This document shows positions 1 to 64,000 of a DNA stretch of 64,000 nucleotides, in pieces. The notes beneath the pieces are model-generated. The model was given only the letters and a program-made list of their open reading frames with translations, made no database searches and was not told the DNA's origin. Made by a program: the position numbers and the translations under genes. Within the stretch, counting starts at the first letter, position 1; every line of letters begins with the position of its first letter. The DNA comes from Patescibacteria group bacterium. GTDB taxonomy: Bacteria > Patescibacteriota > Patescibacteriia > 2-02-FULL-49-11. The stretch covers positions 102-64,101 of the forward strand of contig JBAZQN010000010.1 of the NCBI GenBank assembly GCA_041645165.1, in the 5' to 3' direction.

Positions 1-164
1 AACAGTTTCTAATGATCTATATCGTAAATGTCGAAAAGATTGATGATTTTTGTGTTTTAACCTTTTAAGGTTTGTATTACAGAAGAATCGATATTTATTT
101 ATAGACCGCTTATATTGTGTATTCTCCTAATTTTTTTAGGTAACTCCTCACTTACCTAAATCTA

Positions 165-272
165 GAAGCGAAGGAATACCAATTTTTCGAGGACTTATGC
201 CTGTAGTCAGGTAGGTATAAGCGCGAGGGTAGTTGGGTCGCGTCCGCAGAAAAATTGTGTATTCCTGAGCGA
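165..272 (+). ncRNA. Conserved ~108-nt structured element (copy 1 of 2) in the 5' leader of clpC; three predicted stems
   Basis: Near-identical copy at 60359-60467 upstream of another + gene. Stem CTTATGCCT/AGGTATAAG is CTTATGCCT/AGGCATAAG in copy 2, a G-C to G-U neutral change. Stem CGCGA/TCGCG has a variable loop. Outer GGAATAC/GTATTCC pairing. Confidence 0.4.
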
Positions 273-346
273 GAAAGAACCTGAGTGAGCAGTCACTTTT
301 TTAGGGATTGACTAATTTTAATAAAACATCATAATAAGACCTATGT

Positions 347-2845
347 ATGACAGAAAACTCCATACTCAATAAATTCACCTCGCACTATCAGCATGTAGTG
401 AGCAATGCCTACCGCTTTGCGATGTATGCTAAGGCCCCCCACATTGAACCGATCCACCTCTTGTGGGGCTTGGTAAGCGAAACAGGATCGCTCGCGCACG
501 AAATCCTGCGAAAAGCAGGCCTTCCCCCTCCTCCCCTCCCGCCGCTTGAGGGGGAGATAAAAAGCGCGCCAAGCTCCGTCTTTGCCCTTCCCATCACCGA
601 TACGGTGAAGGCGGTGATAAAAAAATCAGTGCTGGCCGCTTCCCGCTACCATCACAAATACATCGGCACCGAACATCTGCTTCTTGGCCTTCTCAACAGC
701 AGGGACGCAGTGGTCGAGAGCGCGCTCCAAGACCATCGGATTACCATCCCTGCGCTCAAGAAACACGTCGCGCTCGTAATGAAATCCACCTCGCGCTTCC
801 CGGATCTCACCCAGGCAATCTCCCGCGATGAAATGGAAGACGAAGAAGATGAAACCCGCACCCATTCGTCGAAAACAAAAACGCCTGCATTGGATTTTTT
901 TGCCAATGAGCTGACCTCCGTTGCCGCGCAGGTGCGCCTAGATCCCGTCATAGGCCGCGCAAAAGAAATCAACCGCATCATCCAAATCCTTTCCCGAAAG
1001 ACAAAAAATAATCCTATCCTCCTCGGCGACCCCGGGGTGGGAAAAACAGCGATTGTGGAAGGGCTGGCAAAACGCATCTGGGAGGGTAATGTGCCAGATC
1101 TCCTTCTGCGCAAACGCATTTACAGCCTCGACCTTACCCTCCTGGTCGCCGGCACGATGTACCGCGGCGAGTTTGAATCGCGCATCAAGCAAGTGCTCGA
1201 TGAAGTGCGCGCCGATCCCAATATCATCCTTTTCATCGACGAGATCCATAATATTATCGGCGCAGGGTCGGCCTCCGGGTCGCTCGATGCGGCGAATATC
1301 CTGAAACCCGCGCTCGCGCGGGGGGAAATACACTGCATCGGCGCGACGACGTATGAGGAGTACAAACAGCACCTTGAAACCGATCCTGCCCTTGAGCGGC
1401 GTTTCCAGGCGGTGCAGGTAAGTGAGCCATCGGTCGATGAAACCGTAGAAATTCTCAAAGGAGTAAAGGCATCCTATGAAACGCATCACCATGTGAGCGT
1501 CGAAGACGACGCATTAACGGCGGCCGCGCACCTCTCCGCGCAATATCTGCCTGAAAAACGCCTTCCGGACAAGGCAATCGACCTGGTGGACGAAGCATCC
1601 GCCATGAAACGCATAAGCGGTTCAGAAAACCCCTATTTGCGCGAATTGCGGACAAAAGAATCGGCCTTCGAGGCGGTGAAGAAGGAAAAAGAGGAAGCGG
1701 TGAAGAAGGAAAATTTTCCCCTTGCGCTCCAGAAAAAAGAAGAAGAAAGAGCCATTGCCGCAGCTATTGCAGATTTGCATAAAAATGAACAAAACCGCGA
1801 ATCAAGCGCTTTGCGCTACGGTAACGTGACCCGGGAAGATATTATCCACGTGCTTTCCGACATTACCGGAATCCCCTTGGGACGGATTGAAGAGGAAGAG
1901 CGGGGCCACCTGTTAAATCTGGAAACGCTCCTTACTGAGCGGATTATTGGCCAGGAAGAAGCGCTCCATGAAGTGGCAAACTTTATCCGGCGTTCGCGCG
2001 CCGGCTTATCCGGCGACAAGCGCCCCTTGGGTTCATTCATTTTCCTCGGGCCTTCTGGGGTAGGGAAGACGGAAACCGCGAAAGTGCTCGCGGAAGTGGT
2101 GTTCCGCGATCCGGAAGCGTTCATAAGATTCGACATGTCGGAATTCAGCGAAAGCTTCAATATCTCCAAACTTATCGGCGCGCCCGCAGGCTACGTAGGG
2201 TATAGGGAGGGCGGAAAACTCACCGAACTCGTCAGGCGCAAGCCCTATTCAGTCATTCTCCTGGATGAAATAGAGAAAGCGCACCCCGATATATTCAATC
2301 TCTTCCTCTCGATCCTTGATGACGGTTTTCTGACCGATGCGACCGGGCGAAGAGTAAATTTCCGGAATACTATTATCATCATGACCTCGAACATCGGGCT
2401 CTCCTTGTTTAACGCGAATGCCTCGCTTGGGTTCTCGTCTGCAGACGCGAAACGCGGAACCGTATATGAAGAAACGAAAATGCGGGTGTTGGGCGAACTG
2501 CATGAACGGTTTCGCGCCGAATTTTTAAACCGCATCGACCGTATCATGGTCTTCCGCCCTTTAAACACCGCATCGCTTAAAACAATCGCCGAACAGCAGC
2601 TCCGCCAAATCCAAGCGCGCCTCGCCAAACAATCCATTACGCTCACATGGGATAAAAAAGCAGCCGATCTCATCACGAAGCTTTCCCAGAGTCCCAACGA
2701 GGGCGCGAGAAAAATTTCACGGGTTTTAAGGCAACACGTGGAGGACGCGCTCACCGATCTTTTGCTTAACAGTAAAGCGCGCACCGGCTCGGTGATCCGC
2801 CTTACTGTACGAAAAGACGCTATCGCGCTTGTGAGCTCCAAGTAA
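347..2845 (+). CDS. clpC: ATP-dependent Clp protease ATP-binding subunit (ClpC-type AAA+ chaperone)
   Basis: 832-aa ORF. Clp_N repeats. Two Walker A motifs ([16 protein letters not shown]). Short middle linker. LGF ClpP-docking tripeptide (NASLGFSS). Confidence 0.85.
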
Positions 2846-2847
2846 AC

Positions 2848-2899
2848 TAAGGAAACCACCCCCCTCCCTTCCTTTATAAGGAGTGGACAAGGGGAGGTC
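2848..2899 (+). repeat. Short variant of a conserved leader motif (TAAGGAAACCACCCC...CCTTCC...AAGGAG..GGGGAGGTCTC)
   Basis: Shares ends with 6448-6530 and with the reverse complement of 12887-12955. All three copies sit 5' of and co-oriented with the next gene. Confidence 0.4.
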
Positions 2900-2906
2900 T
2901 CAATAA

Positions 2907-3641
2907 TTAAATTCCAATACGAAATATAATTCTCTCTTTGATACCCTCCTCAACCTCATCACGCCCCGCGAATGCTTCCAATGCGGGAGCGTAGGCGCGT
3001 GGCTGTGCGCGCGGTGCACCGCGTCTCTTCCTCTGCTCCACCCAATCCCCTGCCCGGTATGCCAGCGCCCCACCACGGCGGGAAGCGCGCATATCCAATG
3101 CAGAAAAAATCTGGGATTAGAAGGCTGCCTGTTGGCTGCCAATCTTTCCCATAAAACCATGGAACTTTTGCTCTATGGATTGAAATACCACGGATTGAAA
3201 TCAGCGGCCATACCCTGTGCGCGTCTGCTTGCGCGCGCGCTCACGGAAAACTACTCTTTATCAGAGCGCCCGGTCTCCGCAGCCTTCTGCCCTATTCCTC
3301 TCCATCCACAGCGCGAGAGGGAACGCGGCTATAACCAAGCACGCTTGATCGGCAAGGCACTCTCGCATGAGCTTTCGCTTCCCCTTCGAGAGCTCCTTAT
3401 CCGCACACGCGCAACTAAGGATCAGGTGAAATTAAACCGCGCACAGCGGCTCCTCAACCTTGACGGCGCATTCGAACCGCAGCAAGATGCCATTCTGCAG
3501 GAACAGGTCGTGTTTCTTATTGATGACGTGGTCACCAGCGGCGCGACGCTGCATGCCGCGGCATCCGCCCTTCGGAAACAGTGGCCGCATTTACAAATCT
3601 GGGGACTGGCGGTGGCATACCATGCGCATGGAAACAATTAA
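2907..3641 (+). CDS. comF: ComF family protein (phosphoribosyltransferase domain with N-terminal zinc finger); start codon unresolved
   Basis: PRTase motif LIDDVVTSGATL. In-frame upstream region encodes LLNLITPRECFQCG...CARC...CPVC (ComF zinc finger). There is no ATG/GTG/TTG in frame before the TTG at 3132. Confidence 0.6.
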   Translation, partial: LNSNTKYNSLFDTLLNLITPRECFQCGSVGAWLCARCTASLPLLHPIPCPVCQRPTTAGSAHIQCRKNLGLEGCLLAANLSHKTMELLLYGLKYHGLKSAAIPCARLLARALTENYSLSERPVSAAFCPIPLHPQRERERGYNQARLIGKALSHELSLPLRELLIRTRATKDQVKLNRAQRLLNLDGAFEPQQDAILQEQVVFLIDDVVTSGATLHAAASALRKQWPHLQIWGLAVAYHAHGNN

Positions 3642-4052
3642 TTCTTAACTTTGTAATAAACTTGCCCAGTATATCAACATCCAACGCCACACGTGACGCG
3701 GATGGTAGTGTACTCTTGTATGGTTGCGAACTTGTAGTGTTGGTGCACAATCTTGTGTGAAGATAACGTGTGGCGATCGGTGAGGGAGGCGTGAAGGTAC
3801 ATCTCGACGTTCTTACCAGACCCTTCTATCTCATCATTATTTACTACTCATAAGTTTATGCCTCCCTCTTGGATGTTGTATTATCTGGGCTTGATTATTG
3901 TGAGATAATTTCGTATCCTTTCCCTGCTGGTTCTTTAACGCGGAGAAATGGCTGAATGCCAGTCAAAGACATCCGGCGGGCGTTCATAGACGCCCGGGCG
4001 ACACGAAACCTCAAATTTTATATTGCGAGGCATCGCCCGAACAAATTATATG

Positions 4053-4138
4053 GAGAGGTGGCTGAGTGGCCGAAAGCGGCGCCGTGCTAAGGCGTTAGGG
4101 ATGCAAGTCCCTCGTGGGTTCGAATCCCACCCTCTCCG
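4053..4138 (+). tRNA. tRNA-Ser (anticodon GCU), long variable arm
   Basis: Cloverleaf readable. Acceptor GGAGAGG/CCTCTCC. Anticodon loop GTGCTAA. T-loop GGTTCGAATCC. Long extra arm. Confidence 0.8.
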
Positions 4139-4290
4139 AATGAGTTTACGAATGAGGAAAGAGTTCCGCAACTGCTTGCGTGGCGTGTGGAATGAGAAAG
4201 GTTTGGCGATGTGCGCGAAGCGGAATCTTTACCCCGATGCATATCGGGGCCACCCTCTCCGAATTTGAAAATTATAAAATTAAAACACAT

Positions 4291-4378
4291 GGAGGGGTCG
4301 CATAGCGGTTTAGTGCACCGGTCTTGAAAACCGGAGTACCGCAAGGTACCGTGAGTTCGAATCTCACCCCCTCCGCCA
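4291..4378 (+). tRNA. tRNA-Ser (anticodon UGA), long variable arm, CCA encoded
   Basis: Acceptor GGAGGGG/CCCCTCC. Anticodon stem CCGGT/ACCGG with loop CTTGAAA. T-loop GTTCGAATC. 3' GCCA. Confidence 0.8.
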
Positions 4379-4406
4379 GACTTCGCCAAGGCTACGTCTA
4401 GGCTAG
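4363..4406 (+). repeat. 44-bp perfect direct repeat (copy 1) that includes the 3' end of tRNA-Ser(UGA); att-like
   Basis: CTCACCCCCTCCGCCAGACTTCGCCAAGGCTACGTCTAGGCTAG recurs exactly at 4705-4748. The repeats bracket the GIY-YIG ORF. Confidence 0.7.
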
Positions 4407-4438
4407 CCTGAAGCCTTGAATAAAATAAATAAAGTGAT

Positions 4439-4699
4439 ATGTTTTATACTTACATACTCAAAGAGAAACAAAAACATCATTTCTATGTTGGTTCGTCGAA
4501 TGATCTGAATGAACGCCTTCAAGAACACGCACAAGGATTAACAAGATCAACAAGAGGAAGGGTGTGGAATCTGTATTGTTATTTCGCATTCCCAAGTGAA
4601 ACGCTTGCAAGAAAATTTGAACAATATTTAAAGACTGGATCTGGAAGAGCTTTTGCCAAACGGCATTTTGAATTTCAAGTTGACGAAGCTTTAGCGTAG
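4439..4699 (+). CDS. GIY-YIG nuclease family protein (COG2827-like small ORF)
   Basis: 86 aa. MFYTYILKEK..FYVGSSNDLNERLQEH. Lies between the 44-bp direct repeats. Confidence 0.7.
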   Translation: MFYTYILKEKQKHHFYVGSSNDLNERLQEHAQGLTRSTRGRVWNLYCYFAFPSETLARKFEQYLKTGSGRAFAKRHFEFQVDEALA

Positions 4700-4704
4700 T
4701 CACT

Positions 4705-4748
4705 CTCACCCCCTCCGCCAGACTTCGCCAAGGCTACGTCTAGGCTAG
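4705..4748 (+). repeat. 44-bp direct repeat (copy 2)
   Basis: Identical to 4363-4406. Confidence 0.7.
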
Positions 4749-4851
4749 TACCGTATCTCGTTAACGTCCCATAGTGATCCGCTTCCAGATTTTATTAAAA
4801 CTCAAGCTGAAAGGCGTATTTCCCGCTATGGGAGACCAAAGAGATACGGCA
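4749..4851. mobile_element. ~103-bp palindromic MITE-like insertion with ~25-bp terminal inverted repeats, nested in the repeat-2 flank; possible CTAG duplication
   Basis: TACCGTATCTCGTTAACGTCCCATAG ... CTATGGGAGACCAAAGAGATACGGCA. The flanking homology (CTAG CCTGAAGCCTTGAATAAA versus CTAG TCTGTAGCCTTGAATAAA) resumes after the insert. Confidence 0.5.
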
Positions 4852-4955
4852 CTAGTCTGTAGCCTTGAATAAATAAAGCGCATCCGCCAATGAGGGAACA
4901 TAACCTCATATGAAGAAGAAACATACGGATGAATCGAATATGGTATACTGGAAAC

Positions 4956-6167
4956 ATGAAAAAATTCATGTTTTTCTTTTTTATTTTTGCGGCTTTTTTT
5001 GACACAGGAACGCGCGCGGAAGCGGCAGAGACGCTCGCGGAGCGCTTACGCGGGCGCATTCTCCTGCAAGTCGAGAGCTATGGCAGAGCATGGTATGTGA
5101 ATCCGGCGGATGGGACGCGGTATTATCTCAAGGACGGAGAAACCGCGTTTGAACTTATGCGCTCATTCGGGCTGGGGATTACGGACCGCGATCTCGCAAA
5201 AATTCCCATTGCACGCGGGCAGGCGGCGGATCGCACATTGGCAGCCCGGCTCTCAGGGCGCATTCTCCTGCAGGTGGAAAAGCGCGGAGAAGCGTGGTAT
5301 GTGAACCCTTCAGATGGCCTGCGCTATTACCTGCAAGACGGAAATGCGGCGTATGCGCTCATGCGCCAATTTGGGCTGGGGATAAAAGACAAGGACTTGC
5401 GGAAGATTGAAATGAACGATGTGCAGATCGTGCAAGATACTACGTTTGATGACGTGGCGTATGTGAAACTCTCGGGAGGCGACATTGTCGCGGAAAAACA
5501 CCAAAACCAAATCCTCCCTCCTGCTTCGCTCACGAAACTCATGACCGCACTCGTGCTTATCGACCATGATTTTGATTTTCACCGGACGCTAACCCTAACC
5601 GCCGATGCCCTTGCCTTCCCCAAGGCGCTCGTGGGCGACGATACCACCAGCGAGATTGAACTTGAAGCGGGAGACCAGGTGCAGGCCGACGATCTGTTTA
5701 TCGCCATGCTGGTGGCGTCTTCCAACCAGGCGGCGATTGCCTTGGTGGATGCGAGCGGCATGACGCGCGAGGAGTTTATCGCCGCCATGAACGCGCGCGC
5801 GAAAGCCATGGGATTGACGCGCACCCGCTTCTTTGATCCGGCGGGGCTCGACGCGCATACCGTCACGACGCCCTATGAAATGGCGCTCATTGCGCAAGAG
5901 GCGTTTCTCGCGCCGGAAATCTTTGCGGCCGCGCGGCAAGATGCGCATACCATTACCATGCAGCAGCCGCCGTACCGTTCATTGTTTGTCACTGACCGCA
6001 ATACCACGCTGAAGCCCTACCATCCTGACGCAGTAAAAGTCGGATTTCTCATCGAAGCCCAGCGCTGCGTGGCGTTGATGAAGGACGGCGATATTGTCGT
6101 GATCATGCATGCGCGGAGCATGAGCGAGAGAAACGGCATACTGAACAAGCTGCTCAGCCGCGAATGA
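4956..6167 (+). CDS. Serine-type D-Ala-D-Ala carboxypeptidase (peptidase S11) with a duplicated N-terminal ~55-aa domain
   Basis: Signal peptide MKKFMFFFFIFAAFF. SxxK (SLTKLMTA). SSN. Tandem repeat RLxGRILLQVE..G.AWYVNP.DG.RYYL.DG twice. Confidence 0.75.
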   Translation: MKKFMFFFFIFAAFFDTGTRAEAAETLAERLRGRILLQVESYGRAWYVNPADGTRYYLKDGETAFELMRSFGLGITDRDLAKIPIARGQAADRTLAARLSGRILLQVEKRGEAWYVNPSDGLRYYLQDGNAAYALMRQFGLGIKDKDLRKIEMNDVQIVQDTTFDDVAYVKLSGGDIVAEKHQNQILPPASLTKLMTALVLIDHDFDFHRTLTLTADALAFPKALVGDDTTSEIELEAGDQVQADDLFIAMLVASSNQAAIALVDASGMTREEFIAAMNARAKAMGLTRTRFFDPAGLDAHTVTTPYEMALIAQEAFLAPEIFAAARQDAHTITMQQPPYRSLFVTDRNTTLKPYHPDAVKVGFLIEAQRCVALMKDGDIVVIMHARSMSERNGILNKLLSRE

Positions 6168-6447
6168 CAAACCGTTTAAGACGACTGCGGCCGCAAGATA
6201 TCCCACCGCGCCCTTGCACCTTGAGACAGTAGAAGAACTCAAACGATGGTAGCTATTTTTCGACCTTCGGAAATTTTAAGCCCTTATTACACGATTTAAA
6301 CGACTCGTTTTCTTGAAAAAGCATTCTCAAAAGTATTGTTCTACAGTCTCACCTTATAATCCTCTTTTTACATACCCTGCGGTGGCGCCCTGGACAGCTA
6401 ACGAATGAAGAAAACTTGCCGCCTGGGTAAAAATCTACTACAGTGAA

Positions 6448-6530
6448 TTAAGGAAACCACCCCATCCCCTTCCCGCGTCAAGCTCGGGACAGGCTCTTAG
6501 TAAGGAGGGGACGTGAGGGAAGGTCTCTGT
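6448..6530 (+). repeat. Conserved ~80-nt leader element, full-length copy
   Basis: The 45-nt core is near-identical to the reverse complement of 12887-12940. Contains AAGGAGG followed by a 13-codon GTG-initiated mini-ORF. Confidence 0.45.
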
Positions 6531-6600
6531 GATGTGATTGAAATTCCGATGTAATGAGTTTTGGAAAATAACGATCATTATTTAATAAACACGCAGCCTT

Positions 6601-7089
6601 ATGGTAAATGACAACCCCGCGCCATTCTCTTATCCCCTCACGTGGTCCTTCCCGGAGTACCCGAAACATGAGAGAACCGCAGGATGGTTCATCATTGCGG
6701 TACTCATCGGCGGTGCGCTCTTCGCATATGCGCTCCTCACAGGCAATTATTTGTTCGCCAGCATCATTATATTCATATCGCTCATCATCGCCCTCCAGCA
6801 CTTCCGCCATCCCCTCACTATTGATTTTGCCATCACTGAGGACGGCATCAGCCTTGCCGGGAAAGCGCTGCCTTGGAAAGATATTAAGTCATTCTGGATG
6901 ATCTACGAACCGCCAGAGGTAAAAACACTTTACTTCACCTTCAAAGGGCTGCGCCCCACCCTGAAGATCCCCATTGCCGAGCAAAATCCCCTCCACATCC
7001 GCGAAGCGCTCAACCCTTATGCGGAAGAAGACCTGGAGCAAGAAAATGAATCGTTTTCAGATGCAGTGGGAAGGATGTTCAAATTGTGA
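6601..7089 (+). CDS. Hypothetical membrane protein (two TM helices)
   Basis: 162-aa ORF with a hydrophobic segment FIIAVLIGGALFAYALL...IIIFISLIIAL. Confidence 0.45.
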   Translation: MVNDNPAPFSYPLTWSFPEYPKHERTAGWFIIAVLIGGALFAYALLTGNYLFASIIIFISLIIALQHFRHPLTIDFAITEDGISLAGKALPWKDIKSFWMIYEPPEVKTLYFTFKGLRPTLKIPIAEQNPLHIREALNPYAEEDLEQENESFSDAVGRMFKL

Positions 7090-7090
7090 A

Positions 7091-7150
7091 ATTTTCAATG
7101 CTCAATTTCTCCCCCTACGAGAGATCTCCCGAAGGGAGACAATTTTCAAA
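7091..7150. repeat. ~60-bp intergenic repeat ATTTTCAATGCTCAATTTCTCCCCCTACG.G.GATCTCCCGAAGGGAGACAATTTTCAA (G/C-tract palindrome family)
   Basis: Near-identical at 53201-53260 and, inverted, at 51146-51205. Confidence 0.7.
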
Positions 7151-7245
7151 TAATTCTCAATGCATCAATATTTCAATGTTTGAAAATTGAATCATTGGAG
7201 CATTAATTGTAAATTGAGAATTGGAAATTGAAAATTTTATCATGT

Positions 7246-7317
7246 GCGCCCGTCGTTCAATGGATAGGACACAAGATTGCGGATCTTGTAATGCAGGTTC
7301 AATTCCTGCCGGGCGCA
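7246..7317 (+). tRNA. tRNA-Arg (anticodon GCG)
   Basis: Acceptor GCGCCCG/CGGGCGC. Anticodon stem CAAGA/TCTTG with loop TTGCGGA. T-loop GGTTCAATTCC. Confidence 0.7.
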
Positions 7318-7371
7318 AAAAGTGCGGGGTGAAATTCCCTGCAAGGACAACGATTGGCCTTATAATGATAG

Positions 7372-7400
7372 AAACCCTAGGTAGGGGGTTTTTATTTTTA
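7372..7400 (+). terminator. Probable intrinsic terminator after tRNA-Arg
   Basis: CCCTA-GG-TAGGG hairpin followed by GGTTTTTATTTTTA. Confidence 0.5.
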
Positions 7401-7427
7401 TACTAAAATGCCTGACTAATCGAATTT

Positions 7428-7531
7428 GTCATTCCTGATTTAATCAGGAATCCAGAAACAAAAATACGCAAAAACGTTCGTGGTGTCGGTTTTTATTTTC
7501 TTCTCTGGATTCCCGCTTTCGCGGGAATGAC
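7428..7531. mobile_element. ORF-less hairpin-bounded mini-element (GTCATTCC-hairpin-GGAATCCAGAAA ... TTCTCTGGATTCC-hairpin-GGGAATGAC)
   Basis: Same termini as the GIY-YIG-carrying elements at 15526-15897 and 19158-19612 and as the copy inside tsaC at 44401-44498. The left 25 bp recur at 56306-56330. Confidence 0.6.
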
Positions 7532-7559
7532 GACGGGGAAATCGAAAATGGAGTAGCAG

Positions 7560-10328
7560 TTGAGTATAGTTGATAATTTCATCCAACCGCCGCATACTGA
7601 TAACATGAATACCCTTTCTCTTTCTGATTCTCTTGCAGAACTCGGGCCCATGGGAAAACGGCTGAGCTCCCGTTTGAAGAGCCTCGGCATTATGAGCATC
7701 GAGGATCTGCTCTTTCACTATCCCTTCCGCTACGAGGACTGGTCTCGAGTTCTGCCTATCAAAAATCTCATCCCCGGCATGCAAGCCACGGTGAGCGCGA
7801 CGGTAAAAACTATTTCATTCCGTCCCGGGCGATGGAAGATAAAACCGCTCATTGAAGCGCTCCTTGAGGACCAGAACGGCGATCACATTCGCGCGGTATG
7901 GTTCAACGCGTCATACCTTATTAAAACCCTTACCCCGGGCACCGCGCTTCTGCTTTCCGGAAAAATTGACCGCTCAAAAGACGCGCTCCAACTCACCCAT
8001 CCCGTATGGGAAAAAAACACAACTCACGCCCCAATGCATACCGCGCGTATTATCCCGATTTATCATGCGACGAACACCATAAGCCAAAAACAGATCCGCT
8101 CGCTTATGGCAGTTTCTCTTCAAAATATCCCCTCCATCCCTGATCCGCTTCCCTCGTGGATAGCGTCAGGCGCCAAAATCATCCCTCTTGATCGCGCGAT
8201 CCGCGCCATCCATTTCCCGTCCACGTGGGCGGCTTTGAGTGCGGCGCAAACGCGGCTGAAATTCGACGAATTATTCCTTTTACAACTGCGCAGCGCGCTT
8301 GCCCGACAGGAGCTTACTGCGCTTAAAAGTACCCCCATTCCGTTCCATGAGACTCTTACGCGCACATTCGTTGCCCGTCTCCCTTTCAAGCTCACCACCG
8401 CACAGAGAAAAGCCGCCTGGGAAATTATTAAAGACCTCGGGAAGGGCAAGCCGATGAACCGCCTCCTGGAGGGCGATGTGGGATCGGGAAAGACCGTGGC
8501 CGCCGCCATTGCCGCCTTAAATGTGATTGCGAGCGGCCATCAGGTCGCCTATCTTGCGCCCACCGCCATACTCGCGGCACAGCAGTTCGCGACGTTTTGC
8601 CGTCTTTTTTCCGACACCCCCCTATGTCCCCCCCTTACGAAGGGGGGGAACGGGGGGGTCTTCACCATCGCGCTCATCACGCAGGGGGATATCAGGGTGA
8701 ATAAAATTCAAAGTTTCCCGCCTCAGCGGGATCCCGCATACCTTAGAGAATCAGATTCAAGGGGCGGGACAAAACCCAAAGTTCAAAATGAGAGAGGGTA
8801 TAAAAAAATTTCTAAGCAGGAGCTTGCAGTACTGTTAAGAAAAGGGAGAGTCGACATTTCGATTGGCACACATGCTTTACTTTCTGAACATATCCAATTT
8901 CAAAAACTGGCACTGGTCATCGTCGATGAACAGCACCGTTTCGGCGTCAACCAGAGAGCTGCGCTCCTGCGCAGATCAGCGCAGATAAAAACGCAGATAG
9001 ACGCAGATGCTGATGACTTTCTATATAAGGAATTGACATATCAAATAAGAGGAGCAGCATTTGAAGTGGCAAATAGCTTAGGCCTCGGTTTGAAAGAAAA
9101 TGTGTACCAAAAAGCACTTGAAGAATCATTAAAACAAAAAAGGCTCTTATATGAGCGAGAAAAATCAATTAATGTCTCATTCCACGATACGCGCGTGGGC
9201 AGCTTTAAGCCTGATTTTATTATTGACCAAAAGGTTATCGTAGAACTTAAAGCACTACCTTTTATTGGTAAAATTGAAGAAAAGCAACTCTGGAGTTACC
9301 TCAAAGGTTCAAATTACAAAGTTGCGTTACTCATCAATTTTGGCAACGATAAACTGGATATCAGAAGAATAATCTACGACACCGCGAGAGATAAAACGCC
9401 CCAACCGTCACCAAATCAGCATGCATCTGTGATTAATCAGCACATGTCTGCATCAAGTGATCTGCGACCATCTGCGTCTCATCTGCGTGAATCTGCGTAT
9501 GTGCCGCATCTGTTGTCCATGACCGCCACTCCCATTCCCCGTTCGCTTGCGCTGGTCGCCTACGCGGACCTAGATTTGTCAATCATCAATGAGCTGCCCA
9601 AAGGCCGCGCGCCGATTACCACTAAAATCATCCCGCCTGAACAACGGCAAGACGCGTATAATCTCATCAAGCAAGAGCTCTCATCCGGTCATCAAGCATT
9701 TATCATTTGCCCGCTCATTGATCCTTCCGATGCCTTAGGCGTGAAATCGGTGAAAGAGGAAGCAGAGCGCTTGAAACGAGAACACTTCCCCCATGTGAAT
9801 CTCGCCGCGCTCCATGGCCGCATGACGCCTGCGTCAAAAGACAAGATCATGGGCGCGTTTGCACAAGGAAGTATCCAGGTGCTGGTATCCACGCCAGTGG
9901 TCGAAGTGGGCATTGACGTGCCGAATGCCACGGTAATCCTTATAGAAAGCGCAGAACGGTTTGGGCTGGCGCAACTCCATCAGCTCCGCGGCCGGGTGGG
10001 AAGGAGCACCCACTCCTCGTGGTGCTTGCTCGCGACCGAAACAGAACAAGAGGAGGCGTTGAAACGCCTCCACGCGGCGGTCTCCTCCCGCGACGGCTTT
10101 GCGCTCGCCGAAATTGACCTAGAGATGCGCGGACCGGGAGAAGTGTACGGCACCCAGCAATCCGGCTTCCTCGACACTTTAAAAATCGCCAAGCTTACCG
10201 ATGTCATCATCCTTAAGCAATCAAAAGAGACGGTTGCCCGCCTCCTCCAAGAAGATCCCGCGCTTTCCCGCTACCCCTTACTCCAGCGCCGCCTCGCCGT
10301 ATTCGAGGAATCAGTGCATTTTGAATAG
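7560..10328 (+). CDS. recG: ATP-dependent DNA helicase RecG carrying three in-frame repeat or domain insertions
   Basis: Wedge N-terminus. Walker A GDVGSGKT. DEQH. TATPIPRS. RGRVGR. 922 aa against the ~700 typical of RecG, which is my recollection rather than a measured comparison. Confidence 0.85.
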   Translation: MSIVDNFIQPPHTDNMNTLSLSDSLAELGPMGKRLSSRLKSLGIMSIEDLLFHYPFRYEDWSRVLPIKNLIPGMQATVSATVKTISFRPGRWKIKPLIEALLEDQNGDHIRAVWFNASYLIKTLTPGTALLLSGKIDRSKDALQLTHPVWEKNTTHAPMHTARIIPIYHATNTISQKQIRSLMAVSLQNIPSIPDPLPSWIASGAKIIPLDRAIRAIHFPSTWAALSAAQTRLKFDELFLLQLRSALARQELTALKSTPIPFHETLTRTFVARLPFKLTTAQRKAAWEIIKDLGKGKPMNRLLEGDVGSGKTVAAAIAALNVIASGHQVAYLAPTAILAAQQFATFCRLFSDTPLCPPLTKGGNGGVFTIALITQGDIRVNKIQSFPPQRDPAYLRESDSRGGTKPKVQNERGYKKISKQELAVLLRKGRVDISIGTHALLSEHIQFQKLALVIVDEQHRFGVNQRAALLRRSAQIKTQIDADADDFLYKELTYQIRGAAFEVANSLGLGLKENVYQKALEESLKQKRLLYEREKSINVSFHDTRVGSFKPDFIIDQKVIVELKALPFIGKIEEKQLWSYLKGSNYKVALLINFGNDKLDIRRIIYDTARDKTPQPSPNQHASVINQHMSASSDLRPSASHLRESAYVPHLLSMTATPIPRSLALVAYADLDLSIINELPKGRAPITTKIIPPEQRQDAYNLIKQELSSGHQAFIICPLIDPSDALGVKSVKEEAERLKREHFPHVNLAALHGRMTPASKDKIMGAFAQGSIQVLVSTPVVEVGIDVPNATVILIESAERFGLAQLHQLRGRVGRSTHSSWCLLATETEQEEALKRLHAAVSSRDGFALAEIDLEMRGPGEVYGTQQSGFLDTLKIAKLTDVIILKQSKETVARLLQEDPALSRYPLLQRRLAVFEESVHFE
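8616..8661 (+). repeat. G/C-tract palindromic mini-insert inside recG, in frame (encodes ..PLCPPLTKGGNGG..)
   Basis: CACCCCCCCTATGTCCCCCCCTTACGAAGGGGGGGAACGGGGGGGTC. Same family at 15079-15117, 47275-47316 and 59489-59531. Confidence 0.7.
8715..8775 (+). repeat. CGGGATCCCG-core ~60-bp repeat unit inside recG, in frame
   Basis: TTCCCGCCTCAGCGGGATCCCGCATACCTTAGAGAATCAGATTCAAGGGGCGGGACAAAA. Same family at 15428-15490, 23123-23183 and 43921-44028. Confidence 0.65.
8958..9500 (+). mobile_element. In-frame insertion in recG encoding a GxxExxY (PD-(D/E)XK-like) domain, bounded by inverted heptamer arrays (CGCAGAT x4 on the left, ATCTGCG x4 on the right)
   Basis: Left array 8971-9009 and right array 9459-9497, period about 10-11 bp. 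The encoded segment LTYQIRGAAFEVANSLGLGLKENVYQKALEESL...VELKAL...LINFG has the hallmarks of the GxxExxY family and lies between the DEQH and TATPIPRS motifs. Confidence 0.6.
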
Positions 10329-10405
10329 CATCTGCGCTCCGCGCATATCGAAGATAAACGCCAATTATTACCGCGTATTTATCAAAGAAAAGTTTGAAAT
10401 AATTT

Positions 10406-11019
10406 TTACTTTAAACTAAACTCAATCAATGACTTTTTAACTTCGTTGTCATTAACTTTAAAGCCAGACAAATATACAACTTCTTCGCGGTAATCAACAT
10501 CATCAAAATAAGCAAGTTGATTTCGAAACATTCTTTCATTAAATTCACTTCCAAAAATCTGTCTAGTTTTTTTAATAATTTCCACGATTGAATGATAATC
10601 CCTCATGATGAAATAAAGATCCACGCAGTCTTTCCACTTGGCGCGCATGCCCAAAGCGTAAGCTTTCATGGCAGCTAATGTTAATAAATCAGGCATCTTA
10701 ATAATATCATCAAATTTTTTATTGTAATCTATCTTAAAATCATACTTGAAAAAAGTCATTTTTACCTTATTGACTATCAGATTAAATTGGTCTGTTTCAG
10801 CATAAAGTAATTTATCTATCTTTGCGAGTTGGCTTACTTTTCTCTTTATAACGGCGTTATTGAAACTCTTGTCAGTAAAAAGATCAAAATCAATAGAATG
10901 TCTGTGTCCAATATGCAATGCCACAGCAGTACCGCCAACTAAATCAAAATCCCGCGAAAAATATTTCACTACAGGCAGCAGTTTTATTTGCTCGATTGTT
11001 AATATCTCTTTATGCATAC
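10406..11019 (-). CDS. Nucleotidyltransferase, AbiEii/DUF1814-like
   Basis: LVGGTAVALHIGHRHSIDFDLF motif. The likely start, MHKEILTIEQ, overlaps the upstream ORF's stop (ATGCATAA). Confidence 0.5.
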
Positions 11020-11225
11020 CCAGTATATAAACTTCCCGCGCCAAACGCACGATTTTGACGAGTATAAGTTATTAATCTTAATTTTGTTGAAAAATTAAAA
11101 CCTTTATTATGTTCTTCCAATCGCTTCTTCAGGTTACGAGCAAACTCAATGTGCCTCTCGTCATCCTTCTTGCTTTCCAACACATAGACGCAGGAGAACA
11201 TACGGGAAGTTGTATTACTGGGCAT
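11010..11225 (-). CDS. Degenerate GIY-YIG-like small ORF
   Basis: MPSNTTSRMFSCVYVLESKKDDERHIEFARNLKKRLEEHNKG. GIY-YIG-like, but the YIG tyrosine and glycine are replaced. Confidence 0.3.
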   Translation of the reverse strand: MPSNTTSRMFSCVYVLESKKDDERHIEFARNLKKRLEEHNKGFNFSTKLRLITYTRQNRAFGAGSLYTGYA

Positions 11226-11472
11226 ATTTATTAAAATAAAGCCTGAAGTAATTTTTTGATTTTGGCAAATAATTGCACCTTTTCTGTTGCGACTTTTCCC
11301 TGAAAATCCGCGCCGCTTTTTTAATGCCCAAAATTTTAATAACTTTCTGCACATCGTCCCAGTCGCCGTAATTCAAAACCGCTTCCAGAATAGTCGCGTC
11401 TGAAAGTCCGTCATAGTTCTTTGTTGACCACACCAGGTATGGCTTTTTCTTTATATAATTTTGCAGCGTCAT
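11215..11472 (-). CDS. Hypothetical small protein
   Basis: 86-aa C-terminal portion (MTLQNYIKKKPYLVW...) of the 169-aa ORF. The upstream part of that ORF is translation of REP elements. Confidence 0.25.
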   Translation of the reverse strand: MTLQNYIKKKPYLVWSTKNYDGLSDATILEAVLNYGDWDDVQKVIKILGIKKAARIFREKSQQKRCNYLPKSKNYFRLYFNKYAQ

Positions 11473-11490
11473 AATTGAATTACACCGTTC

Positions 11491-11511
11491 GTTCAATCTT
11501 GCAGATTGAAC
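11491..11511. repeat. REP hairpin GTTCAATCT-TGC-AGATTGAAC plus conserved 3' flank
   Basis: The ~60-nt unit CGTTCGTTCAATCTTGCAGATTGAACGATTGTTTTTATCG.CGAACA..CCGGTA is also at 30436-30500 and 41497-41561. Confidence 0.75.
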
Positions 11512-11598
11512 GATTGGTTTTATCGCCGAACAGGCCGGTAATGCACATAATATCCAAGGATAGAGGCAGACGGTCGAATGGCTGATCAACTCTGCGGA

Positions 11599-11660
11599 TT
11601 CAGTCTGCAAGACTGAACCAACGTTAGTTCTATCTGCGTAAATCTGCGTTACATCAGCGT
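11599..11660. repeat. REP hairpin variant (TCAGTCT-GCA-AGACTGA) followed by an ATCTGCG heptamer array
   Basis: CAGTCTGCAAGACTGAACCAACGTTAGTTCTATCTGCGTAAATCTGCGTTACATCAGCGTTGATCTGCGTCC. Confidence 0.7.
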
Positions 11661-11730
11661 TGATCTGCGTCCATGTCGCCGCCTTCGCGCAATCGGCGCA
11701 TTTTGAGTAAAGCTGATCACGCACTCCTGT

Positions 11731-12864
11731 CTATCGAAATACTGTTTCAGGATAACATCTGCAACCTGACAATGATGAAGTACACCTGGTATAAATAGGG
11801 CCTGAAAATTCCTTCCCGCACCACTCACCATAATTACATTCACTATCAATCGTGCATACCCTACTGGGGTCCTTTTCACACTTCCATACTTCTTCACCGG
11901 ATCGAACATTTGTATAGCTCCTTGTACATTTATCAAATGGGGTACGACACCATAACGTGTAATCGTTAGTACCGTACTTACAGACCTCTCCATGCTTAAT
12001 ATGGCACCTTCGGCTCGTGCCCGACACATCGCAATACATCTGTATCATAAGACCGTCATCTCGATACTCCGGGCATCCCTGATCTTCCGCATTAACCTCA
12101 CAAGGATCACCTGGTTCAACTAATTCACAAATCCCAAGATCTCCAATTTCTTTATAACAGAAATTATAGAAAGGTGCGTCCGGAATCGAGGAATCTCTCT
12201 TAGATCTACATTCGATATTAGTCCTACATCCATCCAAGCACGCTTGTTTCTCAAAAGAACACACACAGGGCGGATTAGGACACTCGTTGCACGGCTCCCC
12301 TGTTGATTTAAACCCATTAGGAGATCCATTAGCATCAACCGTAACGCACGTATCAGCCGATGTGCCGGTGAGCGGCGAAAGCGTAGCGGGAGTTGCGCAC
12401 TTTTCCGTCGCCTTATACGCCCTGCACGGCGTGATCCACCACGCGTCATTTGAGAAAATGGTGGCAGGCTTGCCTTCGGTTGGAATGCCTTTGAGTGAAA
12501 TAATAATCCAGTTGGGCCATACCCATGCGGCAAGCAGGATGATGAATAACCCCACCACAGTGCCGGTTACCATCTTTTTGCCTTTTTCCACCTCTTCTGC
12601 CTTGCCTTGAGACATAAGAAGGCTAAATCCCCCGTAAATAAACAACGCAAGCGCAATAGCACCACAGAGCGACAGTAAAAACCTCACCCCTTTGCTTGCG
12701 ATGAGTAAAAGGTCGCACAGCGAACATGCGCCGCATGTAAAACAGTCAGTAGCTACTGCCTCTTTGGAAAAAAAGCTGTACGCCTGCGCAGAAAAAACGG
12801 AGTAACTAAACACTCCAACAATTATTAATAAGATGATAAGTATTGGTTTTCTTAAACTAGGCAT
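11731..12864 (-). CDS. Membrane protein with a VirB2/TrbC-like pilin module and a Cys-rich C-terminal ectodomain
   Basis: Helix-loop-helix AIALALFIYGGFSLLMSQGKAEEVEKGKKMVTGTVVGLFIILLAAW, then more than 40 Cys in about 250 aa. Confidence 0.45.
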   Translation of the reverse strand: MPSLRKPILIILLIIVGVFSYSVFSAQAYSFFSKEAVATDCFTCGACSLCDLLLIASKGVRFLLSLCGAIALALFIYGGFSLLMSQGKAEEVEKGKKMVTGTVVGLFIILLAAWVWPNWIIISLKGIPTEGKPATIFSNDAWWITPCRAYKATEKCATPATLSPLTGTSADTCVTVDANGSPNGFKSTGEPCNECPNPPCVCSFEKQACLDGCRTNIECRSKRDSSIPDAPFYNFCYKEIGDLGICELVEPGDPCEVNAEDQGCPEYRDDGLMIQMYCDVSGTSRRCHIKHGEVCKYGTNDYTLWCRTPFDKCTRSYTNVRSGEEVWKCEKDPSRVCTIDSECNYGEWCGKEFSGPIYTRCTSSLSGCRCYPETVFR

Positions 12865-12886
12865 AAATTAACGAAACCGCCCCTCA

Positions 12887-12955
12887 AGTCCCCTCCTTGC
12901 TAAGAGCCTGTCCCGAGCTTGACGCGGGAAGGGGATGGGGAGGTATCTCCTTAGT
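12887..12955 (-). repeat. Conserved leader element (minus orientation) immediately 5' of the 11731-12864 gene
   Basis: Reverse complement matches 6462-6515 almost exactly. Confidence 0.45.
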
Positions 12956-13035
12956 AAAAAAGATTGTCGTGCCAGAGGCAGATCAGCCCATGGCTGAAAA
13001 TTCCGATACGATAAATTAAATCCTAAAGAGCCGCC

Positions 13036-14541
13036 TCATGGGGTGATAACTTCATTATCTCCAGAATTTTGCCCACCTACCGTATATACGCCTGGCGGAC
13101 AATGCGATGACTGATGGGTTCCAAGATCCTGGCCTGACTCAAAATGCCACCACTCTTCGCAAAACCGATCTAAGCCCACTTCATTCATCTTCGCTTGGAA
13201 CTCCTTGACCACGGGACCCGTGGGCGGGGTGCCGCTAGGCGGTGTGTAAGCTCTGGTAAGCATATTGCATGCGGCGTCATTAATTACCCCTGAAGGTAAA
13301 ATGCCGCTTGATATTTCAAGGCACACGTCTACCGCATACCCTGCCTGGTGCGGCGCGTCGCATGAAGGCACTGCCGCTTTATTGCAACCTGTACAACTAT
13401 ACGGACAACTGGGAGGGGTAGGTACGCTGTAATCATAGCACCCTCGCAAGCCAGCCTGGTTCGCCATGGAGCGGTACGCCGAATTGATGACAAGCGTGAA
13501 TTTCACATTCGAGCTTTTCCAACTATTTTCTCCTTTAAGCCAATCTTCAAGCTTTTTATTATTAAGTTTCGCTATCACTTGAGACATAAGCCGCGGCGGC
13601 TGTTCCACCTGGCTATTATCAACGCGGATAGGTGCCTTGGGGAATACTGTGGGGTCCGCGATCGATAGAAAATTAGGCGACGATTCTGTCTTGGTGCACG
13701 CCTGCGGGCCGAAATTCATATTCACATTAGTCGCTTGCGATTTTACGTCTTCCAGAGTGCTCAATGCGGTATCAAACTCCACAAGACGCGGGTTGATGGT
13801 GTAAAAGAGCAGATAAGAGGTAAGCGCGATGATGAGCCCGGTGATGGCGCCCATGATGGTGCTTTTCGCGCTCGTGATTTTTTCAGGCGACCCGCCTGCC
13901 ATGAGGTACTGGAACCCGCCGATCATGATGCCAATCACCGCAAGAAGCCCTATGGACGCGATGATGAAATAATAAAGGCCGGCAATGTACTCGCCAATTG
14001 TTTTACTGCTCAAGTCAATGCTCCTCCCCGCGACAAAATCCGTGCCGGGAATAGATATTTGGGGTTTAAATTTAATTGCTTCGCGCGGTTTAGGTTCAAT
14101 ATACACTTTCAATTCGCCGCCGCCGGAAGGAACAAACGCCTGCACCGATTGTTTCACGTCCGGACACGCGCACTGGCCTGGATCTTGGTAATTGCACGCA
14201 TAGTATAAGCCATTCTGGGTTTTAACGCCTTTCACGGTTATCTCCCCTTTTACGGAACCTGCACTTACTATATTCTGCTTAGCTCCAGTATACGATTCAT
14301 AAATCAACGTTTGCCCACATTCACCTGGTTGGAGACCGCTAAAACAAATGTTTTTAACCTTATCATCTGTCTTTACGTTTTGCCCTAATAGAGCATTACT
14401 TTCAGCCGCTTGCGGATCATTAAGCTGGCACACGCAACACTGCGCGCTGGCAGCAAGGGGGAAAAAATGGATACCAACAATGCCTGTTATGAAAATTATT
14501 GAGAGAATTACCTTCTGTATCCTTAAACGGCAATATAACAT
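13036..14541 (-). CDS. Fusion protein: Cys-rich N-terminal region, VirB2/TrbC-like pilin module, and C-terminal M15 (VanY-like) peptidoglycan peptidase
   Basis: Pilin module IGIMIGGFQYLMAGGSPEKITSAKSTIMGAITGLIIALTSYLL. M15 motifs SAYRS, HQAGYAVDV, EEWWHFE. Confidence 0.6.
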   Translation of the reverse strand: MLYCRLRIQKVILSIIFITGIVGIHFFPLAASAQCCVCQLNDPQAAESNALLGQNVKTDDKVKNICFSGLQPGECGQTLIYESYTGAKQNIVSAGSVKGEITVKGVKTQNGLYYACNYQDPGQCACPDVKQSVQAFVPSGGGELKVYIEPKPREAIKFKPQISIPGTDFVAGRSIDLSSKTIGEYIAGLYYFIIASIGLLAVIGIMIGGFQYLMAGGSPEKITSAKSTIMGAITGLIIALTSYLLFYTINPRLVEFDTALSTLEDVKSQATNVNMNFGPQACTKTESSPNFLSIADPTVFPKAPIRVDNSQVEQPPRLMSQVIAKLNNKKLEDWLKGENSWKSSNVKFTLVINSAYRSMANQAGLRGCYDYSVPTPPSCPYSCTGCNKAAVPSCDAPHQAGYAVDVCLEISSGILPSGVINDAACNMLTRAYTPPSGTPPTGPVVKEFQAKMNEVGLDRFCEEWWHFESGQDLGTHQSSHCPPGVYTVGGQNSGDNEVITP

Positions 14542-14553
14542 AATACCACGGTT

Positions 14554-15426
14554 TTAAAATTCAAGCTCTACTAACCTCTCAATCTTTTTCTCCGTAATCT
14601 CTCCCGTCAAACGGTAAGAATTTATAAACAGGGCAGGTATCCCGTCAATATCAAGCGCCTGCGCCTCATCCATGCCCTGATTCACAAGATCAGTGGTCGC
14701 GCGGGTTTCTACACAGCGGTTGAATTCTTCAAGATTAAGCCCTAATTCTGATGCTATTATACCATACTTCGACGCAGATGCTCGCAGATAAGACGCAGAT
14801 TCACGCAGATCGTCGTTCATGACTTCGTCACGGGTCAATTTATCTATAAATTCCCAAAATTTACCTTGATTTTGCGCGCAACGGGCGGCAAGGGCGGCGG
14901 GGCGGGAGGCAGGATCTAAAGGATTCGGGAAATCTTTCCATACCAGATGCGCAGATGGTCGCAGATAAGACGCAGATTCACGCAGATCGTCGCGGATATA
15001 CGCAGATATTTGTTTCACCGCATCGCGGCACACTTCAACCACATGGTCGCAAAATAATACGATATTGACTGGTTCGACACCCCCCTCTTGCATCTCCCCC
15101 CTTTCTAGGGGGGAGGATATTGCTGGCAACACCGGGTCAGTGGGCAATACCGTGGGCGCAAACGGCGTATCTTCGCGCAGAGGCGCTAAAGGTTTAACCA
15201 GCGTGATGAGGGGGTCGCTAAAGGTGCCTTGCGCGAAACTGTCAGAGGCAAGCTCTGACGCTACATTTTGATTTTGGACTACTCTCTCTTGTTGATCGTC
15301 TTGAGACGACACAATGAACCCGAGCGCGCTCTTCCCAACTGCAAGCGCTCCCAAACCAAGGACGGCGAGAGAGAACAGCGTAATAGTGAGCGTGCGCGGG
15401 TGTATTTTCATAACTTTAAATCTCAA
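14554..15426 (-). CDS. DsbA-like thioredoxin-fold thiol:disulfide oxidoreductase carrying repeat-derived in-frame inserts
   Basis: DsbA-like C-terminus GIPALFINSYRLTGEI. Signal/TM N-terminus. Two direct CGCAGAT arrays (14770-14815, 14948-15010) encode DDLRESASYLR twice. G/C-tract insert at 15079-15117. Confidence 0.5.
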   Translation of the reverse strand: MRFKVMKIHPRTLTITLFSLAVLGLGALAVGKSALGFIVSSQDDQQERVVQNQNVASELASDSFAQGTFSDPLITLVKPLAPLREDTPFAPTVLPTDPVLPAISSPLERGEMQEGGVEPVNIVLFCDHVVEVCRDAVKQISAYIRDDLRESASYLRPSAHLVWKDFPNPLDPASRPAALAARCAQNQGKFWEFIDKLTRDEVMNDDLRESASYLRASASKYGIIASELGLNLEEFNRCVETRATTDLVNQGMDEAQALDIDGIPALFINSYRLTGEITEKKIERLVELEF

Positions 15427-15427
15427 A

Positions 15428-15490
15428 TCCTCACCGCTCAGGCGGGATCCCGCATACCTTAGATAAAATAATTCAAAGTGCGGGACAAAG
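15428..15490. repeat. CGGGATCCCG-core repeat unit (intergenic)
   Basis: TCACCGCTCAGGCGGGATCCCGCATACCTTAGATAAAATAATTCAAAGTGCGGGACAAAG. Confidence 0.65.
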
Positions 15491-15525
15491 TTTAAAGCTC
15501 AAATGGATGACAAAACTGCACTAAT

Positions 15526-15897
15526 GTCATCCCGGGCTTGACCCGGGATCCAGAAATAACAATAACACTAAAAATCATCAGAAAGATCTTTCCATCCTGG
15601 ATTTACCTCCTCAATCAAACGCAATTTCCACGCCCGTTTCCACCGTTTCATTTGTTTTTCCCTCGTGATTGCCGCATAGATATCAGAAAATTCTTCATAG
15701 TACACCAGTGTATGTACGTGATATTGCCGGGTAAATCCTGGTACCGCTCCCACCTTATGCTCATCTACTCTGCGTCTAAGGTCGTTCGGTACTCCAACGT
15801 ACAAAGTTCCGTTTTTCTGACTCGCCATGATGTACACGTAATAACTCTGCATGATTTTTGTTTATTTTTTCTGGATTCCTGCCTGCGCAGGAATGAC
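15526..15897. mobile_element. Hairpin-bounded element carrying a GIY-YIG gene
   Basis: Left end GTCATCCCGGGCTTGACCCGGGATCCAGAAA. Right end TTTCTGGATTCCTGCCTGCGCAGGAATGAC. Same termini as the ORF-less copies at 7428-7531 and 44401-44498. Confidence 0.6.
15568..15852 (-). CDS. GIY-YIG nuclease family protein
   Basis: 94 aa, YVYIMASQKNGTLYVGVPNDLRRRVDEH. About 80% identical to the 19200-19484 paralog. Confidence 0.7.
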   Translation of the reverse strand: MQSYYVYIMASQKNGTLYVGVPNDLRRRVDEHKVGAVPGFTRQYHVHTLVYYEEFSDIYAAITREKQMKRWKRAWKLRLIEEVNPGWKDLSDDF

Positions 15898-15949
15898 AAT
15901 GACTGAAAATTGAACATTGAGAATTGAAAATTTCCACACTGTTCTGCTT

Positions 15950-17251
15950 CTATTTCAGTCTAATGCGATACACTTTCTCAAACGTTTCCAAGAAAAGCGA
16001 AGAATTGTCGGGCGTAAGGTAGAGCTTCCGCACATCCTTGATAGTCTGCACTCCTTCTTCCACCGGCACCGCAAGGCGGCGATTGATGCCATTGCCCAAA
16101 TCGGTGCTCCATACGGTATATGTAATCCCCCGCGCGGATTCAGGCACGAGTCCCGCCCCTGAGGGAAGCTCATCAGGCACGGCGCAATACACGGTCACGC
16201 TGTCCTCTCCAAAAGCGCAGCGATCCACCCATGTGGAGAGCCCGAGCGCATATTGGCGCGCGCCCGTCCGGTCGCCCCCGACATCCGCCACCCAGAGCAT
16301 AGGCTGGTACCCCGCGCCCGCAAGAGTGGTGGAATAGAGCACTCTTCTGCCGTCAGGGGACCAAATACCGGAGAAGCCAGACCCTTGCACCTCAAGCGAT
16401 TTAAAATTCTCTCCCTGCATACCTATGAAAAATACTTCTTCGCGGTCAATGCCAGTCGGCTTATGGTACGTGGCGACTACTTTGTAATCCGGAGACCATT
16501 GGGGAGCGACCAGCATACCGCGGTCGCCGGTTGCCTGTACCGCTTGGGCGCCGGTCCCGTCCACATTGGAAACCACGATCCAATTATCCCTTGCGCTGCC
16601 CGTCTCCAGCTTGTAAGAAATGGCTCCCCCGTCCGACCTGAAAGACGGCGCGGTCAGGTCTTTGGGGAGCACGGCCGTTTTTTTGGTGGTAAAATCATAA
16701 TACACATTCGATCCGTCTTCATACTCTAATATAGCGCTATCGCCTTGCGGCGCCCACACCACCTCTGAAACGCCTGGGAAAGATTCGTTCGCAAGCAGCC
16801 GTTTTCCACTGCCGTCGGCATTCACGCGGTAAAATTTGGTATCGGTCGGATTATAATAGCTCAAGCCTCCGCTGGGGCTCACGTCAATATTCATAGGAAA
16901 CCCTTCCACTACCGCCTCTGTGCGCGTTTCCCTGCCGCGCGCCACGTCGTCAACCACGGGCCGATAGCCGGTGCCTGTTGTCCCCCCTGTGGGTTCTCCT
17001 CCGCCTTCAATGGGTAATCCCCCTTCCACAGGTTGCCGCACTAGCCCTCCGGGTCCTTCGCCCGCGCGCGGCAGCGCGCCCACGCCGCCCTCTGGCGGTT
17101 TTACCCCGGGCACGTTAAAAAGCCGGAAACGCCAACCAATAAAAAGAATAATGGCGGCAGTGCCGATGATGCCGAAAATAATCAAGCCGACGCCGATGAG
17201 GAAACGAATGTTAAAACGAGGCATATTCAATTGATAAATTCCAAATCCCAA
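15950..17251 (-). CDS. Membrane-anchored TolB-like beta-propeller protein
   Basis: N-terminal TM helix. Gly/Pro-rich linker. Repeated W.P.G-type blades (VWAPQGDS, QWSPDYK, IWSPDGRRV). Confidence 0.55.
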   Translation of the reverse strand: MGFGIYQLNMPRFNIRFLIGVGLIIFGIIGTAAIILFIGWRFRLFNVPGVKPPEGGVGALPRAGEGPGGLVRQPVEGGLPIEGGGEPTGGTTGTGYRPVVDDVARGRETRTEAVVEGFPMNIDVSPSGGLSYYNPTDTKFYRVNADGSGKRLLANESFPGVSEVVWAPQGDSAILEYEDGSNVYYDFTTKKTAVLPKDLTAPSFRSDGGAISYKLETGSARDNWIVVSNVDGTGAQAVQATGDRGMLVAPQWSPDYKVVATYHKPTGIDREEVFFIGMQGENFKSLEVQGSGFSGIWSPDGRRVLYSTTLAGAGYQPMLWVADVGGDRTGARQYALGLSTWVDRCAFGEDSVTVYCAVPDELPSGAGLVPESARGITYTVWSTDLGNGINRRLAVPVEEGVQTIKDVRKLYLTPDNSSLFLETFEKVYRIRLK

Positions 17252-17345
17252 TGTCCAATTTCCAATAAAATCCCAAGCCCCAATTCACAATTGGATATTT
17301 GGATTTTATTTGACATTGGGATTTGGTCATTGGGATTTCCCGGCA

Positions 17346-18254
17346 TTAGCCGGGAAGTTTCTTCTCCTCTGGCTTTGCCGGGAGCTTAGTGGCGATCTCG
17401 GAACGATACCAGATATAAAAAACGGAAAACGTCAAGATCGGCAGAAAGCCAAGCAGCGGCACACAGTCAATTAATGTGGGCAAAAGCGACTTTATAATCC
17501 GATCCGCAAATTCCATATTCTTGCGGCCAAGATAAAAAAAAGTGCAAAACCCCCACACCACTCCGATAATCCAAGTTAAAACCTGACCCAATGAAAGCGT
17601 TCCAATGTCAATCAAATCCTTGACAAGCGCCAATGATATCAGGAATCCCCACATGAATGTCGAATGATCTTTCGCTTGTATCCCCTGCTGTTTTTTTTTG
17701 CGCTTCAAAAACGCTTTCGCTTTATTCTTTAACCCCTTTTCTTTTTTCCATGCCTGCCGCTGCTTGTCATTCAAACGCTTGAAAGCCGCCTCTCTCTCCG
17801 CCATCATGCCCATGCCGCGATTGATTCCCACCCCGCTCTTTGCCAAGGCTCCAAAATTTTTTCCTAATACACTTCCCGCATTCCCGCCCGCTAATATCCC
17901 CAAAGCCCCCACTCCCAGCCTACGTCCTAAACCGCCCTGAGCCATACTAGCCACCCTCTTTTCGTTCTGCTTATCACGCGCAAGCTTCTGCGCATACTGC
18001 TGTTGTTGTTGTTCCTTATCGCGCTCTGCCTTGCGCTGGCGCATATTATCCAGAAATCCCTGCTTTTGACCTTCCGGCTGGCGTTGTCCGGTCGCGGCGT
18101 ATTGCCTATCATCTTTATTCTTCGCTTGCGTGCCGCCTGCTCCGCCAACAAATCCCCCACTACCAGAGAAAGCACCTCTCCCTTGATACGCATCCTTCAT
18201 TGCCTTCTTCATTGCTTTGCTGGGAATATTCGATTTTGCTTCCGTATCGGCCAT
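17346..18254 (-). CDS. Hypothetical membrane protein (Gly/Lys-rich N-terminal half, C-terminal TM helices)
   Basis: 302-aa ORF in the minus-strand block. C-terminal hydrophobic helices. Confidence 0.4.
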   Translation of the reverse strand: MADTEAKSNIPSKAMKKAMKDAYQGRGAFSGSGGFVGGAGGTQAKNKDDRQYAATGQRQPEGQKQGFLDNMRQRKAERDKEQQQQQYAQKLARDKQNEKRVASMAQGGLGRRLGVGALGILAGGNAGSVLGKNFGALAKSGVGINRGMGMMAEREAAFKRLNDKQRQAWKKEKGLKNKAKAFLKRKKKQQGIQAKDHSTFMWGFLISLALVKDLIDIGTLSLGQVLTWIIGVVWGFCTFFYLGRKNMEFADRIIKSLLPTLIDCVPLLGFLPILTFSVFYIWYRSEIATKLPAKPEEKKLPG

Positions 18255-18304
18255 ACCAGTATTATTAGTTTTTTACCGCCGCACATGATGGTAATATTCA
18301 ATCC

Positions 18305-18411
18305 GTAGCGTCGGAGCTCGTCTCCGACATCCGTGGTGGCAGACAAGCTGCCACGCTACAATTCCGCGGTTTCAGTCTGCAAGACTGAACCAACTTCTGC
18401 AAGACTGAACC
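18305..18411. repeat. Composite intergenic repeat: three-stem element (GTAGCG[GTCGGAG..CTCCGAC][GTGGCAG..CTGCCAC]CGCTAC) plus tandem REP hairpins plus ATCTGC repeats
   Basis: Three-stem unit also at 36432-36486 (reverse complement) and partly at 30515-30595. REP hairpins at 18370-18390 and 18395-18411. Confidence 0.6.
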
Positions 18412-18429
18412 AACGTTGGTCATTCTGCG

Positions 18430-19104
18430 TTAATCTGCTTCTACTTGCCGCCAATAGGCTCCTGACACCTTCCACATCCCTTCTTCTTTCGTCATGCGTA
18501 AATCAAGTTCCTGATAAAATACCTTTGTATTTCCTCCTGTCCCCTGCATTTGGACACGCTGGGTAGTAACGACATAAGACGCCGATCCTTGACTCGGATC
18601 AAATTGCTGTTCCTTCACGTTCAGCGCCTTCGTGCGCACTCCAAGATATACCGATGGGTCTGCCTGTGTAACAATCTGCGCGCGCTCTTGTGAGAGCGCA
18701 TACGTTTGCATTGCCGCCGTCATGAAGGGAAGGAGCGTGCGGATATTGGAAACGTCCTGCTGGTTCGAGTAGCTGCCCCACCGTTCCGCAAACACACTGC
18801 TAAGCTGGAGAAGATCGCTCTTCAATTGCACTAAAGGATCAGGAGGCGGCGCAGGAGCGCGATTGGCGGCGGGCGCGGGAGCAGCGTTTGATGCGGGCGT
18901 GGGGGTGGGGGATGTTGCCTGCGGAGCTGCGGGAGAAGGCTGCTTTTGCACCGATTCAATCAATGCTTTCGTATCGGAGGGGGGAGGCGCAATTGTTCTG
19001 CGTGCAACAAAAAAGTACGCAAAGGCGGCAATCAATACAAAGCTGGAAAATATTAGCAATAATTTAATTTTAGAGGACATACGGTACGATATATAACATA
19101 ACAT
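18430..19104 (-). CDS. Hypothetical membrane-anchored protein (Pro/Ala-rich linker)
   Basis: 224-aa ORF. TM helix LLLIFSSFVLIAAFAYFFV. Confidence 0.4.
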   Translation of the reverse strand: MLCYISYRMSSKIKLLLIFSSFVLIAAFAYFFVARRTIAPPPSDTKALIESVQKQPSPAAPQATSPTPTPASNAAPAPAANRAPAPPPDPLVQLKSDLLQLSSVFAERWGSYSNQQDVSNIRTLLPFMTAAMQTYALSQERAQIVTQADPSVYLGVRTKALNVKEQQFDPSQGSASYVVTTQRVQMQGTGGNTKVFYQELDLRMTKEEGMWKVSGAYWRQVEAD

Positions 19105-19157
19105 TCAAGATTCATTTTAATTTTCAATTTCAAATTATTCAGTCGGCCTCTTCACTT

Positions 19158-19612
19158 GTCATCCCCGACTAGGTCGGGGATCCAGAAAAAACAATAACAT
19201 TAAAAATCATCAGAAAGATCTTTCCATCCTGGATTTACCTCCTCAATCAAACGCAATTTCCACATACGTTTCCATTTCTTTAATTGTTTCTCTCGCTGGA
19301 TGGCAATTTTTATATCAGTGTATTCCTCATAGTAGACCAGCAAATGTATGTGATATTGTTGGGTAAATCCCGGTATCAGTCCATTCTTATGCTCATCTGC
19401 TCTGCGTCTAAGATCGTTGGTTACCCCAATGTACAACGTCCCATTTTTCTGGCTTGCCATGATGTACACATAGTAACTCTGCATGATTTTTGTTTATTTT
19501 TTCTGGATTCCTGCTGGAGTTTATCCCGTACCGCGATACGGGGCAGGAATGACGAGATAGGGTGGATTCCTGTAGGAGTTTACCTCGTACTGCGATACGG
19601 GGCAGGAATGAC
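19158..19612. mobile_element. Hairpin-bounded element carrying a GIY-YIG gene; right terminus duplicated
   Basis: Left end GTCATCCCCGACTAGGTCGGGGATCCAGAAAAAA. Right end CTGGATTCCTG...GGGGCAGGAATGAC occurs twice (19503-19553, 19562-19612). Confidence 0.55.
19200..19484 (-). CDS. GIY-YIG nuclease family protein
   Basis: 94 aa. Paralog of 15568-15852. Confidence 0.7.
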   Translation of the reverse strand: MQSYYVYIMASQKNGTLYIGVTNDLRRRADEHKNGLIPGFTQQYHIHLLVYYEEYTDIKIAIQREKQLKKWKRMWKLRLIEEVNPGWKDLSDDF

Positions 19613-19749
19613 AGCGATTTGTGAACCCCTCCCTGCGGCAGAGACCGCAGGGCATCAGGTCTTACGGCAAGGATGGTTATCATCCCTGTGGCAAAGACCA
19701 CAGGGTATTCACGTAAATAAATTAGCATTGAAAATTTATCGATCGTTGG

Positions 19750-21660
19750 CTACTTCCCTGCAGCAACGGCCGGCGCTCCTTCCTGCTCCAGCGTCTGGTT
19801 AAACTGGCGCTTTGCCTCCTCGATTTCCAAAAGCTGGCGCGGGTCAGAGGTGATGATCTGGTCTTCTGTATAGGAGGCAACCACCTTGATGGCCGCGTGC
19901 TTGCTGCCCGCGAAGAAAATGCCTTCGCCCACGCCGCTCTCGAGCAGCAGATACCGCTCGCCCTGGGTGAGCAAGAATACTTTCGACACCGCATCCACGG
20001 CAGAGGGCGATTGACGGAGCAGTATCTGGAGCCCGGAATTATTTACAATCGCCTGTCCATAGGGTGAACCTAAAAAGTCGTTCACATCCTGCGTAATAGT
20101 GGTCAAACCCAGGTAGTATTTGCGGCAACGCTTTGCCAAGGCGTAGATGAATTTTGCCGAATCCTCATGCTGCATGAGCCACCATGCCTCGTCGATCACG
20201 AGAATGCGCTTCTTAATGGAGGAACGGACGACATTCCAGATGAAATTAATAATAGTATAAATCGCCATGGGCCGCAGTTCATCTTCGAGGTCCCGCACCG
20301 AGAACACCACGAGCTGGTTATTGAGATTGATGTTCGTGCGATTATTGAGAAGCCCCGCAAACGTGCCTTCAGTGTATTTTTTTAGGCGCAGCGCCACGTC
20401 ATCACCGCCCTCCATGCCGCGCAAAATGTCTTCTAGGTCTGAAAGCACCGGCATCTCCGCGTGAGTAAGATCCGAAGAAGGGGTAATATCCTTTTTCGCA
20501 TACGTCTCAAGGATTGCGCGGTCGAGGAGCGAATCTTCCTGATGCGAGAGCTCCCCAATCATGATCCGGATAAGCCCTTTCAAAGTGATCACCGCCGAGC
20601 GGATGATGTCGCCCGCCTTCAAATCTTCTCCTATGGCGCGAGGAAGGTCAAAAGGATTAATCTTGCTGTCGGAATTCAGGGAGATATTGATATAGGTGCC
20701 TCCCACCGCCTGCGCCAGATACTGGTATTCTCGCTCTGGGTCAATAATGATAATCTCCGTGCCGAACATGAGCGAGCGCAGGATTTCAAGCTTAATGGCA
20801 TACGACTTGCCCGCGCCTGATGTGGCGAAGACTACCATGTTTGCATTAGGGAGCGAAAAACGGTCAAAAAGGATGAGGGAGTTATTATGGCGGTTGATAC
20901 CGTAAAGGACGCCATTGTCGCTCGAGAGTTCAGAAGAGACGAAGGGGAAGGATGACGCGGCAGGAGAAGTATTCATATTGAAACTGACGCCCAGCTCGTC
21001 TATTCCCAGAGGCAGCGTTGAATTAAATCCCTGCTCCGCCTGCCACGTGGCGCGCCGGGTAAATACCAGCTTCGATCCGATAACGCTTTCTACCCTCTCC
21101 GTAAGCCTGTTAAGCTCCTTTATATTTGATGAGTATAAGGTGATATACAGCGCGCATTGGAAGAAATGCTCCGTTCCTTGCGTAATATCGTCCCGCAATT
21201 TTTCAATATCCTGGAGCGCAGTCTCCCGCACCGGGTCGCGAGGCGCCCCTTTCTCCCTGTCAGCAGAAAGCTGCGCTTCCAGCACCCCCACCTTGTTCCT
21301 CAATTGTTTTAAGATAATCTCTGGCTCTATGGGATAAAAAAATATTCCCACGTCAAAAGTGGCGCTCATGTCAATAATAGGCTCAAACCACCCCACCGAG
21401 ACATAGCGAGGATATGTCACCACGAAAAGCGTGCGCACAAACATACCCCCCAGCTCCAAATGATCTGACTGCACCCGGAGGGAAGAAGGCGCGATAAAAT
21501 CGCGGATAGATACGGTCCCCTCGCGATACACCTTTTCCGCGCGCAGGAGCTCCTCGGAGGGAAGCGCTGTTTTTTCAACCCGCGACACATCCGCATTCGC
21601 TTCCTGCGCAGGACGGGGCGCTTTCGCCGATTGAGATCGTTTCTTTAAGAAGTTGAACAT
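19750..21660 (-). CDS. virB4: Type IV secretion/conjugation ATPase, VirB4/PrgJ family (C-terminal ATPase part)
   Basis: Walker A GAGKS. Typical VirB4 C-terminal architecture. Confidence 0.8.
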   Translation of the reverse strand: MFNFLKKRSQSAKAPRPAQEANADVSRVEKTALPSEELLRAEKVYREGTVSIRDFIAPSSLRVQSDHLELGGMFVRTLFVVTYPRYVSVGWFEPIIDMSATFDVGIFFYPIEPEIILKQLRNKVGVLEAQLSADREKGAPRDPVRETALQDIEKLRDDITQGTEHFFQCALYITLYSSNIKELNRLTERVESVIGSKLVFTRRATWQAEQGFNSTLPLGIDELGVSFNMNTSPAASSFPFVSSELSSDNGVLYGINRHNNSLILFDRFSLPNANMVVFATSGAGKSYAIKLEILRSLMFGTEIIIIDPEREYQYLAQAVGGTYINISLNSDSKINPFDLPRAIGEDLKAGDIIRSAVITLKGLIRIMIGELSHQEDSLLDRAILETYAKKDITPSSDLTHAEMPVLSDLEDILRGMEGGDDVALRLKKYTEGTFAGLLNNRTNINLNNQLVVFSVRDLEDELRPMAIYTIINFIWNVVRSSIKKRILVIDEAWWLMQHEDSAKFIYALAKRCRKYYLGLTTITQDVNDFLGSPYGQAIVNNSGLQILLRQSPSAVDAVSKVFLLTQGERYLLLESGVGEGIFFAGSKHAAIKVVASYTEDQIITSDPRQLLEIEEAKRQFNQTLEQEGAPAVAAGK

Positions 21661-21763
21661 ATATGCGCTGAATGACGCTGACCGTCACGCTTGCCTTAAT
21701 CGCGGACTAACGCGGAAAATCGATGTCAGCGTGAGTCCGCGTAACGTCTGCGTACGTCTGCGT

Positions 21764-22450
21764 TTATTCCTCCACCTCCATCTTCCCTATCTCCGGCGCC
21801 TTTTCGCTCACTACCACCTCTGGATTATAGGTCGCATACAAAAGTTCTATAAGCGACTGGGTATCAAGCTCCACCGAATTAAGGCCAATCGCCTGCAAAC
21901 CGCCTTTCAGGTGCGCCACATTCCTGTCTAGGCTTGAGCGGTACTGGCGGAACTTTTCCTCTTTCATCTTTATCACCTTGGTTAAGGAAAAAGTTTCCGA
22001 CATGCGCGTGACCAAACTTTTCTGTTTGTCGGAAACCGGATTATACGGCACTACGACATAAAACCGCTTCGATACGATAGCGCCAAGGCTCACCAGCTCC
22101 GTGATGAACTGCCGATAATCTGCCATCTGTATGCGAAGGAGATCATTTGACTGCTCGCGTTCGCGCTGTTTCAAATCGTCAAGGTAGGTATCAATGATGA
22201 ACCGGCGCGACTGGATGATAATTTGCACTGAAAAGGAAAGGGAATTAAGAAATGAAATATACCCTTGCACGGTGGCAGCCTGCTCTTCGGGGGATTTGAG
22301 CGCGAAGTTTACTGACGATACCAAAAGAACGGAACGCAAACTCCCGTCTCTTAAAATAATGGTATCTTCACGAACCTCCGCAATGGGCAGATACCGCTGC
22401 GTGGAGGGCGGATGGGTCTTTTTTTTGCTGACACCTTGCTGAAAAGGCAT
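21764..22450 (-). CDS. VirB4 N-terminal-domain-like protein (apparently split VirB4)
   Basis: YLPIAEVREDTIILRDGSLRSVLLVSS..ALKSPEEQ resembles the VirB4/TrbE N-terminal domain. Sits immediately upstream of the ATPase ORF. Confidence 0.4.
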   Translation of the reverse strand: MPFQQGVSKKKTHPPSTQRYLPIAEVREDTIILRDGSLRSVLLVSSVNFALKSPEEQAATVQGYISFLNSLSFSVQIIIQSRRFIIDTYLDDLKQREREQSNDLLRIQMADYRQFITELVSLGAIVSKRFYVVVPYNPVSDKQKSLVTRMSETFSLTKVIKMKEEKFRQYRSSLDRNVAHLKGGLQAIGLNSVELDTQSLIELLYATYNPEVVVSEKAPEIGKMEVEE

Positions 22451-22626
22451 AGTGCTATAAATCCCTTAGTAGGCAATTCCGAACCCTAAATTTATAAATA
22501 TTAGAATTTTCAATGCTCAATTTCCAATTTTCAATCAATGTCTCAATGCCGCAATTTTCAAACGTTTGATAATTGTTTCATTGAAAATTAAATGAAAATT
22601 GAGACTTGAAAATTGAAAATTATCAA

Positions 22627-23058
22627 TTAGGATTTTTCTTGCTCTGCCTCATAGACCCCTCCGGTATCTACCTCAAGCGCAAGTTCAGCGAGGCGCGTGC
22701 GGCTAAAACGCCGGTGAGGCTGCTCAAGCACTGCGGAGAGATCCTCGCCTTGAGGCGCCGCTTCTAGACCTTCAGCGTCAAATTTGTTCCATACCCGCAA
22801 GGAGGGCTTCATGCCGAGCTGAAAAACGGAAAGGAGAAAATGATGGAAATACCGACCGTTCACCTTATAAAACCCAAACACACCTACCATCGCAAAGGTG
22901 AAAAGCGCAACCAGGATAAACAGGGAAATATCAAACAGCTTATAACACACGACGAGGAAGAGTCCTGCCACGATCATCATGATGAACTGCCGCGTGGTGA
23001 TCGGCCCGAGGATTTTATCTTCCACGTCGATAAATTGAGGAACGACGAATTGATCCAT
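22627..23058 (-). CDS. PrgI/VirB3-like small T4SS membrane protein
   Basis: MDQFVVPQFIDVEDKILGPITTRQFIMMIVAG... fits the PrgI family N-terminal pattern. Two TM helices. Precedes VirB4. Confidence 0.55.
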   Translation of the reverse strand: MDQFVVPQFIDVEDKILGPITTRQFIMMIVAGLFLVVCYKLFDISLFILVALFTFAMVGVFGFYKVNGRYFHHFLLSVFQLGMKPSLRVWNKFDAEGLEAAPQGEDLSAVLEQPHRRFSRTRLAELALEVDTGGVYEAEQEKS

Positions 23059-23122
23059 AAACTTTGATAAATCCTAAACTCTCTCGCTACGCGAGATCTG
23101 GCGTAGCCAGATAAATCCGAAA

Positions 23123-23183
23123 TCTCCCGCCCAGACGGGATCCCGCAAACATTAAATTAAGTAAATTCATAGTGCGGGACTAA
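23123..23183. repeat. CGGGATCCCG-core repeat unit
   Basis: TCTCCCGCCCAGACGGGATCCCGCAAACATTAAATTAAGTAAATTCATAGTGCGGGACTAAAC. Confidence 0.6.
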
Positions 23184-23277
23184 ACAAATACAAACAGTAA
23201 AATTCAAAACGCGATTTGTATTTTTGAACATTTGGGCTTGTTTAGAGTTTCGTGCTTAGGATTTAGAATTTCTCATA

Positions 23278-24483
23278 TTAGTATGCCAGTTTTCGGTTAA
23301 TGTCCGCAATAGCGTCAAATTCTTCTTTGGTAAATACTGGGTGGTTTTTCTTCGTATGCTCTTCAATCACGTGCGCCACATCCATACCTTTCTCCAGACT
23401 TTCTGCGCCGACCACCAAATAGAGTTGATGAAGAGGTGAGGACTTCCACGCCATCAGCCCCTCGTTTCTCTTCAAGAGAGATTCATCGGCGAGCAATTCT
23501 ATCTTTTCCACCACTTTTGACGCCATCATGGATACCGTCGTGCCTAAACGGCGGAAATCCTCTATTGTCATGGTCTTGAGTTCGTCGATGGGTCCCATCA
23601 CCCTACGAAGGGTACGCACGTCAGTGACCGTGGGGCGCAATTCCGCCGTTGGCATCTTAGGAGGCGGCGGAGGCGACGACGGCGCAAGAGGGATTCTTGA
23701 TTTTTGATTTTTGATTCTAGATTCTTCAAGCTGGTACGACGGATGGATGAACGGCCGCGGTTCCTTGACAATGAGCGGCGGCGGAGGTGGAAGCGGTTTT
23801 GGAGGAACCACTTCAGTTTTCACTGGTGTTAGGATTGGCGGAGTGAGATGGAAACTGGCAAGGGCAGGCGTCACCTTAACCCCCCGCACCTCATCTTCAA
23901 ATGCGGGCCTCCGCTCTTCTATAAGCTGCAGGAGCGTATTCGCGGACGCATTGTCCATATTCACGCCTCCCAAATTCCGCGGCCGTGTGAGCGTCTCTTT
24001 TGTTTCAATAAGATCCCTAATGTCTTTGAGCCGGGAAACTATCACGCGGGCGAGCCGAGGCTGGACTTCTGCATCAACCACAAGACCCGAAGCCTTTAAA
24101 ATCTCATCAGCCTTTTTACTCGCAAGCTCATGAATCTTCTCGATGCGGTCTTTATCGCCCGTCTGCCGGTATCCGTCAACCTCCTCTTCATCGCTCACGT
24201 CCACATAATAACGGGCAACCGGCTTCGGAACGGGGACAAGGGAAGAGGGTATAAGAGGGCGCGCAGGGAGGTTTGAAACGGCGCGAGGGGCTGCGGGAGG
24301 AAACATAGAGACACCCACGGGCGCAGGAGTCCGTTCGATATTCATACGCTTCACGCGGTCATCTTGCGACGTGAGTGACGCATCCCAATCCTCCAAAACG
24401 CCATTTTTAAGCACCTTGAAGCGGCCGTCCGCGTCACGGACGACTAGCTCGCCAATGTGGGTTTTATCTACAGGATCTGGCAT
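23278..24483 (-). CDS. Hypothetical Pro-rich protein
   Basis: 401-aa ORF with PPPPP tracts. No recognised domain. Confidence 0.4.
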   Translation of the reverse strand: MPDPVDKTHIGELVVRDADGRFKVLKNGVLEDWDASLTSQDDRVKRMNIERTPAPVGVSMFPPAAPRAVSNLPARPLIPSSLVPVPKPVARYYVDVSDEEEVDGYRQTGDKDRIEKIHELASKKADEILKASGLVVDAEVQPRLARVIVSRLKDIRDLIETKETLTRPRNLGGVNMDNASANTLLQLIEERRPAFEDEVRGVKVTPALASFHLTPPILTPVKTEVVPPKPLPPPPPLIVKEPRPFIHPSYQLEESRIKNQKSRIPLAPSSPPPPPKMPTAELRPTVTDVRTLRRVMGPIDELKTMTIEDFRRLGTTVSMMASKVVEKIELLADESLLKRNEGLMAWKSSPLHQLYLVVGAESLEKGMDVAHVIEEHTKKNHPVFTKEEFDAIADINRKLAY

Positions 24484-24526
24484 AAATATAAATGCTTTTA
24501 ACTAGTGTATCATAATTCTCCTCACC

Positions 24527-25306
24527 TCACTTATTCTGAAACTTCTCGCGAATGCGCGCCTGCTCCACCTGGTGCCATTTCTGCTCGTCAGCTAACTTCT
24601 TCTCCAGCGATTCAACCAGTTTTCTCAATAACCAATCGGTTTTATTGATAAGCTCATAGAATATCTCATAACTCAAATCATTTACAGTGATTTTGGCTAA
24701 AGGCGGATAAAGGATAGTTAAAGGACGATATAAGAAATCCTTGTTTTCCTTTTTCCTCCTTTGATCTCCTTTACCATCCTTTAACGCCCAATTGAACTCA
24801 CCAAGATCAACTCCGATCCCGACGAGACTCGATCCCGGCCTTGACACAAGAAACCCATCTTCGGTCATCTCCCTCACATCACCCTTCACCTCTTCCAAAC
24901 TCCCTTGGCTAAAACCCCAGAAATCCAGGTATTCGCGCGTGGTCGCTCGCTTATAGCCTTCCTCAATATTCCGCACTACACTCCGCGCCGCATCGTCTAA
25001 CTGCGCCTTGCGCCTATATTCAGACCTCGGCAATGCATCAGTCGCAAGACGAACCAAATAGCGCAACAGCACCGCGTTCGACCACTGCACGAGATAACGG
25101 TAGCCTTCTGGATCCTGCCACACCCGAGACCGCTGCTGTGGACGCTCCGGCCGCGACAGCTCCCATACTGTCTTGATGCTCATGGATGCTCCCAACTCGC
25201 TCGACGACAACCCACTCAATTCACAATTTGGAAAATTCTCCGGCGCTTCTGACCAATCAGGATTCTTAAAATCAAACGTCTCGATAAATACCCTTACGCT
25301 GGTCAT
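24527..25306 (-). CDS. Four-helix-bundle protein (23S rRNA IVS-protein family-like)
   Basis: LVRLATDALPRSEYRRKAQLDDAARSVVRNIEEGYKR ... FSQGSLEEV. Confidence 0.4.
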   Translation of the reverse strand: MTSVRVFIETFDFKNPDWSEAPENFPNCELSGLSSSELGASMSIKTVWELSRPERPQQRSRVWQDPEGYRYLVQWSNAVLLRYLVRLATDALPRSEYRRKAQLDDAARSVVRNIEEGYKRATTREYLDFWGFSQGSLEEVKGDVREMTEDGFLVSRPGSSLVGIGVDLGEFNWALKDGKGDQRRKKENKDFLYRPLTILYPPLAKITVNDLSYEIFYELINKTDWLLRKLVESLEKKLADEQKWHQVEQARIREKFQNK

Positions 25307-25349
25307 ACACCCCTATTATTTTTTCTTTATACTCCTCCTCTCTCCTCCA

Positions 25350-26813
25350 TTACTTTTCTTTTATTGCATCCATCCACTTAAACTCGCCCGTTTGTAAATC
25401 ACCATACGCCAAATGCGCGTACTCTTCTTCCCCCGCTTTTCTGCATTCATTGCTTAACGTGAGGACAACCAGCTTCGCCGATTCTTCCGGCAATTTCAAA
25501 CGTTCGATCAAAATATGCTTCAAAAACGCCAAGAGGTGTTTCGCCGCCGCCGGATCTTGCTTGAATTCCTCTATTTGGGATCTGTCCCGCTCCTTGTATG
25601 TTGTTTTCAAGGGTAAGCGGGATCCCGCCTGAGCGGGAGAATTTGGGATTTGGGATTTTTCGATTTGGTGTTCCCAATACCGCTGATATCGAGCGGAAAT
25701 CCCCACCGTTGTTTTAAGCGTCTTCCTTCGACCAAGCTCCCAAAGTGTCGCAATGACTTGAGGGATTTGACTACGGTTAATGCCACTAAAAAATTCTTCC
25801 TCTAGTTCGATCGATCCGAGGGGCTCTTCTCTTTTCACATTTTCCTCTAATTGTTTAAGCGCCTTCTGAATGACAGGTTCCTCCGTCCACTTACGATATT
25901 GCTCAATCATCTTGTCTGCAGGAGAGGTAACTCCCAGCTCTTTCATCGCCGCTTCTCGCTTCTCTTTAAATTCATCTTCAATCGCTTTCATCGCAAGCTC
26001 GGTCAATCGCTTGTATTCTGCATACTGCCCAGGAGGGATCTCCTCAAGTTTTCCTTCCTTGAGCGTCACAGGCTTCCCATCCTTAACCGCAGAGACCGTC
26101 TCCTCGAGACCCTCAAGAGTAGCGGAAGACAGCGGGAGCTTATCGCGCAACATCAGTATCATGCGAACGCGTATTTTTTCATTTTCTGGAAGCCGTACAA
26201 TACTAGAACCCTTGGTGAGATATGCTGAACGCTTGAACGCGTCAGCATATCCCGTCCCGACATTAGAAATGTAATCTTTAATCCAATTTTCTATGGTCGG
26301 CGTTGCTTCACGGCCGCCAAGGAGAGGACCTTGAGCGGTAATACGCTCCTGGCTGCGTATAAGGGTATCTAAAAGCCTTTGTTTTATCTCATCTCTCCTT
26401 TTATAGCTATATTCTTTCTGCACAAACGCTTTTACTGCATCCATGCTCTCTTTGCCATGAATATCCAGTACGAGCCCCAAATGGGCATTAAATAATTCTG
26501 TTACTTCATCTAATTCAAGAAGAGGAACACAAATAGCGCGGCATACCCACATCATATTCGTTATCTTCTGGTATGCTTCCGGATACTTCATGAGCAAATC
26601 CGGATACCCTTTAAGGAGCAGCTTAAACGCCCGTAGCTGCTCAAACGCATCTTCCATCATCACGAACTCGCGGAGGTAAGCTACATACTCGTCATATTGC
26701 GCGAGCGCCTCCGTATTCACAAATGTTTCCACGGGCGGGGGCGCCGTGAGGTTACCGGCATCCTGTACTTCATCAGGCTGCGCCAGAGGAGTAAGTTGTG
26801 GTTCATCTGCCAT
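25350..26813 (-). CDS. Hypothetical protein
   Basis: 487-aa ORF. No recognised domain. Confidence 0.4.
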   Translation of the reverse strand: MADEPQLTPLAQPDEVQDAGNLTAPPPVETFVNTEALAQYDEYVAYLREFVMMEDAFEQLRAFKLLLKGYPDLLMKYPEAYQKITNMMWVCRAICVPLLELDEVTELFNAHLGLVLDIHGKESMDAVKAFVQKEYSYKRRDEIKQRLLDTLIRSQERITAQGPLLGGREATPTIENWIKDYISNVGTGYADAFKRSAYLTKGSSIVRLPENEKIRVRMILMLRDKLPLSSATLEGLEETVSAVKDGKPVTLKEGKLEEIPPGQYAEYKRLTELAMKAIEDEFKEKREAAMKELGVTSPADKMIEQYRKWTEEPVIQKALKQLEENVKREEPLGSIELEEEFFSGINRSQIPQVIATLWELGRRKTLKTTVGISARYQRYWEHQIEKSQIPNSPAQAGSRLPLKTTYKERDRSQIEEFKQDPAAAKHLLAFLKHILIERLKLPEESAKLVVLTLSNECRKAGEEEYAHLAYGDLQTGEFKWMDAIKEK

Positions 26814-26825
26814 AAAGAAGGAATA

Positions 26826-29800
26826 TTAATATCCTCGGAAGAATCGCTCAAGAAGAAAATTATTTCTCCTTACATCGCCAAAACCAGGTGGTATGGCACG
26901 CATTGATGATAAAAGCTGACGATTTACATCTCTCATCGCAGCCCTATCCGCAGGCATCTCCTGAGACAGTCGGCTTAGGATGTTTAGTGCCTCTGGCGAG
27001 CCAAGATTCTTCTGCATACTCGGCTGCATGCGGCCCTGGCTCAATAATCTTGGCATCTTAAAGTAGTTACGTGCATAAAGAGTTACACCCATCGGCATGA
27101 TATGTCCTTCCCGGTTACCGGTTTTGCGAAAATCTTCCGAACTGAACGGAACTTCATTAAAGAGCGCGAGACGGTTCCGGTTACGCATGAAACTCTCAAA
27201 GTCTACCTTTTCTATTTCAGCCAAACATTCAATATTCCGTTCGATCTCTTTCGCCCACATTGGCTCGCCCGTGAAGTAGTCAATGTCCACCGCTCGCGCC
27301 ACGCCCCAGTGGCCAATCCCCTCGCCGGTATAGCTCACATCGTTGCCCACTGCCAAACCAATATCAGAAGTAAGCCCTAATCCTGGCTTATTCTTGAATC
27401 CCTGACGTTTAATGCCATATTGATCAATATAATCATCCCACGACAAGTCCATCTTCTCTGCCATCTCCTTTGTGAGTCCGCCTTTATTTCCTACCAATTC
27501 TCCCATAACAAATTCTTTCAGACCTCCGGCGTTTGAACCATAGTTAAACCAATTCTGCAGCTCATTCTCATTACCATACCTCGTAGCCTTTCTTAAGGCA
27601 GCCGCAGCACGCACGCCGTCTTTTTCCTTAATCGCGTCCTCCGCAATTCTCACCAGCTCTTTCCAGTTATCAGTGGTAAGCTTCCGCTCTTCTTCGTCAA
27701 TGTCATGGCGCGTATGTTGGCGCGTCTCATAATCGAAAGATGGCCTGATTTGGTCAGCATCTTTTTTAATTTTGTCTATTTCAACATCGAGCATTTCCAC
27801 CTCACGCCGCTTCTCTTCCCGATCAGCCTCAGTAATTCGGGGAGTATCTTGTAACTTTTTGTACATTTGCGCTTGCTTCTTCGCGGCCTCGATAAATCCT
27901 TGGTTAAATTTTTCCTCTTCTACACTTGCCAATAATAATTTCTTTCCACCATCATATTTTTTTCCTTGTAATTCATCAAATTGACTTAATCGGTCTAACA
28001 ACTGTCCTCTTGTTTCTGCTGCCCCACGGGCGTCCCCGCCCGCAATAGCGCGGGCAAGTTTATTTGGCAACTCTTCCAAGTCCTTATGAAGCTTCTTGAA
28101 GTCCTCAAGCGCCTTTGCTTCTTTCTTTAATTCCTGTATCATCTTTTCTTGTTTTTCTTTTTGAATCTTCAATGCAGGTGTTTCTCCCTCTTTCGTTATC
28201 TTATCCTCAACAAATTTAAGATCCCCCTCTGCCCTCTTTATAACTCCACCTGGAGCATTAAGTTCTATCAGGCGTGCTTCGCGCTCTTTAACCTGCTGCT
28301 TCGTAAGTCCTCCTTTTGTGAATAAATCTGCTCTCTCCTGTTCATTTATTTCTTTTTGTGCAAAGTATGCCATTGCTCGTTGCTCGAAGTCAGCAGGCGA
28401 TTCCTTTTTGATTTTTTCAAGATCATCAATAGTTTCTTTTATTTCTTTTTTCTTATTTAAAATGCTATTAGGGTCTTTCTCGCTAAGCAGACCTTTCAGC
28501 TCTATAATGCGTGTTTGCTTTTCTTTCCACCTCGCCGATCTGTCCTCTTCATCGAATTTCTCTTCATCTTCCTTTTCTTTTACCATGGCATCCACACTAT
28601 GTTCGAATCTTATCACATCAGCCATAGCTTCCTTCATCTGTTCAGGTTTAAGAGCGGAAAACTCCTGCCGCCGCTTGAACTCTTCTCTTAGTTTATCAGG
28701 ATCATCCTTACCTTCATTATCTTCAAGATATTCTTCTACGGTTCCAATACCCTTCGCCGGATCAATTGATGTATATATACGCTTCTCCCTATTTAGTGCT
28801 TTTTTTGCCTCATCAATATCTAGACTTTCCAACTCGCCCCGAAAAGATTGCTCCATCTGGCTATAAGCATCATGATCTACTTGAATTTTCCCTATCATTG
28901 CTTCTCCTATATTCCCTTGTGCTATCTCTGCTTCGATCTCCTCTTTTCTCTTTCCCACCGCCTCTGCCTCTTCTCTCATCTTTTGATATTTTTTTCCAAA
29001 CACCACTCCAGGCCCCTTGGTGACTAGCTCTTTGAGTGTTCTCGTGTCCCATCTATGGCGCAAATTATACGCGGGAGCCGAGAGGAATTGTTTCATGCTC
29101 CCCGCTTCCTCACGCTTCTTTTGGATCCGGTCCACTCTCTGGCGGCGCCAGCGTTTCCCCTTCTCCGTCACGTTCTCTGTCCATAGTTTCTTTAATCCCT
29201 CTTTTGAAAGCAACTCTTCTGAGATACCTAGTCGCGATGCTGCATCCTTCCCTATACCGGCCCCTGCGGCTTTCCCCAAACCGCCCACGCCTTTCGCGAT
29301 TCCCTTAAAAGGCGCGGCGCCCCACTGCTGCAGCTTTCCGGACACCGTGCCGGCGAATTGGCCGCCCATGACCCCAAGCTGCTGGGTGAGGGTAAGAGAC
29401 CCGACGAGGAGCGAGATCACGATGATAAAGTTGATAAGGCTGTCAGTCCTGCCCACTTTCGTCTCAAACGGATTGTATTGGTCTATAGTCGTCTTTTCGC
29501 CCGCCAAAAATTTGCCAAAGGTGGTATTTTCCCGCCGGACAAACGATCCCTGCTGCATGATGGCAAACGTGAGCCACAAAAAAAACGCGAGGACCGGGCC
29601 GACGATCAGGTGGGAAGTGAATTTTTCCCACCACTGGCTTGAATATTTCTGGCCGCCCGGGAACGCCGAAAGGAGATACGCAAGGGGAGAGAGCACGGTA
29701 AGCGTCCAGAGCATAATGACGCGGAACACCAAGACCAAGATAAACGCAAGGAGCACGCCTGCCGTCACCGCCGCCACGGCAAGCCCCAAAAGAAGCCCCC

Positions 29801-30413
29801 CCAGCACTTTCATAGACTCCACGTTTCCCAGGGATGCGGTCGTCTTAGCTGAATAACTCAAAATGTCCCCAATGCCTACCGCATCAATGATATTCCCGCC
29901 GGCGATGTCCCGAAATGAATTCACAAACGTGAGCATGATGATCTGGGCAAGGTCAATGAAGAACCCTGTGATCATCCGGGAAAAATTGATGAGTACCGCC
30001 ATGATGAGGAGCTTCGGAAGGAGCGCGCGATAAGAATAGGATTCCACTTTAAATATAGTCGCGACCGCGATCACCAAGAGCACTACGATGAAAAACATGT
30101 TGGACACGTCCCGCACCACGGTCCATCCGAGCTGTACCCCGTACTCGGTCGCGAAATCGTTATAACTTGCCACCATCACCAAAATGGGAATCAGCGTCAC
30201 GGTGACCAACATGCCAAAAAACCACACGATCCCATAGATGAGCGTGGTAACCATTGTGATGAGCGTTCCTTCTGCTATATTCACAAGCCATCCTAGCTGC
30301 GCATGCGCGCCGGGAACCAATAAAAACACGCCCATCAGCGCGAGCGCCGCGCTCATAAATATCGTAGCATGGCGAAAATGCATTTTTTTAAATTGTGCAA
30401 AGCAAGTAGACAT
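26826..30413 (-). CDS. VirB6/TrbL-like polytopic membrane protein with a very long Lys/Glu-rich coiled-coil extension and a C-terminal globular domain
   Basis: 1195 aa. Signal peptide plus about 7 TM helices in the first ~350 aa, then a long charged heptad-like region. Confidence 0.45.
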   Translation of the reverse strand: MSTCFAQFKKMHFRHATIFMSAALALMGVFLLVPGAHAQLGWLVNIAEGTLITMVTTLIYGIVWFFGMLVTVTLIPILVMVASYNDFATEYGVQLGWTVVRDVSNMFFIVVLLVIAVATIFKVESYSYRALLPKLLIMAVLINFSRMITGFFIDLAQIIMLTFVNSFRDIAGGNIIDAVGIGDILSYSAKTTASLGNVESMKVLGGLLLGLAVAAVTAGVLLAFILVLVFRVIMLWTLTVLSPLAYLLSAFPGGQKYSSQWWEKFTSHLIVGPVLAFFLWLTFAIMQQGSFVRRENTTFGKFLAGEKTTIDQYNPFETKVGRTDSLINFIIVISLLVGSLTLTQQLGVMGGQFAGTVSGKLQQWGAAPFKGIAKGVGGLGKAAGAGIGKDAASRLGISEELLSKEGLKKLWTENVTEKGKRWRRQRVDRIQKKREEAGSMKQFLSAPAYNLRHRWDTRTLKELVTKGPGVVFGKKYQKMREEAEAVGKRKEEIEAEIAQGNIGEAMIGKIQVDHDAYSQMEQSFRGELESLDIDEAKKALNREKRIYTSIDPAKGIGTVEEYLEDNEGKDDPDKLREEFKRRQEFSALKPEQMKEAMADVIRFEHSVDAMVKEKEDEEKFDEEDRSARWKEKQTRIIELKGLLSEKDPNSILNKKKEIKETIDDLEKIKKESPADFEQRAMAYFAQKEINEQERADLFTKGGLTKQQVKEREARLIELNAPGGVIKRAEGDLKFVEDKITKEGETPALKIQKEKQEKMIQELKKEAKALEDFKKLHKDLEELPNKLARAIAGGDARGAAETRGQLLDRLSQFDELQGKKYDGGKKLLLASVEEEKFNQGFIEAAKKQAQMYKKLQDTPRITEADREEKRREVEMLDVEIDKIKKDADQIRPSFDYETRQHTRHDIDEEERKLTTDNWKELVRIAEDAIKEKDGVRAAAALRKATRYGNENELQNWFNYGSNAGGLKEFVMGELVGNKGGLTKEMAEKMDLSWDDYIDQYGIKRQGFKNKPGLGLTSDIGLAVGNDVSYTGEGIGHWGVARAVDIDYFTGEPMWAKEIERNIECLAEIEKVDFESFMRNRNRLALFNEVPFSSEDFRKTGNREGHIMPMGVTLYARNYFKMPRLLSQGRMQPSMQKNLGSPEALNILSRLSQEMPADRAAMRDVNRQLLSSMRAIPPGFGDVRRNNFLLERFFRGY

Positions 30414-30435
30414 GAATGGTTATCGGTTTCACGTG

Positions 30436-30616
30436 GTTCGTTCAATCTTGCAGATTGAACGATTGTTTTTGCCGCCACACAGGCTGGTAATACATCGTAT
30501 CGGAATATCAATCTGTAGCGTCGGAGCTTGTCTCCGACTCAACCGATCGTGTGGCCCCTTTAATACAAACTGTCAGGCGGCTGATCAACCCTACAGTTCA
30601 GTCTACAAGACTGAAC
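30436..30616. repeat. Composite intergenic repeat block: REP unit, partial three-stem element, REP hairpin variant
   Basis: GTTCGTTCAATCTTGCAGATTGAACGATTG at 30436-30465. GTAGCGTCGGAGCTTGTCTCCGAC at 30515-30538. GTTCAGTCTACAAGACTGAAC at 30596-30616. Confidence 0.65.
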
Positions 30617-30728
30617 CAACAATGATTGAAAATTTAGTCATTGAAAATTAATTGAAAATTGAACATTGAGAATTGAAAATTGCACTTAGCTTTATTTGAC
30701 ATTGGGATTTGGAAATTGGGATTTTATG

Positions 30729-33700
30729 CTATGGTCTCACCCTTATCACCCCGCCATAGGCTTTCCAGACTTGCGGATTCGGGAGCGGGCTTGCGGCGGG
30801 TGTAGCGCACATGGATCCCGCGCATGCAACAGCCGTGCCTGGCGGATTCTCGCAGCTGCCATTGCATAGACCCCAATTATCCATCACCTGCACGTATGGT
30901 TTGAAGAGACAATAGGTGCCATCCCAACAATTTACCCCGCCCGCGCCACATACAGGCAGATCATACTCCCCTTCAGGGCCAATCTGTTTGCCGCCCACGC
31001 CGCACTGATACGTGTGCGTAACAATATGCGGATCCTGCGAGGATTGTTTGGGCTCTATCCGCAATCCTTCCACTGAAGTAATCTGCGAACCATCGCGCCA
31101 GTCGACGCGATATGAAGTCAAAGGTTTATGGTCCTCATCCACGCTACTCGTAAATTTAAGCGCCACGCCGCCGGCGCGCTTAAACATTTTGAGGAGGCCA
31201 TCGATCCATATTTGCTTCACTCGCGGCTGGGCCGCTATTTTAAGGGCGTCGGGGTCGGTGCCATCCAGAATATCCCACGCGTCCACGCAGCGATCTGATA
31301 CTCGGCCGACACACCCTGCCGTCGTTCCCGGCGTACAGCAGTAGCCGTATCTCCCCGTTTGAGGATTAAAAGCCCACACGCTATAGGCTTTCGCAAAAAG
31401 CTCGCGCAAAGTCCCCTTGCCGCGTTCCGCGCCGCCATCAAGGGCAGTATAGAAATTCTCCCAATTCTTCATCTCTTTTGGCTTATCAACCCCCGCGCAA
31501 ATGCCTGGCGCTCCCACATCGCCCTTGACGTAGCCGCAATTCGTTTCCTCATCACATAACTTCCCCACTTTTTCATCGCTTCCCGTGATGCACACTCTGC
31601 CCCCCTCTGTTCCACTAACACCGCTGCAAATCCCGGATATGGCACATTTGACTTTGATAGCGATCTCGTCATTAGGATTGCACTCAATACTGCCATTATT
31701 GCTACAATAATAAGCTGCATAACCATCTATGTCTGGGCCCTTGGCGCACGCACCAGCATAATTGCAATCTTCATCTTCCTCACACTCAGCGCCTACATTG
31801 CCGGCGCTGCACACCTTCTTCACCGCCCGGATCCCATACGGCGCGCCTGCGCGGTACTGGTACGGCGCTGTCTGCCCTTGAGTTATGGGCGCTTCCACGT
31901 ATGCAGGGCCTGGCCACGTGGCAGGATCGCCAGGATCAATGCCTGACCCTCTCGGCAGCACAAGGCCGCCATACGGCTCGTAATCCTGTTCGTATGGATA
32001 CTTGGGCGCGTTATACGGGGACTTAAAGCCGCCTGGCCCAATCCGTGTCGCATACGGCAGGGTTTCACCGTCCTGCGTCACCACTTGCGCAATCACGTTG
32101 CACCGCTCCCCGCGGTAGGTGATGATGCCTTTAAACTTAACTCTCCCTGAACCACCGCTGCCATCCTTATAATACACATGCAGGATTTTTAATTTGTTAT
32201 TCTCGCCAAATTCCAGCCATGCCGAAATCATATTACAATCATTTTCATGGGCGCCTTTTTCGCACCGCAAATAGGCATAGGGATTGTAGAGAGCATGATA
32301 TTTATCTTTATCATCGTCAGGACCGCAGTTCTTGGTGGAGGTAAGACCATTGCGCCAATGATCTTTATTCGACTGGTTCAAAATAATCGTTCCCTTCTTT
32401 CCACTTAATGAGAGATTAATATCTGTATCATCATTCCTCATTGTGCAGTCGTACGAATCGGAAGTGCCATCATCCATCTGTATGTCATCAATCCTCACTT
32501 CAATTATTTCATTTTTATATATATCCAACCAACTAAGATCAATAGGAAAACTGCAAGACTCACTCTGACATTGGCCGTATGTGTCGCTGGTAATCGCCCG
32601 ATCATAATACGGCCAGTCGCCTTTTGACTCGAGACAGTAATACAAGGGCTTCCTGCCAGTATAGCCTGCCACAGGCTCGCTTGAGAACAAATCAGAGGTC
32701 CCCAAAAGCACGTCCACCGGCCACCAAATCAGGCAGTCGTTTGCGGGATCAAGGTAGCGGCTAGGATTTGGATCCTGCCGCTCCACGCAATAGCCTTTCC
32801 ACCCTTTATACTCTTTGCCGGACGCTGCTTCCAGAAAATCGCAGGCAGGCGCGTCTTGCGTAGGATACGTGCGGCAGGAGCGCGGAAGCGTGCGCCCTTC
32901 CGCGATGGCAAGCGCGGGCTGGATAGTAACATCGTCAATATAGAAAGGGCTTGGCGCGATCGCGCTGCTTTCCTGCTGCACGAACTGAAGGAAGGCTTGC
33001 CCGCTTAAATTTTCAGGAAGCTTGCCATCCTCTGCCTTGGTGCCAAGCCGCATCTGATACGTCACCCAGCTGTTGTCAAGGGTAACTTTCTGCGCTCCTT
33101 TCCCAATCACAAAATTATGATAATCATTGCCAATGGCAAGCTGAGCGCGAATTGCCCTCAACACGCACTCTTCGCGCTCATCGTGAAATATAGGGCAATC
33201 CGCGCTGATGTCGCACAGTCGCGTTTTAGTTCGTTCGCAATGCCCTTCGTTTTTATCGGTGCGGGCGCGGAACGTAAGCATCATCGTGTCCATGCCAGGC
33301 GCGGAAATAAATGTGCCTAAGGGGATAAACGCGCCAGACCAATGCTCTGCCCCCGGCACCACCTTCAAGATAAATGTAGAATAGAACGCATAGCCTGATT
33401 TGCGTTCAACATAAATGCTTGCGCCATAGCGCGGCTGCCATGGCGAGGGGGCGCCAGTTTCAAAATTGCCATTCTGCACCTTTACGGTTCTGCCGACTTC
33501 ATTCATGCGCACGTACGGGTAGAGGCCGTCAACGCGCGGGTATATGCACACGCCATCCGCTGCGGGACATGCATTGGTTGCGGAGCACTCTCGAGTTGTA
33601 GTAATAGAGCAATAGCCAATGCTCCAGGCTAAACCTACTTTAGAATACCCTGATACGTCCTTAATGAAGTGTATCTGCGACGGCGTGTCAAAGGTGAGGT

Positions 33701-35678
33701 TTGCCCGGCCAGTTGCGCCTTCCAGCGCCACAGGATTTGCGCATTCCCCTTTCGGATCGAGCGTATCGCACACGCCAAGGTCAAAACACATGTCTTCATA
33801 CTTGCCCTGCTGGTTTTTTAAGCGTACTGCTGACTGGCAGTAGAGCCAGTTCTTGCACACGCGGTCGCGCGTGACTTTCATGATCTGGTTCGCGTCCGGC
33901 TCGATCGCAGGACACGCAGGTACCGTCACCCTCCAATACTTGGGACCCGCAGTCTCCGGGGGATTAGCGATTTGCGCGGTAATGTTTACGCAATACGAAA
34001 AGAGACATTGGGCGGGAGCGGCACAGTCGATATTACTGCTACAGGAGTCAAAAGGCGATTTTGAACATCTGCCGGTTGTTGGTGAGAGCGGTGTTGCCAC
34101 CACTGCGTGGGATAGGGTATACACCTCATCAGTCCGTGAACCTTCCGGTGCAGTCACACGACAACTTCCTAAACCCCATGGAATGTTTTGCCACGATACG
34201 GTCCCTCGTGCAGGCTTTGTCGTGCCATAAGTCACGCGGAAGGAACGACAGGTAACATCAGAAATGCCCGCGTCTACAATCCGCAGTGTCTCCGCGGTAG
34301 AACCGCTCACGATAAACTGCCCGTTATACTCGGCTTGCACAAACCCTGTCACGTTGCAGGTAATATGAAACGAATATGTTCCTCCTGCATTGAGCCCTGG
34401 GAATACTACTTTGTGGGAAATGGGATTGCCAGTTGATATCTGCGAAAGACCGCCAGGGGTCAAGGTGGTGGTGCACACGCTTGGCATGAAAGTTTCAGGA
34501 TAAGTCACCCACGTAATAGTCTCTTCAGCCGGAGCCGATGTTTCAGAAATTACATGGTGGATATAGAGCTGTTTGGGCACGATGGAAGAACAGGGCTTGG
34601 TGCAGCACACGTCGGTGGTGGCGGCGCCCGCAGCGTCTACATCCGGCACTTCTTCCCCTTCTATGCAGATGCTTGCGGTCGAACATGCCGCGTAATGCTG
34701 GCATCCTAAATCGTCCACGCACGTCACGGTGGCATCATACACACACTTTCCCGTTGTTATATTGCATCCCACATCAGCGCGGCACGTTTCTGACAAACCG
34801 TGACCGGAATAGCAACCATTGTGCGCGGGATCATTCACTACGCATTCATCCCCTGAACCGCCGCCGTTCACATCCCGGCAATGCCCAAACAACGCCAAGG
34901 GGCATCCCGCTGACGTTGTGCACGGATCGCCAATGTTCAAACCGTCTTGGCACACCATGAGCGCAGGATTACAAAAATATCCTCCCCAGCCACTAGGCGG
35001 CGGATCTATGCAGGTGCGCAAGCCAATCGTGTACGTACCGCCGTGCAACCCATTGGGAGCAAGTACGTCAGCAACGCCGCCGTTAGGCGCGACATAAACC
35101 ACGTGGTTCCTGATAGCAGCATCTGGATTGTTTTGGTCAAAATTCACTTCGGTGACGCCCGGGGTAGTTCTGGTCCGAAATATAAGAGTCACAAATGTGG
35201 CATCATCAAACACGCCCTTAGGCGCGCCGCGCACGATATGAATCGTATTGCGGTCAGTCAGGACGCCTGGAATTATGTCCTGAACCGTTACTTGGGTAAA
35301 AGGGTCTGCTGCGCTAATACACGCATCTTGCAAACCACTAGCCTCGCAGTCATCCTTCCTGATATCCAGCATTGTGGGATCATACGTAATCACCACTTCT
35401 GCCGCATACAAGGGCTGTTGAGAAGGGTTAGAAATCATCACATTCAACGGCATGGCGGTGTTAAAAGAATACCTGCCGCTTGCCGGCCGCAGGGAAAGCT
35501 CCACATTGGGATTTCCAGCTGGGTTTGGAGTCACTTGCGCAAAGAGCAATCCTACCCCTGCGGCCACCGCGAGGAATATCACGATCTTGACCCACAGCGA
35601 AAGCGCGCCAAACCAGCTATGGAAGCGCTGCCACAATTCCTTTACACTCAAATGCATTTGTTCATTATTGTCAGGCAT
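30729..35678 (-). CDS. Giant (1649-aa) Cys-rich secreted or surface protein with an N-terminal signal-anchor
   Basis: TM anchor WFGALSLWVKIVIFLAVAAGVGLLFA. More than 100 Cys. Gly-rich. No recognised catalytic motif. Confidence 0.6.
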   Translation of the reverse strand: MPDNNEQMHLSVKELWQRFHSWFGALSLWVKIVIFLAVAAGVGLLFAQVTPNPAGNPNVELSLRPASGRYSFNTAMPLNVMISNPSQQPLYAAEVVITYDPTMLDIRKDDCEASGLQDACISAADPFTQVTVQDIIPGVLTDRNTIHIVRGAPKGVFDDATFVTLIFRTRTTPGVTEVNFDQNNPDAAIRNHVVYVAPNGGVADVLAPNGLHGGTYTIGLRTCIDPPPSGWGGYFCNPALMVCQDGLNIGDPCTTSAGCPLALFGHCRDVNGGGSGDECVVNDPAHNGCYSGHGLSETCRADVGCNITTGKCVYDATVTCVDDLGCQHYAACSTASICIEGEEVPDVDAAGAATTDVCCTKPCSSIVPKQLYIHHVISETSAPAEETITWVTYPETFMPSVCTTTLTPGGLSQISTGNPISHKVVFPGLNAGGTYSFHITCNVTGFVQAEYNGQFIVSGSTAETLRIVDAGISDVTCRSFRVTYGTTKPARGTVSWQNIPWGLGSCRVTAPEGSRTDEVYTLSHAVVATPLSPTTGRCSKSPFDSCSSNIDCAAPAQCLFSYCVNITAQIANPPETAGPKYWRVTVPACPAIEPDANQIMKVTRDRVCKNWLYCQSAVRLKNQQGKYEDMCFDLGVCDTLDPKGECANPVALEGATGRANLTFDTPSQIHFIKDVSGYSKVGLAWSIGYCSITTTRECSATNACPAADGVCIYPRVDGLYPYVRMNEVGRTVKVQNGNFETGAPSPWQPRYGASIYVERKSGYAFYSTFILKVVPGAEHWSGAFIPLGTFISAPGMDTMMLTFRARTDKNEGHCERTKTRLCDISADCPIFHDEREECVLRAIRAQLAIGNDYHNFVIGKGAQKVTLDNSWVTYQMRLGTKAEDGKLPENLSGQAFLQFVQQESSAIAPSPFYIDDVTIQPALAIAEGRTLPRSCRTYPTQDAPACDFLEAASGKEYKGWKGYCVERQDPNPSRYLDPANDCLIWWPVDVLLGTSDLFSSEPVAGYTGRKPLYYCLESKGDWPYYDRAITSDTYGQCQSESCSFPIDLSWLDIYKNEIIEVRIDDIQMDDGTSDSYDCTMRNDDTDINLSLSGKKGTIILNQSNKDHWRNGLTSTKNCGPDDDKDKYHALYNPYAYLRCEKGAHENDCNMISAWLEFGENNKLKILHVYYKDGSGGSGRVKFKGIITYRGERCNVIAQVVTQDGETLPYATRIGPGGFKSPYNAPKYPYEQDYEPYGGLVLPRGSGIDPGDPATWPGPAYVEAPITQGQTAPYQYRAGAPYGIRAVKKVCSAGNVGAECEEDEDCNYAGACAKGPDIDGYAAYYCSNNGSIECNPNDEIAIKVKCAISGICSGVSGTEGGRVCITGSDEKVGKLCDEETNCGYVKGDVGAPGICAGVDKPKEMKNWENFYTALDGGAERGKGTLRELFAKAYSVWAFNPQTGRYGYCCTPGTTAGCVGRVSDRCVDAWDILDGTDPDALKIAAQPRVKQIWIDGLLKMFKRAGGVALKFTSSVDEDHKPLTSYRVDWRDGSQITSVEGLRIEPKQSSQDPHIVTHTYQCGVGGKQIGPEGEYDLPVCGAGGVNCWDGTYCLFKPYVQVMDNWGLCNGSCENPPGTAVACAGSMCATPAASPLPNPQVWKAYGGVIRVRP

Positions 35679-35732
35679 ATAGCCTAGTAGGATTTATAAG
35701 ACCTATACGACTTATAAGACTTATCCGTCTTA

Positions 35733-36455
35733 TTATTTTACAATAAACGCCTCATCTTTCACATCCGTAAACACATATTTCTCCGCGGTCATGTACGGCA
35801 CGAACTGCGATTCTTGTTTATCAATAGTAAAGATGATCTCTCCTGCTTTCAGAGGCTTCACCTTGATCCCTGAAAGCAGCCCGCTGCCCGCAAATCCTCC
35901 CTCGCCTCCTTTTGCCCCGGGACCGGGAATAAAGCGCACGATTTCTATCCGCCCTGTAGTCTCAAGCGCACCCGGAGGATTTGCTTCCATAGGCAGGCTT
36001 GTGCCCTTCGCATTTAAACCCTTAAACTCAACCTGCTTCGGATCATAGGTGAGCACCGCTCGCACGACCGTAATATGCGTATCATAGGTATCAAAACGAA
36101 TTTCAACCAATCCTTCTTTTCCCACGCTTAAACTCGTCTTCCCTTCAGGAAGCGATAGGGAAATCGCGCCTTTCAAATCCGGCCGCACGATGGGCGCTGG
36201 TGGTGATTGTCTTTGCGCGGGGAGGGGTGATGGCGGCGCCGGTTTTGGTGGTTTTGGCGTGAAATAATTCACCGCGAGCGCCACTACTACTACCCCCGCC
36301 AGCGCTCCAAGCAGCACAAGAAGGCGGGAAGAAGAACGAGGCTTTGCATCTGTTGATGGAACATTAGTTTGAGAATCTTGTGGAGACATATGATTGATGT
36401 TAATTTTTATAAATAAATGCAAAGTTTCATTGTAGCGTGGCAGCTTGTCTGCCAC
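35733..36455 (-). CDS. Hypothetical membrane-anchored protein
   Basis: The annotated N-terminus is translation of the three-stem repeat. The true start is probably the MSPQDSQTN Met near 36389. Confidence 0.4.
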   Translation of the reverse strand: MADKLPRYNETLHLFIKININHMSPQDSQTNVPSTDAKPRSSSRLLVLLGALAGVVVVALAVNYFTPKPPKPAPPSPLPAQRQSPPAPIVRPDLKGAISLSLPEGKTSLSVGKEGLVEIRFDTYDTHITVVRAVLTYDPKQVEFKGLNAKGTSLPMEANPPGALETTGRIEIVRFIPGPGAKGGEGGFAGSGLLSGIKVKPLKAGEIIFTIDKQESQFVPYMTAEKYVFTDVKDEAFIVK

Positions 36456-36486
36456 CTGTGAGTCGGAGGCAAGCTCCGACGCTACC
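36432..36486 (-). repeat. Three-stem composite repeat (reverse-complement copy)
   Basis: Reverse complement matches 18305-18359. Confidence 0.6.
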
Positions 36487-36536
36487 AGATCTGGGTAATT
36501 CGGGGGTACTACTGGGGTCTGCCGCCTTAGAGTTTA

Positions 36537-39500
36537 TCACTGTTGGTACCCGCATGTTCCTCCCGTATCGCAATCATTATCCGTAATACATGGACGCGGA
36601 TTCCCCACAGGAGAGTTAGAACAATGCTTCGCGGTGATAATGGTATCTGGCCCGCCGCCGGTCTCATGGAGCCCCACGCATCCTGCTTCAGGATCAAGCT
36701 CGCCTTTGCAGTCGCTTAATTGGCTCTGGATTTTATCTTTCGGCACATAGAGGAAATCGCACGCAGACACCGAGCAGGTGCCACCGGGCCCTGGCGGGGT
36801 TGCCGTAGTGCTGCATTGCGCGTCCGTGGTACACGCAAACGCTCCGTCTTCGCTGCATGCTTTCTGCCCATACACGAGCGCCCTTGAACACCCCTCCGGC
36901 AGCCGCGGATCCTGATACTCGGTGCAGGTGGACACTTGCGGTTTGCAGCGCGCCACTGCGTTCGAGCAAAGGCCTTGGCTGCCCGGGCGGCTAAAATCCA
37001 TGCAGTCTGCGTCGCTCAAACAGCGGTTCTTCACTTTCGGATACGTCACGCCTCCTGATATCGCATCACGCACGGCTCTGCCGCCTATGCAAAATCCTAA
37101 CGGACGGCAGGTGCCGCCTTCAGGGCATTGCGTCGTCGCGTTCGTGCAACTCCGATACGGCGCGTTCGAACATACGCTTGTCACAGTAGGGCAAGGAGTG
37201 GAGGTGCCGAGCTGATACCACGTCGTGACAGTGCCCTCAGTCTCATACTCGCAGGTGTAGCCGGTCGGATCTTTGAATGAAGGAAAGGAGCTATTATCAG
37301 TCCTAGTCAATGTCGCACAATACTCTTCAGGGAGTGTGCAGAGACTCGTGATCTCCCCGATCTTACCGATCTCATCGCTGAACGTGTCAGGATCAACCAT
37401 GACAATAGTGTCGGCATACGTGCTGGTGGCCACTCCATTCGCGGAATTCCAAAACGCCACACTCGCCTGCCCCAGGAGCGTGCAGCCTGCCTGATTTGCA
37501 CTGCATGCCGCGTCTTGAGAAGGGATAAGGTAGGCAAGCGCATCAGCGGGCACGGTTACTATTGATGCAGGGCTATTGAAGCGATCCGTGGCATTGGAGT
37601 TATAGAACGTCTGCTCGGCTGGATTACTCGAATTCTGCGTGTCAATGAGCGCTTCGCATCCCACGAACCGTTCAGGGCACAGCGTAGAAAACTTCTTGAA
37701 ATAGTATGTCTTCTCTGTCCCTCCTTGACGGTACGCCGCGCAGTTGAGCTGGGCACCCGCTACCGTAGTTATGGGGGGAACTTGACTATTTTGATCGCAC
37801 GTCTCTGGCGTATACCAACTATCTTTAATCGCATACACCTGCGCGGTCTGCACTATTACATTATCAATATAGGTAGTGCTTCCTACCGTTATCCTCACTT
37901 GGGCAGGTGATGCGCTTGTTGCAGTAAATGGACCAAGCGTATACGACTTCCATGACGTGGTAACACTGTCCGCATAGGACGCAGGAGTGGCCACCGCTGC
38001 CTGCCCAGTGGAATCCACAAGCGAAGCGGAGATAGTGCTTGCAGAGTCAGCGCGCGCCCAGAATTTTACATTATAGAGCCTGCCTGTTTCCACGGAAAAC
38101 CCAGGCCGATACGCACTCGCGCTCCCCGCCGTACCTCCCGCCATTTTAAGTGAATGGTTATTGAGCACGGCAGCTTCATTGGAAATAGATAGCGCCGTTC
38201 CAGCAGCCGGGGACCATGGCTCATACGACCCGCTCTCAAAGGTATCAGAAAAAAGCTGCTGCACATTGCTGCCGTCGCCGCGGCGGTATTCGCGGCACCC
38301 CGCGGATGATGGCGCACATGTGGCACTATAATAGGGAATTGCTTGATACACACAGTGGCCATTTGCATCCGCTTCTCCCCGGTGTTGCGCGCACCAGCCG
38401 CCCGCATCTGGCAACGTGCGCCGCAGAGGGTGGCAATCGTCAGATGCTATAATCACTTTGGAGAAATAGCGATAGTAATAAGTAAGATTGCTATCAATGA
38501 ACTCTCGGCAGTCAAGATCAGGGTTGAGCGAGTTAAAGTCATTCTGGCAGTTGATGCCATCAGGGCTCCGCAAGGAATCTACTATTTTTGCTCCAGTGAC
38601 CGCGGGCTCGCTTGTCGCGCCTCCGCTCGGGATCAATGTCCACACCTTCAGCTGGAATCCAACCGTGTCAGACCCCTCCCAGGTGTAATAAGTTGCTTCG
38701 CCGCTCCCGGGAAGTTCGCATTGTTTCAATTCTGTATAATACTCCTTGCCTTCGCCGCCTTGGGCAACCTTGTCGAGATTGGTAAATTCATCGCACCCGG
38801 CGTCTTGCGCCGGGCATGAATGCGCAGTGGCGGGAATAAATTGGGCTACCGGAGCAGGAGGCATATTGGTGATAGGAATACCAGCTTCAAAATTCGTCTG
38901 CATTTGCTCATACTTCTTATATCCCACACATTCTGCCGGGCACTCATCATTCCAATTGCTCACCGTATTGGTTGCCGGAGCAATAGTAGCCATGGTCGGT
39001 TTTGCCGGAATGCCTATCTGCAGCTCGGTAGGATCAAGCGGGGTATAGAGGGCGCAACCCGCATACATACCCTCTTGGCCTACAGGTCCCATGCACGATT
39101 GCGCGGTATTATTAAGATAAACCGATTCTGCTTCTCGTGGAGCTCCTTGTTGCGGCGGCGTGGGCGTGCCGCGATACGTATCAGTAGGAGGATCCGAGGT
39201 TACATCTTGTAACACATCTGCATATTCTTGAGCGGTAAGTAAATGCTTTGCCTCATCCCTATGCCGAAGACGAATATAATCTTTGCACCCCACTGCATTC
39301 GGCTCTTTGCACGCGGCCTCTGCCATGGTAAGCGCTGATTGGTTCAGGAAATAATTATCCGGCGCAGCCACGCTGTCCACCCATCCGCCGGCATCCCTGC
39401 GTCTCGCGTACCTGCGGCACCCTTCAGACGCCACTCTCGTGCACCCTTGCGCATCCGTAGTATTGAGGAGAAAGCTTACGGTCTGATCTGATCCTGCCTT

Positions 39501-41561
39501 TTTAAGCTCTAGGCATGACGCATACTGCGCGGGGCACGACTCGCCCAAAGACCACACTTGCTTTTCCGTCGCGCAATACCCATACGCCAAGCACCCTGTA
39601 GCTCCCCCTTCCACGATGCAGGAGCGCTGATTCGTGCACACGTTCTCGCGGCTGATGGCAGGGGACGCGATATCAGGAGGGCAGAGAATCGTGCCGTTCC
39701 CGTTCGTGTCAGTGTCGCAGATGGGTAAAGTGGCGAGCGTTACCTTCAGGTCCGCTTCTCCCGGCCCTTCCCGCACGCACTTGGTAAGAGGCGCTTTCAG
39801 AATCCAATTGGGATCTACGAGCCTGCAATATGGAGACAAAAGCCCGCCATTTTGTCCGCACTTGTCATGCGCGTCGAGAAGTTCGCCTAATGTCACGCGC
39901 GTTTGCGCAAAATTCTTGATATAGAGCGCAGCAAGCTCCCAGCCTACGGGCACGATGCGGTACTTGCGCAAAATCACGATGGAACGGTAAGGGATTCCTG
40001 ATTGCCAGTCCGGTTGCGAACCGCCTTGTTCAAAACCAAAGGTAAGATTGCGGGAAAGAAGCCCTTGGCACTTGGGACAGCCCCCTGTCCCTACAGGCTC
40101 CACTGCTTCTCGCACTGACAAATGGGGATTCACGTCAATCGCCAACCTGAACAGTTCCGAAATCACGCGGTTCTCCGGGCCAGTGGTATTGGATGAAAGC
40201 TCCGAGAGCAGATCCACCGCGCTGTCAGTCGTGAAATCTGTCTTCATAATTTCGGCAAATGCGAGCTGCGCGCCCGCGGTAAATCCAATGAGGCCGCTTG
40301 AAGGGCCGTAACTTGACAAAGACCGGTCAGTCGCAGGATTGAATCCGCCGCTGGTAATGCGCTTGAATAGTTTGCTTACTAAAGTGTTCGTGAACACCTT
40401 AAATGCATCAGCGACCGCGTCGCCGGTGAAGAGGAGCATAGGACCATATGGCTTCTTAGTGAGCGCCTCTCTGGTCGACTCGGATACTAGTGTCGTCGGC
40501 GTCTTGAGCTCACCTGTTATTAAATCTTTCACTGGATTAAATCCTTCCCCCTCTTTCCGTTCTAGCTCCTTCGCCGTACGCGCTTTCGTCTGCGCGCTAT
40601 ACCCTTCTGCCACGATGGAGAGCACCGCGCCGATGTCATTCTCCGCAGGATTGAAGTATGTGGCAAACTTGGGCAGGTCTTTGAGCTTCAACTGCTTATA
40701 GTCAGTGCGGAAAATATCCAAACCATTGATGCGCACTGATGTCCGCGGCAGATTTTTCCTGATCTGGCTAAAGGTGCACAAAGGTTTTGAAGGCGCCAGG
40801 ATTTCACGCGCGGTAAGTTTTATTTTCGCTTCAATGTCTACGGATATGGGAGAGCAGAGGGTAAGCTTCTGATGGAGCGTACCGCGGAGTTTAGCTTTAC
40901 TCGCATTACTTTTATCACGCGCAGCCTGCGTCTTTTTATTTTTTATCTGACATTGCATGAGTTTTTCTGCCACTGCCTCGTATTCAGAACTACCAAAGCT
41001 AAGACATAAACCATCACCCTGTAATTCGCTACAACCAGCATTCCCTTGCTCATCAATTTTCCATTTTCCTTGGCAACAGTACTTCGCACACTCCTCTGGC
41101 ATTTCTGGCTTAGTAAGCTCATCAATCGCCACATCAACGCCAGTGGTTAAAAATATTCCCAACGCTTCGTCTTTCGCATCGTCCAAATACTTCTTCCACC
41201 CTTGAGTGATGAACGCGGGCTTCTGGCCTTGCCCTCCGCTTCCTAAATAGCTAGCATAGTCGTAGGCCACCTTATTCAAAAAATACTGCAAACCGCTTTT
41301 ATACGCCACCGCCACTACGGTCTTCAAGGCTTTGTCAATAACTCTCCAGATTGTATCCAAAATAGTCTTCTTTTCTTGAGCGACATCTACTACGACAGCC
41401 TGTGCATTGACATAAGGGATATGTAAAAAAGGAACGACAGCAAAACTCATCGTCACACACAGGAGGGCAATAATCGCGAACCATTTACGACGAGCCACCG
41501 TTCGTTCAATCTTGCAGATTGAACGATTGTTTTTATCGTCGAACAAACCGGTAGTGCTCAT
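36537..41561 (-). CDS. Giant (1674-aa) Cys-rich secreted or surface protein
   Basis: Signal/TM segment WFAIIALLCVTMSFAVVPFL. Cys-rich throughout. The N-terminal 20 codons are translation of a REP unit. Confidence 0.6.
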   Translation of the reverse strand: MSTTGLFDDKNNRSICKIERTVARRKWFAIIALLCVTMSFAVVPFLHIPYVNAQAVVVDVAQEKKTILDTIWRVIDKALKTVVAVAYKSGLQYFLNKVAYDYASYLGSGGQGQKPAFITQGWKKYLDDAKDEALGIFLTTGVDVAIDELTKPEMPEECAKYCCQGKWKIDEQGNAGCSELQGDGLCLSFGSSEYEAVAEKLMQCQIKNKKTQAARDKSNASKAKLRGTLHQKLTLCSPISVDIEAKIKLTAREILAPSKPLCTFSQIRKNLPRTSVRINGLDIFRTDYKQLKLKDLPKFATYFNPAENDIGAVLSIVAEGYSAQTKARTAKELERKEGEGFNPVKDLITGELKTPTTLVSESTREALTKKPYGPMLLFTGDAVADAFKVFTNTLVSKLFKRITSGGFNPATDRSLSSYGPSSGLIGFTAGAQLAFAEIMKTDFTTDSAVDLLSELSSNTTGPENRVISELFRLAIDVNPHLSVREAVEPVGTGGCPKCQGLLSRNLTFGFEQGGSQPDWQSGIPYRSIVILRKYRIVPVGWELAALYIKNFAQTRVTLGELLDAHDKCGQNGGLLSPYCRLVDPNWILKAPLTKCVREGPGEADLKVTLATLPICDTDTNGNGTILCPPDIASPAISRENVCTNQRSCIVEGGATGCLAYGYCATEKQVWSLGESCPAQYASCLELKKAGSDQTVSFLLNTTDAQGCTRVASEGCRRYARRRDAGGWVDSVAAPDNYFLNQSALTMAEAACKEPNAVGCKDYIRLRHRDEAKHLLTAQEYADVLQDVTSDPPTDTYRGTPTPPQQGAPREAESVYLNNTAQSCMGPVGQEGMYAGCALYTPLDPTELQIGIPAKPTMATIAPATNTVSNWNDECPAECVGYKKYEQMQTNFEAGIPITNMPPAPVAQFIPATAHSCPAQDAGCDEFTNLDKVAQGGEGKEYYTELKQCELPGSGEATYYTWEGSDTVGFQLKVWTLIPSGGATSEPAVTGAKIVDSLRSPDGINCQNDFNSLNPDLDCREFIDSNLTYYYRYFSKVIIASDDCHPLRRTLPDAGGWCAQHRGEADANGHCVYQAIPYYSATCAPSSAGCREYRRGDGSNVQQLFSDTFESGSYEPWSPAAGTALSISNEAAVLNNHSLKMAGGTAGSASAYRPGFSVETGRLYNVKFWARADSASTISASLVDSTGQAAVATPASYADSVTTSWKSYTLGPFTATSASPAQVRITVGSTTYIDNVIVQTAQVYAIKDSWYTPETCDQNSQVPPITTVAGAQLNCAAYRQGGTEKTYYFKKFSTLCPERFVGCEALIDTQNSSNPAEQTFYNSNATDRFNSPASIVTVPADALAYLIPSQDAACSANQAGCTLLGQASVAFWNSANGVATSTYADTIVMVDPDTFSDEIGKIGEITSLCTLPEEYCATLTRTDNSSFPSFKDPTGYTCEYETEGTVTTWYQLGTSTPCPTVTSVCSNAPYRSCTNATTQCPEGGTCRPLGFCIGGRAVRDAISGGVTYPKVKNRCLSDADCMDFSRPGSQGLCSNAVARCKPQVSTCTEYQDPRLPEGCSRALVYGQKACSEDGAFACTTDAQCSTTATPPGPGGTCSVSACDFLYVPKDKIQSQLSDCKGELDPEAGCVGLHETGGGPDTIITAKHCSNSPVGNPRPCITDNDCDTGGTCGYQQ
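41497..41561. repeat. REP unit at the 5' end of the giant gene
   Basis: CGTTCGTTCAATCTTGCAGATTGAACGATTGTTTTTATCGTCGAACAAACCGGTAGTGCTCAT. Confidence 0.7.
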
Positions 41562-41652
41562 AAAATCAAAACTGGATATTTAGATTATGCAACTGAACAA
41601 AATCTTGACGTCAGTGGAACAGGCATGCCTGTTCCCTACGATCACTTGGTTC

Positions 41653-41673
41653 GTTCAATCTTGCAGATTGAAC
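41653..41673. repeat. REP hairpin (loop TGC) flanking the RAYT gene
   Basis: GTTCAATCTTGCAGATTGAAC. Confidence 0.75.
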
Positions 41674-41693
41674 CATTGATTTGAAGGACGAAA

Positions 41694-42191
41694 TTAAACA
41701 GGAGTAACCACGATCCTCGTCGGATACCTGCTTGCCGACGACCACCGCCAATCTTCTGGCGCATACACGTATCCTTTGCGCACGGGATTGTTATGAATAT
41801 ACTGCATCTTCTGTCTTAAAAATTCCTCTGACTCAACGAGTTCCGGATAATTTCCGCTCTGCCAGAACTGATATCCTCGCTCGGCCGCGAATATCCTCAA
41901 TACACTCGGTTCGGTTGCGATAATGTTCTTCTGCAATTCTTTCGATAAAAACGTCTTCATGTCCCTGATCACGCCGATGAGATCGCGGGCTGAACCGATG
42001 AAATGAAGGTGATTGAGCATAAAGACGAACGCGTAGATTCTTAATTGTTTCTGCTTTTGGCAATATACGAAACTATCTTCTAAGATTTCAAAGCGATGAT
42101 GGCGGTCAAAGATATAATACCAGTTTTTAACGGTAAACGTCATGAAGTAGACGCCGTCCTTTCCTGCTCTCGGTATTCGTACTGATGGCAT
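41694..42191 (-). CDS. REP-associated tyrosine transposase (RAYT; IS200/IS605 TnpA-like Y1 HUH enzyme)
   Basis: HUH motif NHLHFI. C-terminal YIHNNPVRKGYVYAPEDWRWSS. Flanked by inverted REP hairpins. Confidence 0.7.
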   Translation of the reverse strand: MPSVRIPRAGKDGVYFMTFTVKNWYYIFDRHHRFEILEDSFVYCQKQKQLRIYAFVFMLNHLHFIGSARDLIGVIRDMKTFLSKELQKNIIATEPSVLRIFAAERGYQFWQSGNYPELVESEEFLRQKMQYIHNNPVRKGYVYAPEDWRWSSASRYPTRIVVTPV

Positions 42192-42217
42192 ACTTCATAC
42201 CGCTCATTAAACGGGTG

Positions 42218-42275
42218 GTTCAATCTGCAAGATTGAACCAACGTAATACTATCTGCGTTCTTCTGCTTCTACTAG
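42218..42275. repeat. REP hairpin (loop GCA, inverted relative to 41653) plus ATCTGCG/TCTGCTTC repeats
   Basis: GTTCAATCTGCAAGATTGAACCAACGTAATACTATCTGCGTTCTTCTGCTTC. Confidence 0.75.
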
Positions 42276-42277
42276 AG

Positions 42278-42958
42278 TTAAGGTTGTGGTTGCTGCTGCA
42301 CGGTCTGTTCCTGTTCTTTGAGCGTATCCTGATACATCTGCATTAAAGTAGCGTCGTCAATCTGTTTGAGCTGGTCTTCTGTCACCTGCCCAGTAGCCAA
42401 AAGGAGCGTCCTCAACTCTTGGGGCGTCATTTTTGAAAGGTCAGGAGGAGGCGCCGCAGTTTCATTTCCCTGTGCAGGGGGAATAAGTTCATTGAATTGC
42501 GGCGTGGAACCTACGGGCGCAGGCTGGCCTGCCTGCGCAGGCAGGCCTGTGCGGCATTCCGTGCCTTTCGGGCAATTGGGATCGTTATTCGAATCAATTT
42601 CAACCTTGTCGGTATACGTATCGCCGTCAGAATCTTTCAAGTAAGGCGAAGTGCCGTACACATTCAGTTCATCATAATCAGAAAGCCCGTCGCTGTCAGT
42701 GTCTTTCGTCTTTAGTTCCTCATTATTCGTTGAAAACTGGGCAGTTACCTGTGGCGCGCTCACAGCGCCGAATTGATTCTCTTGGCCTGCCTGCGCAGGC
42801 GGGCCTCCAGAAAGCCGCAGATCGCGCCAAATCTTAAATCCTCCCACGCCAAGGGCAAGAAACCCAAAAAATAAAATAGACCCAAATAGCACTTTTGGGT
42901 TCATTCCTTTTGATTCCACTTCTTCGCTTTTATTTTGTGGCAAAGATGAGTCAGGCAT
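42278..42958 (-). CDS. Membrane-anchored protein with thrombospondin-type-3/dockerin-like calcium-binding aspartate repeats
   Basis: DTDSDGLSDYDE..DSDGDTYTD. N-terminal TM helix. GLPAQAGQ occurs twice. Confidence 0.45.
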   Translation of the reverse strand: MPDSSLPQNKSEEVESKGMNPKVLFGSILFFGFLALGVGGFKIWRDLRLSGGPPAQAGQENQFGAVSAPQVTAQFSTNNEELKTKDTDSDGLSDYDELNVYGTSPYLKDSDGDTYTDKVEIDSNNDPNCPKGTECRTGLPAQAGQPAPVGSTPQFNELIPPAQGNETAAPPPDLSKMTPQELRTLLLATGQVTEDQLKQIDDATLMQMYQDTLKEQEQTVQQQPQP

Positions 42959-43045
42959 CTATTGTATTTTATCTTGCATTTTAACGAATAGAGAAGAGGA
43001 AAAGGCTGATAACAATATAGCATAAAATTACATTCTTGTCAAAAT

Positions 43046-43903
43046 TCATATTTCACCATATTTTGAACGAAAAAGCGCTATCCAATCGTCTATATCTAGC
43101 TCTCCCGGACGCCTCTCTATTAACGCAGATAAACGCGGATTAAGACGCGGATTAACGCAGATATCGTTATCGTGAGGTAACGATAACGTGGTATGAATCT
43201 TACGCCGGGGAAAACGGAATGCAGGTTTGATGAAGCTGAAAAACGTTTCACTCTTGATATTTCCTCGCCGCTCGGCCGCTTGAGCGTCGCGAAGATCAAT
43301 CCGCACCAATGCGCTCTCAACCGCCGGCTGGGGCCAAAACGCAGAACGAGGAATAATCCTTAAAATTTCAACCTTGCCATACCATTGCACAATCACCGAA
43401 AGGAGAGACATATGCGGCGGACGTGCGTAAATCCTCTCTGCAACTTCTTTCTGAATAATGAGCACCATACGCTTCGGCAGATGATCATCCCGCAAAATGT
43501 AAGAAAAAAAATCAGAAGTAATGGAATAGGGAAGGCTTGCGACGACCACGAAATCCGACCACTGATGAACTGATGAACTGATGAACTGAATCGCATCTCC
43601 CTCAACAATCTCAACATTCTTCATTGAGCGGCGCTTGCACTCTTCTCGCAAAAATTTCACTAACTTCGACTCAATCTCTATCGCAGTCACGCGTCCTGCC
43701 GCGCCCGCAAGCGCAAATGTCAGCGCGCCGAATCCAGGACCGATCTCGTACACTGCATCAGCTGGCGTAATGCCCGCCGCCGCCACGGCGTCTTTCACCA
43801 CGCTCTCGTCAATTAAAAAATTCTGGCCGCGGTCTTTTGTCGGCCTGATGCGGTATTGCTCGCACAAAGATTTTAATTCGGGAACAGAAAGGAGAGAAGA
43901 CAT
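43046..43903 (-). CDS. rsmA: 16S rRNA (adenine1518/1519-N6)-dimethyltransferase
   Basis: RGQNFLID. VYEIGPGFGALT. Contains an in-frame 9-bp x3.5 tandem repeat (CTGATGAAC) at 43556-43590. Confidence 0.8.
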   Translation of the reverse strand: MSSLLSVPELKSLCEQYRIRPTKDRGQNFLIDESVVKDAVAAAGITPADAVYEIGPGFGALTFALAGAAGRVTAIEIESKLVKFLREECKRRSMKNVEIVEGDAIQFISSSVHQWSDFVVVASLPYSITSDFFSYILRDDHLPKRMVLIIQKEVAERIYARPPHMSLLSVIVQWYGKVEILRIIPRSAFWPQPAVESALVRIDLRDAQAAERRGNIKSETFFSFIKPAFRFPRRKIHTTLSLPHDNDICVNPRLNPRLSALIERRPGELDIDDWIALFRSKYGEI

Positions 43904-43920
43904 TAGAAAAAATTTTCAAT

Positions 43921-44028
43921 TTCTCCCGCTTAGGCGGGATCCCGCTGACATTTAAAGAAAATGATCAAAGAGCGGGACAATTCTCAATTTTTCCCGCTTG
44001 GCGGGATCCCGCTGTGGCGGGACATTCA
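43921..44028. repeat. Two tandem CGGGATCCCG-core repeat units
   Basis: TTCTCCCGCTTAGGCGGGATCCCGCTGACA...AGCGGGACAA, then TTTCCCGCTTGGCGGGATCCCGCTGTGGCGGGACA. Confidence 0.6.
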
Positions 44029-44093
44029 ATGACTCAATGATGCAAATGATTGAAAATTGAAACATTGAAAATTATTTGAAAATTGTAAATTGG

Positions 44094-44822
44094 TCATTGA
44101 ACATTTAGTCTGAGTGACCCTACTCGCAATACCCTCACTGAACCATCAGTATTTACTTGAACGACAGTTGAAGGCTTCCTCCTCAGCAGTGTTCCCCCAT
44201 CAATGACGAGGTCTGGTTTAAATTTTTTTCCGCTGAATGCGCGCACTGTCGCTGATGCGCTATAGAGCGCTTGCGTGCCGGAAACATTCGCGCTTGTGGC
44301 GATGAGGGGTTTGTCTAATCCACAAACGAGCTTGTGGGCGATTGGGTGCGGCGAGATGCGGAGGGAGAGTGTAGGGATAGATCTCGGTTCACTATTCACC
44401 GTCATCCCGGGCTTGACCCGGGATCCAGAAACAAAAACAAACAAACCCGCGCGATTTTTGTTTTTTCTTGTCTGGATTCCCGCCTGCGCGGGAATGACAG
44501 TTGTTTGAACGTATGAAGATGCGCGTTTCAACGGCAACACCAAAGATAACGGCCCCGGCCAATAGTGCCGTGCGAGCCGACGGGCAACAGGAGAAAATAC
44601 TACGTAACGCTCTGCCATTGACCTTGAAGCAACGATGACTGACAGCGGCTTTCCCTGCGGCCTTTGTTTGATGCGCCTTACTTTCATATGAACCTTCGGG
44701 TTCGTCCAATCACCGCCCAGACCATACGAAGTTTCGGTGGGAAAGGCCACCACGCCACCCTCACGGAGCACTCTTAATGCCACGCGAAGTAGTATCGGGT
44801 CATTAACTGAAATTACCTTCAT
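44094..44822 (-). CDS. tsaC: L-threonylcarbamoyladenylate synthase (TsaC/YrdC) interrupted in frame by a ~98-bp hairpin-bounded mini-element
   Basis: PTETSYGLG. HYWPGPLSLVLP. ATSANVSG. Inserted segment TTVIPAQAGIQTRKNKNRAGLFVFVSGSRVKPGMTV is encoded by the element at 44401-44498. Confidence 0.75.
   Translation of the reverse strand: MKVISVNDPILLRVALRVLREGGVVAFPTETSYGLGGDWTNPKVHMKVRRIKQRPQGKPLSVIVASRSMAERYVVFSPVARRLARHYWPGPLSLVLPLKRASSYVQTTVIPAQAGIQTRKNKNRAGLFVFVSGSRVKPGMTVNSEPRSIPTLSLRISPHPIAHKLVCGLDKPLIATSANVSGTQALYSASATVRAFSGKKFKPDLVIDGGTLLRRKPSTVVQVNTDGSVRVLRVGSLRLNVQ
44401..44498. mobile_element. ORF-less hairpin-bounded mini-element inserted in frame in tsaC
   Basis: GTCATCCCGGGCTTGACCCGGGATCCAGAAAC...TCTGGATTCCCGCCTGCGCGGGAATGAC. 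Confidence 0.65.
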
Positions 44823-44984
44823 ACGCTAAGCGCGGTGGAAATCCCAATACCCAAACCCCAATGACCAATTAAATCCCAATTACCAATACCAAAATTGAGC
44901 ATTAGGGAATTTGAGCATTGATTGAGCATTGGACATTGGAAATTGGTCATTAATTTGACATTTGAAATTTGTCATTGAGATTTC

Positions 44985-47900
44985 TCAATCTTGTGTAACA
45001 AGATTGAGCAGTTTCCCTTTCACATACACCTTCCTCGCCACCTCTTTTCCTTTCAAATACTTCTGAATCTCGGGCAGTGCGTTTGCCGCCGCATATACCT
45101 CTTCTTCTCCCGCATCGCGGGACACTTCTGCCACTCCCCGCTTCTTCCCATCGATCTGTATGACCACCTGCACAGTCTCCTGTGTCATCAGCGCGAGATC
45201 AAAAGCCGGCCACGGCTCTTTGAAAATAGACCGTGCGTTGCCAAGCTGTTCCCATAACTCTTCCGTGATATGCGGCGCAAACGGCGCAAGAAGAATGAGG
45301 AGCGCCTTGTAGCCGGATAAAGTATCAGCGCGGTCTTCAAGGGCAGGTAATTCGTTCGTGTACGTCATGAGCTGTGCGATCGCAGTATTAAATTTAAACG
45401 CTTCAATATCTTCTGTAACTTTCTTAATCGTCTGATGCGCCAAACGCGCAAGCGCGTCGCTTTTAAACGCACTTACTACGCCCTTAAACGCCTGCGTATG
45501 AATGCGTGGTGAATGCGTATGAATGCGGGTCCCCAAGGACCATACGCGCTCCAAAAACCTCCTTATCCCTACGATGCTGCGCATGCTCCAAGGTTTTGCA
45601 TCTTCAAACGGGCCCATGAACATTTCATACAATCGCATAGTGTCTGCGCCGTAGATTTCGATGACTTCATCGGGATTGATGACATTGCCTCGCGATTTCG
45701 ACATCTTTTGCCCGTCCTCTCCCAAGATCAGCCCTTGATTTTTTAACGTAAGGAAAGGCTCGTCAAAATCAATAATCCCCAGCCAATGCAGCACCTTGGT
45801 AAAAAACCGCGCATACATCAGATGCATGACTGCATGCTCTGCCCCGCCGACATAGAGGTCTACCGGAAGCCACGCATGAATCTTCTCGCGGCTTGCAAAT
45901 TCTTTCGCATTGCGAGGATCCGTATAGCGGAAAAAATACCAGGAAGAGTCCACAAAAGTATCCATCGTATCGCACTCCCTCCGCACGTCTTCGCCATACG
46001 AACCGCACTTGGGGCATCTCACCTCATGGAATTTTTTTGACCGCTTAAGAGGCGACTCCCCCGTAGGCCGGAAATCAACATCATCAGGCAACCGCACCGG
46101 TAGATCTTTTTCCGGGACCGGCACCTCACCGCACTTCACACAATAGATAATGGGAATCGGCGCTCCCCAATAGCGCTGACGCGAGATGAGCCAATCACGC
46201 AGACGATAGGTAACCTGCTTCCTGCCAAACTTTTCTGCCATTTTTAAAAGAGCCTCTTCCGACGACAGTCCGGTAAACTCCCCCGACTCGACAAGCATCC
46301 CGTGTCCTATATAACATCCTACATCCATAACCTCCTTGAGTAATTCCGGAAATTCAAGGGTCCCCATATCTTTCATCGTGAAATGTCCCCGTCCTTTTAA
46401 TTCTCTCAGTTCAGCGTTTAATTCCTTCGCATACCACCGTGCACTTTCCTTGCGGTATTCTTCTTCATTGTCGGAAATAAAGATGATAATTTTTCTCACC
46501 TGATCCTTAATCTTTGGATTTATGTCAAAATCATATAACGGACCAAGACGCTGACGATTCTCGGTGATGGTTTTCCTACCAGGCGCCACCAAAAGGAGGG
46601 TATCAATTTTTGCATCCGTCTCTCCCAGCCACCGCACCGCAAATGCGCCGCCCGCGCTATGCCCTATCACTACTGAATTTTCATCTAAGGGAAGGTGTGC
46701 TACCTGCTTTTTCCATTCATCATATTGCGGCTCCCAAGCATTCGGCATGAGTGGATTAAATACCTTGAAACCTCGTTCTTCCAACTTCGGCGTTATCCAT
46801 CCCAACCAGTGATGGGTATTTTCTGGAATATAATCAGCTTTCCCGCGTGGATCAGATTTTGGAGATCCGTGTACCATAAGCACCTTTCTCTCTTTTGGCC
46901 GTATTACACACTTGATCGGCAAATTGAATTTTTTTGCAAACACATAATCCCGCTCGTCATGTGCCGGAACGGCCATAATTGCGCCCGTACCATAACCCAT
47001 GAGCACGTAATCAGCAATCCAAATTGGTATCTCTTCCTTAGTGGCGGGATTGATTGCGGTTATCCCTTGTAATTCAACACCAGTTTTTTCCTTCTGTAAC
47101 TGACCACGCTCCAGTTCAGTTTTGCTTTTAGCGCTCTGAATATATTGTTCAACAAATTTGAAATTTGAAATTTGAAATTTGAAATTTTCAATTATGGGGT
47201 GTTCCGGTGCGAGCACCATGTAAGTCGCCCCAAATAACGTATCCGGCCTCGTGGTGAATACTTCGATCCATAACTCCCCCTCTCCCCCTCTTACCTTAAG
47301 AGGGGGTTGGGGGGCGTTACTCACTATAGGAAATTTTATCAATGCTCCTTCACTTCTCCCAATCCAATTCTGCTGCATGAGTTTGATAGGTTCCGGCCAA
47401 TTAATCTTTTCAAGGCCTGAAAGCAGTCCTGCCGTGACTCGCTTGTTCCTTTTCGCGTCTTGTGTCCGATCCTCGATAAAATCAGTGATTTTGAAAAACC
47501 ACTGCGCAAGCTCTTTCTGCACTACCGTATGCTTGCAGCGTTCGCATTTCCCGTCCACCACTTGCTCGCGCGCGAGCACGGTTTGGCAGTGTGCACACCA
47601 ATTCACCGGGGCTAATCTCTTATAGGCCAAGCCGTGTTGGTAGAGCAAGAGGAAAAACCATTGCGTCCAGCGGTAATAATCAGGATCTGCGGTATTCACT
47701 TCCCGCGACCAATCATAGGAAAACCCCAGCGACTTGATCTGGCGCCGAAAATTTTCAATGCTCTTCGCAGTGGTCTCCGCGGGATGCACACCCACTTTGA
47801 TCGCGTAATTCTCCGCAGGAAGCCCGAACGCGTCCCATCCCATCGGATGAAGCGCCATAGAGCCCCGCATGCGCAAATAGCGGCTCACGATATCGGTGGC

Positions 47901-48104
47901 AGTATAGCCTTCGGGGTGCCCTACATGGAGCCCTTGCGAGGAAGGATAGGGAAACATGTCGAGCACATAGCGGCGATCTTCGCGCTTTCTCCCCTCATCA
48001 TCAGCGCGAAACGCGCCCTGCGCTTCCCAGCGCTCCTGCCATTTCTGCTCAATTTTTTTATGGTCGTAGGAGTGAGACATAACAGTACATAATCCAAAAA
48101 CCAA
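44985..48104 (-). CDS. leuS: Leucyl-tRNA synthetase with an in-frame ~200-aa alpha/beta-hydrolase domain insertion and two small repeat inserts
   Basis: HPEGY-type HIGH region and KMSKS. Insert ...VHGSPKSD...VVIGHSAGGAFAVRWL...LLLVAPG lies between the editing domain and YRLRDWLISRQRYWG. G/C-tract insert at 47275-47316. AAATTTC x4 at 47155-47185. Confidence 0.85.
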   Translation of the reverse strand: MVFGLCTVMSHSYDHKKIEQKWQERWEAQGAFRADDEGRKREDRRYVLDMFPYPSSQGLHVGHPEGYTATDIVSRYLRMRGSMALHPMGWDAFGLPAENYAIKVGVHPAETTAKSIENFRRQIKSLGFSYDWSREVNTADPDYYRWTQWFFLLLYQHGLAYKRLAPVNWCAHCQTVLAREQVVDGKCERCKHTVVQKELAQWFFKITDFIEDRTQDAKRNKRVTAGLLSGLEKINWPEPIKLMQQNWIGRSEGALIKFPIVSNAPQPPLKVRGGEGELWIEVFTTRPDTLFGATYMVLAPEHPIIENFKFQISNFKFVEQYIQSAKSKTELERGQLQKEKTGVELQGITAINPATKEEIPIWIADYVLMGYGTGAIMAVPAHDERDYVFAKKFNLPIKCVIRPKERKVLMVHGSPKSDPRGKADYIPENTHHWLGWITPKLEERGFKVFNPLMPNAWEPQYDEWKKQVAHLPLDENSVVIGHSAGGAFAVRWLGETDAKIDTLLLVAPGRKTITENRQRLGPLYDFDINPKIKDQVRKIIIFISDNEEEYRKESARWYAKELNAELRELKGRGHFTMKDMGTLEFPELLKEVMDVGCYIGHGMLVESGEFTGLSSEEALLKMAEKFGRKQVTYRLRDWLISRQRYWGAPIPIIYCVKCGEVPVPEKDLPVRLPDDVDFRPTGESPLKRSKKFHEVRCPKCGSYGEDVRRECDTMDTFVDSSWYFFRYTDPRNAKEFASREKIHAWLPVDLYVGGAEHAVMHLMYARFFTKVLHWLGIIDFDEPFLTLKNQGLILGEDGQKMSKSRGNVINPDEVIEIYGADTMRLYEMFMGPFEDAKPWSMRSIVGIRRFLERVWSLGTRIHTHSPRIHTQAFKGVVSAFKSDALARLAHQTIKKVTEDIEAFKFNTAIAQLMTYTNELPALEDRADTLSGYKALLILLAPFAPHITEELWEQLGNARSIFKEPWPAFDLALMTQETVQVVIQIDGKKRGVAEVSRDAGEEEVYAAANALPEIQKYLKGKEVARKVYVKGKLLNLVTQD

Positions 48105-48173
48105 AGATCAAAAATCAAAATTATGGAGTCCCGTAATTACGGGACGAAATTCCTTCATTTTGCATTTTGAGTT

Positions 48174-49571
48174 TTGCATTTTGAGTTACATGTTGATTGT
48201 ACCATTGACTCAATGAATTTCCAATGGTATACCCAAGTAATGATACGGTCACATAATACCATGCCCAAATTATTCCGCCATATTACCCTCGCCTTTCTAC
48301 GTTTCCTCGTCCGCCTACTCACTGGATTAGGCAAAGGCATCGCGCTTGCGGGAAGACGTCTCTATCGCTCGCTCTCCTCCTCGACGAAAATCGTGTCAGG
48401 CATAAAGGGTATCATGGTGCGCCTGTATGAAACCCTCCGTACACTCCGCGCAAACGCGCGCGTAATCCATCCTCAAGGAAAAATACGCATCCTCCTCACC
48501 CATCCCTACACCCTTAAGGTAATCATTGCGGGAATGATTCTTCTAGTTATCTTCACAAACATTAACTCGCGCTCCGTCGCTGCTGATGAACTGGGGCACA
48601 ACAGCCTCATCTACCGCTTGATCTCCATTGATGCCCGCATGATCGTGGTCGACGCGAGCCCTGCAGCGCTCCCTCAAGCAGGCAGAACATTCAGGGATAC
48701 CATTGAGAGAGAAAATTCCACGAATGAGGGGATCGCGGGCATGCCGTTAGCGCTCGATACGAGTATCGGCACAATAGTGCGCCCAAACCCCACTGAAACC
48801 TTGCGCGGAAGCCGCCCGCGCGACAGCATTATCACTTACACGGTACAGCAGAATGATACCATAAGCGGCATTGCCTACCGTTTCACGCTCTTCGCGCGTA
48901 CGATTCTTTGGGCGAATAATTTAAGCGGCACCTCCGTAATCCGTCCCGGCGACTCTCTGGTCATACCTCAAGTGGACGGCGTGATCCATACGGTAAGGCG
49001 CGGTGACACTCTCCAGGGGATTGCGACGAGATACCGCTCAACCATTGATAAAATTACCGCGCTCAATAATATCTCACAAGGAGCAAAACTTGAACCCGGC
49101 ACGCTCCTCACCGTTCCGGATGGCCGCCCCCCATCCGTAAGCGTCCCTGCGCAAACCCGAGTTGCCACGCGCACTGCACCAAGAAATGTGGGGAGCGCGC
49201 GTTCTCCTAGCGGTGGCCTTATCTGGCCCACCACTGGCCGCGCCATAACCCAATATTTCAGCTGGCGCCACGGAGGACTCGATATCGATGGCAACCTTAG
49301 TTCCCCGATCTACGCGGCGGAAAGCGGCACGGTAGAAATCGCGCAGGGAGGGTGGAATGGCGGATATGGCAACGTCATCGTCATAAGCCATAGTAAAAGC
49401 ACAAAGACAAGGTATGGCCACCTTTCCCGCCTCTATGTGCGTCCGGGAGAACAAGTGCAGCGAGGGCAGATCATCGGTATGATGGGGTCCACCGGCCGTT
49501 CTACAGGATCCCACCTCCATTTCGAAATCCTTATTAACGGCGCGCGCAAAAATCCGTTAAGCTACTTTTAA
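48174..49571 (+). CDS. LysM-domain M23 family metallopeptidase
   Basis: Two LysM motifs (YTVQQNDTISGIA, HTVRRGDTLQGIA). M23 HLHFEI. N-terminal TM helix. Start uncertain. Confidence 0.75.
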   Translation: MHFELHVDCTIDSMNFQWYTQVMIRSHNTMPKLFRHITLAFLRFLVRLLTGLGKGIALAGRRLYRSLSSSTKIVSGIKGIMVRLYETLRTLRANARVIHPQGKIRILLTHPYTLKVIIAGMILLVIFTNINSRSVAADELGHNSLIYRLISIDARMIVVDASPAALPQAGRTFRDTIERENSTNEGIAGMPLALDTSIGTIVRPNPTETLRGSRPRDSIITYTVQQNDTISGIAYRFTLFARTILWANNLSGTSVIRPGDSLVIPQVDGVIHTVRRGDTLQGIATRYRSTIDKITALNNISQGAKLEPGTLLTVPDGRPPSVSVPAQTRVATRTAPRNVGSARSPSGGLIWPTTGRAITQYFSWRHGGLDIDGNLSSPIYAAESGTVEIAQGGWNGGYGNVIVISHSKSTKTRYGHLSRLYVRPGEQVQRGQIIGMMGSTGRSTGSHLHFEILINGARKNPLSYF

Positions 49572-49935
49572 TTAAGGAGTTTGACCCCGTTAGAGGTCGC
49601 CCTGCCGAAGGCACGGCTTCAACCGCCTAAGGGGCGGCTTACCTCTCACGGTACGCGCTCACTGGGGGCATCGCCATCCTCGCGGTTTAAGCCCCCCTCT
49701 TGGTCTCCCCCCTGATAAGGGCGCTTAAAAAAATAACATTTCACTTGTCCCATAGGTTTGTCCTTATTTTGTTGACGTACGGCGTAGATGGCGGGATATG
49801 TTATTTTTTTACGGCGCCTAAGGGGGAGACCACACGCCTTGTCCTCCCCCTATGGCTTCGCCATATCTTGATGATATAAAGGGGGAGGTTTGGTGGGGGT
49901 GTTGATGGTCAGTGAGCGCTTACCTCCTTACGGGG

Positions 49936-49964
49936 TTGACTGTTCGGTTTTTGTTCGGTATACT
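49936..49964 (+). promoter_or_regulatory. Sigma70-like promoter upstream of lexA: TTGACT, 17 bp, TATACT
   Basis: Consensus-like hexamers with 17-bp spacing. The spacer contains TGTTCGG twice. Confidence 0.45.
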
Positions 49965-50146
49965 ATATTTAGTTTTCCACAGATAATACTACTTCTGTCT
50001 TTTCCTAATAACTCGCTCACAGTCACCATTCAGGCTCGAATGCAAAAATCAAAATCCAAAAGTCAAAATGAAAATGTAAAATCTTTAAATTTTGATCTAT
50101 CATTTTGCATTTTGAGATTTACATTTTACATTTACCCACATTTCCT

Positions 50147-50755
50147 ATGCTCACCAAACAACAAACCAAAGTTTTAGACATTATTAAAAATTGCATTAAG
50201 GACCACGGGTATGCTCCTTCCATCCGGGAAATCGCGGAAGAAATGGGTGTTTCCTCCCCTGCCACGGTAAACGAGCACCTCGAAGCGCTCGTGCAAAAGG
50301 GATTCTTGAAAAAAACGGACCGCGCCATCCGCAATATTGAACTCACGAAAAAGGTGTGGATGCTCAGCAAAAGCATTGAGCTGCCGCTCGTGGGGCTCAT
50401 TGCGGCAGGCGAGCCGATTGAAGCGATTGAACAAAGGGGAGAAACCGTCGCCGTACCCACCGAGCTTGCGGGCGACGAGAACTGCTACGTGCTGCGGGTG
50501 AAAGGCGATTCCATGATGGAAGACGGGATCTTAAATGGAGACTACGTGATTGTGGAACGCACCTTCTATCCTAAAAATGGCGACGTGGTGGTGGCGCTTC
50601 TGGATAATGAACACGCGACGCTCAAACGGTATTACCGGGAAAAAGACAGGATCCGGCTGCAGCCCGCAAATAAAAACTACAACCCTCTCTTCGTAAAGAA
50701 TCCCGCGATTCAGGGAATTGTTAAGGGATTGATAAGAAAATTTGCGGTAGCATAA
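50147..50755 (+). CDS. lexA: LexA repressor
   Basis: wHTH N-terminus. S24 peptidase C-terminus with cleavage-site region AAGEP, Ser (GDSM) and Lys (LKRY). Confidence 0.85.
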   Translation: MLTKQQTKVLDIIKNCIKDHGYAPSIREIAEEMGVSSPATVNEHLEALVQKGFLKKTDRAIRNIELTKKVWMLSKSIELPLVGLIAAGEPIEAIEQRGETVAVPTELAGDENCYVLRVKGDSMMEDGILNGDYVIVERTFYPKNGDVVVALLDNEHATLKRYYREKDRIRLQPANKNYNPLFVKNPAIQGIVKGLIRKFAVA

Positions 50756-50819
50756 TGCCGAATTTCAAAATCTCACCGCTCAGGCGGGAAACTTTGAGCT
50801 TTGTCATTTCAAAAGGAAT

Positions 50820-51068
50820 ATGTCCCTCACCTCGTACCACGACCCCATTTCGGTGCTTGCCTCCTTCCGCGGAGGCGAAGTGAAACCCGTGGCGTTCAAA
50901 TGGGGAGGGCGCGACTGGCACGTAAAACAGGTGAATCTCGTGAGCGCCTCGCGCGACGGCCGCGCCAAACTCATATATTTCTCCGTCTCAGACGAAGCAA
51001 ACGCGTTCAAACTCCAATTCAATAGCGAAACATTGGAGTGGGCGCTGGAGGAAGTGTGGCATGATTAA
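50820..51068 (+). CDS. Hypothetical small protein between lexA and dinB
   Basis: 82-aa ORF in the same orientation. No recognised motif. Confidence 0.35.
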   Translation: MSLTSYHDPISVLASFRGGEVKPVAFKWGGRDWHVKQVNLVSASRDGRAKLIYFSVSDEANAFKLQFNSETLEWALEEVWHD

Positions 51069-51145
51069 TTTTCAATTATCAATTTTCAATCAATGACCTA
51101 ATGAATCAATTTTCAAACTTTGAACATTGCGAAATTGAAAATTGT

Positions 51146-51205
51146 TTGAAAATTGTCCCCCTTCGGGAGATCCCCCGTAGGGGGAGAAATTGAGCATTGA
51201 AAATT
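51146..51205. repeat. Inverted copy of the ~60-bp intergenic repeat
   Basis: Reverse complement matches 53201-53260 and 7091-7150. Confidence 0.65.
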
Positions 51206-52620
51206 CACTCACTATGCTCCATCAACGAGTAGTGCTTCACATCGACATGAACAGCTACTTCGCCTCGGTGGAGCAGCAGGCAAACCCGTTCCTGCGCGGA
51301 AGAGCGGTGGCAGTCTGCGCCTATCTCTCTCCGAACGGATGCGTCATTGCATCGTCCCGGGAGGCAAAGGAAAAAGGGGTGAAAACCGGCCTGCGCGTGC
51401 GGGATGCGCGCTCGCTCTACCCTCCCACTATCTTTCTCCAAAACGATCCTATCAAATACCGCACGACGACCGAGGCCATTTTTGGCATCTTTGCAGAATA
51501 TTCTGACCGCATAGAGCCGTATTCCATTGATGAGGCGTTTATCGACCTCACGGGTTATGCCGCGGATCTTAAACACGGCGCCGAAATAGGCAGGGAAATC
51601 AACCGCAGAATCAAGGAGGAAGTGGGCGAGTGGCTGCGCTCCTCCGTAGGGATCGCGGAAACGCGCTTCATCGCGAAGCTCGCCTCGGACACGGGCCCCA
51701 AAGACAGCGTTACGGTCCTCCCCTCTTCCCAACTTGCTTCTTATCTCAAGACGATCTCTTTGCGGGACATTTGGGGCATCGCAGGAGGCCTGGAGCGCCG
51801 CCTTGCATCAATCGGCATCACAAGCCCTTTAAGATTCCGGCAAGTGCCCATGATGCACATCCTGTCATCCTTAGGGAAACCAGGCTATTATCTCTGGGCA
51901 TCGCTTAATGGAATTGAGCTCAACGGGGTAGCGAAGGAAGAAGAGCATACACAAAAGTCTATCGGGCACTCTTACTGCCTGCCTAAAAAAACAAACGATC
52001 CAAAAACACTTGCGGCGATCCTCATGAAACTCTGCGAGAAGACCGGCCGCCGCTTGCGCGCGGCGCGCGTTGAAGCATGGAATATTTCTGTGGGACGACG
52101 GTGCGAAAATCCTCTAGCCTTCCACCAGTATCCCTCTCCACGAGGACGTTCGATTGGAAAAAACCCTCCGCAGCTTGCCCGAGCACGACCCCTCGATGCA
52201 ATCGAGGGTCGGGCGAGCGAGGCGGAGCACGGTCGCGCGCAGGAGCGACCGATGCGTGTTTTTTCAACGAACGTCCGAGCTCCCTTATTTGATTCTTTCG
52301 ATATCTTCCGCGAAGCGTGGCGGCTTCTCAAAGCCGATACGATTTCGAGTCCCGTCTCCATGCTTGCCGTGTCCGTATCGCGCCTGATGCCCCCTTCTGC
52401 CCAGTTCAGCCTTTTCCCTTGCCGTCGCGGCGGCTCCCGCAGGGTGGCATGCGCGCTTGATGCCATCAACGACCGCTGGGGCGAATATACGGTGATGCGC
52501 GGCGCCATGTGGCATACACAAAAAAATGCTCCCGATAGAATTGGCTATCGGAAGAGCACTGAAATCCCAAAATGGAGGGAGACAATCCAGTCTATCCCTT
52601 TGGCGGAAGATGCAGAATAA
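51190..52620 (+). CDS. dinB: DNA polymerase IV (Y-family, DinB) with an unusual C-terminal extension
   Basis: VLHIDMNSYFASVEQ. SIDEAFIDLTG. The extra C-terminal ~120 aa contains a palindrome CGACCCCTCGATGCAATCGAGGGTCGG at 52190-52216. Confidence 0.8.
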   Translation: MSIENSLTMLHQRVVLHIDMNSYFASVEQQANPFLRGRAVAVCAYLSPNGCVIASSREAKEKGVKTGLRVRDARSLYPPTIFLQNDPIKYRTTTEAIFGIFAEYSDRIEPYSIDEAFIDLTGYAADLKHGAEIGREINRRIKEEVGEWLRSSVGIAETRFIAKLASDTGPKDSVTVLPSSQLASYLKTISLRDIWGIAGGLERRLASIGITSPLRFRQVPMMHILSSLGKPGYYLWASLNGIELNGVAKEEEHTQKSIGHSYCLPKKTNDPKTLAAILMKLCEKTGRRLRAARVEAWNISVGRRCENPLAFHQYPSPRGRSIGKNPPQLARARPLDAIEGRASEAEHGRAQERPMRVFSTNVRAPLFDSFDIFREAWRLLKADTISSPVSMLAVSVSRLMPPSAQFSLFPCRRGGSRRVACALDAINDRWGEYTVMRGAMWHTQKNAPDRIGYRKSTEIPKWRETIQSIPLAEDAE

Positions 52621-53161
52621 CCTCCGTGATCTTCTCAACTGTTTCATTAAGTTTCCCCTCCCGGTTCACCACGCGATAATCATAGTCATGCGCGGCCTTG
52701 AGCTCTTCCATCGCCTCATGCCAACGAACGTTCAGCTGCTCATCGGAGAATCCTTTTTCCACCATGCGACGCCGGATGCTCTCTAAGCTGTCAGGCTCAA
52801 TGAAAATACGCACTGCGTCCGCATACATATCCATCACTTGTTCAGCGCCTCTGACGTCAATTTTCAGCAGCACATTGCGCCCCCCGCGAAGCGCCGTTTC
52901 TACCGCTTGCCGCGGCGTGGCAAATTTCCTGTTGCGCACGGGCGCCCATTCTAAAAACTCGCCCCGAGCAACCCGCGCATCAAACTCTTTATTATCAACA
53001 AAATAGTGGTCTATGCCGTCTACTTCTTCGGGGCGCTGTTCGCGCGTCGTCACGGTAATAATCCGTGCAAGGTTCAGCGCAGGCCTTTTCAAGAGCTCCT
53101 TGACGACTGCGTCTTTGCCCACTTGCGAGGGTCCTGAAATGATGATAATGCGGCCGGGCAT
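52592..53161 (-). CDS. gmk: Guanylate kinase
   Basis: ISGPSQVGKDAV P-loop. TTREQRPEEVDGIDHYFV..EFLEWAPV. Confidence 0.75.
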   Translation of the reverse strand: MPGRIIIISGPSQVGKDAVVKELLKRPALNLARIITVTTREQRPEEVDGIDHYFVDNKEFDARVARGEFLEWAPVRNRKFATPRQAVETALRGGRNVLLKIDVRGAEQVMDMYADAVRIFIEPDSLESIRRRMVEKGFSDEQLNVRWHEAMEELKAAHDYDYRVVNREGKLNETVEKITEVILHLPPKG

Positions 53162-53200
53162 GACAGAAATTCTAATTTCTAAATCCTAAAAACTCTAAAA

Positions 53201-53260
53201 ATTTTCAATGCTCAATTTCTCCCCCTACGGGGGATCTCCCGAAGGGAGACAATTTTCAAT
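53201..53260. repeat. ~60-bp intergenic repeat copy
   Basis: Near-identical to 7091-7150. Followed at 53275-53350 by an AT-rich unit near-identical to 22545-22630. Confidence 0.7.
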
Positions 53261-53357
53261 CAATATCCCAATGTCATAATTTTCAAACGTTTGATAATTG
53301 TTTAATTGAAAATTAAATGAAAATTGAAGCTTGAAAATTGAAAATTATCAAAACAGC

Positions 53358-54371
53358 CTAGGATTTACTGCGCTGAAGAAGTGTATACACTTGCTGCAAC
53401 TCAACAGGTAAGGGCGCATGATAAGTCTTTACCTCTCCTTGCAGATCAGTAAATGTAAGAGATGATGCATGGAGAAATGGGCGATTGAGGGTTGTTTTTA
53501 TTTGCCTGCGCGCCTTTCCTCCATAAAGCGGATCCCCGATGATAGGATGCCCTATCGCGGCAAGGTGTACCCTGATCTGATGCGTACGACCTGTCTTAGG
53601 AAATACCTTAAGAAAGGTGAGACGGGGGAAGCGCCTCGCGACTTCAAACCTTGTCAACGCTTCTCTCGCGTTGTGAGAAATTTTCAACGTTTCTGCGTCA
53701 GTCTGTGACCTCCTCTTATGAGGAAGCGCTGTCATTGTACCACGCCTTCGCGGACTCGTGCTACGCGTGAGAGGGAGCGCAATTTCGCCATGGTCATTCA
53801 CAAAGGTCCCCGCAACCAGCGCGTGATATTCCTTTTCGATTTTGCGTTCGCGAAATGCGCGGGAAAAATAATCAAACGCCTGCGGCGTACGGGCAATGAT
53901 CATCACGCCGGATACCAGCTTGTCCAGACGGTGCACAATCCCCGGGCGAGATGGATCTCCCCCAATCTTGCGCAATTCAGGATACCGAGGAAGGAGTAAA
54001 TCAATAAGGGTTGCGCCATGAATCCCAGGCGCAGCATGGACCGCGATCCCTGCCGGCTTATCAACGATGAGATAGTCATCCGTTTCGGCAATAATGGAAA
54101 TTTTCACATCTGCGTTGATCCGCGATAAAACCAAACGTGACGATCCGCGTTGATCTGCGATCTGTTTCACCTCCTCAACCTTCTGCCCTTCCTTCAGCGC
54201 GTAATGCGGCGTCATTGACTTTCCCTCAACCACCCACCTCCCTGCCTTAATATCACGCTGTATGGCAACCCGCGACTGTTCTGGCAATTTCTCCACCAAA
54301 AATTTATCTAATCGCTTGCCTTTGTCTGCTGGTTCAACAATAAATTGGGAGGTCATACGCAATGAGAACAA
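53358..54371 (-). CDS. rluD: RluA/RluD-family 23S rRNA pseudouridine synthase with an S4 domain
   Basis: HRLDKLVSGVMIIART catalytic motif. N-terminal S4-like RLDKFLVEKL. Confidence 0.8.
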   Translation of the reverse strand: MFSLRMTSQFIVEPADKGKRLDKFLVEKLPEQSRVAIQRDIKAGRWVVEGKSMTPHYALKEGQKVEEVKQIADQRGSSRLVLSRINADVKISIIAETDDYLIVDKPAGIAVHAAPGIHGATLIDLLLPRYPELRKIGGDPSRPGIVHRLDKLVSGVMIIARTPQAFDYFSRAFRERKIEKEYHALVAGTFVNDHGEIALPLTRSTSPRRRGTMTALPHKRRSQTDAETLKISHNAREALTRFEVARRFPRLTFLKVFPKTGRTHQIRVHLAAIGHPIIGDPLYGGKARRQIKTTLNRPFLHASSLTFTDLQGEVKTYHAPLPVELQQVYTLLQRSKS

Positions 54372-54403
54372 TGTTGCTCTGTAATTTCTTATAAAAATTT
54401 TAT

Positions 54404-54943
54404 TTATTCCTCTGTCCGTAGGACTATATGTCGCCTCACATACTCATTTTTGATAAATTTTGATGAGTATGGCAGATATTTTTTCTGCAGACTTTCGCTT
54501 AAGGTAAAAAAGTCACTTGTTACCTTTCCTGAACAGTTTTTGTTTCCGCAATTGCATTTCCAAGTATTGCCAGTATGAGCATTGATTCGGTAGTCAACGG
54601 TTATTTCTTCTCCTTTCTTGATTGATTTCAATGCAAAGTATGGTACCTTCTTTTTTGAAGACTCTTTCGGGATTGCATTTGGATTACAGGAATGATTCAC
54701 GAAGCGTCCTGGCGGATTCATAATTTCCCACGTTTCTCTATCTATTTCATTCAGATGATCTCCTTCGCTTTTTAGAATTTTTTCTAAATCTCTTTCTTTC
54801 ACCGACCGTCCGCGATAATTAACAAAAACTACTTCACCTTTACGAAAATTCCTAAGAGCGAATACTCCTTTCCCTTTCTTCTCGGCTTCTTTTATTTCTA
54901 CACCTTTTCTCATAATTTTCCTTTTCCTTACGCCCAATAACAC
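54404..54943 (-). CDS. SET-domain protein (putative protein-lysine methyltransferase)
   Basis: GKGVFA. FVNHSCNPN. GEEITVDY. Post-SET CNCGNKNCSG. Confidence 0.6.
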   Translation of the reverse strand: MLLGVRKRKIMRKGVEIKEAEKKGKGVFALRNFRKGEVVFVNYRGRSVKERDLEKILKSEGDHLNEIDRETWEIMNPPGRFVNHSCNPNAIPKESSKKKVPYFALKSIKKGEEITVDYRINAHTGNTWKCNCGNKNCSGKVTSDFFTLSESLQKKYLPYSSKFIKNEYVRRHIVLRTEE

Positions 54944-54952
54944 CTTTCGAAA

Positions 54953-55579
54953 TTACTTCAATGTCCACAGATAAAACCTGAATTTCTTTTCACTTCCTTT
55001 GATATTTGCACGAATGCCGACTCTTCGAGCGGTTAAAATGTCTTCTTTATGCACTACCACATCTCGGTCTTCCAACCAAAGTATATTGTCAGTAAGGTCA
55101 GCGCCATAAAGATGAGTAGTGATCCCAAAAGACTTGCATAAATTGCCGGGAGATTTTGTGAGCCCTTCTTCCGCAACATCTTTGCCGAAATTCTTTTTCA
55201 TCAGATTAATGCCCTCTTCAGGAATGAGTGCTCTTATAAAAACGACCTCGGGTATATCCTTTTTATTCACCACCACCGCACACTGGTAATGCATCCCATA
55301 AATCTTATATACGTACGCATAGCCGCCATCGCGATACATCACCTCGGTTCTCTTCGTCCTTTTATTCCCGTGCGACACATGATCTACAAACGCGGGATAA
55401 GCCTCAACATCCGTAATCATTCCCGAAATGATTCCTTGCTCCGTTTTATGCACCAAATACTTGCCAAGGAACTTCGGCGCTAAGGCTACTGCACCCTCTT
55501 GATAGAATAATTTTGGCAGTTTCTTATTCATGGTTTCATCTTTTGTTCCGTTATGCTTTCTCAATTTTATCCTACTCAC
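54953..55579 (-). CDS. mpg: DNA-3-methyladenine glycosylase (Mpg/AAG family)
   Basis: ALAPKFLGKYLV. ITDVEAY. SPGNLCKSFGIT. Confidence 0.7.
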   Translation of the reverse strand: MSRIKLRKHNGTKDETMNKKLPKLFYQEGAVALAPKFLGKYLVHKTEQGIISGMITDVEAYPAFVDHVSHGNKRTKRTEVMYRDGGYAYVYKIYGMHYQCAVVVNKKDIPEVVFIRALIPEEGINLMKKNFGKDVAEEGLTKSPGNLCKSFGITTHLYGADLTDNILWLEDRDVVVHKEDILTARRVGIRANIKGSEKKFRFYLWTLK

Positions 55580-56298
55580 GTAGAAATCCTCCTTAGGAGC
55601 GCTGTCCCATCACGATAATGTTCGGCCTTAAGAATAAAAGAGAAACGATCTAAATCCAAACAGAGATCAAAGTCTCTTTCCGGCTTCCATGTCTTCTGCG
55701 GATCAAAGAAGGATTGGCTTGCTTCGCTATATCTCAGACGGTTAATGAGAGGAGCAAATTCTTGTGCTACACCTTCCAACGCATTCCGCACATAACCTGC
55801 ACATTCCGTATCTTCATCAGACAACTGAACGCCGCCTCTCCCCATGCATACCAACGACACCTTACGAGGTGCCATACGGTTCACATACTTCACCACTGCT
55901 CCTGCGTTGATAAAACTTCCAGTGATGACTTCATCTGCATTAGTCGCGTTCACAATACCCTGCGTACCGGAGGAGGTTGTAAGAATAAGCGTTTTTCCAC
56001 TAAAGTCAACATGCTCAATTTCAGTGGGGGAGTTCCCATAGTCGAATCCCGCTACTTTCTTCCCGTCCCTTTCTCCGATAAGGATACTCTCTGGTATCTT
56101 ACTTTTAAGTTGTAATGCCTGAGTGACGCCACCAACGCATATCATACGCGCCGCACCATTACCAAACGCGTAACAGGCGGTAGAAAAAGCGCGAAACACA
56201 TCGATAATCACCGTAAGGCCTTCTGCCTTCTTAGCTCCCTCGATCAATTGAAGAATACTAATTTCCATACATTGCCTACAAATATACTGAATGAGCAA
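55576..56298 (-). CDS. comB: 2-phosphosulfolactate phosphatase family protein (ComB-like)
   Basis: VIIDVFRAFSTA. LTTSSGTQG. Confidence 0.55.
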   Translation of the reverse strand: MLIQYICRQCMEISILQLIEGAKKAEGLTVIIDVFRAFSTACYAFGNGAARMICVGGVTQALQLKSKIPESILIGERDGKKVAGFDYGNSPTEIEHVDFSGKTLILTTSSGTQGIVNATNADEVITGSFINAGAVVKYVNRMAPRKVSLVCMGRGGVQLSDEDTECAGYVRNALEGVAQEFAPLINRLRYSEASQSFFDPQKTWKPERDFDLCLDLDRFSFILKAEHYRDGTALLRRIST

Positions 56299-56357
56299 CC
56301 TAATCCCGAATTTGTCATTCCTGATTTAATTTCGATGTTATACACCTTAAAAAATTT

Positions 56358-56855
56358 CTATTTTTTCAATAAAAATTGCTTTAATTTTAATGTCGCCTCA
56401 TCAACCTTGGTCAAGTTACTTTTGGTTTTAAAAGTTTTCTTAGCGAACTCCATAATTGGACGCACAGATTCTATTTTTCTGCCAAATTTTCTTTTCATCC
56501 AATCAAAACGTGGAAATACCCAAACGTGGAAATGATGCAACGTGTCTTCTTCCTGGATAAGGTAAACAACCTTAACGCCAAGAACCTGCCTTAAGGCTGA
56601 ACGTAAGCGATATAATAATTTTATGAAATCCCGTTGTTCTTTGTCAGTAAATTCATCAACACTTTGAATATGCCTTCTGGATGAAATAATCACAAAACCC
56701 GGAATAGGAATTTCATAGTCTTGGTGGGCATCAAAATATTTTGACTTTACAATATCGCCTAGGCTTATTTCACCTTTTTCACGGGTACACCCAAGGCAAG
56801 TTATTTTTTTCACTTGGCCTGTATAATTGATTATTTTATTAATTGACCTTGACAT
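56358..56855 (-). CDS. HIT-like protein (degenerate histidine triad)
   Basis: LHHFHVWVFPR. The canonical HxHxH is incomplete. Confidence 0.4.
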   Translation of the reverse strand: MSRSINKIINYTGQVKKITCLGCTREKGEISLGDIVKSKYFDAHQDYEIPIPGFVIISSRRHIQSVDEFTDKEQRDFIKLLYRLRSALRQVLGVKVVYLIQEEDTLHHFHVWVFPRFDWMKRKFGRKIESVRPIMEFAKKTFKTKSNLTKVDEATLKLKQFLLKK

Positions 56856-56904
56856 ACCATGAAATTAAATTTTTCAATAATGAAGAGAATACGAATTATA
56901 TTTA

Positions 56905-57468
56905 TCACGAAAAAGTGCTCATTTCAGTGAGATATTTTTTTGCTTCCTCATACCACGGCTGGGCAATCTGTTTGGCGAAAGGAGACGATATCCTGTGAAA
57001 CACCATACGTATTCTCCTCCCCGCCTCGCTGGTACTGCCATCACGCATAGATTTCTTGGCAAGGCTTACGGCCTTTTCTTCCAAAAATGCCAAACAATCG
57101 GCATCGCACAATACATTTTGATCTTCATCGCCCCCTGTCTCATGATTCGCCACAAAGTGCTTGACTCGCGCGATGAGTTCTTCTTCCGCACCTTCGTGCC
57201 GCAGGAATTTTTCAATATCAACCGCGCTTAAGTCCTGATGTTTGCGCAATAGTGCGGGATCATCAGACCCCTTTTTCCAGTCTCCATAAAACGCCCTTTC
57301 AATATCATGCGCTATCCCGGCAATGAGCAATGCCTCATCCGCGTCAGGTTTAAGCTTCTTAATCCAGTATACGGTGCGCTGGTGATGCGAGATATTGCTC
57401 AAGGCTCCCGCCTCCGTGAAAGCATCTATAACAAACCGTTCCACCTTATCAAACATAATGTGATCCAT
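56905..57468 (-). CDS. HD-domain phosphohydrolase
   Basis: LIAGIAHDIER HD motif. Confidence 0.55.
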   Translation of the reverse strand: MDHIMFDKVERFVIDAFTEAGALSNISHHQRTVYWIKKLKPDADEALLIAGIAHDIERAFYGDWKKGSDDPALLRKHQDLSAVDIEKFLRHEGAEEELIARVKHFVANHETGGDEDQNVLCDADCLAFLEEKAVSLAKKSMRDGSTSEAGRRIRMVFHRISSPFAKQIAQPWYEEAKKYLTEMSTFS

Positions 57469-57501
57469 TTAACTTTTGCTTATATGTTCCCTAGAGACTG
57501 A

Positions 57502-58410
57502 CTAATCAAACACGACGGTAGTCATCATTAAATCAAAAACACTGTTCACTGGCCCCAGCGTTGTCTCAAAAATGTAATTGATCCCGTTATGCTTAATCAT
57601 GTAACCGTACCCTGAACCCATGCCCACATATTTAAACTTTCTAAATTCTTGGTTATTGATGGTTTCGTTGAAAGTGAAATAAGCCCCTTCCACGCTGTCG
57701 CTCCCCGTCGTCCTGACGTGAAACCTGTTCCCGGGATGGTTTTGCGTTATGATGAAATAATTATTTTCCGGCGTCTCCACGGTATATGACCCGTCGTTTG
57801 GATATTTTATGCTCACGCCCAAGTTTCGATAACTCTTCCACGCCGAGGTGGTATCAGCTATCTTAAAAGTTTTCACGATATCTTCGATTTCCCGCATTCT
57901 CGCAACCATCGTTTCATTGATAGCGCCTTGCGAGGATGAATATCCAAAGACATATTCACCACTTTCACCCAGATAGGTCGGTGCAGGATCCTCTTCTGAT
58001 TTTATTTGCTGCCACTGGCTCTTTGTGTGCATACTGATGTTAAATAATGAATCCTGGGTAGGAAATCCAAAATCAATGGAATCACTGATGCCAAACGAAC
58101 CCCAATCAAGTGTTCGATTTTTTGTGGCATAACCGCTCCATGTGTTCGACAGGGTTAACGTGAATCCGTATTGCGCATTATCGTAGACAATTATTCCAGC
58201 ATCGTCGGCTCCTTGATTAATATTCTGAGATTCGTCTGCAATGGGCTGTCCGCCATTATTTTCACCTGCTGCGGAAGGCGCACTGTTTTGAGCGGTTGGG
58301 GTAGAGCTGATCGGCTTATTTTGATCCGCCTGCCGCTGACTGCAGCCGGTAAACAGAATGATGCCCAATGTGAGTATGCTTAAAAATATATATTTCCTCA
58401 TATTTTTCAT
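57502..58410 (-). CDS. Putative lipoprotein
   Basis: Signal peptide with lipobox-like FTGC. Ser/Gly/Asn-rich linker. Confidence 0.45.
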   Translation of the reverse strand: MKNMRKYIFLSILTLGIILFTGCSQRQADQNKPISSTPTAQNSAPSAAGENNGGQPIADESQNINQGADDAGIIVYDNAQYGFTLTLSNTWSGYATKNRTLDWGSFGISDSIDFGFPTQDSLFNISMHTKSQWQQIKSEEDPAPTYLGESGEYVFGYSSSQGAINETMVARMREIEDIVKTFKIADTTSAWKSYRNLGVSIKYPNDGSYTVETPENNYFIITQNHPGNRFHVRTTGSDSVEGAYFTFNETINNQEFRKFKYVGMGSGYGYMIKHNGINYIFETTLGPVNSVFDLMMTTVVFD

Positions 58411-59984
58411 TAATTTGATAATATAACGAGATAATGCTTCGCTTCTTCTTGAGTGGTGATTTTTCCTTCCAGCTGCGCTTCGCGGATGCGCGTTAATATT
58501 TTCCCCACTTCCGGCCCCTCGCCTATGCCAAGCATGGTCATGATGTCGTGACCGGAGAGAAGCGGTTTTGGCAGGGTATGCTTGCCTTTTTCCTTGAGCG
58601 CCTCAATGCGAACGCGCATACGTTTATAGTCGGCAATCGTCCCCTTGCCATCCTTGGCAATCGTAGCCGCTCCATCCGCATAAGAGAGCTTGAGAAGTTC
58701 TTCGCCTAATAAGGGATCGCGGAAGAAATATTTCTCAATGGTACTGGGGCGCAATTCGTCCACATCGCCGTGGACAAAAAGAAGGTGATGGCGGATGAGC
58801 GCACATACGCGATTCGCATCAACTCCGATGCCGGTGGGGCTGGTGAGTTTGAGCCGCTCAATAAGAGAAGCTACCATTTCCGCGCCCACCCTGTCGTGGT
58901 CGTTAAACCGTATCCGATCGGCGCCATGCGCTTCAGGGGTGGTGAGCGTGGGGGGTTTCCCTATGTCATGCAAAAGCGCCGCAAGCGCCAACTCCGCATT
59001 CCAAAGCGGCTGCGGAGCAGGAAGCAAAACAGGATTGCCGAATTCTTGGGCAAAAGCAGGAGACTCAATCACCGCGAGCGCAAGCCGCGTGTGAGTCCAC
59101 ACGTCTCCCTCCGTATGGAATTCTTGCGGTTGCGGGCACCCTTTCATCGCCAGAAGCTCCGGCATCAAAATGGAAAATGTACCGCTCGACTCAAAAAGGT
59201 CAAACGCCGCCAAGGGATGTACATCAAGCGCTTTCAAGAATTCTTGCGCTATTACTTCCGCAGGAATAATCCTTGCGCCTTGGCTATCAAGGTCAAGTAA
59301 ATGTGTGATACTGCGCGCGATCGCATCCCAGGTAGAGGCCTCAATTGTAAACCCAAGAGATACGGCAAACCGCAAGCCGCGCAATGCGCGGGAGTAATCT
59401 TCTCTCATGCGCTCATCAGGGTTCCCCACCGTCCTTAATTTTTTATCCGTGAGATCCTCTAAACCGTTAAACTCATCAACAAGGATACCTCCCTTTTGTC
59501 CCCCCCTTAATAAGGGGGGGATGGGGGGGTCGGTCACCCGCATGGCCATCGCATTGATGGTAAAATCCCGCCGCCCTAAATCCTCCTTCAAGGGAAGCGC
59601 TGGGTCGGATTGCGTATCCACATCGCGGTATTTCCCCGTGCCCCACGCGTGTTCGGTGCGCGGGAGTGCAATATCAAGGGCTTCCACAGAGGAAGGTTCT
59701 GTCAGTTTCAATTTATATACCCCAAATGTCTTGCCGACATAATTCACCGCGCCGAAACGCGACAACTGGGCTTCAAGTTCCGGCGTTTCGACATTGCGCA
59801 CCACAAAATCATAGTCCTTCGTATCAGCGCGCTCCAATAGGCAATCCCGCACTGCCCCTCCCACTAAATACACCTCTGTCTGCGGCAGCGATGCACAGAG
59901 CGCGTCAGCCCAACCCAAAATACCGCTTTTGCGCAGTTCGTCCCTATAGGCTTTGAGAACACTATTGGCTTTTTGCGAATCCAT
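58410..59984 (-). CDS. cca: CCA-adding tRNA nucleotidyltransferase with HD domain; carries an in-frame G/C-tract insert
   Basis: YLVGGAVRDCLL. DYDFVV. HD motif LHDIGK. Insert PPIPPLLRGGQKGG is encoded at 59489-59531. Confidence 0.8.
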   Translation of the reverse strand: MDSQKANSVLKAYRDELRKSGILGWADALCASLPQTEVYLVGGAVRDCLLERADTKDYDFVVRNVETPELEAQLSRFGAVNYVGKTFGVYKLKLTEPSSVEALDIALPRTEHAWGTGKYRDVDTQSDPALPLKEDLGRRDFTINAMAMRVTDPPIPPLLRGGQKGGILVDEFNGLEDLTDKKLRTVGNPDERMREDYSRALRGLRFAVSLGFTIEASTWDAIARSITHLLDLDSQGARIIPAEVIAQEFLKALDVHPLAAFDLFESSGTFSILMPELLAMKGCPQPQEFHTEGDVWTHTRLALAVIESPAFAQEFGNPVLLPAPQPLWNAELALAALLHDIGKPPTLTTPEAHGADRIRFNDHDRVGAEMVASLIERLKLTSPTGIGVDANRVCALIRHHLLFVHGDVDELRPSTIEKYFFRDPLLGEELLKLSYADGAATIAKDGKGTIADYKRMRVRIEALKEKGKHTLPKPLLSGHDIMTMLGIGEGPEVGKILTRIREAQLEGKITTQEEAKHYLVILSN

Positions 59985-60358
59985 ACGGTACGATTATTCC
60001 AGTTAGGCCTCTTTACAGTCGGCGCTAACCGCAGACCCGCCTGCCTACGCCAGTTGCGGGGAACGGTAGTATGCTTAATGTTAAAATCTTCCCTGACGTA
60101 CGGAGCGTTCCCGAGGAAAGGCAATGGCGGGCAGGTAAACGCAGATCGTCACGCCCGCCTGCCATAAACCTGTCCACGAGATGAGTGATATCTGAAAAGG
60201 TCGGTACCAACAACGTTATTCTGTTGAACCTTCAAGGAAGGCACTGGCGGGCAGGCTTGACCTTATCGCAGATAAACGCAGATATTCTTCTTACTCATTG
60301 TACGATATTCTCTTATGAGATAATAGAGTATAGAGTGATTGTTTATTGTTCTTAACCA

Positions 60359-60467
60359 AGAAGCGAGGGAATACCAATTTTTCGAGGACTTATGCCTGTA
60401 GTCAGGCAGGCATAAGCGCGAGGCAGCTTAGGTCGCGTCCGCAGAAAAATTGTGTATTCCTGAGCGC
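60359..60467 (+). ncRNA. Conserved ~108-nt structured element (copy 2) ending 6 nt before the methyltransferase start codon
   Basis: See 165-272. Same orientation relative to the downstream gene. Confidence 0.4.
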
Positions 60468-60472
60468 GGAAT

Positions 60473-61054
60473 ATGGCCGACGATATATCACAATTAAAAC
60501 AAGATATCATATTCACTGCCAACCTGCGAGGGCATGAGTTCACTTTCCATAGCGCGTACGGCCTGTTCAGCCCCAAAGAGATCGACCGCGGGTCTCTTTT
60601 GCTGATTGAAACCGTTGCCGTAAATCCTCACGACACCATCCTCGATGTCGGCTGCGGCTATGGCGCCATTGGGCTCACCCTGGCAATGCTCGCGCCTCAA
60701 GGCAGGGTCCACATGGTTGATAAAGATTTTGTCGCGGTTGAATACGCGAAGCAAAATGCCGCCCTCAATGGCATCGCCAACTGCGAAATTTATTTAAGCA
60801 ACGCGTTCAGCGCAGTGCCTGATATCAAATTCGACACCATCGTTTCTAACCTTCCCGCAAAAGCAGGCAATGAATTTTTTACTATCCTTTTCCATGACGC
60901 CAAAGCGCATCTGAAACCGGGAGGCAAGCTCTATGTCGTGACGCTCGCGGGAATGAAGAAATATATCAAAAGAAATTTCCAGGAACTATTCGGCAATTAC
61001 AAAAAACTACGCCAAGGCAAAACTCACGCCGTGTCGCTGGCAATACGTGAATAA
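60473..61054 (+). CDS. Class I SAM-dependent methyltransferase (small-domain, RsmC/RlmG-like)
   Basis: LDVGCGYGAIGLTLA. IVSNLPAKAG. Confidence 0.6.
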   Translation: MADDISQLKQDIIFTANLRGHEFTFHSAYGLFSPKEIDRGSLLLIETVAVNPHDTILDVGCGYGAIGLTLAMLAPQGRVHMVDKDFVAVEYAKQNAALNGIANCEIYLSNAFSAVPDIKFDTIVSNLPAKAGNEFFTILFHDAKAHLKPGGKLYVVTLAGMKKYIKRNFQELFGNYKKLRQGKTHAVSLAIRE

Positions 61055-61213
61055 GGACGGCTCGTCTGTAGATAAAGATACAAATTTTTATGATTGATAC
61101 CGCCAGAATAACATCAATGCCACCTAATGCCACAAGAAGCACGCTTTTAAATACAAAAAGGTCTATAGCATGTTAATGCGAGAAACCTCCGCATGGTGCG
61201 AAGGTAATAACAT

Positions 61214-61304
61214 GGTGGTCTATTCTTAAAGTAGTTCGGACGCATTTCGCCGCCTGCGGCGGCGAGAAAATCCCCCCGCAAAATTCCGAACCGAAATCCT
61301 GAAC
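61214..61304. repeat. Left 91-bp imperfect inverted repeat; outer 38 bp identical to the partner
   Basis: GGTGGTCTATTCTTAAAGTAGTTCGGACGCATTTCGCC...AAATTCCGAACCGAAATCCTGAAC. Reverse complement of 62575-62666. Confidence 0.7.
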
Positions 61305-61342
61305 TTTGACAATTTCAAGTTTTTCTTTGGCGGCAAATTCTT

Positions 61343-62425
61343 TTACCGCGTTAGGAAACTCCACCAAGGCTTCTTTACTGAAATGACATTTCCGGATTCA
61401 GCACTTACTTTGGTTTCGATCTGCATTGAAACAGGAATTACGAAAAGAAGTTTGGCTTGTTTTGTTCCCTTAACAGAATATATTGGTTGTTGAGATTCTT
61501 CTTTAAGTTCAATTGTGCTAACTTCGGTTCCCGCCGCCACTTTAGATGAGGCTTCTTCTGGCAAAATTTTGATTTCCTTATTTCCAGTTGATGTTTTAAG
61601 GGATAATTTATTCCCTTCAATAACAAGTTTTTCTGTTGTAACTGCAGTTGCTTTTTCAGATTGGAGAGATAGACCATTCGGGACTTTTTCTATGGAGACT
61701 GATTTTACGCCCGATTCTGAAGAAGAAATTTTTGCCTCAATGGGTTTTATTCCCTCTACTGGACAAGTTGTGGTATCTCCGGAACAAGTGCAGCCCACCG
61801 GACATTGTTTTCCCGGACAAGAATAAATTGGACAGCCGTTAGAATCTTTTTGAGCAGTAGGAATTCCACCAACGCAAGCGGTACAGGCGATGGGCGGTTC
61901 TACTGGACAAGTGCAAGTATCTCCGCTTTTCACGCAAGGAGCTTTACAAGATGGCACTGGACAAGTTGTGGTATCTCCGGAACAAGTGCAGCCCACCGGA
62001 CATTGTTTTCCCGGACAAGAATAAATTGGACAGCCGTTAGAATCTTTTTGAGCAGTAGGAATTCCACCAACGCAAGCGGTACAGGCGATGGGCGGTTCTA
62101 CTGGACAAGTGCAAGTATCTCCGCTTTTCACGCAAGGAGCTTTACAAGATGGCACTGGACAAGTTGTGGTATCTCCGGAACAAGTGCAGCCCACCGGACA
62201 TTGTTTTCCCGGACAAGAATAAATTGGACAGCCGTTAGAATCTTTTTGACCAGTAGGAATTCCACCAACGCAAGCGGTACAGGTAACTGAAGTTGTAATT
62301 TGCGTTGGATTTATTTCGATTGATTTAACAGAAGAAACGGTTGATTGAGCGTTTGCTGTTAGAACCAAAAACAAACCGCCTGACAATATCAGAGTTAGTA
62401 ATAAAATGTTTCGTTTCGCATTCAT
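61343..62425 (-). CDS. Secreted Cys-rich protein with three tandem 59-aa repeats
   Basis: Signal peptide. DNA tandem repeats of 177 bp across about 61790-62290. CxxC- and CP-rich units. Confidence 0.5.
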   Translation of the reverse strand: MNAKRNILLLTLILSGGLFLVLTANAQSTVSSVKSIEINPTQITTSVTCTACVGGIPTGQKDSNGCPIYSCPGKQCPVGCTCSGDTTTCPVPSCKAPCVKSGDTCTCPVEPPIACTACVGGIPTAQKDSNGCPIYSCPGKQCPVGCTCSGDTTTCPVPSCKAPCVKSGDTCTCPVEPPIACTACVGGIPTAQKDSNGCPIYSCPGKQCPVGCTCSGDTTTCPVEGIKPIEAKISSSESGVKSVSIEKVPNGLSLQSEKATAVTTEKLVIEGNKLSLKTSTGNKEIKILPEEASSKVAAGTEVSTIELKEESQQPIYSVKGTKQAKLLFVIPVSMQIETKVSAESGNVISVKKPWWSFLTR

Positions 62426-62574
62426 AGTTTTTGAAATTAAATGTTAATAATTTTTAGAAAAGTCGACTAACTTTTCTACTTATTTCTAATTAAAATAATA
62501 TGAAAAATTTTCTTTTCCCAAAATTAAAATACAGTTCGAGCCGATATTTTTATCAGGTTTTTTGGCAGTTTTTA

Positions 62575-62666
62575 AGTTCAGAATTTCGGTTCGGAATTTT
62601 TGGCCAGACCCTCGCCCCGCCCTGGCGGGGCGAAATGCGTCCGAACTACTTTAAGAATAGACCACC
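62575..62666. repeat. Right 91-bp inverted repeat
   Basis: Reverse complement of 61214-61304, with perfect 38-bp and 23-bp terminal blocks and a divergent centre. Confidence 0.7.
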
Positions 62667-62806
62667 AGACAGGAAATTGCAAGCAAGAGGCAGTCGCCTC
62701 CCCCGCATCAAGTGCGGGGTCGGCGACCAAATCATAAGGTTTTCTGGGCGAAAAAATCAGTTGGCGATTCTGCATTTTGGGAAAAGAAATTTTTAATCAA
62801 AACCAT

Positions 62807-64000
62807 ATGAAATACATACTTTACGCTCGCAAGAGCACCGAAGATGAGGACAGGCAGATTTTAAGCATTGAGGCCCAAGTCTTTGAATTAAAAGAATTTG
62901 CCGCCAAAGAAAAACTTGAAATTGTCGATCCGATTTTCGTCGAGACCAAAACTGCCAAAGAACCTGGGCGAATTAAATTCGCAGAAATGTTGTCATTGAT
63001 TGAAAGAGGGAAAGCAGAGGGGATACTTTCTTGGAATCCGGATAGATTAGCTCGTAATTCCGTTGATGGAGGGCGAGTAATTCACATGATAGATCGCGGC
63101 TTGATTAAATCATTGAAATTTCCAACATTTTGGTTTGAGCCAACACCGCAAGGACTTTTTATGCTCCAAATTGCTTTTGGTCAAAGTAAATATTATGTGG
63201 ATTCACTTCGAGAAAATGTAACTCGTGGAATGAGGCAGAAAGTAAGAAATGGAGTATGGCCAAGCAAAGCACCGCTCGGCTATCTCAACAATCCAAAAAC
63301 CAGAGGAATTGATGTTGATAGAGAAAAAGCACAAAAAGTGAAAAAGATTTTTGAACTCTACGCCACCAGAAATTACAATCTCCGCGAAATAGCCGAGTGG
63401 TGCAAACGGGTAAATCTCAAAAGCAATTTAGGCAACAGCATTTCAATTGGAAAAGTCCATGAGCTTTTACAAAACGTTTTCTACATCGGTCTTATGAAGT
63501 ATAAAGGCGAAATTCATGAGGCAACTCACGAGCCGCTAATTTCAAAGAAACTTTTTGATAAAGTGCAGGAAATTATGCGAGAAAAAGGCAAGCCGCAAAA
63601 AGTTAAGAAACATAATTTTGCTTTTCTCGGGTTTATGAAATGTCCTTGCTCGGCGGCGATAACAGCAGAAAAGAAAATTAAACCAAGTGGCAGAGAATAT
63701 GTGTATTATCGTTGCACAAAAAAGAAAGGGCCATGCCAAGAAAAACACTTTTTGCGACAGGAAGAATTATACGAACAGATTAAATCTTTTCTTCAAAAAG
63801 TTTCTTTGTCGAGCCACGACACAGAAAACGTTTTAGCCGAACTCGAAAAAGAAGAAATACAAACAAAAGAGCAAGCCAAAACAACTGTTCAAAATCTTAA
63901 AGTACAATTAGCTGAAATTGAAATAAGACTTGAAAAACTGCTCGACGTTTTTCTTAACGAGGTTATCTCTGTTGAAGATTACAAGGCGAGAAAAGAAAAA
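62807..64000 (+). CDS. Large serine recombinase (integrase/resolvase family), truncated at the window end
   Basis: Resolvase-type N-terminus YARKSTEDEDRQ...SIEAQ. Recombinase domain. Zinc ribbon CPCS...YYRCTKKKGPC. Coiled-coil. No stop before 64000. Confidence 0.75.
   Translation, partial: MKYILYARKSTEDEDRQILSIEAQVFELKEFAAKEKLEIVDPIFVETKTAKEPGRIKFAEMLSLIERGKAEGILSWNPDRLARNSVDGGRVIHMIDRGLIKSLKFPTFWFEPTPQGLFMLQIAFGQSKYYVDSLRENVTRGMRQKVRNGVWPSKAPLGYLNNPKTRGIDVDREKAQKVKKIFELYATRNYNLREIAEWCKRVNLKSNLGNSISIGKVHELLQNVFYIGLMKYKGEIHEATHEPLISKKLFDKVQEIMREKGKPQKVKKHNFAFLGFMKCPCSAAITAEKKIKPSGREYVYYRCTKKKGPCQEKHFLRQEELYEQIKSFLQKVSLSSHDTENVLAELEKEEIQTKEQAKTTVQNLKVQLAEIEIRLEKLLDVFLNEVISVEDYKARKEK

What the first reader, a model, noticed from the sequence alone, without database searches (positions are those of the whole stretch)
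8600..9520. recG carries three different repeat-family insertions in frame, including a GxxExxY nuclease-like domain bounded by inverted heptamer arrays
A G/C-tract palindrome (8616-8661) and a CGGGATCCCG-core unit (8715-8775) lie between the Walker A motif and DEQH. An insert of about 540 bp lies between DEQH and TATPIPRS. Its ends are CGCAGAT x4 (8971-9009) and the inverted ATCTGCG x4 (9459-9497), and its core encodes a complete GxxExxY-family domain. That family usually occurs as stand-alone small ORFs or inside 23S rRNA intervening sequences. The frame is preserved throughout, giving 922 aa against the ~700 I would expect for RecG.
Basis: partly seen in the sequence, partly recalled or inferred. 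Interest (0 to 1): 0.75.

Follow-up and report, generated by a model that had tools for sequence, protein, structure and literature searches.

The report
Nuclease cassette embedded in-frame in RecG
The recG helicase gene of this Patescibacteria genome carries, in frame, a roughly 530-bp cassette (a small nuclease gene between inverted arrays of a 7-base repeat); the same cassette sits in frame in many other housekeeping genes of this phylum, rather like an intein that never splices out.

Summary
ORF 7560/7605-10328 is a complete RecG. Three repeat-family inserts interrupt it in frame, and each is present or absent among close orthologs. The largest (8970-9497) is a full PD-(D/E)XK GxxExxY domain (E 1e-33) between four CGCAGAT heptamers and four inverted ATCTGCG heptamers, spaced 10-12 bp.

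This is not peculiar to this gene. The same cassette sits at the same RecG linker (helicase motif II to III) in dozens of Patescibacteria. It is also in frame in LepA, LeuRS, a Val/Ile-type tRNA synthetase, GatB, DHFR, RtcB, transketolase and glycosyltransferases, and it occurs as a stand-alone intergenic gene.

All 80 best loci from species-representative genomes are in-frame insertions. Their flanks carry about 3 CGCnGA repeats per 120 nt on each side, in inverted orientation, against 0.12 in background. The repeat variant is the same in both arms and follows the nuclease phylogeny. A divergent nuclease subtype at the same RecG site has a different repeat (CnCGAAT). Catalytic residues are invariant, dN/dS is about 0.04-0.09, and GC3 is lower than the host's in 76 of 78 loci.

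Best reading: a selfish nuclease-plus-repeat cassette tolerated as an extra domain on disordered linkers. The mobility mechanism is inferred. I found no published description.

The parts
7605..10328 (+). recG coding sequence. The maximal ORF starts at TTG 7560 (922 aa). The likely start is ATG 7605 (907 aa).
   Evidence: RecG_wedge, DEAD, Helicase_C and RecG_dom3_C domains; NCBIfam NF008168 scores 763.6 bits against a cut-off of 718; the AF2 model matches T. maritima RecG 1gm5 at E 5.6e-42; orthologs and P0001 start at MNTLSL.
8622..8660 (+). In-frame G/C-tract palindrome insert. It encodes LCPPLTKGGNGGV, between Walker A and DEQH.
   Evidence: inverted repeat 8617-8636 / 8640-8658; absent from L001, L085 and L003; a variant is present in L004; related palindromes elsewhere in the window; pLDDT about 60-68, a loop.
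8712..8780 (+). In-frame repeat unit with the CGGGATCCCG core (8727-8736). It encodes SFPPQRDPAYLRESDSRGGTKPK.
   Evidence: exact 22-nt copy at 15442-15463 and 95% copies at 44001-44022 and 50776-50797; present in L001, absent from L085 and L003; residues 386-411 have pLDDT below 50.
8970..9008 (+). Left arm of the cassette: four CGCAGAT heptamers at 8970, 8980, 8992 and 9002. Translated as RRSAQIKTQIDAD.
   Evidence: the linker is disordered (475-485, pLDDT below 50); the same motif and orientation in 80 other loci.
9012..9389 (+). GxxExxY / PDDEXK_3 nuclease domain. Motifs: G-LK-E-NV-Y, PD, and ExK in VELK.
   Evidence: full-length HMM matches, E about 1e-33; pLDDT 94. E29, D68, E78 and K80 are invariant. 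GC3 is 0.34 against 0.60 in the host gene.
9415..9452 (+). Inner, degenerate right-arm array: ATCAGCA 9415, ATCTGTG 9425, ATCAGCA 9436, GTCTGCA 9446. Translated as part of the low-complexity spacer.
   Evidence: Read directly from the sequence; spacing is 10, 11, 10; lies within the disordered segment 610-645. L003 lacks this extra stretch.
9460..9497 (+). Right arm of the cassette: four ATCTGCG heptamers at 9460, 9470, 9481 and 9491. Translated as DLRPSASHLRESA.
   Evidence: pairs in register with the left arm if the strand is folded alone (z = -4.9).

Best explanation
Positions 8970-9497 are one copy of a discrete genetic cassette. It is a PD-(D/E)XK (GxxExxY) nuclease ORF bracketed by inverted arrays of about four CGCnGA(T/A/C) heptamers, spaced one helical turn apart.

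**What it is.** The cassette is a selfish element of Patescibacteria. It lives inside housekeeping genes without inactivating them. It sits in a surface loop, here the RecG motif II-III linker. It keeps the reading frame at both junctions. It is translated as an independently folded extra domain, tethered by disordered linkers that the arrays encode.

**How it most likely works.**
- The heptamer arrays are the cognate DNA sites (ends) of the encoded nuclease.
- The cassette is propagated and maintained by nuclease-initiated, recombination-dependent copying into cognate or empty sites, which is a homing-like process.
- Inheritance is mostly faithful to the site, with occasional moves to new sites.
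- Decay leaves solo arrays or array-only 'empty cassettes'.

**Shown here**
- the cassette anatomy;
- in-frame residence in many unrelated hosts, and in intergenic DNA;
- recurrence at the same sites;
- presence/absence among close relatives;
- DNA-level conservation and symmetry of the arrays;
- covariation of repeat type with nuclease lineage;
- purifying selection on the nuclease domain;
- a compositional break between insert and host.

**Inferred, not shown**
- nuclease activity;
- that the nuclease binds the arrays;
- the homing mechanism.

The two smaller inserts in recG are copies of unrelated short palindromic repeat families. They are tolerated in loops in the same way.
For: **One cassette in many contexts**
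- all 80 best loci from species-representative genomes are in frame inside long ORFs.
- 31 are in RecG and 41 in LepA. The other eight are in LeuRS, a Val/Ile-type class-I tRNA synthetase, GatB and GT2/GT4 glycosyltransferases. Pfam confirmed one LepA host and six of these eight; I assigned the rest by sequence motif. Among the database proteins, Pfam also shows DHFR, RtcB and transketolase split by the domain.
- the cassette also occurs as a stand-alone intergenic gene, with arrays just before the ATG and around the stop codon (L086, L088).

**Arrays**
- 3.0 repeats upstream and 2.7 downstream per 120 nt, against 0.12 and 0.11 in background. 59 of 80 loci have at least 2 on both sides. Repeats in the wrong orientation are rare. 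Spacing peaks at 10-12 nt.
- the 7th base is the same in both arms in 48 of 62 loci (20 expected). The 4th base is free. The core is conserved in all three reading frames, so the constraint acts on DNA, not on the peptide.
- the repeat variant follows the nuclease tree (12 changes against 33 at random) and does not depend on the host gene.
- a divergent nuclease subtype at the same RecG site has a different repeat (CnCGAAT) in the same architecture.

**Turnover**
- L001 has an empty site, L004 a solo left array, L085 another palindromic insert.
- array-only 'empty cassettes' lie in frame in L013, L054 and L035.
- solo arrays lie in frame in four other window ORFs.
- insert and host diverge together only weakly (Spearman 0.30 and 0.19).
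- insert GC3 is below host GC3 in 76 of 78 loci.

**Functional protein**
- E29, D68, E78 and K80 are conserved in 81-82 of 82 copies; median dN/dS is 0.09.
- dN/dS is 0.04 for the window against L003.

**Structure**
- the RecG core and the inserted domain are modelled confidently. The linkers and the two small inserts are disordered.
Against: - No activity or binding has been tested.
- A 125-aa PD-(D/E)XK nuclease is not known to carry out strand transfer, so mobility must rely on host recombination.
- Copies in RecG and LepA of the same genome are only 53-63% identical, so there is no sign of recent movement within a genome.
- Synonymous sites are saturated between most copies while the protein is conserved. 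That means very long persistence, which is unusual for a purely selfish homing endonuclease and leaves room for a benefit to the host.
- The 80 loci were chosen as the best protein matches, which favours intact copies.
- The insert tree is a neighbour-joining tree on 126 residues and is poorly resolved.
- Within the window's own clade, vertical inheritance followed by three losses explains the pattern about as well as gains do.
- Solo single-arm arrays, such as two in the same orientation in ORF 14554-15426, are not simply explained as cassette remnants.
Confidence: 0.68

Rival explanations
1. Domesticated functional domain. RecG in these bacteria acquired a nuclease module that works with the helicase, for example to cleave the forks or junctions that RecG remodels. 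It is inherited vertically, and the heptamer-coded stretches are merely linkers.
For: The domain sits at one fixed site in RecG across lineages only 40-64% identical. Catalytic residues are invariant, and purifying selection is strong and long-lasting. GC3 partly follows the host (r = 0.77). Some solved PD-(D/E)XK relatives are junction resolvases (weak fold matches).
Against: The same cassette, with the same arrays, is in frame in LepA, LeuRS, GatB, DHFR, RtcB, transketolase and glycosyltransferases, where a nuclease has no obvious role, and also in intergenic DNA. The closest RecG relatives lack it. The linkers are conserved as DNA in changing reading frames, not as peptides. Co-divergence with the host is weak.
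Confidence: 0.14
2. Cut-and-paste transposon or MITE. The inverted arrays are terminal inverted repeats, the GxxExxY protein is the transposase, and solo or empty arrays are non-autonomous derivatives mobilised in trans.
For: The architecture is an inverted-repeat pair around a single ORF. Array-only derivatives and dispersed solo arrays exist. Repeat type covaries with the nuclease lineage.
Against: There are no target-site duplications: the longest shared flank word averages 3.08 nt against 3.01 in shuffles. The window has no second full copy. Copies in the same genome are 53-63% identical. Copies cluster by host site (12 changes against 32 at random). The PD-(D/E)XK fold alone is not known to perform strand transfer (established knowledge of the superfamily).
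Confidence: 0.1
3. Intervening sequence removed at the RNA level. The two arms pair in the transcript into a long interrupted stem, as in 23S rRNA intervening sequences. The stem is cleaved, and perhaps religated by RtcB, so mature RecG lacks the insert.
For: Folded alone, 8960-9510 pairs all four heptamers of one arm with those of the other: MFE -157 against -125 kcal/mol in shuffles, z = -4.9.
Against: Both junctions keep the host frame in 80 of 80 loci, and the domain has no start codon of its own. Neither would be needed if the segment were spliced out. In 24 of 62 loci the central position of each 7-bp helix is mismatched between the arms. No Rfam family matches here. Cleavage without religation would destroy the recG mRNA.
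Confidence: 0.05
4. Intein, or an assembly or annotation artefact.
For: It is an in-frame insert at a conserved site of a helicase with a sporadic distribution, as inteins are.
Against: No Hint or intein family is among the Pfam or NCBIfam matches. The junctions read LL|RRSAQI and ESAYV|PHLL, with no Cys/Ser/Thr nucleophile or His-Asn in the intein positions. The identical protein comes from three sources, and more than 80 independent assemblies show the same architecture.
Confidence: 0.02

Closest known systems
Inteins with nested homing endonucleases, and free-standing or intron-borne homing endonuclease genes (including the PD-(D/E)XK type such as I-Ssp6803I, cited from my own knowledge)
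   Same: In-frame residence at recurrent sites next to conserved motifs of housekeeping genes. Sporadic presence among close relatives. An intact nuclease under selection. Copies at one site tend to be related even when hosts are distant, the pattern reported for LAGLIDADG genes in CPR rRNA insertions (PMC11270868).
   Different: There is no splicing domain and no ribozyme, so the insert evidently stays in the protein. It is bounded by inverted arrays of short repeats, which homing elements do not have. The same cassette also occurs in intergenic DNA.
Rickettsia palindromic elements (from my own knowledge: Ogata et al. 2000, not retrieved here) and other palindromic coding repeats such as the one in PMC2996958 (title and abstract only)
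   Same: Palindromic repeats inserted in frame in protein-coding genes and tolerated as surface peptide segments. The two small recG inserts and the solo heptamer arrays behave this way.
   Different: Those elements encode no protein. Here the palindrome arms enclose a conserved nuclease gene.
REP/REPIN sequences with their RAYT transposase (from my own knowledge)
   Same: A single enzyme gene flanked by inverted copies of a short repeat that is also dispersed in the genome. Repeat type covaries with the enzyme lineage.
   Different: The enzyme is a PD-(D/E)XK nuclease, not a Y1 (HUH) transposase. The repeats are arrays of heptamers at helical spacing rather than hairpins. The elements sit in frame inside genes.
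MITEs and TIR transposons with subterminal repeated binding sites (review PMC10969869, title and abstract only)
   Same: Inverted ends built from repeated short motifs, and ORF-less derivatives.
   Different: No target-site duplication, no known transposase fold, and no near-identical copies within a genome.

Membership tests
RecG helicase | Wedge domain, SF2 helicase motifs (Walker A, DEQH, TATPIPR) and the RecG C-terminal domain | tested here: met
   PF17191, PF00270, PF00271 and PF19833 match. GSGKT, DEQH and TATPIPRS are present and lie in invariant alignment columns.
RecG helicase | Score above the curated equivalog cut-off, and the RecG fold | tested here: met
   NF008168 scores 763.6 bits against a cut-off of 718; other RecG models fall below their cut-offs because of the inserts; 1gm5_A at E 5.6e-42, TM-score 0.69 normalised to the target.
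GxxExxY / PDDEXK_3 (TIGR04256, PF13366) | Full-length HMM match above the cut-off | tested here: met
   PF13366 positions 1-117 of 117, 113.6 bits (cut-off 22). TIGR04256 positions 1-116 of 116, 117 bits (cut-off 35).
GxxExxY / PDDEXK_3 (TIGR04256, PF13366) | GxxExxY motif and the PD...ExK catalytic residues | tested here: met
   G26, E29, Y32, D68, E78 and K80 of the core are conserved in 79-82 of 82 embedded copies. The window reads GLKENVY, PDF and VELK.
GxxExxY / PDDEXK_3 (TIGR04256, PF13366) | Nuclease activity | not testable with these tools
   The family's function is listed as unknown in PMC3424549. There are only weak fold matches to solved PD-(D/E)XK nucleases.
Intein | Hint splicing domain with nucleophile and His-Asn junction residues | tested here: not met
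   no Hint or intein family matched; the junctions are LL|RRSAQI and ESAYV|PHLL.
Homing endonuclease element (functional class) | Sporadic occupancy of one site in a conserved gene, with an intact nuclease | tested here: met
Homing endonuclease element (functional class) | Insert phylogeny incongruent with host phylogeny | tested here: inconclusive
   weak correlation (rho 0.30 and 0.19), and many pairs where the insert is much more similar than the host. But sites are saturated and the tree is a short neighbour-joining tree.
Homing endonuclease element (functional class) | The nuclease cleaves the empty allele | not testable with these tools
   This needs a cleavage assay on the L001-type empty site.
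TIR transposon / MITE | Terminal inverted repeats | tested here: met
TIR transposon / MITE | Target-site duplication | tested here: not met
   the flank overlap is no greater than in shuffled pairs.
TIR transposon / MITE | Multiple near-identical copies within a genome | tested here: not met
   one full copy in the 64-kb window; copies in the same genome are 53-63% identical.
REPIN-RAYT-like system | Enzyme gene flanked by inverted repeats that are also dispersed in the genome | tested here: met
   solo arrays elsewhere in the window; stand-alone genes flanked by arrays.
REPIN-RAYT-like system | Y1/HUH transposase | tested here: not met
   the only enzyme domain is PD-(D/E)XK.
rRNA-type intervening sequence | Location in an rRNA gene and removal from the transcript through a terminal stem | tested here: not met
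   The host is a protein-coding gene whose frame is kept. A stem is predicted in this copy, but it is not conserved across loci. Removal was not testable.

The most novel reading that the evidence does not exclude
GxxExxY (PF13366/TIGR04256) nucleases, whose function is so far listed as unknown, are the enzymes of a previously unrecognised class of repeat-associated selfish elements. Each nuclease lineage is paired with its own heptamer (CGCnGAy, CnCGAAT, or CACRGAC in a non-CPR locus), arranged as inverted arrays at helical spacing. In Patescibacteria these cassettes have adopted an intein-like way of life without splicing: they colonise permissive loops of essential proteins and are translated as extra domains. 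If so, RecG, LepA, tRNA synthetases and other core proteins of this phylum routinely carry an active nuclease.
Probability: 0.45. Interest if true: 0.85.

Novelty: new variant of a known kind. Interest (0 to 1): 0.8.

Why it matters
- It gives a first genomic context, and a testable DNA partner, to a large family of uncharacterised nucleases: 8,742 representative clusters at E <= 1e-3.
- It shows a third way for a nuclease-bearing selfish element to live inside essential genes, besides RNA splicing (introns) and protein splicing (inteins). The element simply stays in the protein as a tethered domain.
- It explains a class of over-long core proteins in Patescibacteria. This RecG is named 'GxxExxY protein' in NCBI.
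- It points to naturally permissive insertion loops in RecG, LepA, LeuRS, GatB and other proteins.
- It offers short defined repeats with a cognate small nuclease that could be tested directly in vitro.

Tried and rejected
- **Intein:** no Hint domain and no junction residues.
- **Target-site duplications:** none.
- **Other full copies in the window:** none by tblastn.
- **Rfam:** only three tRNAs in the window, and nothing at the cassette.
- **Solved structures:** by sequence, nothing significant; by fold, only weak generic PD-(D/E)XK matches with E >= 1e-3.
- **Viral contigs:** no relatives of this clade.
- **Wide domain alignment A3 for a locus search:** The narrower alignment A4 was used instead.
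- **L085 insert as a decayed cassette:** no similarity to the window insert. It is a different palindromic element.
- **Recent jumps between RecG and LepA within a genome:** not supported.
- **Literature:** searches for GxxExxY, PDDEXK_3, PF13366 and TIGR04256, for in-frame elements in CPR, and for homing endonucleases in Patescibacteria found no description of this cassette. One search failed on term syntax. The library does not hold all papers, so this is not proof that it is undescribed.
- **23S rRNA claim:** that the family occurs in 23S rRNA intervening sequences could not be checked.
Full report
**1. The observation**

The window ORF 7560..10328 (+) is 922 aa from a TTG start. The database protein P0001 and the orthologs begin at the ATG at 7605, giving 907 aa.

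It is a complete RecG.
- The wedge, DEAD, Helicase_C and RecG_dom3_C domains all match.
- The NCBIfam equivalog NF008168 scores 763.6 bits against a cut-off of 718.
- The AlphaFold2 model matches T. maritima RecG 1gm5 at E 5.6e-42.
- Walker A is at 8481-8495, DEQH at 8925-8936 and TATPIPRS at 9522-9545.

Between DEQH and TATPIPRS lies a full-length PDDEXK_3 / GxxExxY domain at aa 490-605, E about 1e-33. Four CGCAGAT heptamers (8970, 8980, 8992, 9002) precede it. Four ATCTGCG heptamers (9460, 9470, 9481, 9491) follow it. The window holds 36 copies of the heptamer against 10.7 expected, and none of 100 shuffles reaches 36. An inner, degenerate set of four heptamer-like units (9415, 9425, 9436, 9446) can be read directly in the sequence.

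The G/C-tract palindrome has arms at 8617-8636 and 8640-8658. The CGGGATCCCG unit has its core at 8727-8736. Both have further copies in the window.

An alignment with the four closest RecG genes shows that each of the three inserts is present in some and absent in others.
- The palindrome is missing from L001 (92% identical host), L085 and L003.
- The CGGGATCCCG unit is missing from L085 and L003.
- The cassette is missing from L001.

**2. The cassette in RecG of other lineages**

About 50 of the 120 best RecG homologs carry PF13366. All are from Patescibacteria-type assemblies and are 40-64% identical to the window protein. In every one the domain sits in the same linker, between DEQHRFGVxQR..LL and PH(L/F)LSMTATPIPR. 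Without an insert this linker is 17-25 aa long.

The flanking peptides (TQI, NAD, RRS or RGQ on the left; LRESA, PRESA or QRKSA on the right) are the three reading frames of CGCAGAT and ATCTGCG. The frame in use differs among orthologs, and even among heptamers within one array.

The closest relatives behave differently.
- L001 has an empty site with one heptamer-like word on each side: CGCGGAT ... ATCTGCT.
- L004 keeps a solo left array of four heptamers, with no domain and no right arm.
- L085 has an unrelated palindromic insert of 93 aa at the same place.
- L003 (host 60% identical) has the full cassette, with 4 + 4 heptamers.

Between the window and L003 the core is 91% identical in protein and 83% in DNA, with dN 0.055 and dS 1.36. 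The host gene has dN 0.35 and saturated synonymous sites.

**3. The cassette is not tied to RecG**

I searched 1.84 billion representative proteins with the 126-aa core. There were 8,742 matches at E <= 1e-3. The closest ones are almost all embedded in longer proteins at varied positions, and each has array-coded peptides on both sides.

A scan of one genome per species (GTDB) gave 283 confirmed loci. All 80 of the best lie in frame inside long ORFs.
- 31 are in RecG and 41 are in LepA, between the G2 and G3 motifs.
- The rest are in LeuRS (four loci, same site), a Val/Ile-type class-I tRNA synthetase, GatB and GT2 and GT4 glycosyltransferases.
- Pfam shows the host domain split by PDDEXK_3 in seven loci (a LepA, two LeuRS, the Val/Ile-type synthetase, GatB, GT2 and GT4). 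It shows the same in DHFR, RtcB and transketolase proteins.

Stand-alone intergenic copies exist too. Their arrays lie immediately before the ATG and around the stop codon (L086, L088; degenerate in L087). Stand-alone proteins of this clade start or end with array-coded peptides.

The unit is therefore discrete. It measures a median of 468 bp from outer heptamer to outer heptamer, range 443-565.

**4. The arrays**

Over the 80 loci, CGC[AGT]GA occurs 3.0 times in the 120 nt upstream. Its reverse complement occurs 2.7 times in the 120 nt downstream. Background is 0.13 and 0.11. There are 7 and 10 occurrences in the wrong orientation in total. 59 loci have at least two on both sides. Spacing is 10 nt (160 cases), 11 nt (58) or 12 nt (33).

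- The 7th base (T, A or C) is the same in the two arms in 48 of 62 loci, with 20 expected.
- The 4th base is essentially free: 35 of 62, with 23 expected. In the right arm it often falls on the third position of a serine codon.

A core conserved in all three frames, with a free central base, points to a constraint on the DNA. It does not fit a constraint on the peptide. It fits a conserved RNA helix poorly, because 24 of 62 loci would have a central mismatch. In this particular copy the arms are perfectly matched, and a single strand is predicted to pair them in register (z = -4.9). An RNA or single-stranded DNA stem therefore cannot be excluded here.

The repeat variant follows the nuclease tree (12 changes against 33 in shuffles, minimum 26). 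It is independent of the host gene.

A divergent PDDEXK_3 subtype occupies the same RecG site in L089 and L090. It is flanked by a different repeat, CnCGAAT, in the same inverted arrangement at about 10-nt spacing.

A non-CPR stand-alone GxxExxY gene (L091, L093) lies between palindromic units of about 190 bp that are built from CACRGAC heptamers.

Nuclease lineage and repeat type thus vary together. This is what one expects if the nuclease recognises the repeats. The link remains an inference.

**5. Evolutionary behaviour**

- Insert identity correlates only weakly with host identity: Spearman 0.30 for 31 RecG loci and 0.19 for 22 LepA loci. In many pairs the insert is far more similar than the conserved host segments.
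- On a neighbour-joining tree, inserts cluster by host site (12 changes against 32 at random), but RecG and LepA clades are interleaved. Inheritance is mostly faithful to the site, with some switches.
- RecG and LepA copies in the same genome are only 53-63% identical, so nothing suggests recent jumps within a genome.
- Insert GC3 is below host GC3 in 76 of 78 loci (means 0.30 and 0.45; window 0.34 and 0.60). It still follows the host (r = 0.77, slope 0.64). This is a compositional break inside a single ORF, with partial amelioration.
- There are no target-site duplications.
- Array-only 'empty cassettes' lie in frame in L013, L054 and L035.
- Solo arrays lie in frame in four other window ORFs.
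- Catalytic residues are conserved in 81-82 of 82 copies, and median dN/dS is 0.09. The loci were chosen as the best matches, which favours intact copies.

**6. Structure**

- In the full-length model (mean pLDDT 83), the RecG core and residues 490-605 have pLDDT above 90.
- The array-coded linkers (475-485 and 610-645) and the CGGGATCCCG insert (386-411) are below 50. The G/C palindrome insert is at about 60-68.
- The isolated domain models at pLDDT 94 with the alpha-beta core typical of PD-(D/E)XK enzymes.
- Its fold matches are weak: Cas4 SSO0001, alkaline exonucleases, tRNA splicing endonuclease, the I-Bth0305I catalytic domain and Hjc.
- I could not measure how the domain packs against RecG.

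**7. Interpretation**

The diversity of unrelated hosts, the intergenic copies, the DNA-level conservation of symmetric arrays and the turnover among close relatives all argue for a selfish cassette and against a RecG-specific functional fusion.

The cassette survives in essential genes because it keeps the frame and folds on its own between disordered linkers in permissive loops.

I favour nuclease-initiated, recombination-dependent copying (homing-like), with the arrays as the nuclease's cognate sites. Three results point that way: there are no target-site duplications, copies are faithful to their site, and a minimal PD-(D/E)XK fold is not known to perform strand transfer.

The very long persistence under purifying selection keeps host benefit as a live rival. 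A maintenance or 'anti-loss' role of the nuclease would fit the same data.

Removal at the RNA level is unlikely, because both junctions are in frame in 80 of 80 loci. An intein is excluded.

**8. Comparison with what is known, and novelty**

The closest analogues are:
- inteins and homing endonuclease genes (same niche and dynamics, but no splicing here);
- Rickettsia palindromic elements (in-frame palindromic repeats, but without an ORF);
- REPIN-RAYT systems (an enzyme gene flanked by its dispersed repeat, but a different enzyme and a different repeat type);
- TIR transposons and MITEs (inverted ends, but no target-site duplication and no transposase).

The survey of the PD-(D/E)XK superfamily lists PF13366 as of unknown function with multiple transfers (PMC3424549). 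The CPR study of insertions in rRNA genes deals with LAGLIDADG enzymes in introns (PMC11270868). None of my searches found a description of this cassette. The library is incomplete, so this does not prove it is undescribed.

I classify the finding as a new variant of a known kind: a selfish nuclease element inserted in frame.

Noticed in passing
window 14773-14810 and 14950-15007 (ORF 14554-15426, minus strand): Two solo CGCAGAT arrays (4 and 6 heptamers) in the same orientation, 140 bp apart. They lie in frame in a thioredoxin/DsbA-like ORF and are translated as DDLRESASYLR(P/A)SA. The orthologs in L003 and L004 are annotated Thioredoxin_4/DSBA. Two arrays in the same orientation are not explained by decay of a single cassette.
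   Followed up: partly
window 43124-43162 (ORF 43046-43903, minus strand); 54108-54159 (ORF 53358-54371, minus strand); 11632-11669 (ORF 11215-11724, minus strand): Further solo heptamer arrays in frame in three ORFs. By my reading of the sequences, two of them look like an RsmA/KsgA-type methyltransferase and an RluD-type pseudouridine synthase. The peptides are ICVNPRLNPRLSA, QIADQRGSSRLVLSRINAD and TQINADVTQIYAD. The host families were not checked with a tool.
   Followed up: partly
window 9415-9452: An inner, degenerate set of four heptamer-like units (ATCAGCA, ATCTGTG, ATCAGCA, GTCTGCA) lies just inside the perfect right arm, as if the right array had been duplicated or renewed. L003 lacks this stretch.
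   Followed up: partly
P0001 (the window RecG as held in NCBI): The 907-aa RecG is named 'MAG: GxxExxY protein' in NCBI, and several orthologs are named the same way. The embedded domain has taken over the product name.
   Followed up: no
L085:118-2457 (P0003): At exactly the same RecG linker, this 81%-identical ortholog carries a different 93-aa in-frame insert. It is made of a long palindrome with no similarity to the cassette, so the site is a general hot spot for in-frame repeats.
   Followed up: partly
L089:501-3071 and L090:501-3023 (P0032, P0027): A divergent PDDEXK_3 subtype sits at the same RecG site, flanked by inverted arrays of a different repeat (CnCGAAT, for example ATCCGAAT three times on the left and ATTCGGG/ATTCGGA four times on the right) at about 10-nt spacing.
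   Followed up: partly
L091 and L093, around 1501-1863: A non-CPR-type stand-alone GxxExxY gene (120 aa, seen on 24 or more contigs) lies between direct copies of a palindromic unit of about 190 bp. Each unit contains CACAGAC/CACGGAC heptamer arrays and a central GC hairpin. The link between this nuclease family and heptamer arrays may therefore extend beyond Patescibacteria.
   Followed up: partly
L013, L054, L035, L064, L011 (host ORFs): Array-only 'empty cassettes' (left and right arrays with a short spacer, for example QTDADYTQNYAEENFLHGSASSQRSSA) and solo arms occur in frame at additional sites of the same tRNA synthetase, GatB and glycosyltransferase genes.
   Followed up: partly
window 10406-11050 (minus strand), 11010-11354 (minus strand), 15568-15852 (minus strand): Downstream of recG lies an ORF that corresponds to the AbiEii-family gene conserved in L001, L004 and L085. 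Two small ORFs look like GIY-YIG nucleases by my reading of the sequence (YVYIMAS..GTLYVG and VYVLESKKD). This suggests a neighbourhood rich in small selfish or defence genes. None of this was checked with a tool in the window itself.
   Followed up: no
window 7420-7540 and 7246-7317: Palindromic repeats (CATTCCTGATTTAATCAGGAATCC and GGATTCCCGCTTTCGCGGGAATGAC) lie between a tRNA gene (7246-7317, Rfam 64.9 bits) and the recG start. They belong to yet another short repeat family.
   Followed up: no
LepA loci L010, L012, L018, L021, L023, L026-L028: In many LepA copies the last right-arm heptamer is followed by the same junction, CA(A/G)GTTGAG (AQVE), before the host YILNLIDTPGH, although the hosts are only about 55% identical. 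This could reflect common ancestry or co-conversion of flanks.
   Followed up: no

What the first reader, a model, noticed from the sequence alone, without database searches (positions are those of the whole stretch)
11731..42958. 31-kb co-directional island encoding a Gram-positive-type T4SS-like apparatus, a DsbA-like protein, a TolB-like propeller and three giant surface proteins
Every gene across about 31 kb is on the minus strand. The block encodes PrgI/VirB3-like, a split VirB4 ATPase, a VirB6-like 1195-aa protein with a very long coiled coil, and two VirB2/TrbC-like pilin-module proteins, one fused to an M15 peptidoglycan peptidase. It also encodes two Cys-rich giants of 1649 and 1674 aa and a DsbA-like oxidoreductase, which such cysteine-rich exported proteins would need. 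No relaxase, VirD4 coupling protein or VirB11 is visible in the window, so this looks less like a classical conjugation module and more like a surface or contact apparatus. That is the kind of system CPR episymbionts are thought to use for host attachment. The island is also unusually dense in REP-type elements, and the RAYT gene sits inside it.
Basis: partly seen in the sequence, partly recalled or inferred. Interest (0 to 1): 0.8.

Follow-up and report, generated by a model that had tools for sequence, protein, structure and literature searches.

The report
Patescibacteria chromosomal type IV secretion locus
This 31-kb gene block is the chromosomal type IV secretion-like locus already described for ultrasmall Patescibacteria (CPR), here in its ABY1-class form, so it is a well-resolved example of a known kind rather than a new system.

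Summary
All genes from 11731 to 42958 are on the minus strand. Profile searches support PrgI/VirB3, a VirB4 ATPase, a separate TrsD-like VirB4 N-domain protein, an extended VirB6, two VirB2-type pilin-module proteins (one fused to an M15 peptidase), a PD40 propeller, a thioredoxin-fold protein and two Cys-rich giants. No relaxase, coupling protein, VirB11 or integrase is in the window. A REP-associated transposase (RAYT) with flanking REP hairpins lies inside.

It is not a horizontally acquired island. The order LeuRS-Sua5-KsgA-p226-giant-giant-VirB6-p487-p401-PrgI-TrsD-VirB4-p224-pilin-propeller-DsbA-pilin recurs in related ABY1-type genomes. This is the relaxase-less Patescibacteria T4SS described in 2023-2025.

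Corrections:
- The "split VirB4" is a conserved TrsD+VirB4 pair.
- The DsbA-like protein here has VEVC instead of CxxC.
- The "very long coiled coil" is a charged helical region without significant heptad periodicity.

New detail: the giants belong to a family of about 1,000 clusters that sat directly upstream of the T4SS core in all six other contexts examined.

Aside: 4x ATCTGCG arrays are inserted in-frame in genes.

The parts
42278..42958 (-). p226: membrane-anchored protein with TSP3/dockerin-like Ca-binding repeats; first gene of the conserved block
   Evidence: One TM helix. Weak TSP3_bac hit, 1e-3. Orthologue directly upstream of the giant in L083, L085 and L086 at 35-63% identity.
43014..43042 (-). 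Promoter-like site (TTGACA-17-TATATT with TG, 11 of 12) between ksgA and p226
   Evidence: This is a hint only, because the scans as a whole are near the number expected by chance.
41694..42191 (-). REP-associated tyrosine transposase (RAYT); a lineage-specific selfish insert
   Evidence: NF047646 99.9 bits against cutoff 80. HLH (HUH-type) motif at residue 61. Inverted REP hairpins at 41653-41673 and 42218-42238. No RAYT hit in any of the 80 related loci.
36537..41561 (-). G1674: giant Cys-rich exported protein with a conserved N-terminal domain (about residues 230-603) and a CBM_4_9 domain
   Evidence: 73 Cys and an N-terminal signal/TM. CBM_4_9 34.3 bits against cutoff 25.9. N-terminal domain family: 1,202 cluster representatives at E<=1e-3, mostly proteins of 1,300-3,600 aa. 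It precedes VirB6 in all 6 other contexts examined. No known fold found. A REP copy at 41496-41570 overlaps the annotated start.
35733..36455 (-). p240: small TM-anchored protein between the giants
   Evidence: One TM helix. No Pfam hit. A weak orthologue sits in the same position in L084.
30729..35678 (-). G1649: second giant Cys-rich surface protein
   Evidence: 79 Cys and an N-terminal TM. Weak Cohesin and CBM hits. In 26 of 36 loci with a VirB6 gene and some upstream sequence, a Cys-rich ORF of at least 300 aa lies upstream of VirB6 and runs off the locus start. In 18 of these it matches G1649, usually around residues 890-1040. 29-32% identical orthologues in L083-L085.
26826..30413 (-). 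Extended VirB6-like polytopic membrane protein with a charged C-terminal extension of about 850 aa
   Evidence: Eight hydrophobic segments within residues 1-343. Homologues P0063 and P0119 pass the Pfam TrbL cutoff. AF2 mean pLDDT 80; Foldseek top four PDB hits are R388 TrwI/VirB6, prob 0.99 and 0.85. hhalign against pCF10 PrgH gives P=0.02. Present in 26 of 30 loci with a full upstream flank.
25350..26813 (-). p487: conserved soluble protein of unknown function
   Evidence: No TM. No Pfam, NCBIfam or PDB match. Syntenic in 29 of 80 loci and in L083, L084 and L086.
24527..25306 (-). 23S_rRNA_IVP-family gene; a selfish insert inside the operon
   Evidence: PF05635 4.4e-12. Present in only 1 of 80 related loci.
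23278..24483 (-). p401: conserved soluble protein of unknown function
   Evidence: No TM and 0 Cys. No Pfam, NCBIfam or PDB match. Syntenic in 74 of 80 loci.
22627..23058 (-). PrgI/VirB3-like membrane protein
   Evidence: PF12666 36.2 bits against cutoff 27. Two TM helices. Present in 76 of 80 loci.
21764..22450 (-). TrsD-like protein, equivalent to a VirB4 N-terminal domain encoded as a separate polypeptide
   Evidence: Aligns to positions 96-262 of the Mbov_0397 VirB4 model (4.3e-8), to TrsD NF041427 (4.7e-5) and to CD1110 positions 2-104. PF26593 TraC-like on the identical public protein. Present in 79 of 80 loci.
19750..21660 (-). VirB4 ATPase (MPF_FATA / CD1110 type)
   Evidence: NF045971 353.7 bits against cutoff 325, model positions 183-730. 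P-loop_TraG 3e-29. Walker A and B motifs intact. 67-74% identical across 80 species-level genomes.
19200..19484 (-). GIY-YIG nuclease gene; a selfish insert with a second copy at 15568-15852
   Evidence: PF01541 2e-16 and 3e-16. 300-nt repeat, 81% identical. Present in 5 of 80 loci.
18430..19104 (-). p224: bitopic protein, candidate VirB8-like component
   Evidence: N-terminal TM helix. 4 of 29 orthologues match NTF2_YvbJ, best 4e-5. hhalign against pCF10 PrgL gives P=0.012 over the C-terminal domain. Lies immediately downstream of VirB4 in 71 of 80 loci. No PDB sequence match. Status: inconclusive.
17346..18254 (-). p302: poorly conserved membrane protein
   Evidence: Three C-terminal TM helices. 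Orthologues only in L003 and L004. Not a pilin module.
15950..17251 (-). TM-anchored PD40-type beta-propeller protein
   Evidence: Partial TIGR02800 match, 1.6e-9, 37 bits against cutoff 343. PD40 in 11 of 24 orthologues, best 4e-9. The top 10 PDB profile hits are all TolB, at E about 0.12.
14554..15426 (-). DsbA-like thioredoxin-fold protein, TM-anchored, with a degenerate active site
   Evidence: Thioredoxin_4 4.4e-13. VEVC replaces CPxC; the cis-Pro and a second Cys pair are conserved; 20 of 26 orthologues keep CxxC. Two in-frame 4x ATCTGCG arrays at 14773-14810 and 14950-14987.
13036..14541 (-). Extended VirB2-type pilin-module protein fused to an M15 (LAS) peptidoglycan peptidase
   Evidence: PF18895 32.8 bits against cutoff 26.6, residues 179-247. 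Profile of the C-terminal domain hits VanX at 8.6e-7, plus Ply500 and LdcB. Catalytic motifs are conserved. 19 Cys.
11731..12864 (-). Second extended pilin-module protein with a Cys-rich C-terminal domain
   Evidence: PF18895 23.4 bits, below cutoff. hhalign to the pilin-module profile gives 93.7%, 1.9e-7. 31 Cys.
11491..11618 (.). REP doublet (REPIN-like). Further REP hairpins at 18370-18390, 30440-30460, 30596-30616 and 41504-41524

Best explanation
The region is the chromosomal, vertically inherited type IV secretion-like locus of a Patescibacteria (CPR) bacterium of the ABY1 lineage. This is the relaxase-less descendant of monoderm (MPF_FATA) conjugation machinery already described for the phylum.

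Shown here:
- A VirB4 ATPase with intact Walker motifs, partnered by a separately encoded TrsD-like N-domain.
- A PrgI/VirB3 membrane protein.
- An extended VirB6.
- Two VirB2-type pilin hairpins embedded in long Cys-rich exported proteins, one ending in an M15 cell-wall peptidase.
- A membrane-anchored PD40 propeller and a thioredoxin-fold protein.
- Two giant Cys-rich, CBM-bearing exported proteins encoded directly upstream of VirB6.
- Conservation of this order across related genomes.

Inferred mechanism:
- VirB4/TrsD, docked on PrgI, VirB6 and probably the VirB8-like p224, powers extraction and assembly of the pilin-module proteins into a surface filament or channel.
- The fused M15 domain opens peptidoglycan locally, taking the VirB1 role.
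- The propeller and the thioredoxin-fold protein act as extracytoplasmic assembly factors.
- The giants act as the adhesive, host-contacting part, or as cargo.
- The machine serves contact with a host cell rather than plasmid transfer.

The RAYT/REP, GIY-YIG and IVP genes are selfish passengers specific to this lineage.
For: - Component identities.
- Taxon: VirB4 is 67-74% identical to Falkow-, Komeili-, Kuenen-, Veblen- and Magasanikbacteria MAGs. Magasanikbacteria are filed under ABY1 in the PMC12102498 supplement; ABY1 membership of the others is from my own knowledge.
- Core synteny: p401-PrgI-TrsD-VirB4-p224 is present in 71-79 of 80 loci. VirB6 is within 10 kb in 26 of 30 loci with a full upstream flank. 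Pilin, propeller and DsbA all occur together in 18 of 32 loci with at least 9.5 kb downstream.
- Full order from LeuRS to VirB4 or VirB6 is conserved where the giants are only 28-32% identical.
- Cys enrichment is specific to the exported pilin-module proteins (median 4.1%) and giants (3.1%), against 0.5% or less in the cytoplasmic and membrane core parts.
- No relaxase, T4CP, VirB11 or integrase in the window.
- Housekeeping flanks (ksgA, recG, a ComF-type domain gene) match the ABY1 context reported in PMC12102498.
- Literature: the T4SS and its pilin array are essential for epibiotic growth of a Saccharibacterium, without a recognisable relaxase or coupling protein (PMC10633639). A phylum-wide survey reports TrsD, PrgI, VirB6 and VirB2 arrays and few relaxases (PMC12102498).
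Against: - Function is not tested by anything here.
- VirB6 and VirB8 assignments rest on weak or transitive evidence: Foldseek E=0.04 with TM-score 0.4, and hhalign P about 0.01-0.02.
- The thioredoxin-fold protein lacks CxxC in this genome, so it may be inactive, or structural only.
- A coupling protein or relaxase could be encoded outside the 64-kb window. PMC12102498 finds VirD4-like genes mostly far from virB4.
- Gene adjacency of the giants does not prove they are part of the machine.
- Whether proteins of 377-501 aa carrying a pilin hairpin can polymerise like VirB2 is unknown.
Confidence: 0.75

Rival explanations
1. DNA-uptake (competence) machine analogous to the Helicobacter pylori ComB T4SS. 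That system also works without a relaxase, VirD4 or VirB11. Here it would import host or environmental DNA for a bacterium that cannot make nucleotides.
For: - No relaxase, T4CP or VirB11 in the window.
- recG and a small ComF-type phosphoribosyltransferase-domain gene lie next to the locus.
- PMC12102498 notes that ABY1 T4SS loci commonly sit with comF, recG and radA, and suggests functional coordination.
- VirB4 gives a weak hit to the archaeal DNA-import ATPase CedB, 2.7e-12.
Against: - In Southlakia, deleting comEC abolished competence but did not affect viability, while the T4SS is essential. Its essential role there is therefore not ComEC-dependent DNA uptake (PMC12857230).
- The VirB4 best match is the conjugative CD1110 family.
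- Giant CBM-bearing adhesin-like proteins and a peptidoglycan peptidase fit cell contact better.
- The ComB comparison comes from my own knowledge and was not tested here.
Confidence: 0.12
2. Ordinary conjugative or mobilising T4SS whose relaxase, oriT and coupling protein are encoded elsewhere in the genome.
For: - VirB4, TrsD and PrgI are homologous to conjugation proteins of monoderm plasmids and ICEs.
- VirD4-like genes exist in many Patescibacteria far from virB4 (PMC12102498).
- Only 64 kb were inspected.
Against: - The chromosomal position between housekeeping genes is conserved across genomes with deep divergence.
- No integrase, relaxase or T4CP in the window.
- Relaxases were found in only 103 Patescibacteria genomes, and only 15 lay close to virB4.
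- VirB4 at 67-74% identity across species indicates vertical inheritance under strong constraint.
Confidence: 0.06
3. Only the core is a T4SS (VirB6, p487, p401, PrgI, TrsD, VirB4, p224 and the pilins). The giants, p226, p240, the propeller and the thioredoxin-fold protein would be independent cell-surface genes that merely share a conserved neighbourhood and strand.
For: - The pilin-propeller-DsbA module is absent within 10 kb in 14 of 32 loci, and in L025 and L037 it is on the opposite strand.
- In L086 the DsbA-like gene and a pilin-module gene sit on the other side of LeuRS.
- The giants have Sec-type N-termini, so they need no T4SS for export.
- The same neighbourhood also keeps unrelated housekeeping genes in order.
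Against: - A G1674-family giant lies directly upstream of VirB6 in all 6 other contexts examined. One is a Kerfeldbacteria contig where the upstream flank is different, with type IV pilus genes instead of LeuRS-KsgA.
- Propeller and DsbA are interleaved between two pilin-module genes.
- Cys-richness is shared by the pilin-module proteins and the giants.
Confidence: 0.2

Closest known systems
Patescibacteria-clade T4SS (Southlakia epibionticum SEML1_0006-0019; survey of 2,474 virB4 genes in PMC12102498)
   Same: - MPF_FATA-type VirB4, TrsD, PrgI/VirB3, VirB6 and VirB2-like pilin genes near virB4.
- No relaxase or coupling protein nearby.
- Chromosomal location near ksgA and recG, as reported for ABY1.
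   Different: - The pilin modules here sit inside 377-501-aa Cys-rich proteins, and one carries the peptidase.
- PD40-propeller and thioredoxin-fold genes are interleaved with them.
- Two giant Cys-rich proteins precede VirB6.
- None of these accessory features is mentioned in the main text of PMC12102498 or in its held supplements.
Monoderm conjugative T4SS of the pGO1/pIP501 (trsC-trsD-trsE) and pCF10 (prgH-I-J-K-L) types
   Same: - Gene order VirB3-like, TrsD, VirB4, followed by a bitopic VirB8-like candidate.
- A cell-wall hydrolase is part of the set.
- No outer-membrane core complex.
   Different: - No relaxase, T4CP or LPXTG adhesins.
- VirB2-type pilin modules are present.
- The hydrolase is an M15 peptidase fused to a pilin module, rather than a lytic transglycosylase/CHAP protein.
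- VirB6 is 1195 aa against 266 aa for PrgH.
F-type (MPF_F) T4SS accessory set: thioredoxin-fold TrbB and TraF plus Cys-rich TraN, TraU and TraH
   Same: - A T4SS locus that encodes its own thioredoxin-fold protein next to Cys-rich extracytoplasmic components.
- TrbB is described as a disulfide isomerase/chaperone of the F T4SS (PMC11315126 abstract).
- From my own knowledge, F TraF has the thioredoxin fold without CxxC, like the window protein.
   Different: - No sequence homology was shown.
- F is a diderm system with a periplasm.
- The giants are far larger than TraN and carry CBM domains.
Extended VirB6 proteins of Rickettsiales
   Same: A polytopic VirB6 core followed by a very large hydrophilic C-terminal extension, a class described in PMC12857230.
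   Different: The extension here is a K/E-rich helical region with no detectable similarity to those, and the lineage is unrelated.
REPtron (RAYT gene flanked by REP sequences, with REP/REPIN copies dispersed)
   Same: - RAYT passes the equivalog cutoff.
- It is flanked by inverted REP hairpins.
- Further REP singlets and doublets lie in intergenic gaps.
   Different: - All copies seen in the window lie inside the T4SS block.
- One copy overlaps the annotated start of a giant gene.

Membership tests
Patescibacteria-clade T4SS (MPF_FATA-derived) | VirB4 ATPase of the monoderm (CD1110/MPF_FATA) type | tested here: met
   NF045971 353.7 bits against cutoff 325. Walker A and B intact.
Patescibacteria-clade T4SS (MPF_FATA-derived) | Separate TrsD-like protein next to virB4 | tested here: met
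   TrsD NF041427 at 4.7e-5, below its curated cutoff. VirB4 N-terminal region matched at 4.3e-8. PF26593 TraC-like on the identical public protein. Conserved in 79 of 80 loci.
Patescibacteria-clade T4SS (MPF_FATA-derived) | PrgI/VirB3 homologue | tested here: met
   PF12666 36.2 bits against cutoff 27.
Patescibacteria-clade T4SS (MPF_FATA-derived) | VirB6 homologue | tested here: met
   Not met directly: the window protein has no Pfam hit. Met transitively: homologues at 43% identity pass the TrbL cutoff. Met by fold: the top four PDB matches are TrwI/VirB6, prob 0.99 and 0.85, E 0.04-0.2.
Patescibacteria-clade T4SS (MPF_FATA-derived) | VirB2-like pilin genes near virB4 | tested here: met
   PF18895 above cutoff for one protein. 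hhalign 1.9e-7 for the other.
Patescibacteria-clade T4SS (MPF_FATA-derived) | VirB8-like bitopic component | tested here: inconclusive
   NTF2-like hits in 4 of 29 orthologues. hhalign against PrgL P=0.012. No PDB sequence match.
Patescibacteria-clade T4SS (MPF_FATA-derived) | No relaxase or coupling protein associated with virB4 | tested here: met
   None among the ORFs scanned in the 64-kb window. The rest of the genome was not available.
Conjugative element (ICE or plasmid) | Relaxase, T4CP and integrase/excision functions; variable insertion site | tested here: not met
   None found. The chromosomal context is conserved across distant genomes.
Conjugative element (ICE or plasmid) | oriT | not testable with these tools
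   No relaxase family is available to define an oriT.
DsbA-type thiol oxidase | Thioredoxin fold with a conserved cis-Pro | tested here: met
   Thioredoxin_4 4.4e-13. P264 is invariant.
DsbA-type thiol oxidase | CxxC active site | tested here: not met
   The window protein has VEVC where 20 of 26 orthologues have C-x-x-C.
DsbA-type thiol oxidase | Re-oxidising partner (DsbB or VKOR) | not tested
   No such Pfam hit among the ORFs scanned in the window. The whole genome was not available.
TolB (Tol-Pal system) | Full-length TolB with N-terminal domain plus six-bladed PD40 propeller, working with Pal/TolA | tested here: not met
   Only a partial propeller match, 37 bits against cutoff 343. The N-terminus is a TM anchor. 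It shares PD40 repeats but is not a TolB orthologue.
Peptidase M15 / LAS zinc peptidases | Zn-ligand and catalytic motifs (H-x-x-G-x-A-x-D; E-x-W-H; S-x-Y-R-S) and profile similarity | tested here: met
   Motifs conserved in 5 sequences. Profile against PDB: VanX 8.6e-7, Ply500 9.6e-6, LdcB 1.3e-4. The Pfam hit on the single sequence is weak, 1.7e-3.
REPtron (RAYT + REP) | HUH/Y1 RAYT flanked by inverted REPs, with dispersed REP copies | tested here: met
   NF047646 99.9 bits against cutoff 80. Flanking inverted hairpins and further REP sites, against 0 expected by chance.
ComB-type DNA-uptake T4SS | Dependence of transformation on the T4SS; ComB-specific subunits | not testable with these tools
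   The only evidence is contextual: recG and a ComF-type domain gene are adjacent.

The most novel reading that the evidence does not exclude
The giant Cys-rich proteins may be integral distal parts or dedicated cargo of the ABY1 T4SS. They belong to an uncharacterised family of about 1,000 sequence clusters, defined by a conserved N-terminal domain of about 370 aa with no recognisable fold. In all six other contexts examined, a member is encoded directly upstream of VirB6. On this reading they are assembled together with the domain-bearing pilins, a PD40 propeller and a thioredoxin-fold factor. That would be a monoderm T4SS architecture with a giant host-contacting module, which has no described counterpart.
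Probability: 0.35. Interest if true: 0.65.

Novelty: new member of a known kind. Interest (0 to 1): 0.4.

Why it matters
What Patescibacteria T4SSs do is an open question. They are essential for epibiotic growth in the one cultivated model, and they lack the parts needed for conjugation. This window adds no new kind of system. It does give a clean ABY1-class parts list and three testable leads:

- A giant-protein family is tightly linked to the T4SS core.
- Pilin modules are fused to extracellular domains, including a cell-wall peptidase.
- A locus-encoded thioredoxin-fold protein has lost its catalytic cysteines in some lineages, which recalls TraF and TrbB of F plasmids.

These narrow down what to image, express or co-fold when asking how these bacteria engage their hosts.

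Tried and rejected
- **G1674 N-terminal 620 aa, AF2 with 17 sequences.** Mean pLDDT 57, pTM 0.31. Only residues 450-590 are confident, and Foldseek against PDB gave nothing below E=0.9. No fold assignment.
- **PDB profile searches.**
  - p224: no VirB8 hit.
  - p401: no hits at all.
  - p487: only short spurious helices.
  - Single-sequence M15 domain: nothing. The five-sequence profile then worked.
- **Coiled coil in VirB6.**
  - A crude heptad score found nothing.
  - 3.5-residue periodicity gave z=1.5 against shuffles.
  - Profile hits to dynactin and SMC coiled coils are probably compositional.
- **Paralogy.** BLAST found none between the two giants, nor between the giants and the pilin-module proteins.
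- **p302 as a third pilin.** Rejected: hhalign probability 0.1%.
- **Promoter and terminator scans.** Near the number expected by chance, apart from one 11-of-12 promoter-like site upstream of p226.
- **Mobile-island idea.** Rejected on synteny and composition.
- **Pseudogenised (frameshifted) VirB4.** Rejected, because TrsD and VirB4 are separate genes of constant size in 79 of 80 loci.

Full report
**1. Layout**

The window has an unbroken run of minus-strand genes from 10406 to 48104. The finding's coordinates, 11731-42958, are the part of that run that is not housekeeping. To the right lie KsgA (43046-43903), Sua5 (44094-44822) and LeuRS (44985-48104). To the left lie an AbiEii toxin gene and, on the plus strand, recG. 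GC content inside the block (0.46-0.55) overlaps that of the flanks (0.39-0.52), so there is no compositional island.

**2. Component identities**

The T4SS core is supported by profiles:
- PrgI/VirB3: PF12666, 36.2 bits against a cutoff of 27.
- VirB4: P-loop_TraG 3e-29. NCBIfam "VirB4-like conjugal transfer ATPase, CD1110 family" gives 353.7 bits against a cutoff of 325, covering model positions 183-730. Walker A is ATSGAGKS and Walker B is ILVIDE.
- The 228-aa ORF upstream of VirB4 aligns to the missing N-terminal part of VirB4 models (Mbov_0397 positions 96-262 at 4.3e-8; CD1110 positions 2-104). It also aligns to TrsD/TraD (4.7e-5).

It is not a disruption, however. TrsD and VirB4 are separate genes of constant size in 79 of 80 related loci. 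TrsD next to virB4 is reported as the most abundant T4SS component in Patescibacteria (PMC12102498).

**3. VirB6**

The 1195-aa protein has about eight hydrophobic segments in residues 1-343 and no Pfam hit of its own. Three independent but individually weak lines support a VirB6 assignment:
- Homologues at about 43% identity (P0063, P0119) pass the TrbL/VirB6 gathering cutoff.
- An AF2 model of residues 1-420 is confident (mean pLDDT 80, pTM 0.70). Among 350,542 PDB chains, its four best matches are all R388 TrwI/VirB6 chains: probabilities 0.99 and 0.85, E 0.04-0.2, about 290 aligned columns, TM-score about 0.4.
- hhalign of the family profile against pCF10 PrgH gives P=0.02 over almost all of PrgH.

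The C-terminal 850 residues are K/E/R/D/Q-rich (40-58%) and poor in Pro and Gly between about 400 and 950. The segment just after the last TM helix carries net positive charge (6 K+R against 3 D+E in its first 60 residues). By the positive-inside rule this suggests a cytoplasmic location, which is inference. Heptad (3.5-residue) periodicity is not above shuffles (z=1.5). "Very long coiled coil" is therefore unconfirmed. "Extended VirB6", a class noted in PMC12857230, is the better description.

**4. Pilin modules and the peptidase**

- The 501-aa protein has a PF18895 T4SS_pilin hit above cutoff at residues 179-247.
- The 377-aa protein scores below cutoff. It nevertheless contains the same two-helix module by hhalign against a 27-sequence module profile (93.7%, 1.9e-7).
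- Both have cleavable-looking signal peptides, and both are Cys-rich: 19 and 31 Cys.
- In the related loci I found 42 such proteins. Almost all are 300-590 aa long, and most have 10-30 Cys. "Extended, domain-bearing pilins" are therefore the rule in this lineage.
- The C-terminal domain of the 501-aa protein carries the LAS/M15 motifs SAYRS, HQAGYAVD and EEWWH. These are conserved in four orthologues. Their profile hits VanX (8.6e-7), the Ply500 L-Ala-D-Glu peptidase, LdcB and VanY-type carboxypeptidases.

Given the signal peptide and the two-helix hairpin, both the N- and C-terminal domains should be extracytoplasmic (inference). That fits a peptidoglycan peptidase acting in the VirB1 role.

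**5. Propeller and thioredoxin-fold protein**

The 433-aa protein has an N-terminal TM anchor. It gives a partial match to the TolB propeller model (1.6e-9, 37 bits against a cutoff of 343). PD40 repeats are detected in 11 of 24 orthologues, and TolB is the top PDB profile hit at non-significant E. It is a PD40 propeller, not a TolB orthologue.

The 290-aa protein is a Thioredoxin_4/DSBA-fold protein. Alignment with 26 orthologues shows an invariant cis-Pro and a conserved second Cys pair. In the window, however, the CPxC active site reads VEVC. Six orthologues are also degenerate (SPLC, CPYS, SGYS) and 20 keep CxxC. The window gene also carries two in-frame repeat insertions that are absent from all orthologues. 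A chaperone-like role is equally possible. The analogy is the CxxC-less TraF and the isomerase TrbB of F-type T4SSs (TrbB from PMC11315126; TraF from my own knowledge).

**6. Giants**

- G1649 and G1674 have 79 and 73 Cys, and N-terminal TM or signal segments.
- G1674 has a CBM_4_9 domain above cutoff. G1649 has weak cohesin and CBM hits.
- They are not detectable paralogues.
- The N-terminal 600 residues of G1674 are its most conserved part. They define a large family: 1,202 representatives of 50%-identity clusters at E<=1e-3, and 995 at E<=1e-10. Nearly always the domain is at the N-terminus of proteins of 1,300-3,600 aa. The few that are named are "hypothetical" or "dockerin/carbohydrate-binding domain-containing" Patescibacteria proteins.
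- In all six other genomic contexts examined, the giant lies directly upstream of the VirB6-like gene and the T4SS core (L083-L086, L207, L208). This includes a Kerfeldbacteria contig whose upstream flank carries type IV pilus genes instead of LeuRS-KsgA.
- In the 80 VirB4-centred loci, 26 of the 36 that have a VirB6 gene and some upstream sequence show a Cys-rich ORF of at least 300 aa upstream of VirB6, running off the locus start.
- No fold could be assigned to the N-domain.

**7. Synteny and taxon**

VirB4 is 67-74% identical to genes in Falkow-, Komeili-, Kuenen-, Veblen- and Magasanikbacteria MAGs. Magasanikbacteria are filed under ABY1 in the PMC12102498 supplement. ABY1 membership of the others is from my own knowledge.

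Frequencies in the 80 loci:

| Feature | Present in |
|---|---|
| TrsD | 79 of 80 |
| PrgI | 76 of 80 |
| p401 | 74 of 80 |
| p224 | 71 of 80 |
| VirB6 within 10 kb | 26 of 30 with a full upstream flank |
| Pilin + propeller + DsbA together | 18 of 32 with at least 9.5 kb downstream |

Cys content is high only in the exported pilin-module proteins (median 4.1%) and the giants (3.1%). It is 0.5% or less in VirB4, VirB6, p224 and p401.

The ksgA, recG and ComF-type neighbours match what PMC12102498 reports for ABY1. No relaxase, VirD4/TcpA, VirB11 or integrase appears among the ORFs scanned.

**8. Selfish passengers**

- The 165-aa ORF is a RAYT: NF047646, 99.9 bits against a cutoff of 80. It is flanked by inverted REP hairpins (GTTCAATCTTGCAGATTGAAC).
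- All REP hairpin sites of this family lie between 11491 and 42238, with none expected by chance and none elsewhere in the window.
- Two GIY-YIG genes (81% identical over 300 nt) and a 23S_rRNA_IVP gene also sit inside the operon. They occur in only 5 and 1 of the 80 related loci.
These are lineage-specific insertions and not part of the apparatus.

**9. Comparison with what is known**

A Gram-positive-like T4SS with pilin arrays, and without a recognisable relaxase or coupling protein, is essential for epibiotic growth of Southlakia epibionticum (PMC10633639). It was surveyed across the phylum in 2025 (PMC12102498). It is discussed as a new T4SS branch in a 2025 review (PMC12857230). The window is a member of that kind.

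Some features are not mentioned in the survey's main text or in its held supplements:
- the conserved giant-protein family;
- the propeller and thioredoxin pair;
- the pilin-peptidase fusion;
- the extended size of the pilin-module proteins.

These are refinements of a known system and not a new one.

**10. Verdict**

- Identity as a Patescibacteria T4SS locus: about 0.95.
- The mechanism given (a contact or surface apparatus, with the giants as the host-facing part): about 0.6, and inferential.
- Interest: 0.4.

Noticed in passing
window 14773-14810(-), 14950-14987(-), 8970-9008(-), 9460-9497(+), 11632-11669(+); metagenome loci L088-L206: Arrays of four ATCTGCG heptamers at 10-11-10 nt spacing (36 heptamers against 10.5 expected) lie in-frame inside the DsbA-like gene and recG. 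The pattern has exact matches in at least 119 metagenome contigs. About half of those arrays pair with an inverted partner to form a palindromic element of about 90 nt, in which the heptamers are conserved but the spacers are not complementary. The arrays have no stop codon in any frame and occur in all frames. They look like a MITE-like family tolerated inside coding sequence, comparable to Rickettsia palindromic elements. I found no paper describing it.
   Followed up: partly
window 7560-10328 (+), insert at about nt 9010-9460: RecG carries a PDDEXK_3 nuclease domain (aa 490-604) between its helicase lobes. The insert is flanked by an inverted pair of the ATCTGCG arrays. The same recG::PDDEXK_3 plus array arrangement occurs in L124, L186 and L188 at 55-63% identity.
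   Followed up: partly
window 44985-48104 (-); L083, L085, L086, L207: LeuRS contains a Ser_hydrolase (alpha/beta hydrolase) domain inserted at aa 429-587. L083 has a similar hydrolase insert, L085 has a NUDIX domain and L207 a Ham1p-like domain within the LeuRS gene product, and L086 has none. This looks like lineage-variable domain insertion in an essential synthetase.
   Followed up: no
window 15525-15824 and 19157-19456; 11010-11354; 24527-25306: Two GIY-YIG nuclease genes (81% identical repeat), a third degenerate GIY-YIG ORF and a 23S_rRNA_IVP-family gene are inserted between T4SS genes. They are absent from almost all orthologous loci.
   Followed up: partly
window 11215-11724 (-) and 41496-41570: The 169-aa ORF called as a gene in the public record is built from REP and ATCTGCG repeat sequence, so it is probably spurious. 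A 75-nt REP-containing repeat (three copies) overlaps the annotated start of the 1674-aa gene, so its first 25 or so residues are probably not real.
   Followed up: partly
window 7201, 15897, 22586, 30646, 44070, 44916, 53311 (each about 37 nt): AT-rich AAATTGAAAATTG-type repeats recur in intergenic gaps across the whole window, often just upstream of minus-strand genes. They may be promoter or UP-like elements, and they are not specific to the T4SS block.
   Followed up: no
window 8704-8787, 15420-15503, 23113-23154, 25574-25650, 43912-44013: A second palindromic repeat family centred on GCGGGATCCCGC, and a third (GTCATCCCGGGCTTGACCCGGGATCCAGAAA at 7428, 15526, 19158, 44401), are dispersed through the window. 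The latter abuts both GIY-YIG copies.
   Followed up: no
window 61758-62351 within ORF 61343-62425 (-): Three tandem 198-nt repeats (two of them identical) lie inside a 360-aa ORF with no Pfam match. The ORF is flanked by several perfect 27-39-nt inverted repeats at 61213-61345 and 62574-62926.
   Followed up: no
window 10406-11050 (-): An AbiEii-type nucleotidyltransferase toxin gene lies directly next to the T4SS block. I did not identify an AbiEi antitoxin partner.
   Followed up: no

Follow-up and report, generated by a model that had tools for sequence, protein, structure and literature searches.

Ssn/SRM systems were described by Chenal et al. (2025, Nat Commun 16:2388; PMC11893778). The nuclease, Ssn, consists of a single GIY-YIG domain in 94 amino acids; it binds its NTS hairpin (CGTCATTCCCGCGMAVGCGGGAATCYRG) only as single-stranded DNA, and its cut lies a few nucleotides to the 5' side of the hairpin. 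The same study remarked on the IS-like NTS-ssnA-NTS layout and on the analogy with the IS200/IS605 and REP/RAYT systems. The only biological role of Ssn tested there is the modulation of natural transformation in N. meningitidis, where transformation by NTS-bearing DNA was altered 5-fold; only 2% of NTS lie inside genes, and in-frame inserts are not discussed (PMC11893778). Inverted dRS3 pairs around spacers of 50-150 bp, known in Neisseria since 2000 as NIMEs, are read as recombination substrates and phage integration sites (PMC1797815). The original prediction for the locus analysed here, that its arrangement is unknown from any transposon family, is overtaken by the 2025 description, in which both the layout and the REP/RAYT analogy are explicit (PMC11893778).

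Two ssn genes and their hairpin termini

We analysed a stretch of 64,000 nucleotides from a Patescibacteria group bacterium (the window). It contains two paralogous GIY-YIG ORFs of 94 amino acids, as had been predicted, each within a hairpin-bounded cassette:

15526..15897, minus strand: full cassette 1 (SRM hairpin, ssn, inverted SRM hairpin), 372 bp
15526..15556, plus strand: cassette 1 terminus 3' of ssn copy 1, GTCATCCCGGGCTTGACCCGGGATCC hairpin of the 26-nt type, plus AGAAA
15568-15852, minus strand: ssn copy 1, 94-aa single-domain GIY-YIG protein of the Ssn family (PF01541, E 3e-16)
15868..15897, minus strand: cassette 1 terminus 5' of ssn copy 1, GTCATTCCTGCGCAGGCAGGAATCC hairpin of the 25-nt type, plus AGAAA
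19158..19612, minus strand: full cassette 2, with duplicated right hairpin
19158..19188, plus strand: cassette 2 terminus 3' of ssn copy 2, GTCATCCCCGACTAGGTCGGGGATCC hairpin
19200-19484, minus strand: ssn copy 2, 94 aa (PF01541, E 2e-16)
19500..19553, minus strand: cassette 2 terminus 5' of ssn copy 2, long-loop SRM variant with nested hairpin
19564..19612, minus strand: second, tandem copy of the long SRM variant, outside cassette 2

The two ssn copies share 82% protein identity and 81% DNA identity. The dN/dS ratio between them is 0.17, which indicates purifying selection on both. Copy 1 keeps all family-invariant residues, including Y7, Y18 and E65. Aligned with the N. gonorrhoeae SsnA ortholog, the window protein shows 54% identity and no gaps (tblastn E 3e-24, blastp 8e-35); this ortholog is the only homolog in the N. 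gonorrhoeae chromosome searched. The gonococcal locus has 94 codons, its Y6, Y17 and E64 are exactly those of the published SsnA mutants, and 11 NTS copies surround it. The GIY-YIG genes and hairpins of the window are very probably an Ssn/SRM (NTS) system, and the 94-aa ORFs Ssn-family nucleases. Both copies are housed in a T4SS-like cluster that includes a VirB4/TraG-type ATPase at 19750-21660.

Each ssn ORF is bounded by inverted hairpin termini of the form GTCATYCC-stem-loop-GGRATCCAGAAA, at the positions predicted. The terminus at 15526..15556 matches the published SRM pattern and folds as single-stranded DNA at -9.3 kcal/mol (z -3.7); that at 15868..15897, for which a fold was computed too, has 3 mismatches to the Neisseria NTS consensus. 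The stem at 19158..19188 differs from its copy-1 counterpart by compensatory changes. The right terminus had been described as common to both elements. This holds for element 1 (15868-15897), whereas element 2 ends in a 49-nt long-loop variant (hairpin 19505-19553; -11.6 kcal/mol, z -4.4), followed by its tandem copy. The 49-nt type is also present in the relative L081 and in other phyla. Homology between the two cassettes runs from GTCAT (15526) to ATGAC (15897), with unrelated flanks, and among all element copies it begins exactly at (Y)GTCAT. The copies show no target-site duplication.

These sequences are overrepresented in the window. The pattern GTCATYCC-N8-30-GGRATCCAG matches 7 times versus 0 in shuffles, GGAWYCCAGAAA with at most one mismatch 9 times (1.5 expected), and the published SRM search pattern 4 times (0.26 expected). 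Window termini differ from the published NTS consensus by 0, 1 and 3 mismatches, with 0 such matches expected. We also surveyed 82 homologous genes from 80 species of many phyla. Inverted hairpins lie on both sides of 38 of them (46%) and at least one hairpin adjoins 56 (68%); the median distances to the ORF are 25 and 23 nt. ORF-less inverted pairs of 66-130 bp are present in addition at about 17 loci. Across 89 hairpins of the 25-nt type, again from many phyla, a standard pair is found at every stem position. Variable stem positions change by paired substitutions only (position 5/20: TA 66, CG 17, GC 3, AT 3; position 8/17: CG 56, TA 18, GC 15), and GTCAT, ATCC and a pyrimidine at -1 are invariant. 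Covarying stems combined with invariant unpaired GTCAT and ATCC fit the recognition of a single-stranded DNA hairpin by a protein. That the GIY-YIG protein recognises the element ends, as originally proposed, is backed by the biochemistry of its homologs, which bind the hairpin as single-stranded DNA and cleave just 5' of it (PMC11893778).

Gene-less pairs and the insert in tsaC

The same two termini are joined without an ORF at two further places, both of them foreseen in the original prediction:

7428..7531, plus strand: mini A, ORF-less inverted SRM pair of 104 bp, intergenic, downstream of the tRNA at 7246-7317
44401..44498, plus strand: mini B, ORF-less inverted SRM pair of 98 bp, in frame within tsaC
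44094..44822, minus strand: tsaC/yrdC host ORF, 242 aa, intact, carrying mini B (PF01300, E 3e-42)

The right hairpin of mini A plus one base (7505-7532, minus strand) has 0 mismatches to the 28-nt Neisseria NTS consensus. Both minis keep the polarity of the parent, in which the 26-nt CTTGA-loop type lies 3' of the gene and the 25-nt GCGMAVGC type 5' of it, and they have a subterminal A-rich sequence in common with the full cassettes. From GTCAT through CCAGAAA, the left ends of the tsaC copy and of element 1 are identical. The proposed anatomy of a gene between inverted hairpin termini, accompanied by gene-less derivatives with both termini, is borne out. Sister copies of the minis were sought in a metagenome scan, which returned one unrelated mini and nothing else.

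Four of the six frames of mini B are stop-free. The GTCAT...ATGAC unit in tsaC is 98 nt long, which is no multiple of 3, and encodes about 33 residues (VIPAQAGIQ...KPGMT). The extra loop of TsaC relative to insert-free orthologs is about 45 residues, and therefore some of the flanking residues are of other origin. Of the 38 codons originally said to have been added in frame, the intact frame stands but the count does not. The insert lies between TsaC strands 92-98 and 151-155, and its position on the Sua5 structure (6F87) corresponds to a 10-residue loop (104-114). In the AF2 model of TsaC, the core has pLDDT >90 and residues 109-145 have pLDDT <50; as modelled, mini B occupies a disordered surface loop.

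The loop insert is absent from most tsaC orthologs, and those at 57-60% identity have a minimal loop. Repeat-free orthologs lack these residues, so the alternative raised in the original prediction, that such orthologs carry them all the same, does not apply. An ortholog at 86% identity, found in two independent assemblies (L081 and L082), has the same insert at the same site, with the hairpin 24 nt longer and the frame kept. In other relatives the loop holds unrelated repeat-derived inserts, and its occupancy may hence reflect tolerance rather than targeting. Window and L081 differ at 3 of 161 nt across the insert and by 7.8% elsewhere in the gene (P about 0.001), which could mark a recombination tract instead of constraint. 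The 3' end of the window tsaC differs from both relatives at 43 of 92 sites.

Mobility and alternative readings

Overall, we consider it probable that the window carries Ssn-SRM modules, with IS-like cassettes and MITE-like minis. The parts of this reading already demonstrated are family membership, anatomy, hairpin covariation, presence or absence among relatives, and loop tolerance. The flanking hairpins are very probably the cognate SRM/NTS recognition sites of Ssn. By homology with the Neisseria and Wolbachia enzymes, the window Ssn is predicted to ignore duplex DNA, to bind the hairpin once replication, DNA uptake or T4SS-type transfer, for instance, has made its strand single-stranded, and to hydrolyse that strand a few nucleotides 5' of GTCAT. 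Since the hairpins are inverted with GTCAT outermost, the cuts would fall just outside each end and on opposite strands. The SRM-ssn-SRM cassette would then be a selfish, IS-like unit and the ORF-less SRM pairs its internally deleted, MITE-like derivatives, both presumably gained and lost at these sites. Mini B may have survived in tsaC because it is stop-free, keeps the frame and sits in a disordered surface loop.

GIY-YIG nucleases hydrolyse DNA, and we know of no strand transfer or covalent intermediate for them. We tentatively infer that Ssn cleavage might mobilise the units while host repair or ligation does the joining. The original claim that the GIY-YIG protein is the mobilising nuclease stays conjectural: alongside the missing target-site duplications, no clean empty site was found in the relatives compared and there are no near-identical element copies here. 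The two cassettes are only 81% identical, and recent transposition is therefore not demonstrated. At the ssn sites of relatives we found a different, SRM-free gene (PF05635), which occupies site 1 in L086 and both sites in L085 (neighbouring genes 95% and 83% identical to the window, respectively).

It is conceivable, though rather unlikely, that we are dealing with a domesticated host system and not a transposon, in which Ssn is a single-stranded DNA 'restriction' or recombination-modulating nuclease and SRMs are chromosomal address tags. As it does in Neisseria transformation, Ssn would trim single strands, whether incoming or displaced, at their SRMs. The gene and its SRMs would spread through horizontal transfer and through recombination, homologous or illegitimate, with no transposition catalysed by Ssn. 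The transformation change is the only in vivo phenotype of the family (PMC11893778), and the location of both ssn copies in a T4SS-like cluster, whose syntenic locus in L085 has PrgI, TraC-like and T4SS-pilin genes, points the same way, as do the signs of recombination at the 3' end of tsaC and the absence of target-site duplications. However, a domesticated system leaves unexplained a discrete cassette with homology ending at the hairpins, gene-less pairs with the end polarity of the cassette, and an address tag within an essential ORF. The presence of another small gene at site 1 in L086 and at both sites in L085 also looks like turnover of selfish cargo.

The hairpins are very unlikely to be an ordinary operator, attenuator or terminator that regulates the GIY-YIG gene in cis, with coincidental copies elsewhere. 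Their distance of 12-20 nt from the ORF ends, which leaves little promoter room inside the cassette, would suit such a role, but no T-run or terminator-like call was obtained at any terminus, and the same paired termini occur without the gene, once intergenic and once within an ORF. A stem-aware scan of the window found 9 hairpins, all within the four elements, and none adjoining other genes; the original prediction had named ordinary promoter or terminator hairpins around many unrelated genes as the outcome that would count against it, and this is not what the scan shows. Invariance of unpaired GTCAT and ATCC across phyla, together with covarying stems, fits the published binding data instead (PMC11893778), and a non-Ssn GIY-YIG gene in L085 has none of these hairpins.

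A free-standing homing endonuclease of the Seg/I-TevI kind, which cuts empty alleles and relies on recombinational repair, is hardly credible. Apart from the GIY-YIG domain, it is suggested by a weak, sub-threshold match to TIGR01453, a model of group I intron endonucleases (E 5e-4 to 7e-5; 20-23 bits versus a cutoff of 56). Yet the protein has only 94 residues and no DNA-binding extension, its homologs recognise an element-borne sequence, as single-stranded DNA only, and not an empty target (PMC11893778), and homing would not be expected to yield derivatives that lack the gene but have both ends. Finally, an assembly artefact or a tsaC pseudogene, which a MAG contig from a repeat-rich genome might bring to mind, is most improbable given the same-site insertion in L081 and L082 with a frame-keeping 24-nt loop difference, the intact ORF with a confident fold outside the insert, and the presence of both PF01300 halves and all 22 of the 22 residues invariant among 19 aligned TsaC sequences.

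Comparison with known systems

The Ssn-SRM module of the window shares with the published Ssn/NTS-SRM system (PMC11893778) the single-domain 94-aa GIY-YIG protein, the same hairpin, the inverted NTS-gene-NTS layout, dispersed hairpins and a wide phyletic spread. It differs in its host, a Patescibacteria MAG from a group unmentioned in that study, in having two diverged paralogous cassettes 3.6 kb apart, in hairpins that form discrete inverted pairs with the end polarity of the cassette, and in one pair that is translated in frame inside tsaC. NIMEs (dRS3-RS-dRS3; Bentley et al. 2007, PMC1797815) likewise consist of inverted ATTCCC-N8-GGGAAT hairpin pairs around a lower-GC spacer of 50-150 bp. 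Each of the two window minis has a right arm that conforms to the dRS3 pattern, and the pairs of about 108 bp at the N. gonorrhoeae ssnA locus are similar to the window minis. However, NIMEs form long arrays with >100 spacer families (PMC1797815), whereas the window pairs each stand alone and have spacer ends similar to the ssn cassette's subterminal sequence.

IS200/IS605 and REP/RAYT systems (REPtrons, BIMEs) also have a small nuclease gene flanked by its own hairpin sites, dispersed gene-less hairpin repeats, recognition of single-stranded DNA hairpins and no target-site duplication. Their enzyme is an HUH/Y1 transposase, in contrast to the hydrolytic GIY-YIG enzyme of the window, and IS200/IS605 carries distinct left and right hairpins on one strand, while the window ends are true inverted repeats on opposite strands. 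Rickettsia palindromic elements (RPEs; PMC10969869) resemble mini B as short palindromic repeats inserted in frame, at fold-compatible positions, in unrelated housekeeping ORFs. A link between RPEs and SRMs is possible, because Rickettsia is among the genomes with >300 SRMs (PMC11893778). I-TevI and Seg homing endonucleases have in common with Ssn the catalytic fold and the association with selfish DNA, but they bind DNA through a distinct domain, cut double-stranded DNA at an empty target and lack terminal hairpins and gene-less derivatives. Against this background, what is new here is a Patescibacteria instance with two diverged ssn copies, gene-less pairs that retain the end polarity of their parent, an in-frame insert in a TsaC loop, modelled as disordered, that most orthologs lack, and close relatives in which both ssn sites are taken by another small gene (PF05635).

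Two ssn cassettes and their relation to Neisseria SsnA

Ssn proteins are defined as single-domain GIY-YIG nucleases of ~94 aa (CDD cd10448) and were characterised in 2025 as the first site-specific endonucleases acting on ssDNA only (Chenal et al. 2025, Nat Commun 16:2388, PMC11893778). The repeat bound by N. meningitidis SsnA, NTS (CGTCATTCCCGCGMAVGCGGGAATCYRG), is a 28-nt hairpin with the classical dRS3 repeat inside it; the generalised motif, SRM, lies on at least one side of 71% of homologs and on both sides of 42% (PMC11893778). We found two SRM-ssn-SRM cassettes in the window, together with two gene-less inverted pairs of the same termini (minis A and B):

15568-15852, minus strand, ssn copy 1, 94 aa
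19200-19484, minus strand, ssn copy 2, 94 aa
19505-19553, end of cassette 2 lying 5' of the gene, 49-nt long-loop hairpin variant
19564-19612, tandem second copy of the long variant, beyond 19505-19553
7428-7531, mini A, 104 bp, intergenic, adjoining a tRNA
44401-44498, mini B, 98 bp, within the 242-aa tsaC ORF (44094-44822)

The original prediction of two 94-aa GIY-YIG ORFs between inverted hairpins was accurate in its coordinates, as judged by Pfam and by hairpin scans. PF01541 (GIY-YIG) is the sole domain of both ORFs (E 3e-16 and 2e-16; residues 4-77); there is no match to Y1_Tnp, the HUH Y1 transposase domain, and no recognised transposase (DDE, HUH, serine or tyrosine) in either cassette. 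The two copies share 82% of their protein and 81% of their DNA sequence, with dN/dS of 0.17 (Nei-Gojobori), so both have been kept as protein-coding genes. Both carry Y7, Y18 and E65, spaced as the catalytic Y6, Y17 and E64 of the N. meningitidis enzyme, and conserve 27/27 family-invariant columns in an alignment of 31 homologs. An NCBIfam search with the window protein gave no model above cutoff, and a PDB sequence search gave no Ssn structure, the top match being the UPF0213 protein 1ZG2 (E 1e-3 only).

The window protein matches a single place in N. gonorrhoeae NZ_CP119142.1, one of two gonococcal chromosomes mislabelled as plasmids in PLSDB (tblastn E 3e-24, blastp E 8e-35, 54% identity over 89 aa, gapless). 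We infer that this locus is ssnA, because it has 94 codons, Tyr6, Tyr17 and Glu64 as in the published SsnA mutants, and flanking NTS arrays (11 copies, several as inverted pairs of ~108 bp). The window protein also satisfies the published homology criterion for Ssn, E < 1e-10 to Neisseria SsnA (PMC11893778). On sequence grounds the window modules thus belong to the Ssn/SRM system, since size, SsnA homology, catalytic residues and flanking hairpins are all as defined for it, and cleavage activity is predicted from homology. The arrangement had at first been matched to no known transposon family; it is this published system (PMC11893778). In the gonococcal ortholog (positions 1486-1773 of locus L087, which spans NZ_CP119142.1 1880219-1883485) there is no ATG, GTG or TTG at the expected start: the frame opens GIICTVY with ATT/ATA codons, and the neighbouring ATG is out of frame. 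The gene of this strain may be inactive or use an unusual start.

Each window ssn ORF lies between inverted termini of the form GTCATYCC-stem-loop-GGRATCCAGAAA, GTCAT being on the outside at either end. The hairpin 3' of ssn is of a 26-nt type with a CTTGA/TAG-type loop, and that 5' of ssn is either of the 25-nt GCGMAVGC type or the 49-nt long variant. In cassette 1 the hairpins stand 20 and 16 nt from the ORF ends and fit both the NTS consensus and the SRM pattern. The right terminus predicted for cassette 2 is indeed a hairpin, but in the long-loop form followed by its tandem copy. Against the Neisseria NTS consensus, the terminus at 7505-7532 (minus strand) has 0 mismatches and two further window termini have 1 and 3, where no such match is expected. 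The published SRM search pattern finds 4 termini (0.26 expected in 64 kb), one terminus pattern 9 (1.5 expected) and another 7 (0 in shuffles), well beyond chance; a stem-aware scan of the 64 kb returns 9 hairpins. As ssDNA, the termini are predicted to fold into hairpins with z-scores of -3.4 to -4.7 against shuffled controls. Rfam at gathering thresholds reports only three tRNAs in the whole window and assigns no family to the hairpins.

Several observations concern hairpin variants. Different phyla share a 47-49-nt SRM form that has a second hairpin nested inside it and a conserved stretch resembling TAAACTCC (window 19505-19553 and 19564-19612; the tsaC relative L081, 1212-1260; loci L016, L031 and L043 of other genomes; L002, 2846-2977), and in L002 a short SRM is nested within the inner loop of a long one. 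The 49-nt and 25-nt forms interconvert at the orthologous tsaC site (window versus L081). This may account for the "half-site" GTCATTCCCG stutters that lie outside many hairpins. In a 226-aa ORF (42278-42958), GC-rich CCTGCGCAGGC hairpins (e.g. 42782-42813) encode two ..PAQAGQ.. segments; the hairpins are SRM-stem-like but lack GTCAT and ATCC, and could be decayed relics or coincidence. A single promoter-like consensus match, at chance level, faces outward at 19134-19162 (minus strand), combining the ATGACA of the outer end of cassette 2 with a flanking AATAAT over a 17-nt spacer, towards a downstream 224-aa ORF.

Gene-less pairs, the tsaC insert and the history of the sites

The prediction that the same two termini recur without a gene at 7428-7531 and 44401-44498 was borne out. 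In both minis the cassette termini face each other over a short A/T-rich spacer, the parental end polarity is kept, and subterminal CCAGAAAYAAMAA and TTTTTYTTSTCTGGATTCC stretches are held in common; from GTCAT to CCAGAAA, mini B and cassette 1 have the same left-end sequence. By these features the minis look like internal-deletion derivatives of the cassettes. Homology between the window cassettes (81% identity, no recent copies visible) stops at the hairpins, and between the two copies of a Bdellovibrionales locus (L042) it stops ~8-10 T-rich nt outside them. No direct repeat that could be a target-site duplication flanks any of the four window copies, whose flanks are unrelated up to (Y)GTCAT. 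When metagenomes were scanned for sisters of the minis (ATCCAGAAACAAAAA-N15-45-TCTGGATTCC), 5 loci emerged, none from the source population: 4 are chance matches in one conserved ORF and 1 is an unrelated mini (L088).

Both cassettes lie within a T4SS-like cluster, with a VirB4/TraG-type ATPase at 19750-21660; the syntenic locus L085 (4344-7620, 12836-14332) carries PrgI, TraC-like and T4SS-pilin genes. We searched for excision or insertion junctions through the neighbouring gene for a 433-aa protein, which is 95% identical in the relative L086 and 83% identical in L085, where gene order is the same. No precise junction was found in these two relatives: a PF05635 ("23S rRNA IVP") four-helix-bundle gene without SRM hairpins occupies the position of cassette 1 (site 1) in L086 and both cassette positions in L085:

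L085 7687-8079 and 11383-11763, L086 2408-2785, PF05635 genes, syntenic to window 19105-19749 and 15427-15949

The cassettes have therefore been acquired or displaced within a short evolutionary time, and since the relatives hold other DNA at these positions, they do not provide clean empty sites. The ssn and PF05635 genes, two unrelated small multi-copy families, seem to alternate in the same intergenic slots.

Mini B lies in frame in an essential tRNA-modification gene. Its host is an intact YrdC/Sua5-family ORF (PF01300, E 3e-42), as predicted, but the insert measures 98 nt, a length not divisible by three, and codes for ~33 residues, not 38 codons. Mini B is stop-free in 4/6 frames, so its open frame is unremarkable in itself. 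The insert falls between the strands ending PGPLSLVLP and beginning TLSLRISPHP, which in Pyrococcus Sua5 (6F87) are joined by a 10-residue loop (104-114). In an AlphaFold2 model built with 19 homologs, the TsaC core has pLDDT > 90, and residues 109-145, between strands 92-98 and 151-155, have pLDDT < 50 without secondary structure and look disordered. Most tsaC orthologs do not have the insert. In those at 57-60% identity the loop is minimal (LPLRQ-GSG-TLSLR) and, as anticipated for genes without the repeat, lacks the extra residues, which are thus not ancestral. The closest ortholog (86%) carries the same element in the same place, with a 49-nt long hairpin (+24 nt, in frame); in the next relative (74%) the loop is filled by another kind of hairpin repeat, and further relatives have other repeat-like inserts. 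These varied inserts mark an insertion-tolerant site, not demonstrably a target. No empty site was found at the DNA level, the 86% and 74% orthologs being filled and the minimal-loop ones too diverged. Across the insert and ~25 nt on each side, window and L081 show 3/161 differences versus 7.8% over the remainder of tsaC (P ~0.001), which could reflect a tract of recombination or constraint on the DNA. Recombination is clear at the 3' end of the window tsaC (43/92 differences).

Other repeats are present in the window. Seemingly repeat-derived segments lie in frame in LeuRS (47268-47318), KsgA/RsmA (43121-43165) and a DsbA-like ORF (14950-14991, 14773-14814), and relatives have similar inserts in tsaC and the DsbA-like gene; repeat-like coding segments include NAPQPPLKVRGGEGELW (from hairpin CCCCCTCTTAAGGTAAGAGGGGG), DICVNPRLNPRLSAL (from ATCTGCG-type repeats) and DDLRESASYLRxSA (twice). 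A second, intergenic hairpin family, CCCGC..GCGGGATCCCGC..GCGGGACAA, occurs at 8704-8787, 15420-15503, 23113-23154, 25574-25646 and 43912-44012; its copies are missing from the tsaC-ksgA spacer of L081 (54 nt versus 190 nt in the window). A third family, GTTCGTTCAATCTTGCAGATTGAAC and the related TTCAGTCTGCAAGACTGAACCAAC, occurs at 11483-11557, 30432-30506, 41496-41570 and 41649-41692, and also at 11599, 18371-18414, 30597 and 42219. Perfect or near-perfect inverted 27-28-mers link 18335-18362 with 36429-36456 and 30515-30541 with 36459-36485. A 198-bp tandem repeat (61758-62351; three copies, two identical) is flanked by two perfect 38-39-nt inverted repeats (61213-61251 / 62629-62667 and 61308-61345 / 62889-62926), ~1.4-1.5 kb apart.

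Distribution and possible mobilisation

A homolog survey with one genome per species gave at least 600 matching stretches. The best 80 of these loci, whose proteins are 54-67% identical to the window copy, come among others from Omnitrophota, several Patescibacteria lineages, Nitrospirae, Planctomycetes, Bacteroidetes/Ignavibacteria, Verrucomicrobia, Actinomycetota, Chloroflexi, and Alpha-, Beta-, Gamma- and Deltaproteobacteria. Outward-facing hairpins flank both sides of 38/82 genes in these best 80 loci (46%) and at least one side of 56/82 (68%), at median distances from the ORF of 25 and 23 nt, reproducing the published 42% and 71% (PMC11893778); gene-less inverted pairs of 66-130 bp occur in ~17 of the 80. 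Among 89 hairpins of the 25-nt type, standard pairing is kept at every stem position and variable positions change by paired substitutions only (position 8/17: CG 56, TA 18, GC 15). GTCAT, ATCC and the next A (87/89) vary little or not at all, a pyrimidine precedes GTCAT in every case, and upstream of it these hairpins show no conservation. In IMG/VR, 14 of 2.9 million contigs encode an Ssn relative, some with a full SRM-ssn-SRM cassette, so phages look unimportant as ssn vectors; matches in curated phages are all at or below ~40% identity.

By homology to the tested enzymes, Ssn would recognise its own hairpin in ssDNA and hydrolyse the strand a few nt 5' of GTCAT. With the hairpins inverted and GTCAT on the outside, the cuts predicted from this geometry would fall outside the ends, in the flank just beyond each and on opposite strands. 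An enzyme recognising a sequence carried by the element itself follows a transposase-like logic, unlike a homing endonuclease. It is conceivable, if somewhat short of probable, that this cutting triggers cassettes and mini-pairs to move or be copied via a single-stranded stage, to be completed by host repair or ligation. Against such a step stand the hydrolytic enzyme class (GIY-YIG enzymes are not known to carry out strand transfer), the absence of target-site duplications and of recent copies, and a sole demonstrated role in transformation trimming. More tentatively still, and doubtfully as a whole, SRM-ssn-SRM units might be autonomous transposable elements of an unrecognised class, their ends defined by an ssDNA-specific GIY-YIG nuclease and their movement finished by host functions after the cuts outside the inverted hairpins. 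Gene-less SRM pairs would then be their MITEs and in-frame colonisers of essential ORFs, including NIME-like units and possibly in-frame inserts of the RPE type.

The main rival explanation, which we regard as rather unlikely, is that Ssn is a domesticated ssDNA-restriction or recombination-modulating nuclease and that SRMs spread by recombination. It draws on the one biological role demonstrated for an Ssn, in transformation of Neisseria, where incoming NTS-bearing ssDNA is trimmed (PMC11893778). Mobilisation by Ssn and domestication are not mutually exclusive. The T4SS-like neighbourhood is compatible with both. Transfer of the T4SS type handles single-stranded DNA, the substrate that it has in common with Ssn.

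Other explanations are poorly supported. That the hairpins are merely regulatory, ordinary promoters or terminators, agrees poorly with the confinement of all 9 to the four units, with a scan of 15300-19800 that called no terminator at any terminus and gave promoter-like matches at chance level, and with a GIY-YIG gene of a different subfamily in L085 that has no SRM hairpins. A GIY-YIG homing endonuclease would have a linked DNA-binding domain and an element-free duplex target, whereas the window protein has 94 aa and no such extension, and scores 20-23 bits against TIGR01453 (cutoff 56). An artefactual tsaC insert is contradicted by the same insert in the 86% ortholog, recovered from two independent assemblies.

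Comparison with known systems

The proposed MITE-like relation is upheld in part. As in a classical MITE/IS pair, the minis carry the two termini of a coding parent with the same polarity and subterminal similarity; unlike in such a pair, the window units lack target-site duplications and the cassettes a recognised transposase. The combination of a small nuclease gene, its own ssDNA hairpins on either side and dispersed gene-less repeats recalls REP/RAYT and IS200/IS605, of which the cassettes are not members because the HUH domain is absent. Another possible counterpart is the NIME, an inverted pair of dRS3 repeats (ATTCCC-N8-GGGAAT) around a 50-150 bp spacer (PMC1797815). The gene-less window pairs may correspond to these dRS3-RS-dRS3 units, which have been described in Neisseria for many years. 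In both minis the dRS3 pattern is seen in the right arm (ATTCCCGCGAAAGCGGGAAT, ATTCCCGCGCAGGCGGGAAT); the left arms are an ATCCC/ATTCC 26-nt variant outside that pattern. In behaviour, the in-frame insert tolerated in a loop resembles Rickettsia palindromic elements (PMC10969869), and SRM pairs, like these, can become protein-coding sequence; Rickettsia is itself listed among the SRM-rich genomes (PMC11893778).

The window does not reveal a new kind of system. The Ssn paper states that NTS-ssnA-NTS resembles an IS and raises domestication (PMC11893778), so the central idea is already published. Absent from its main text are Patescibacteria, coding inserts in frame, the conservation of end polarity in gene-less pairs and the replacement of cassettes by PF05635 genes in close relatives (PMC11893778), and a search for literature linking GIY-YIG with MITE, REP, COG2827 or RPE found nothing relevant. 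The case bears on the role of Ssn outside Neisseria and on the origin of thousands of bacterial hairpins of the SRM/dRS3 type. Overall, the window is a compact natural test case, with two diverged Ssn paralogs, their own hairpin variants, two gene-less pairs and other cargo in relatives, and can thus be used to ask whether Ssn moves its own hairpins and which variant each paralog cuts.
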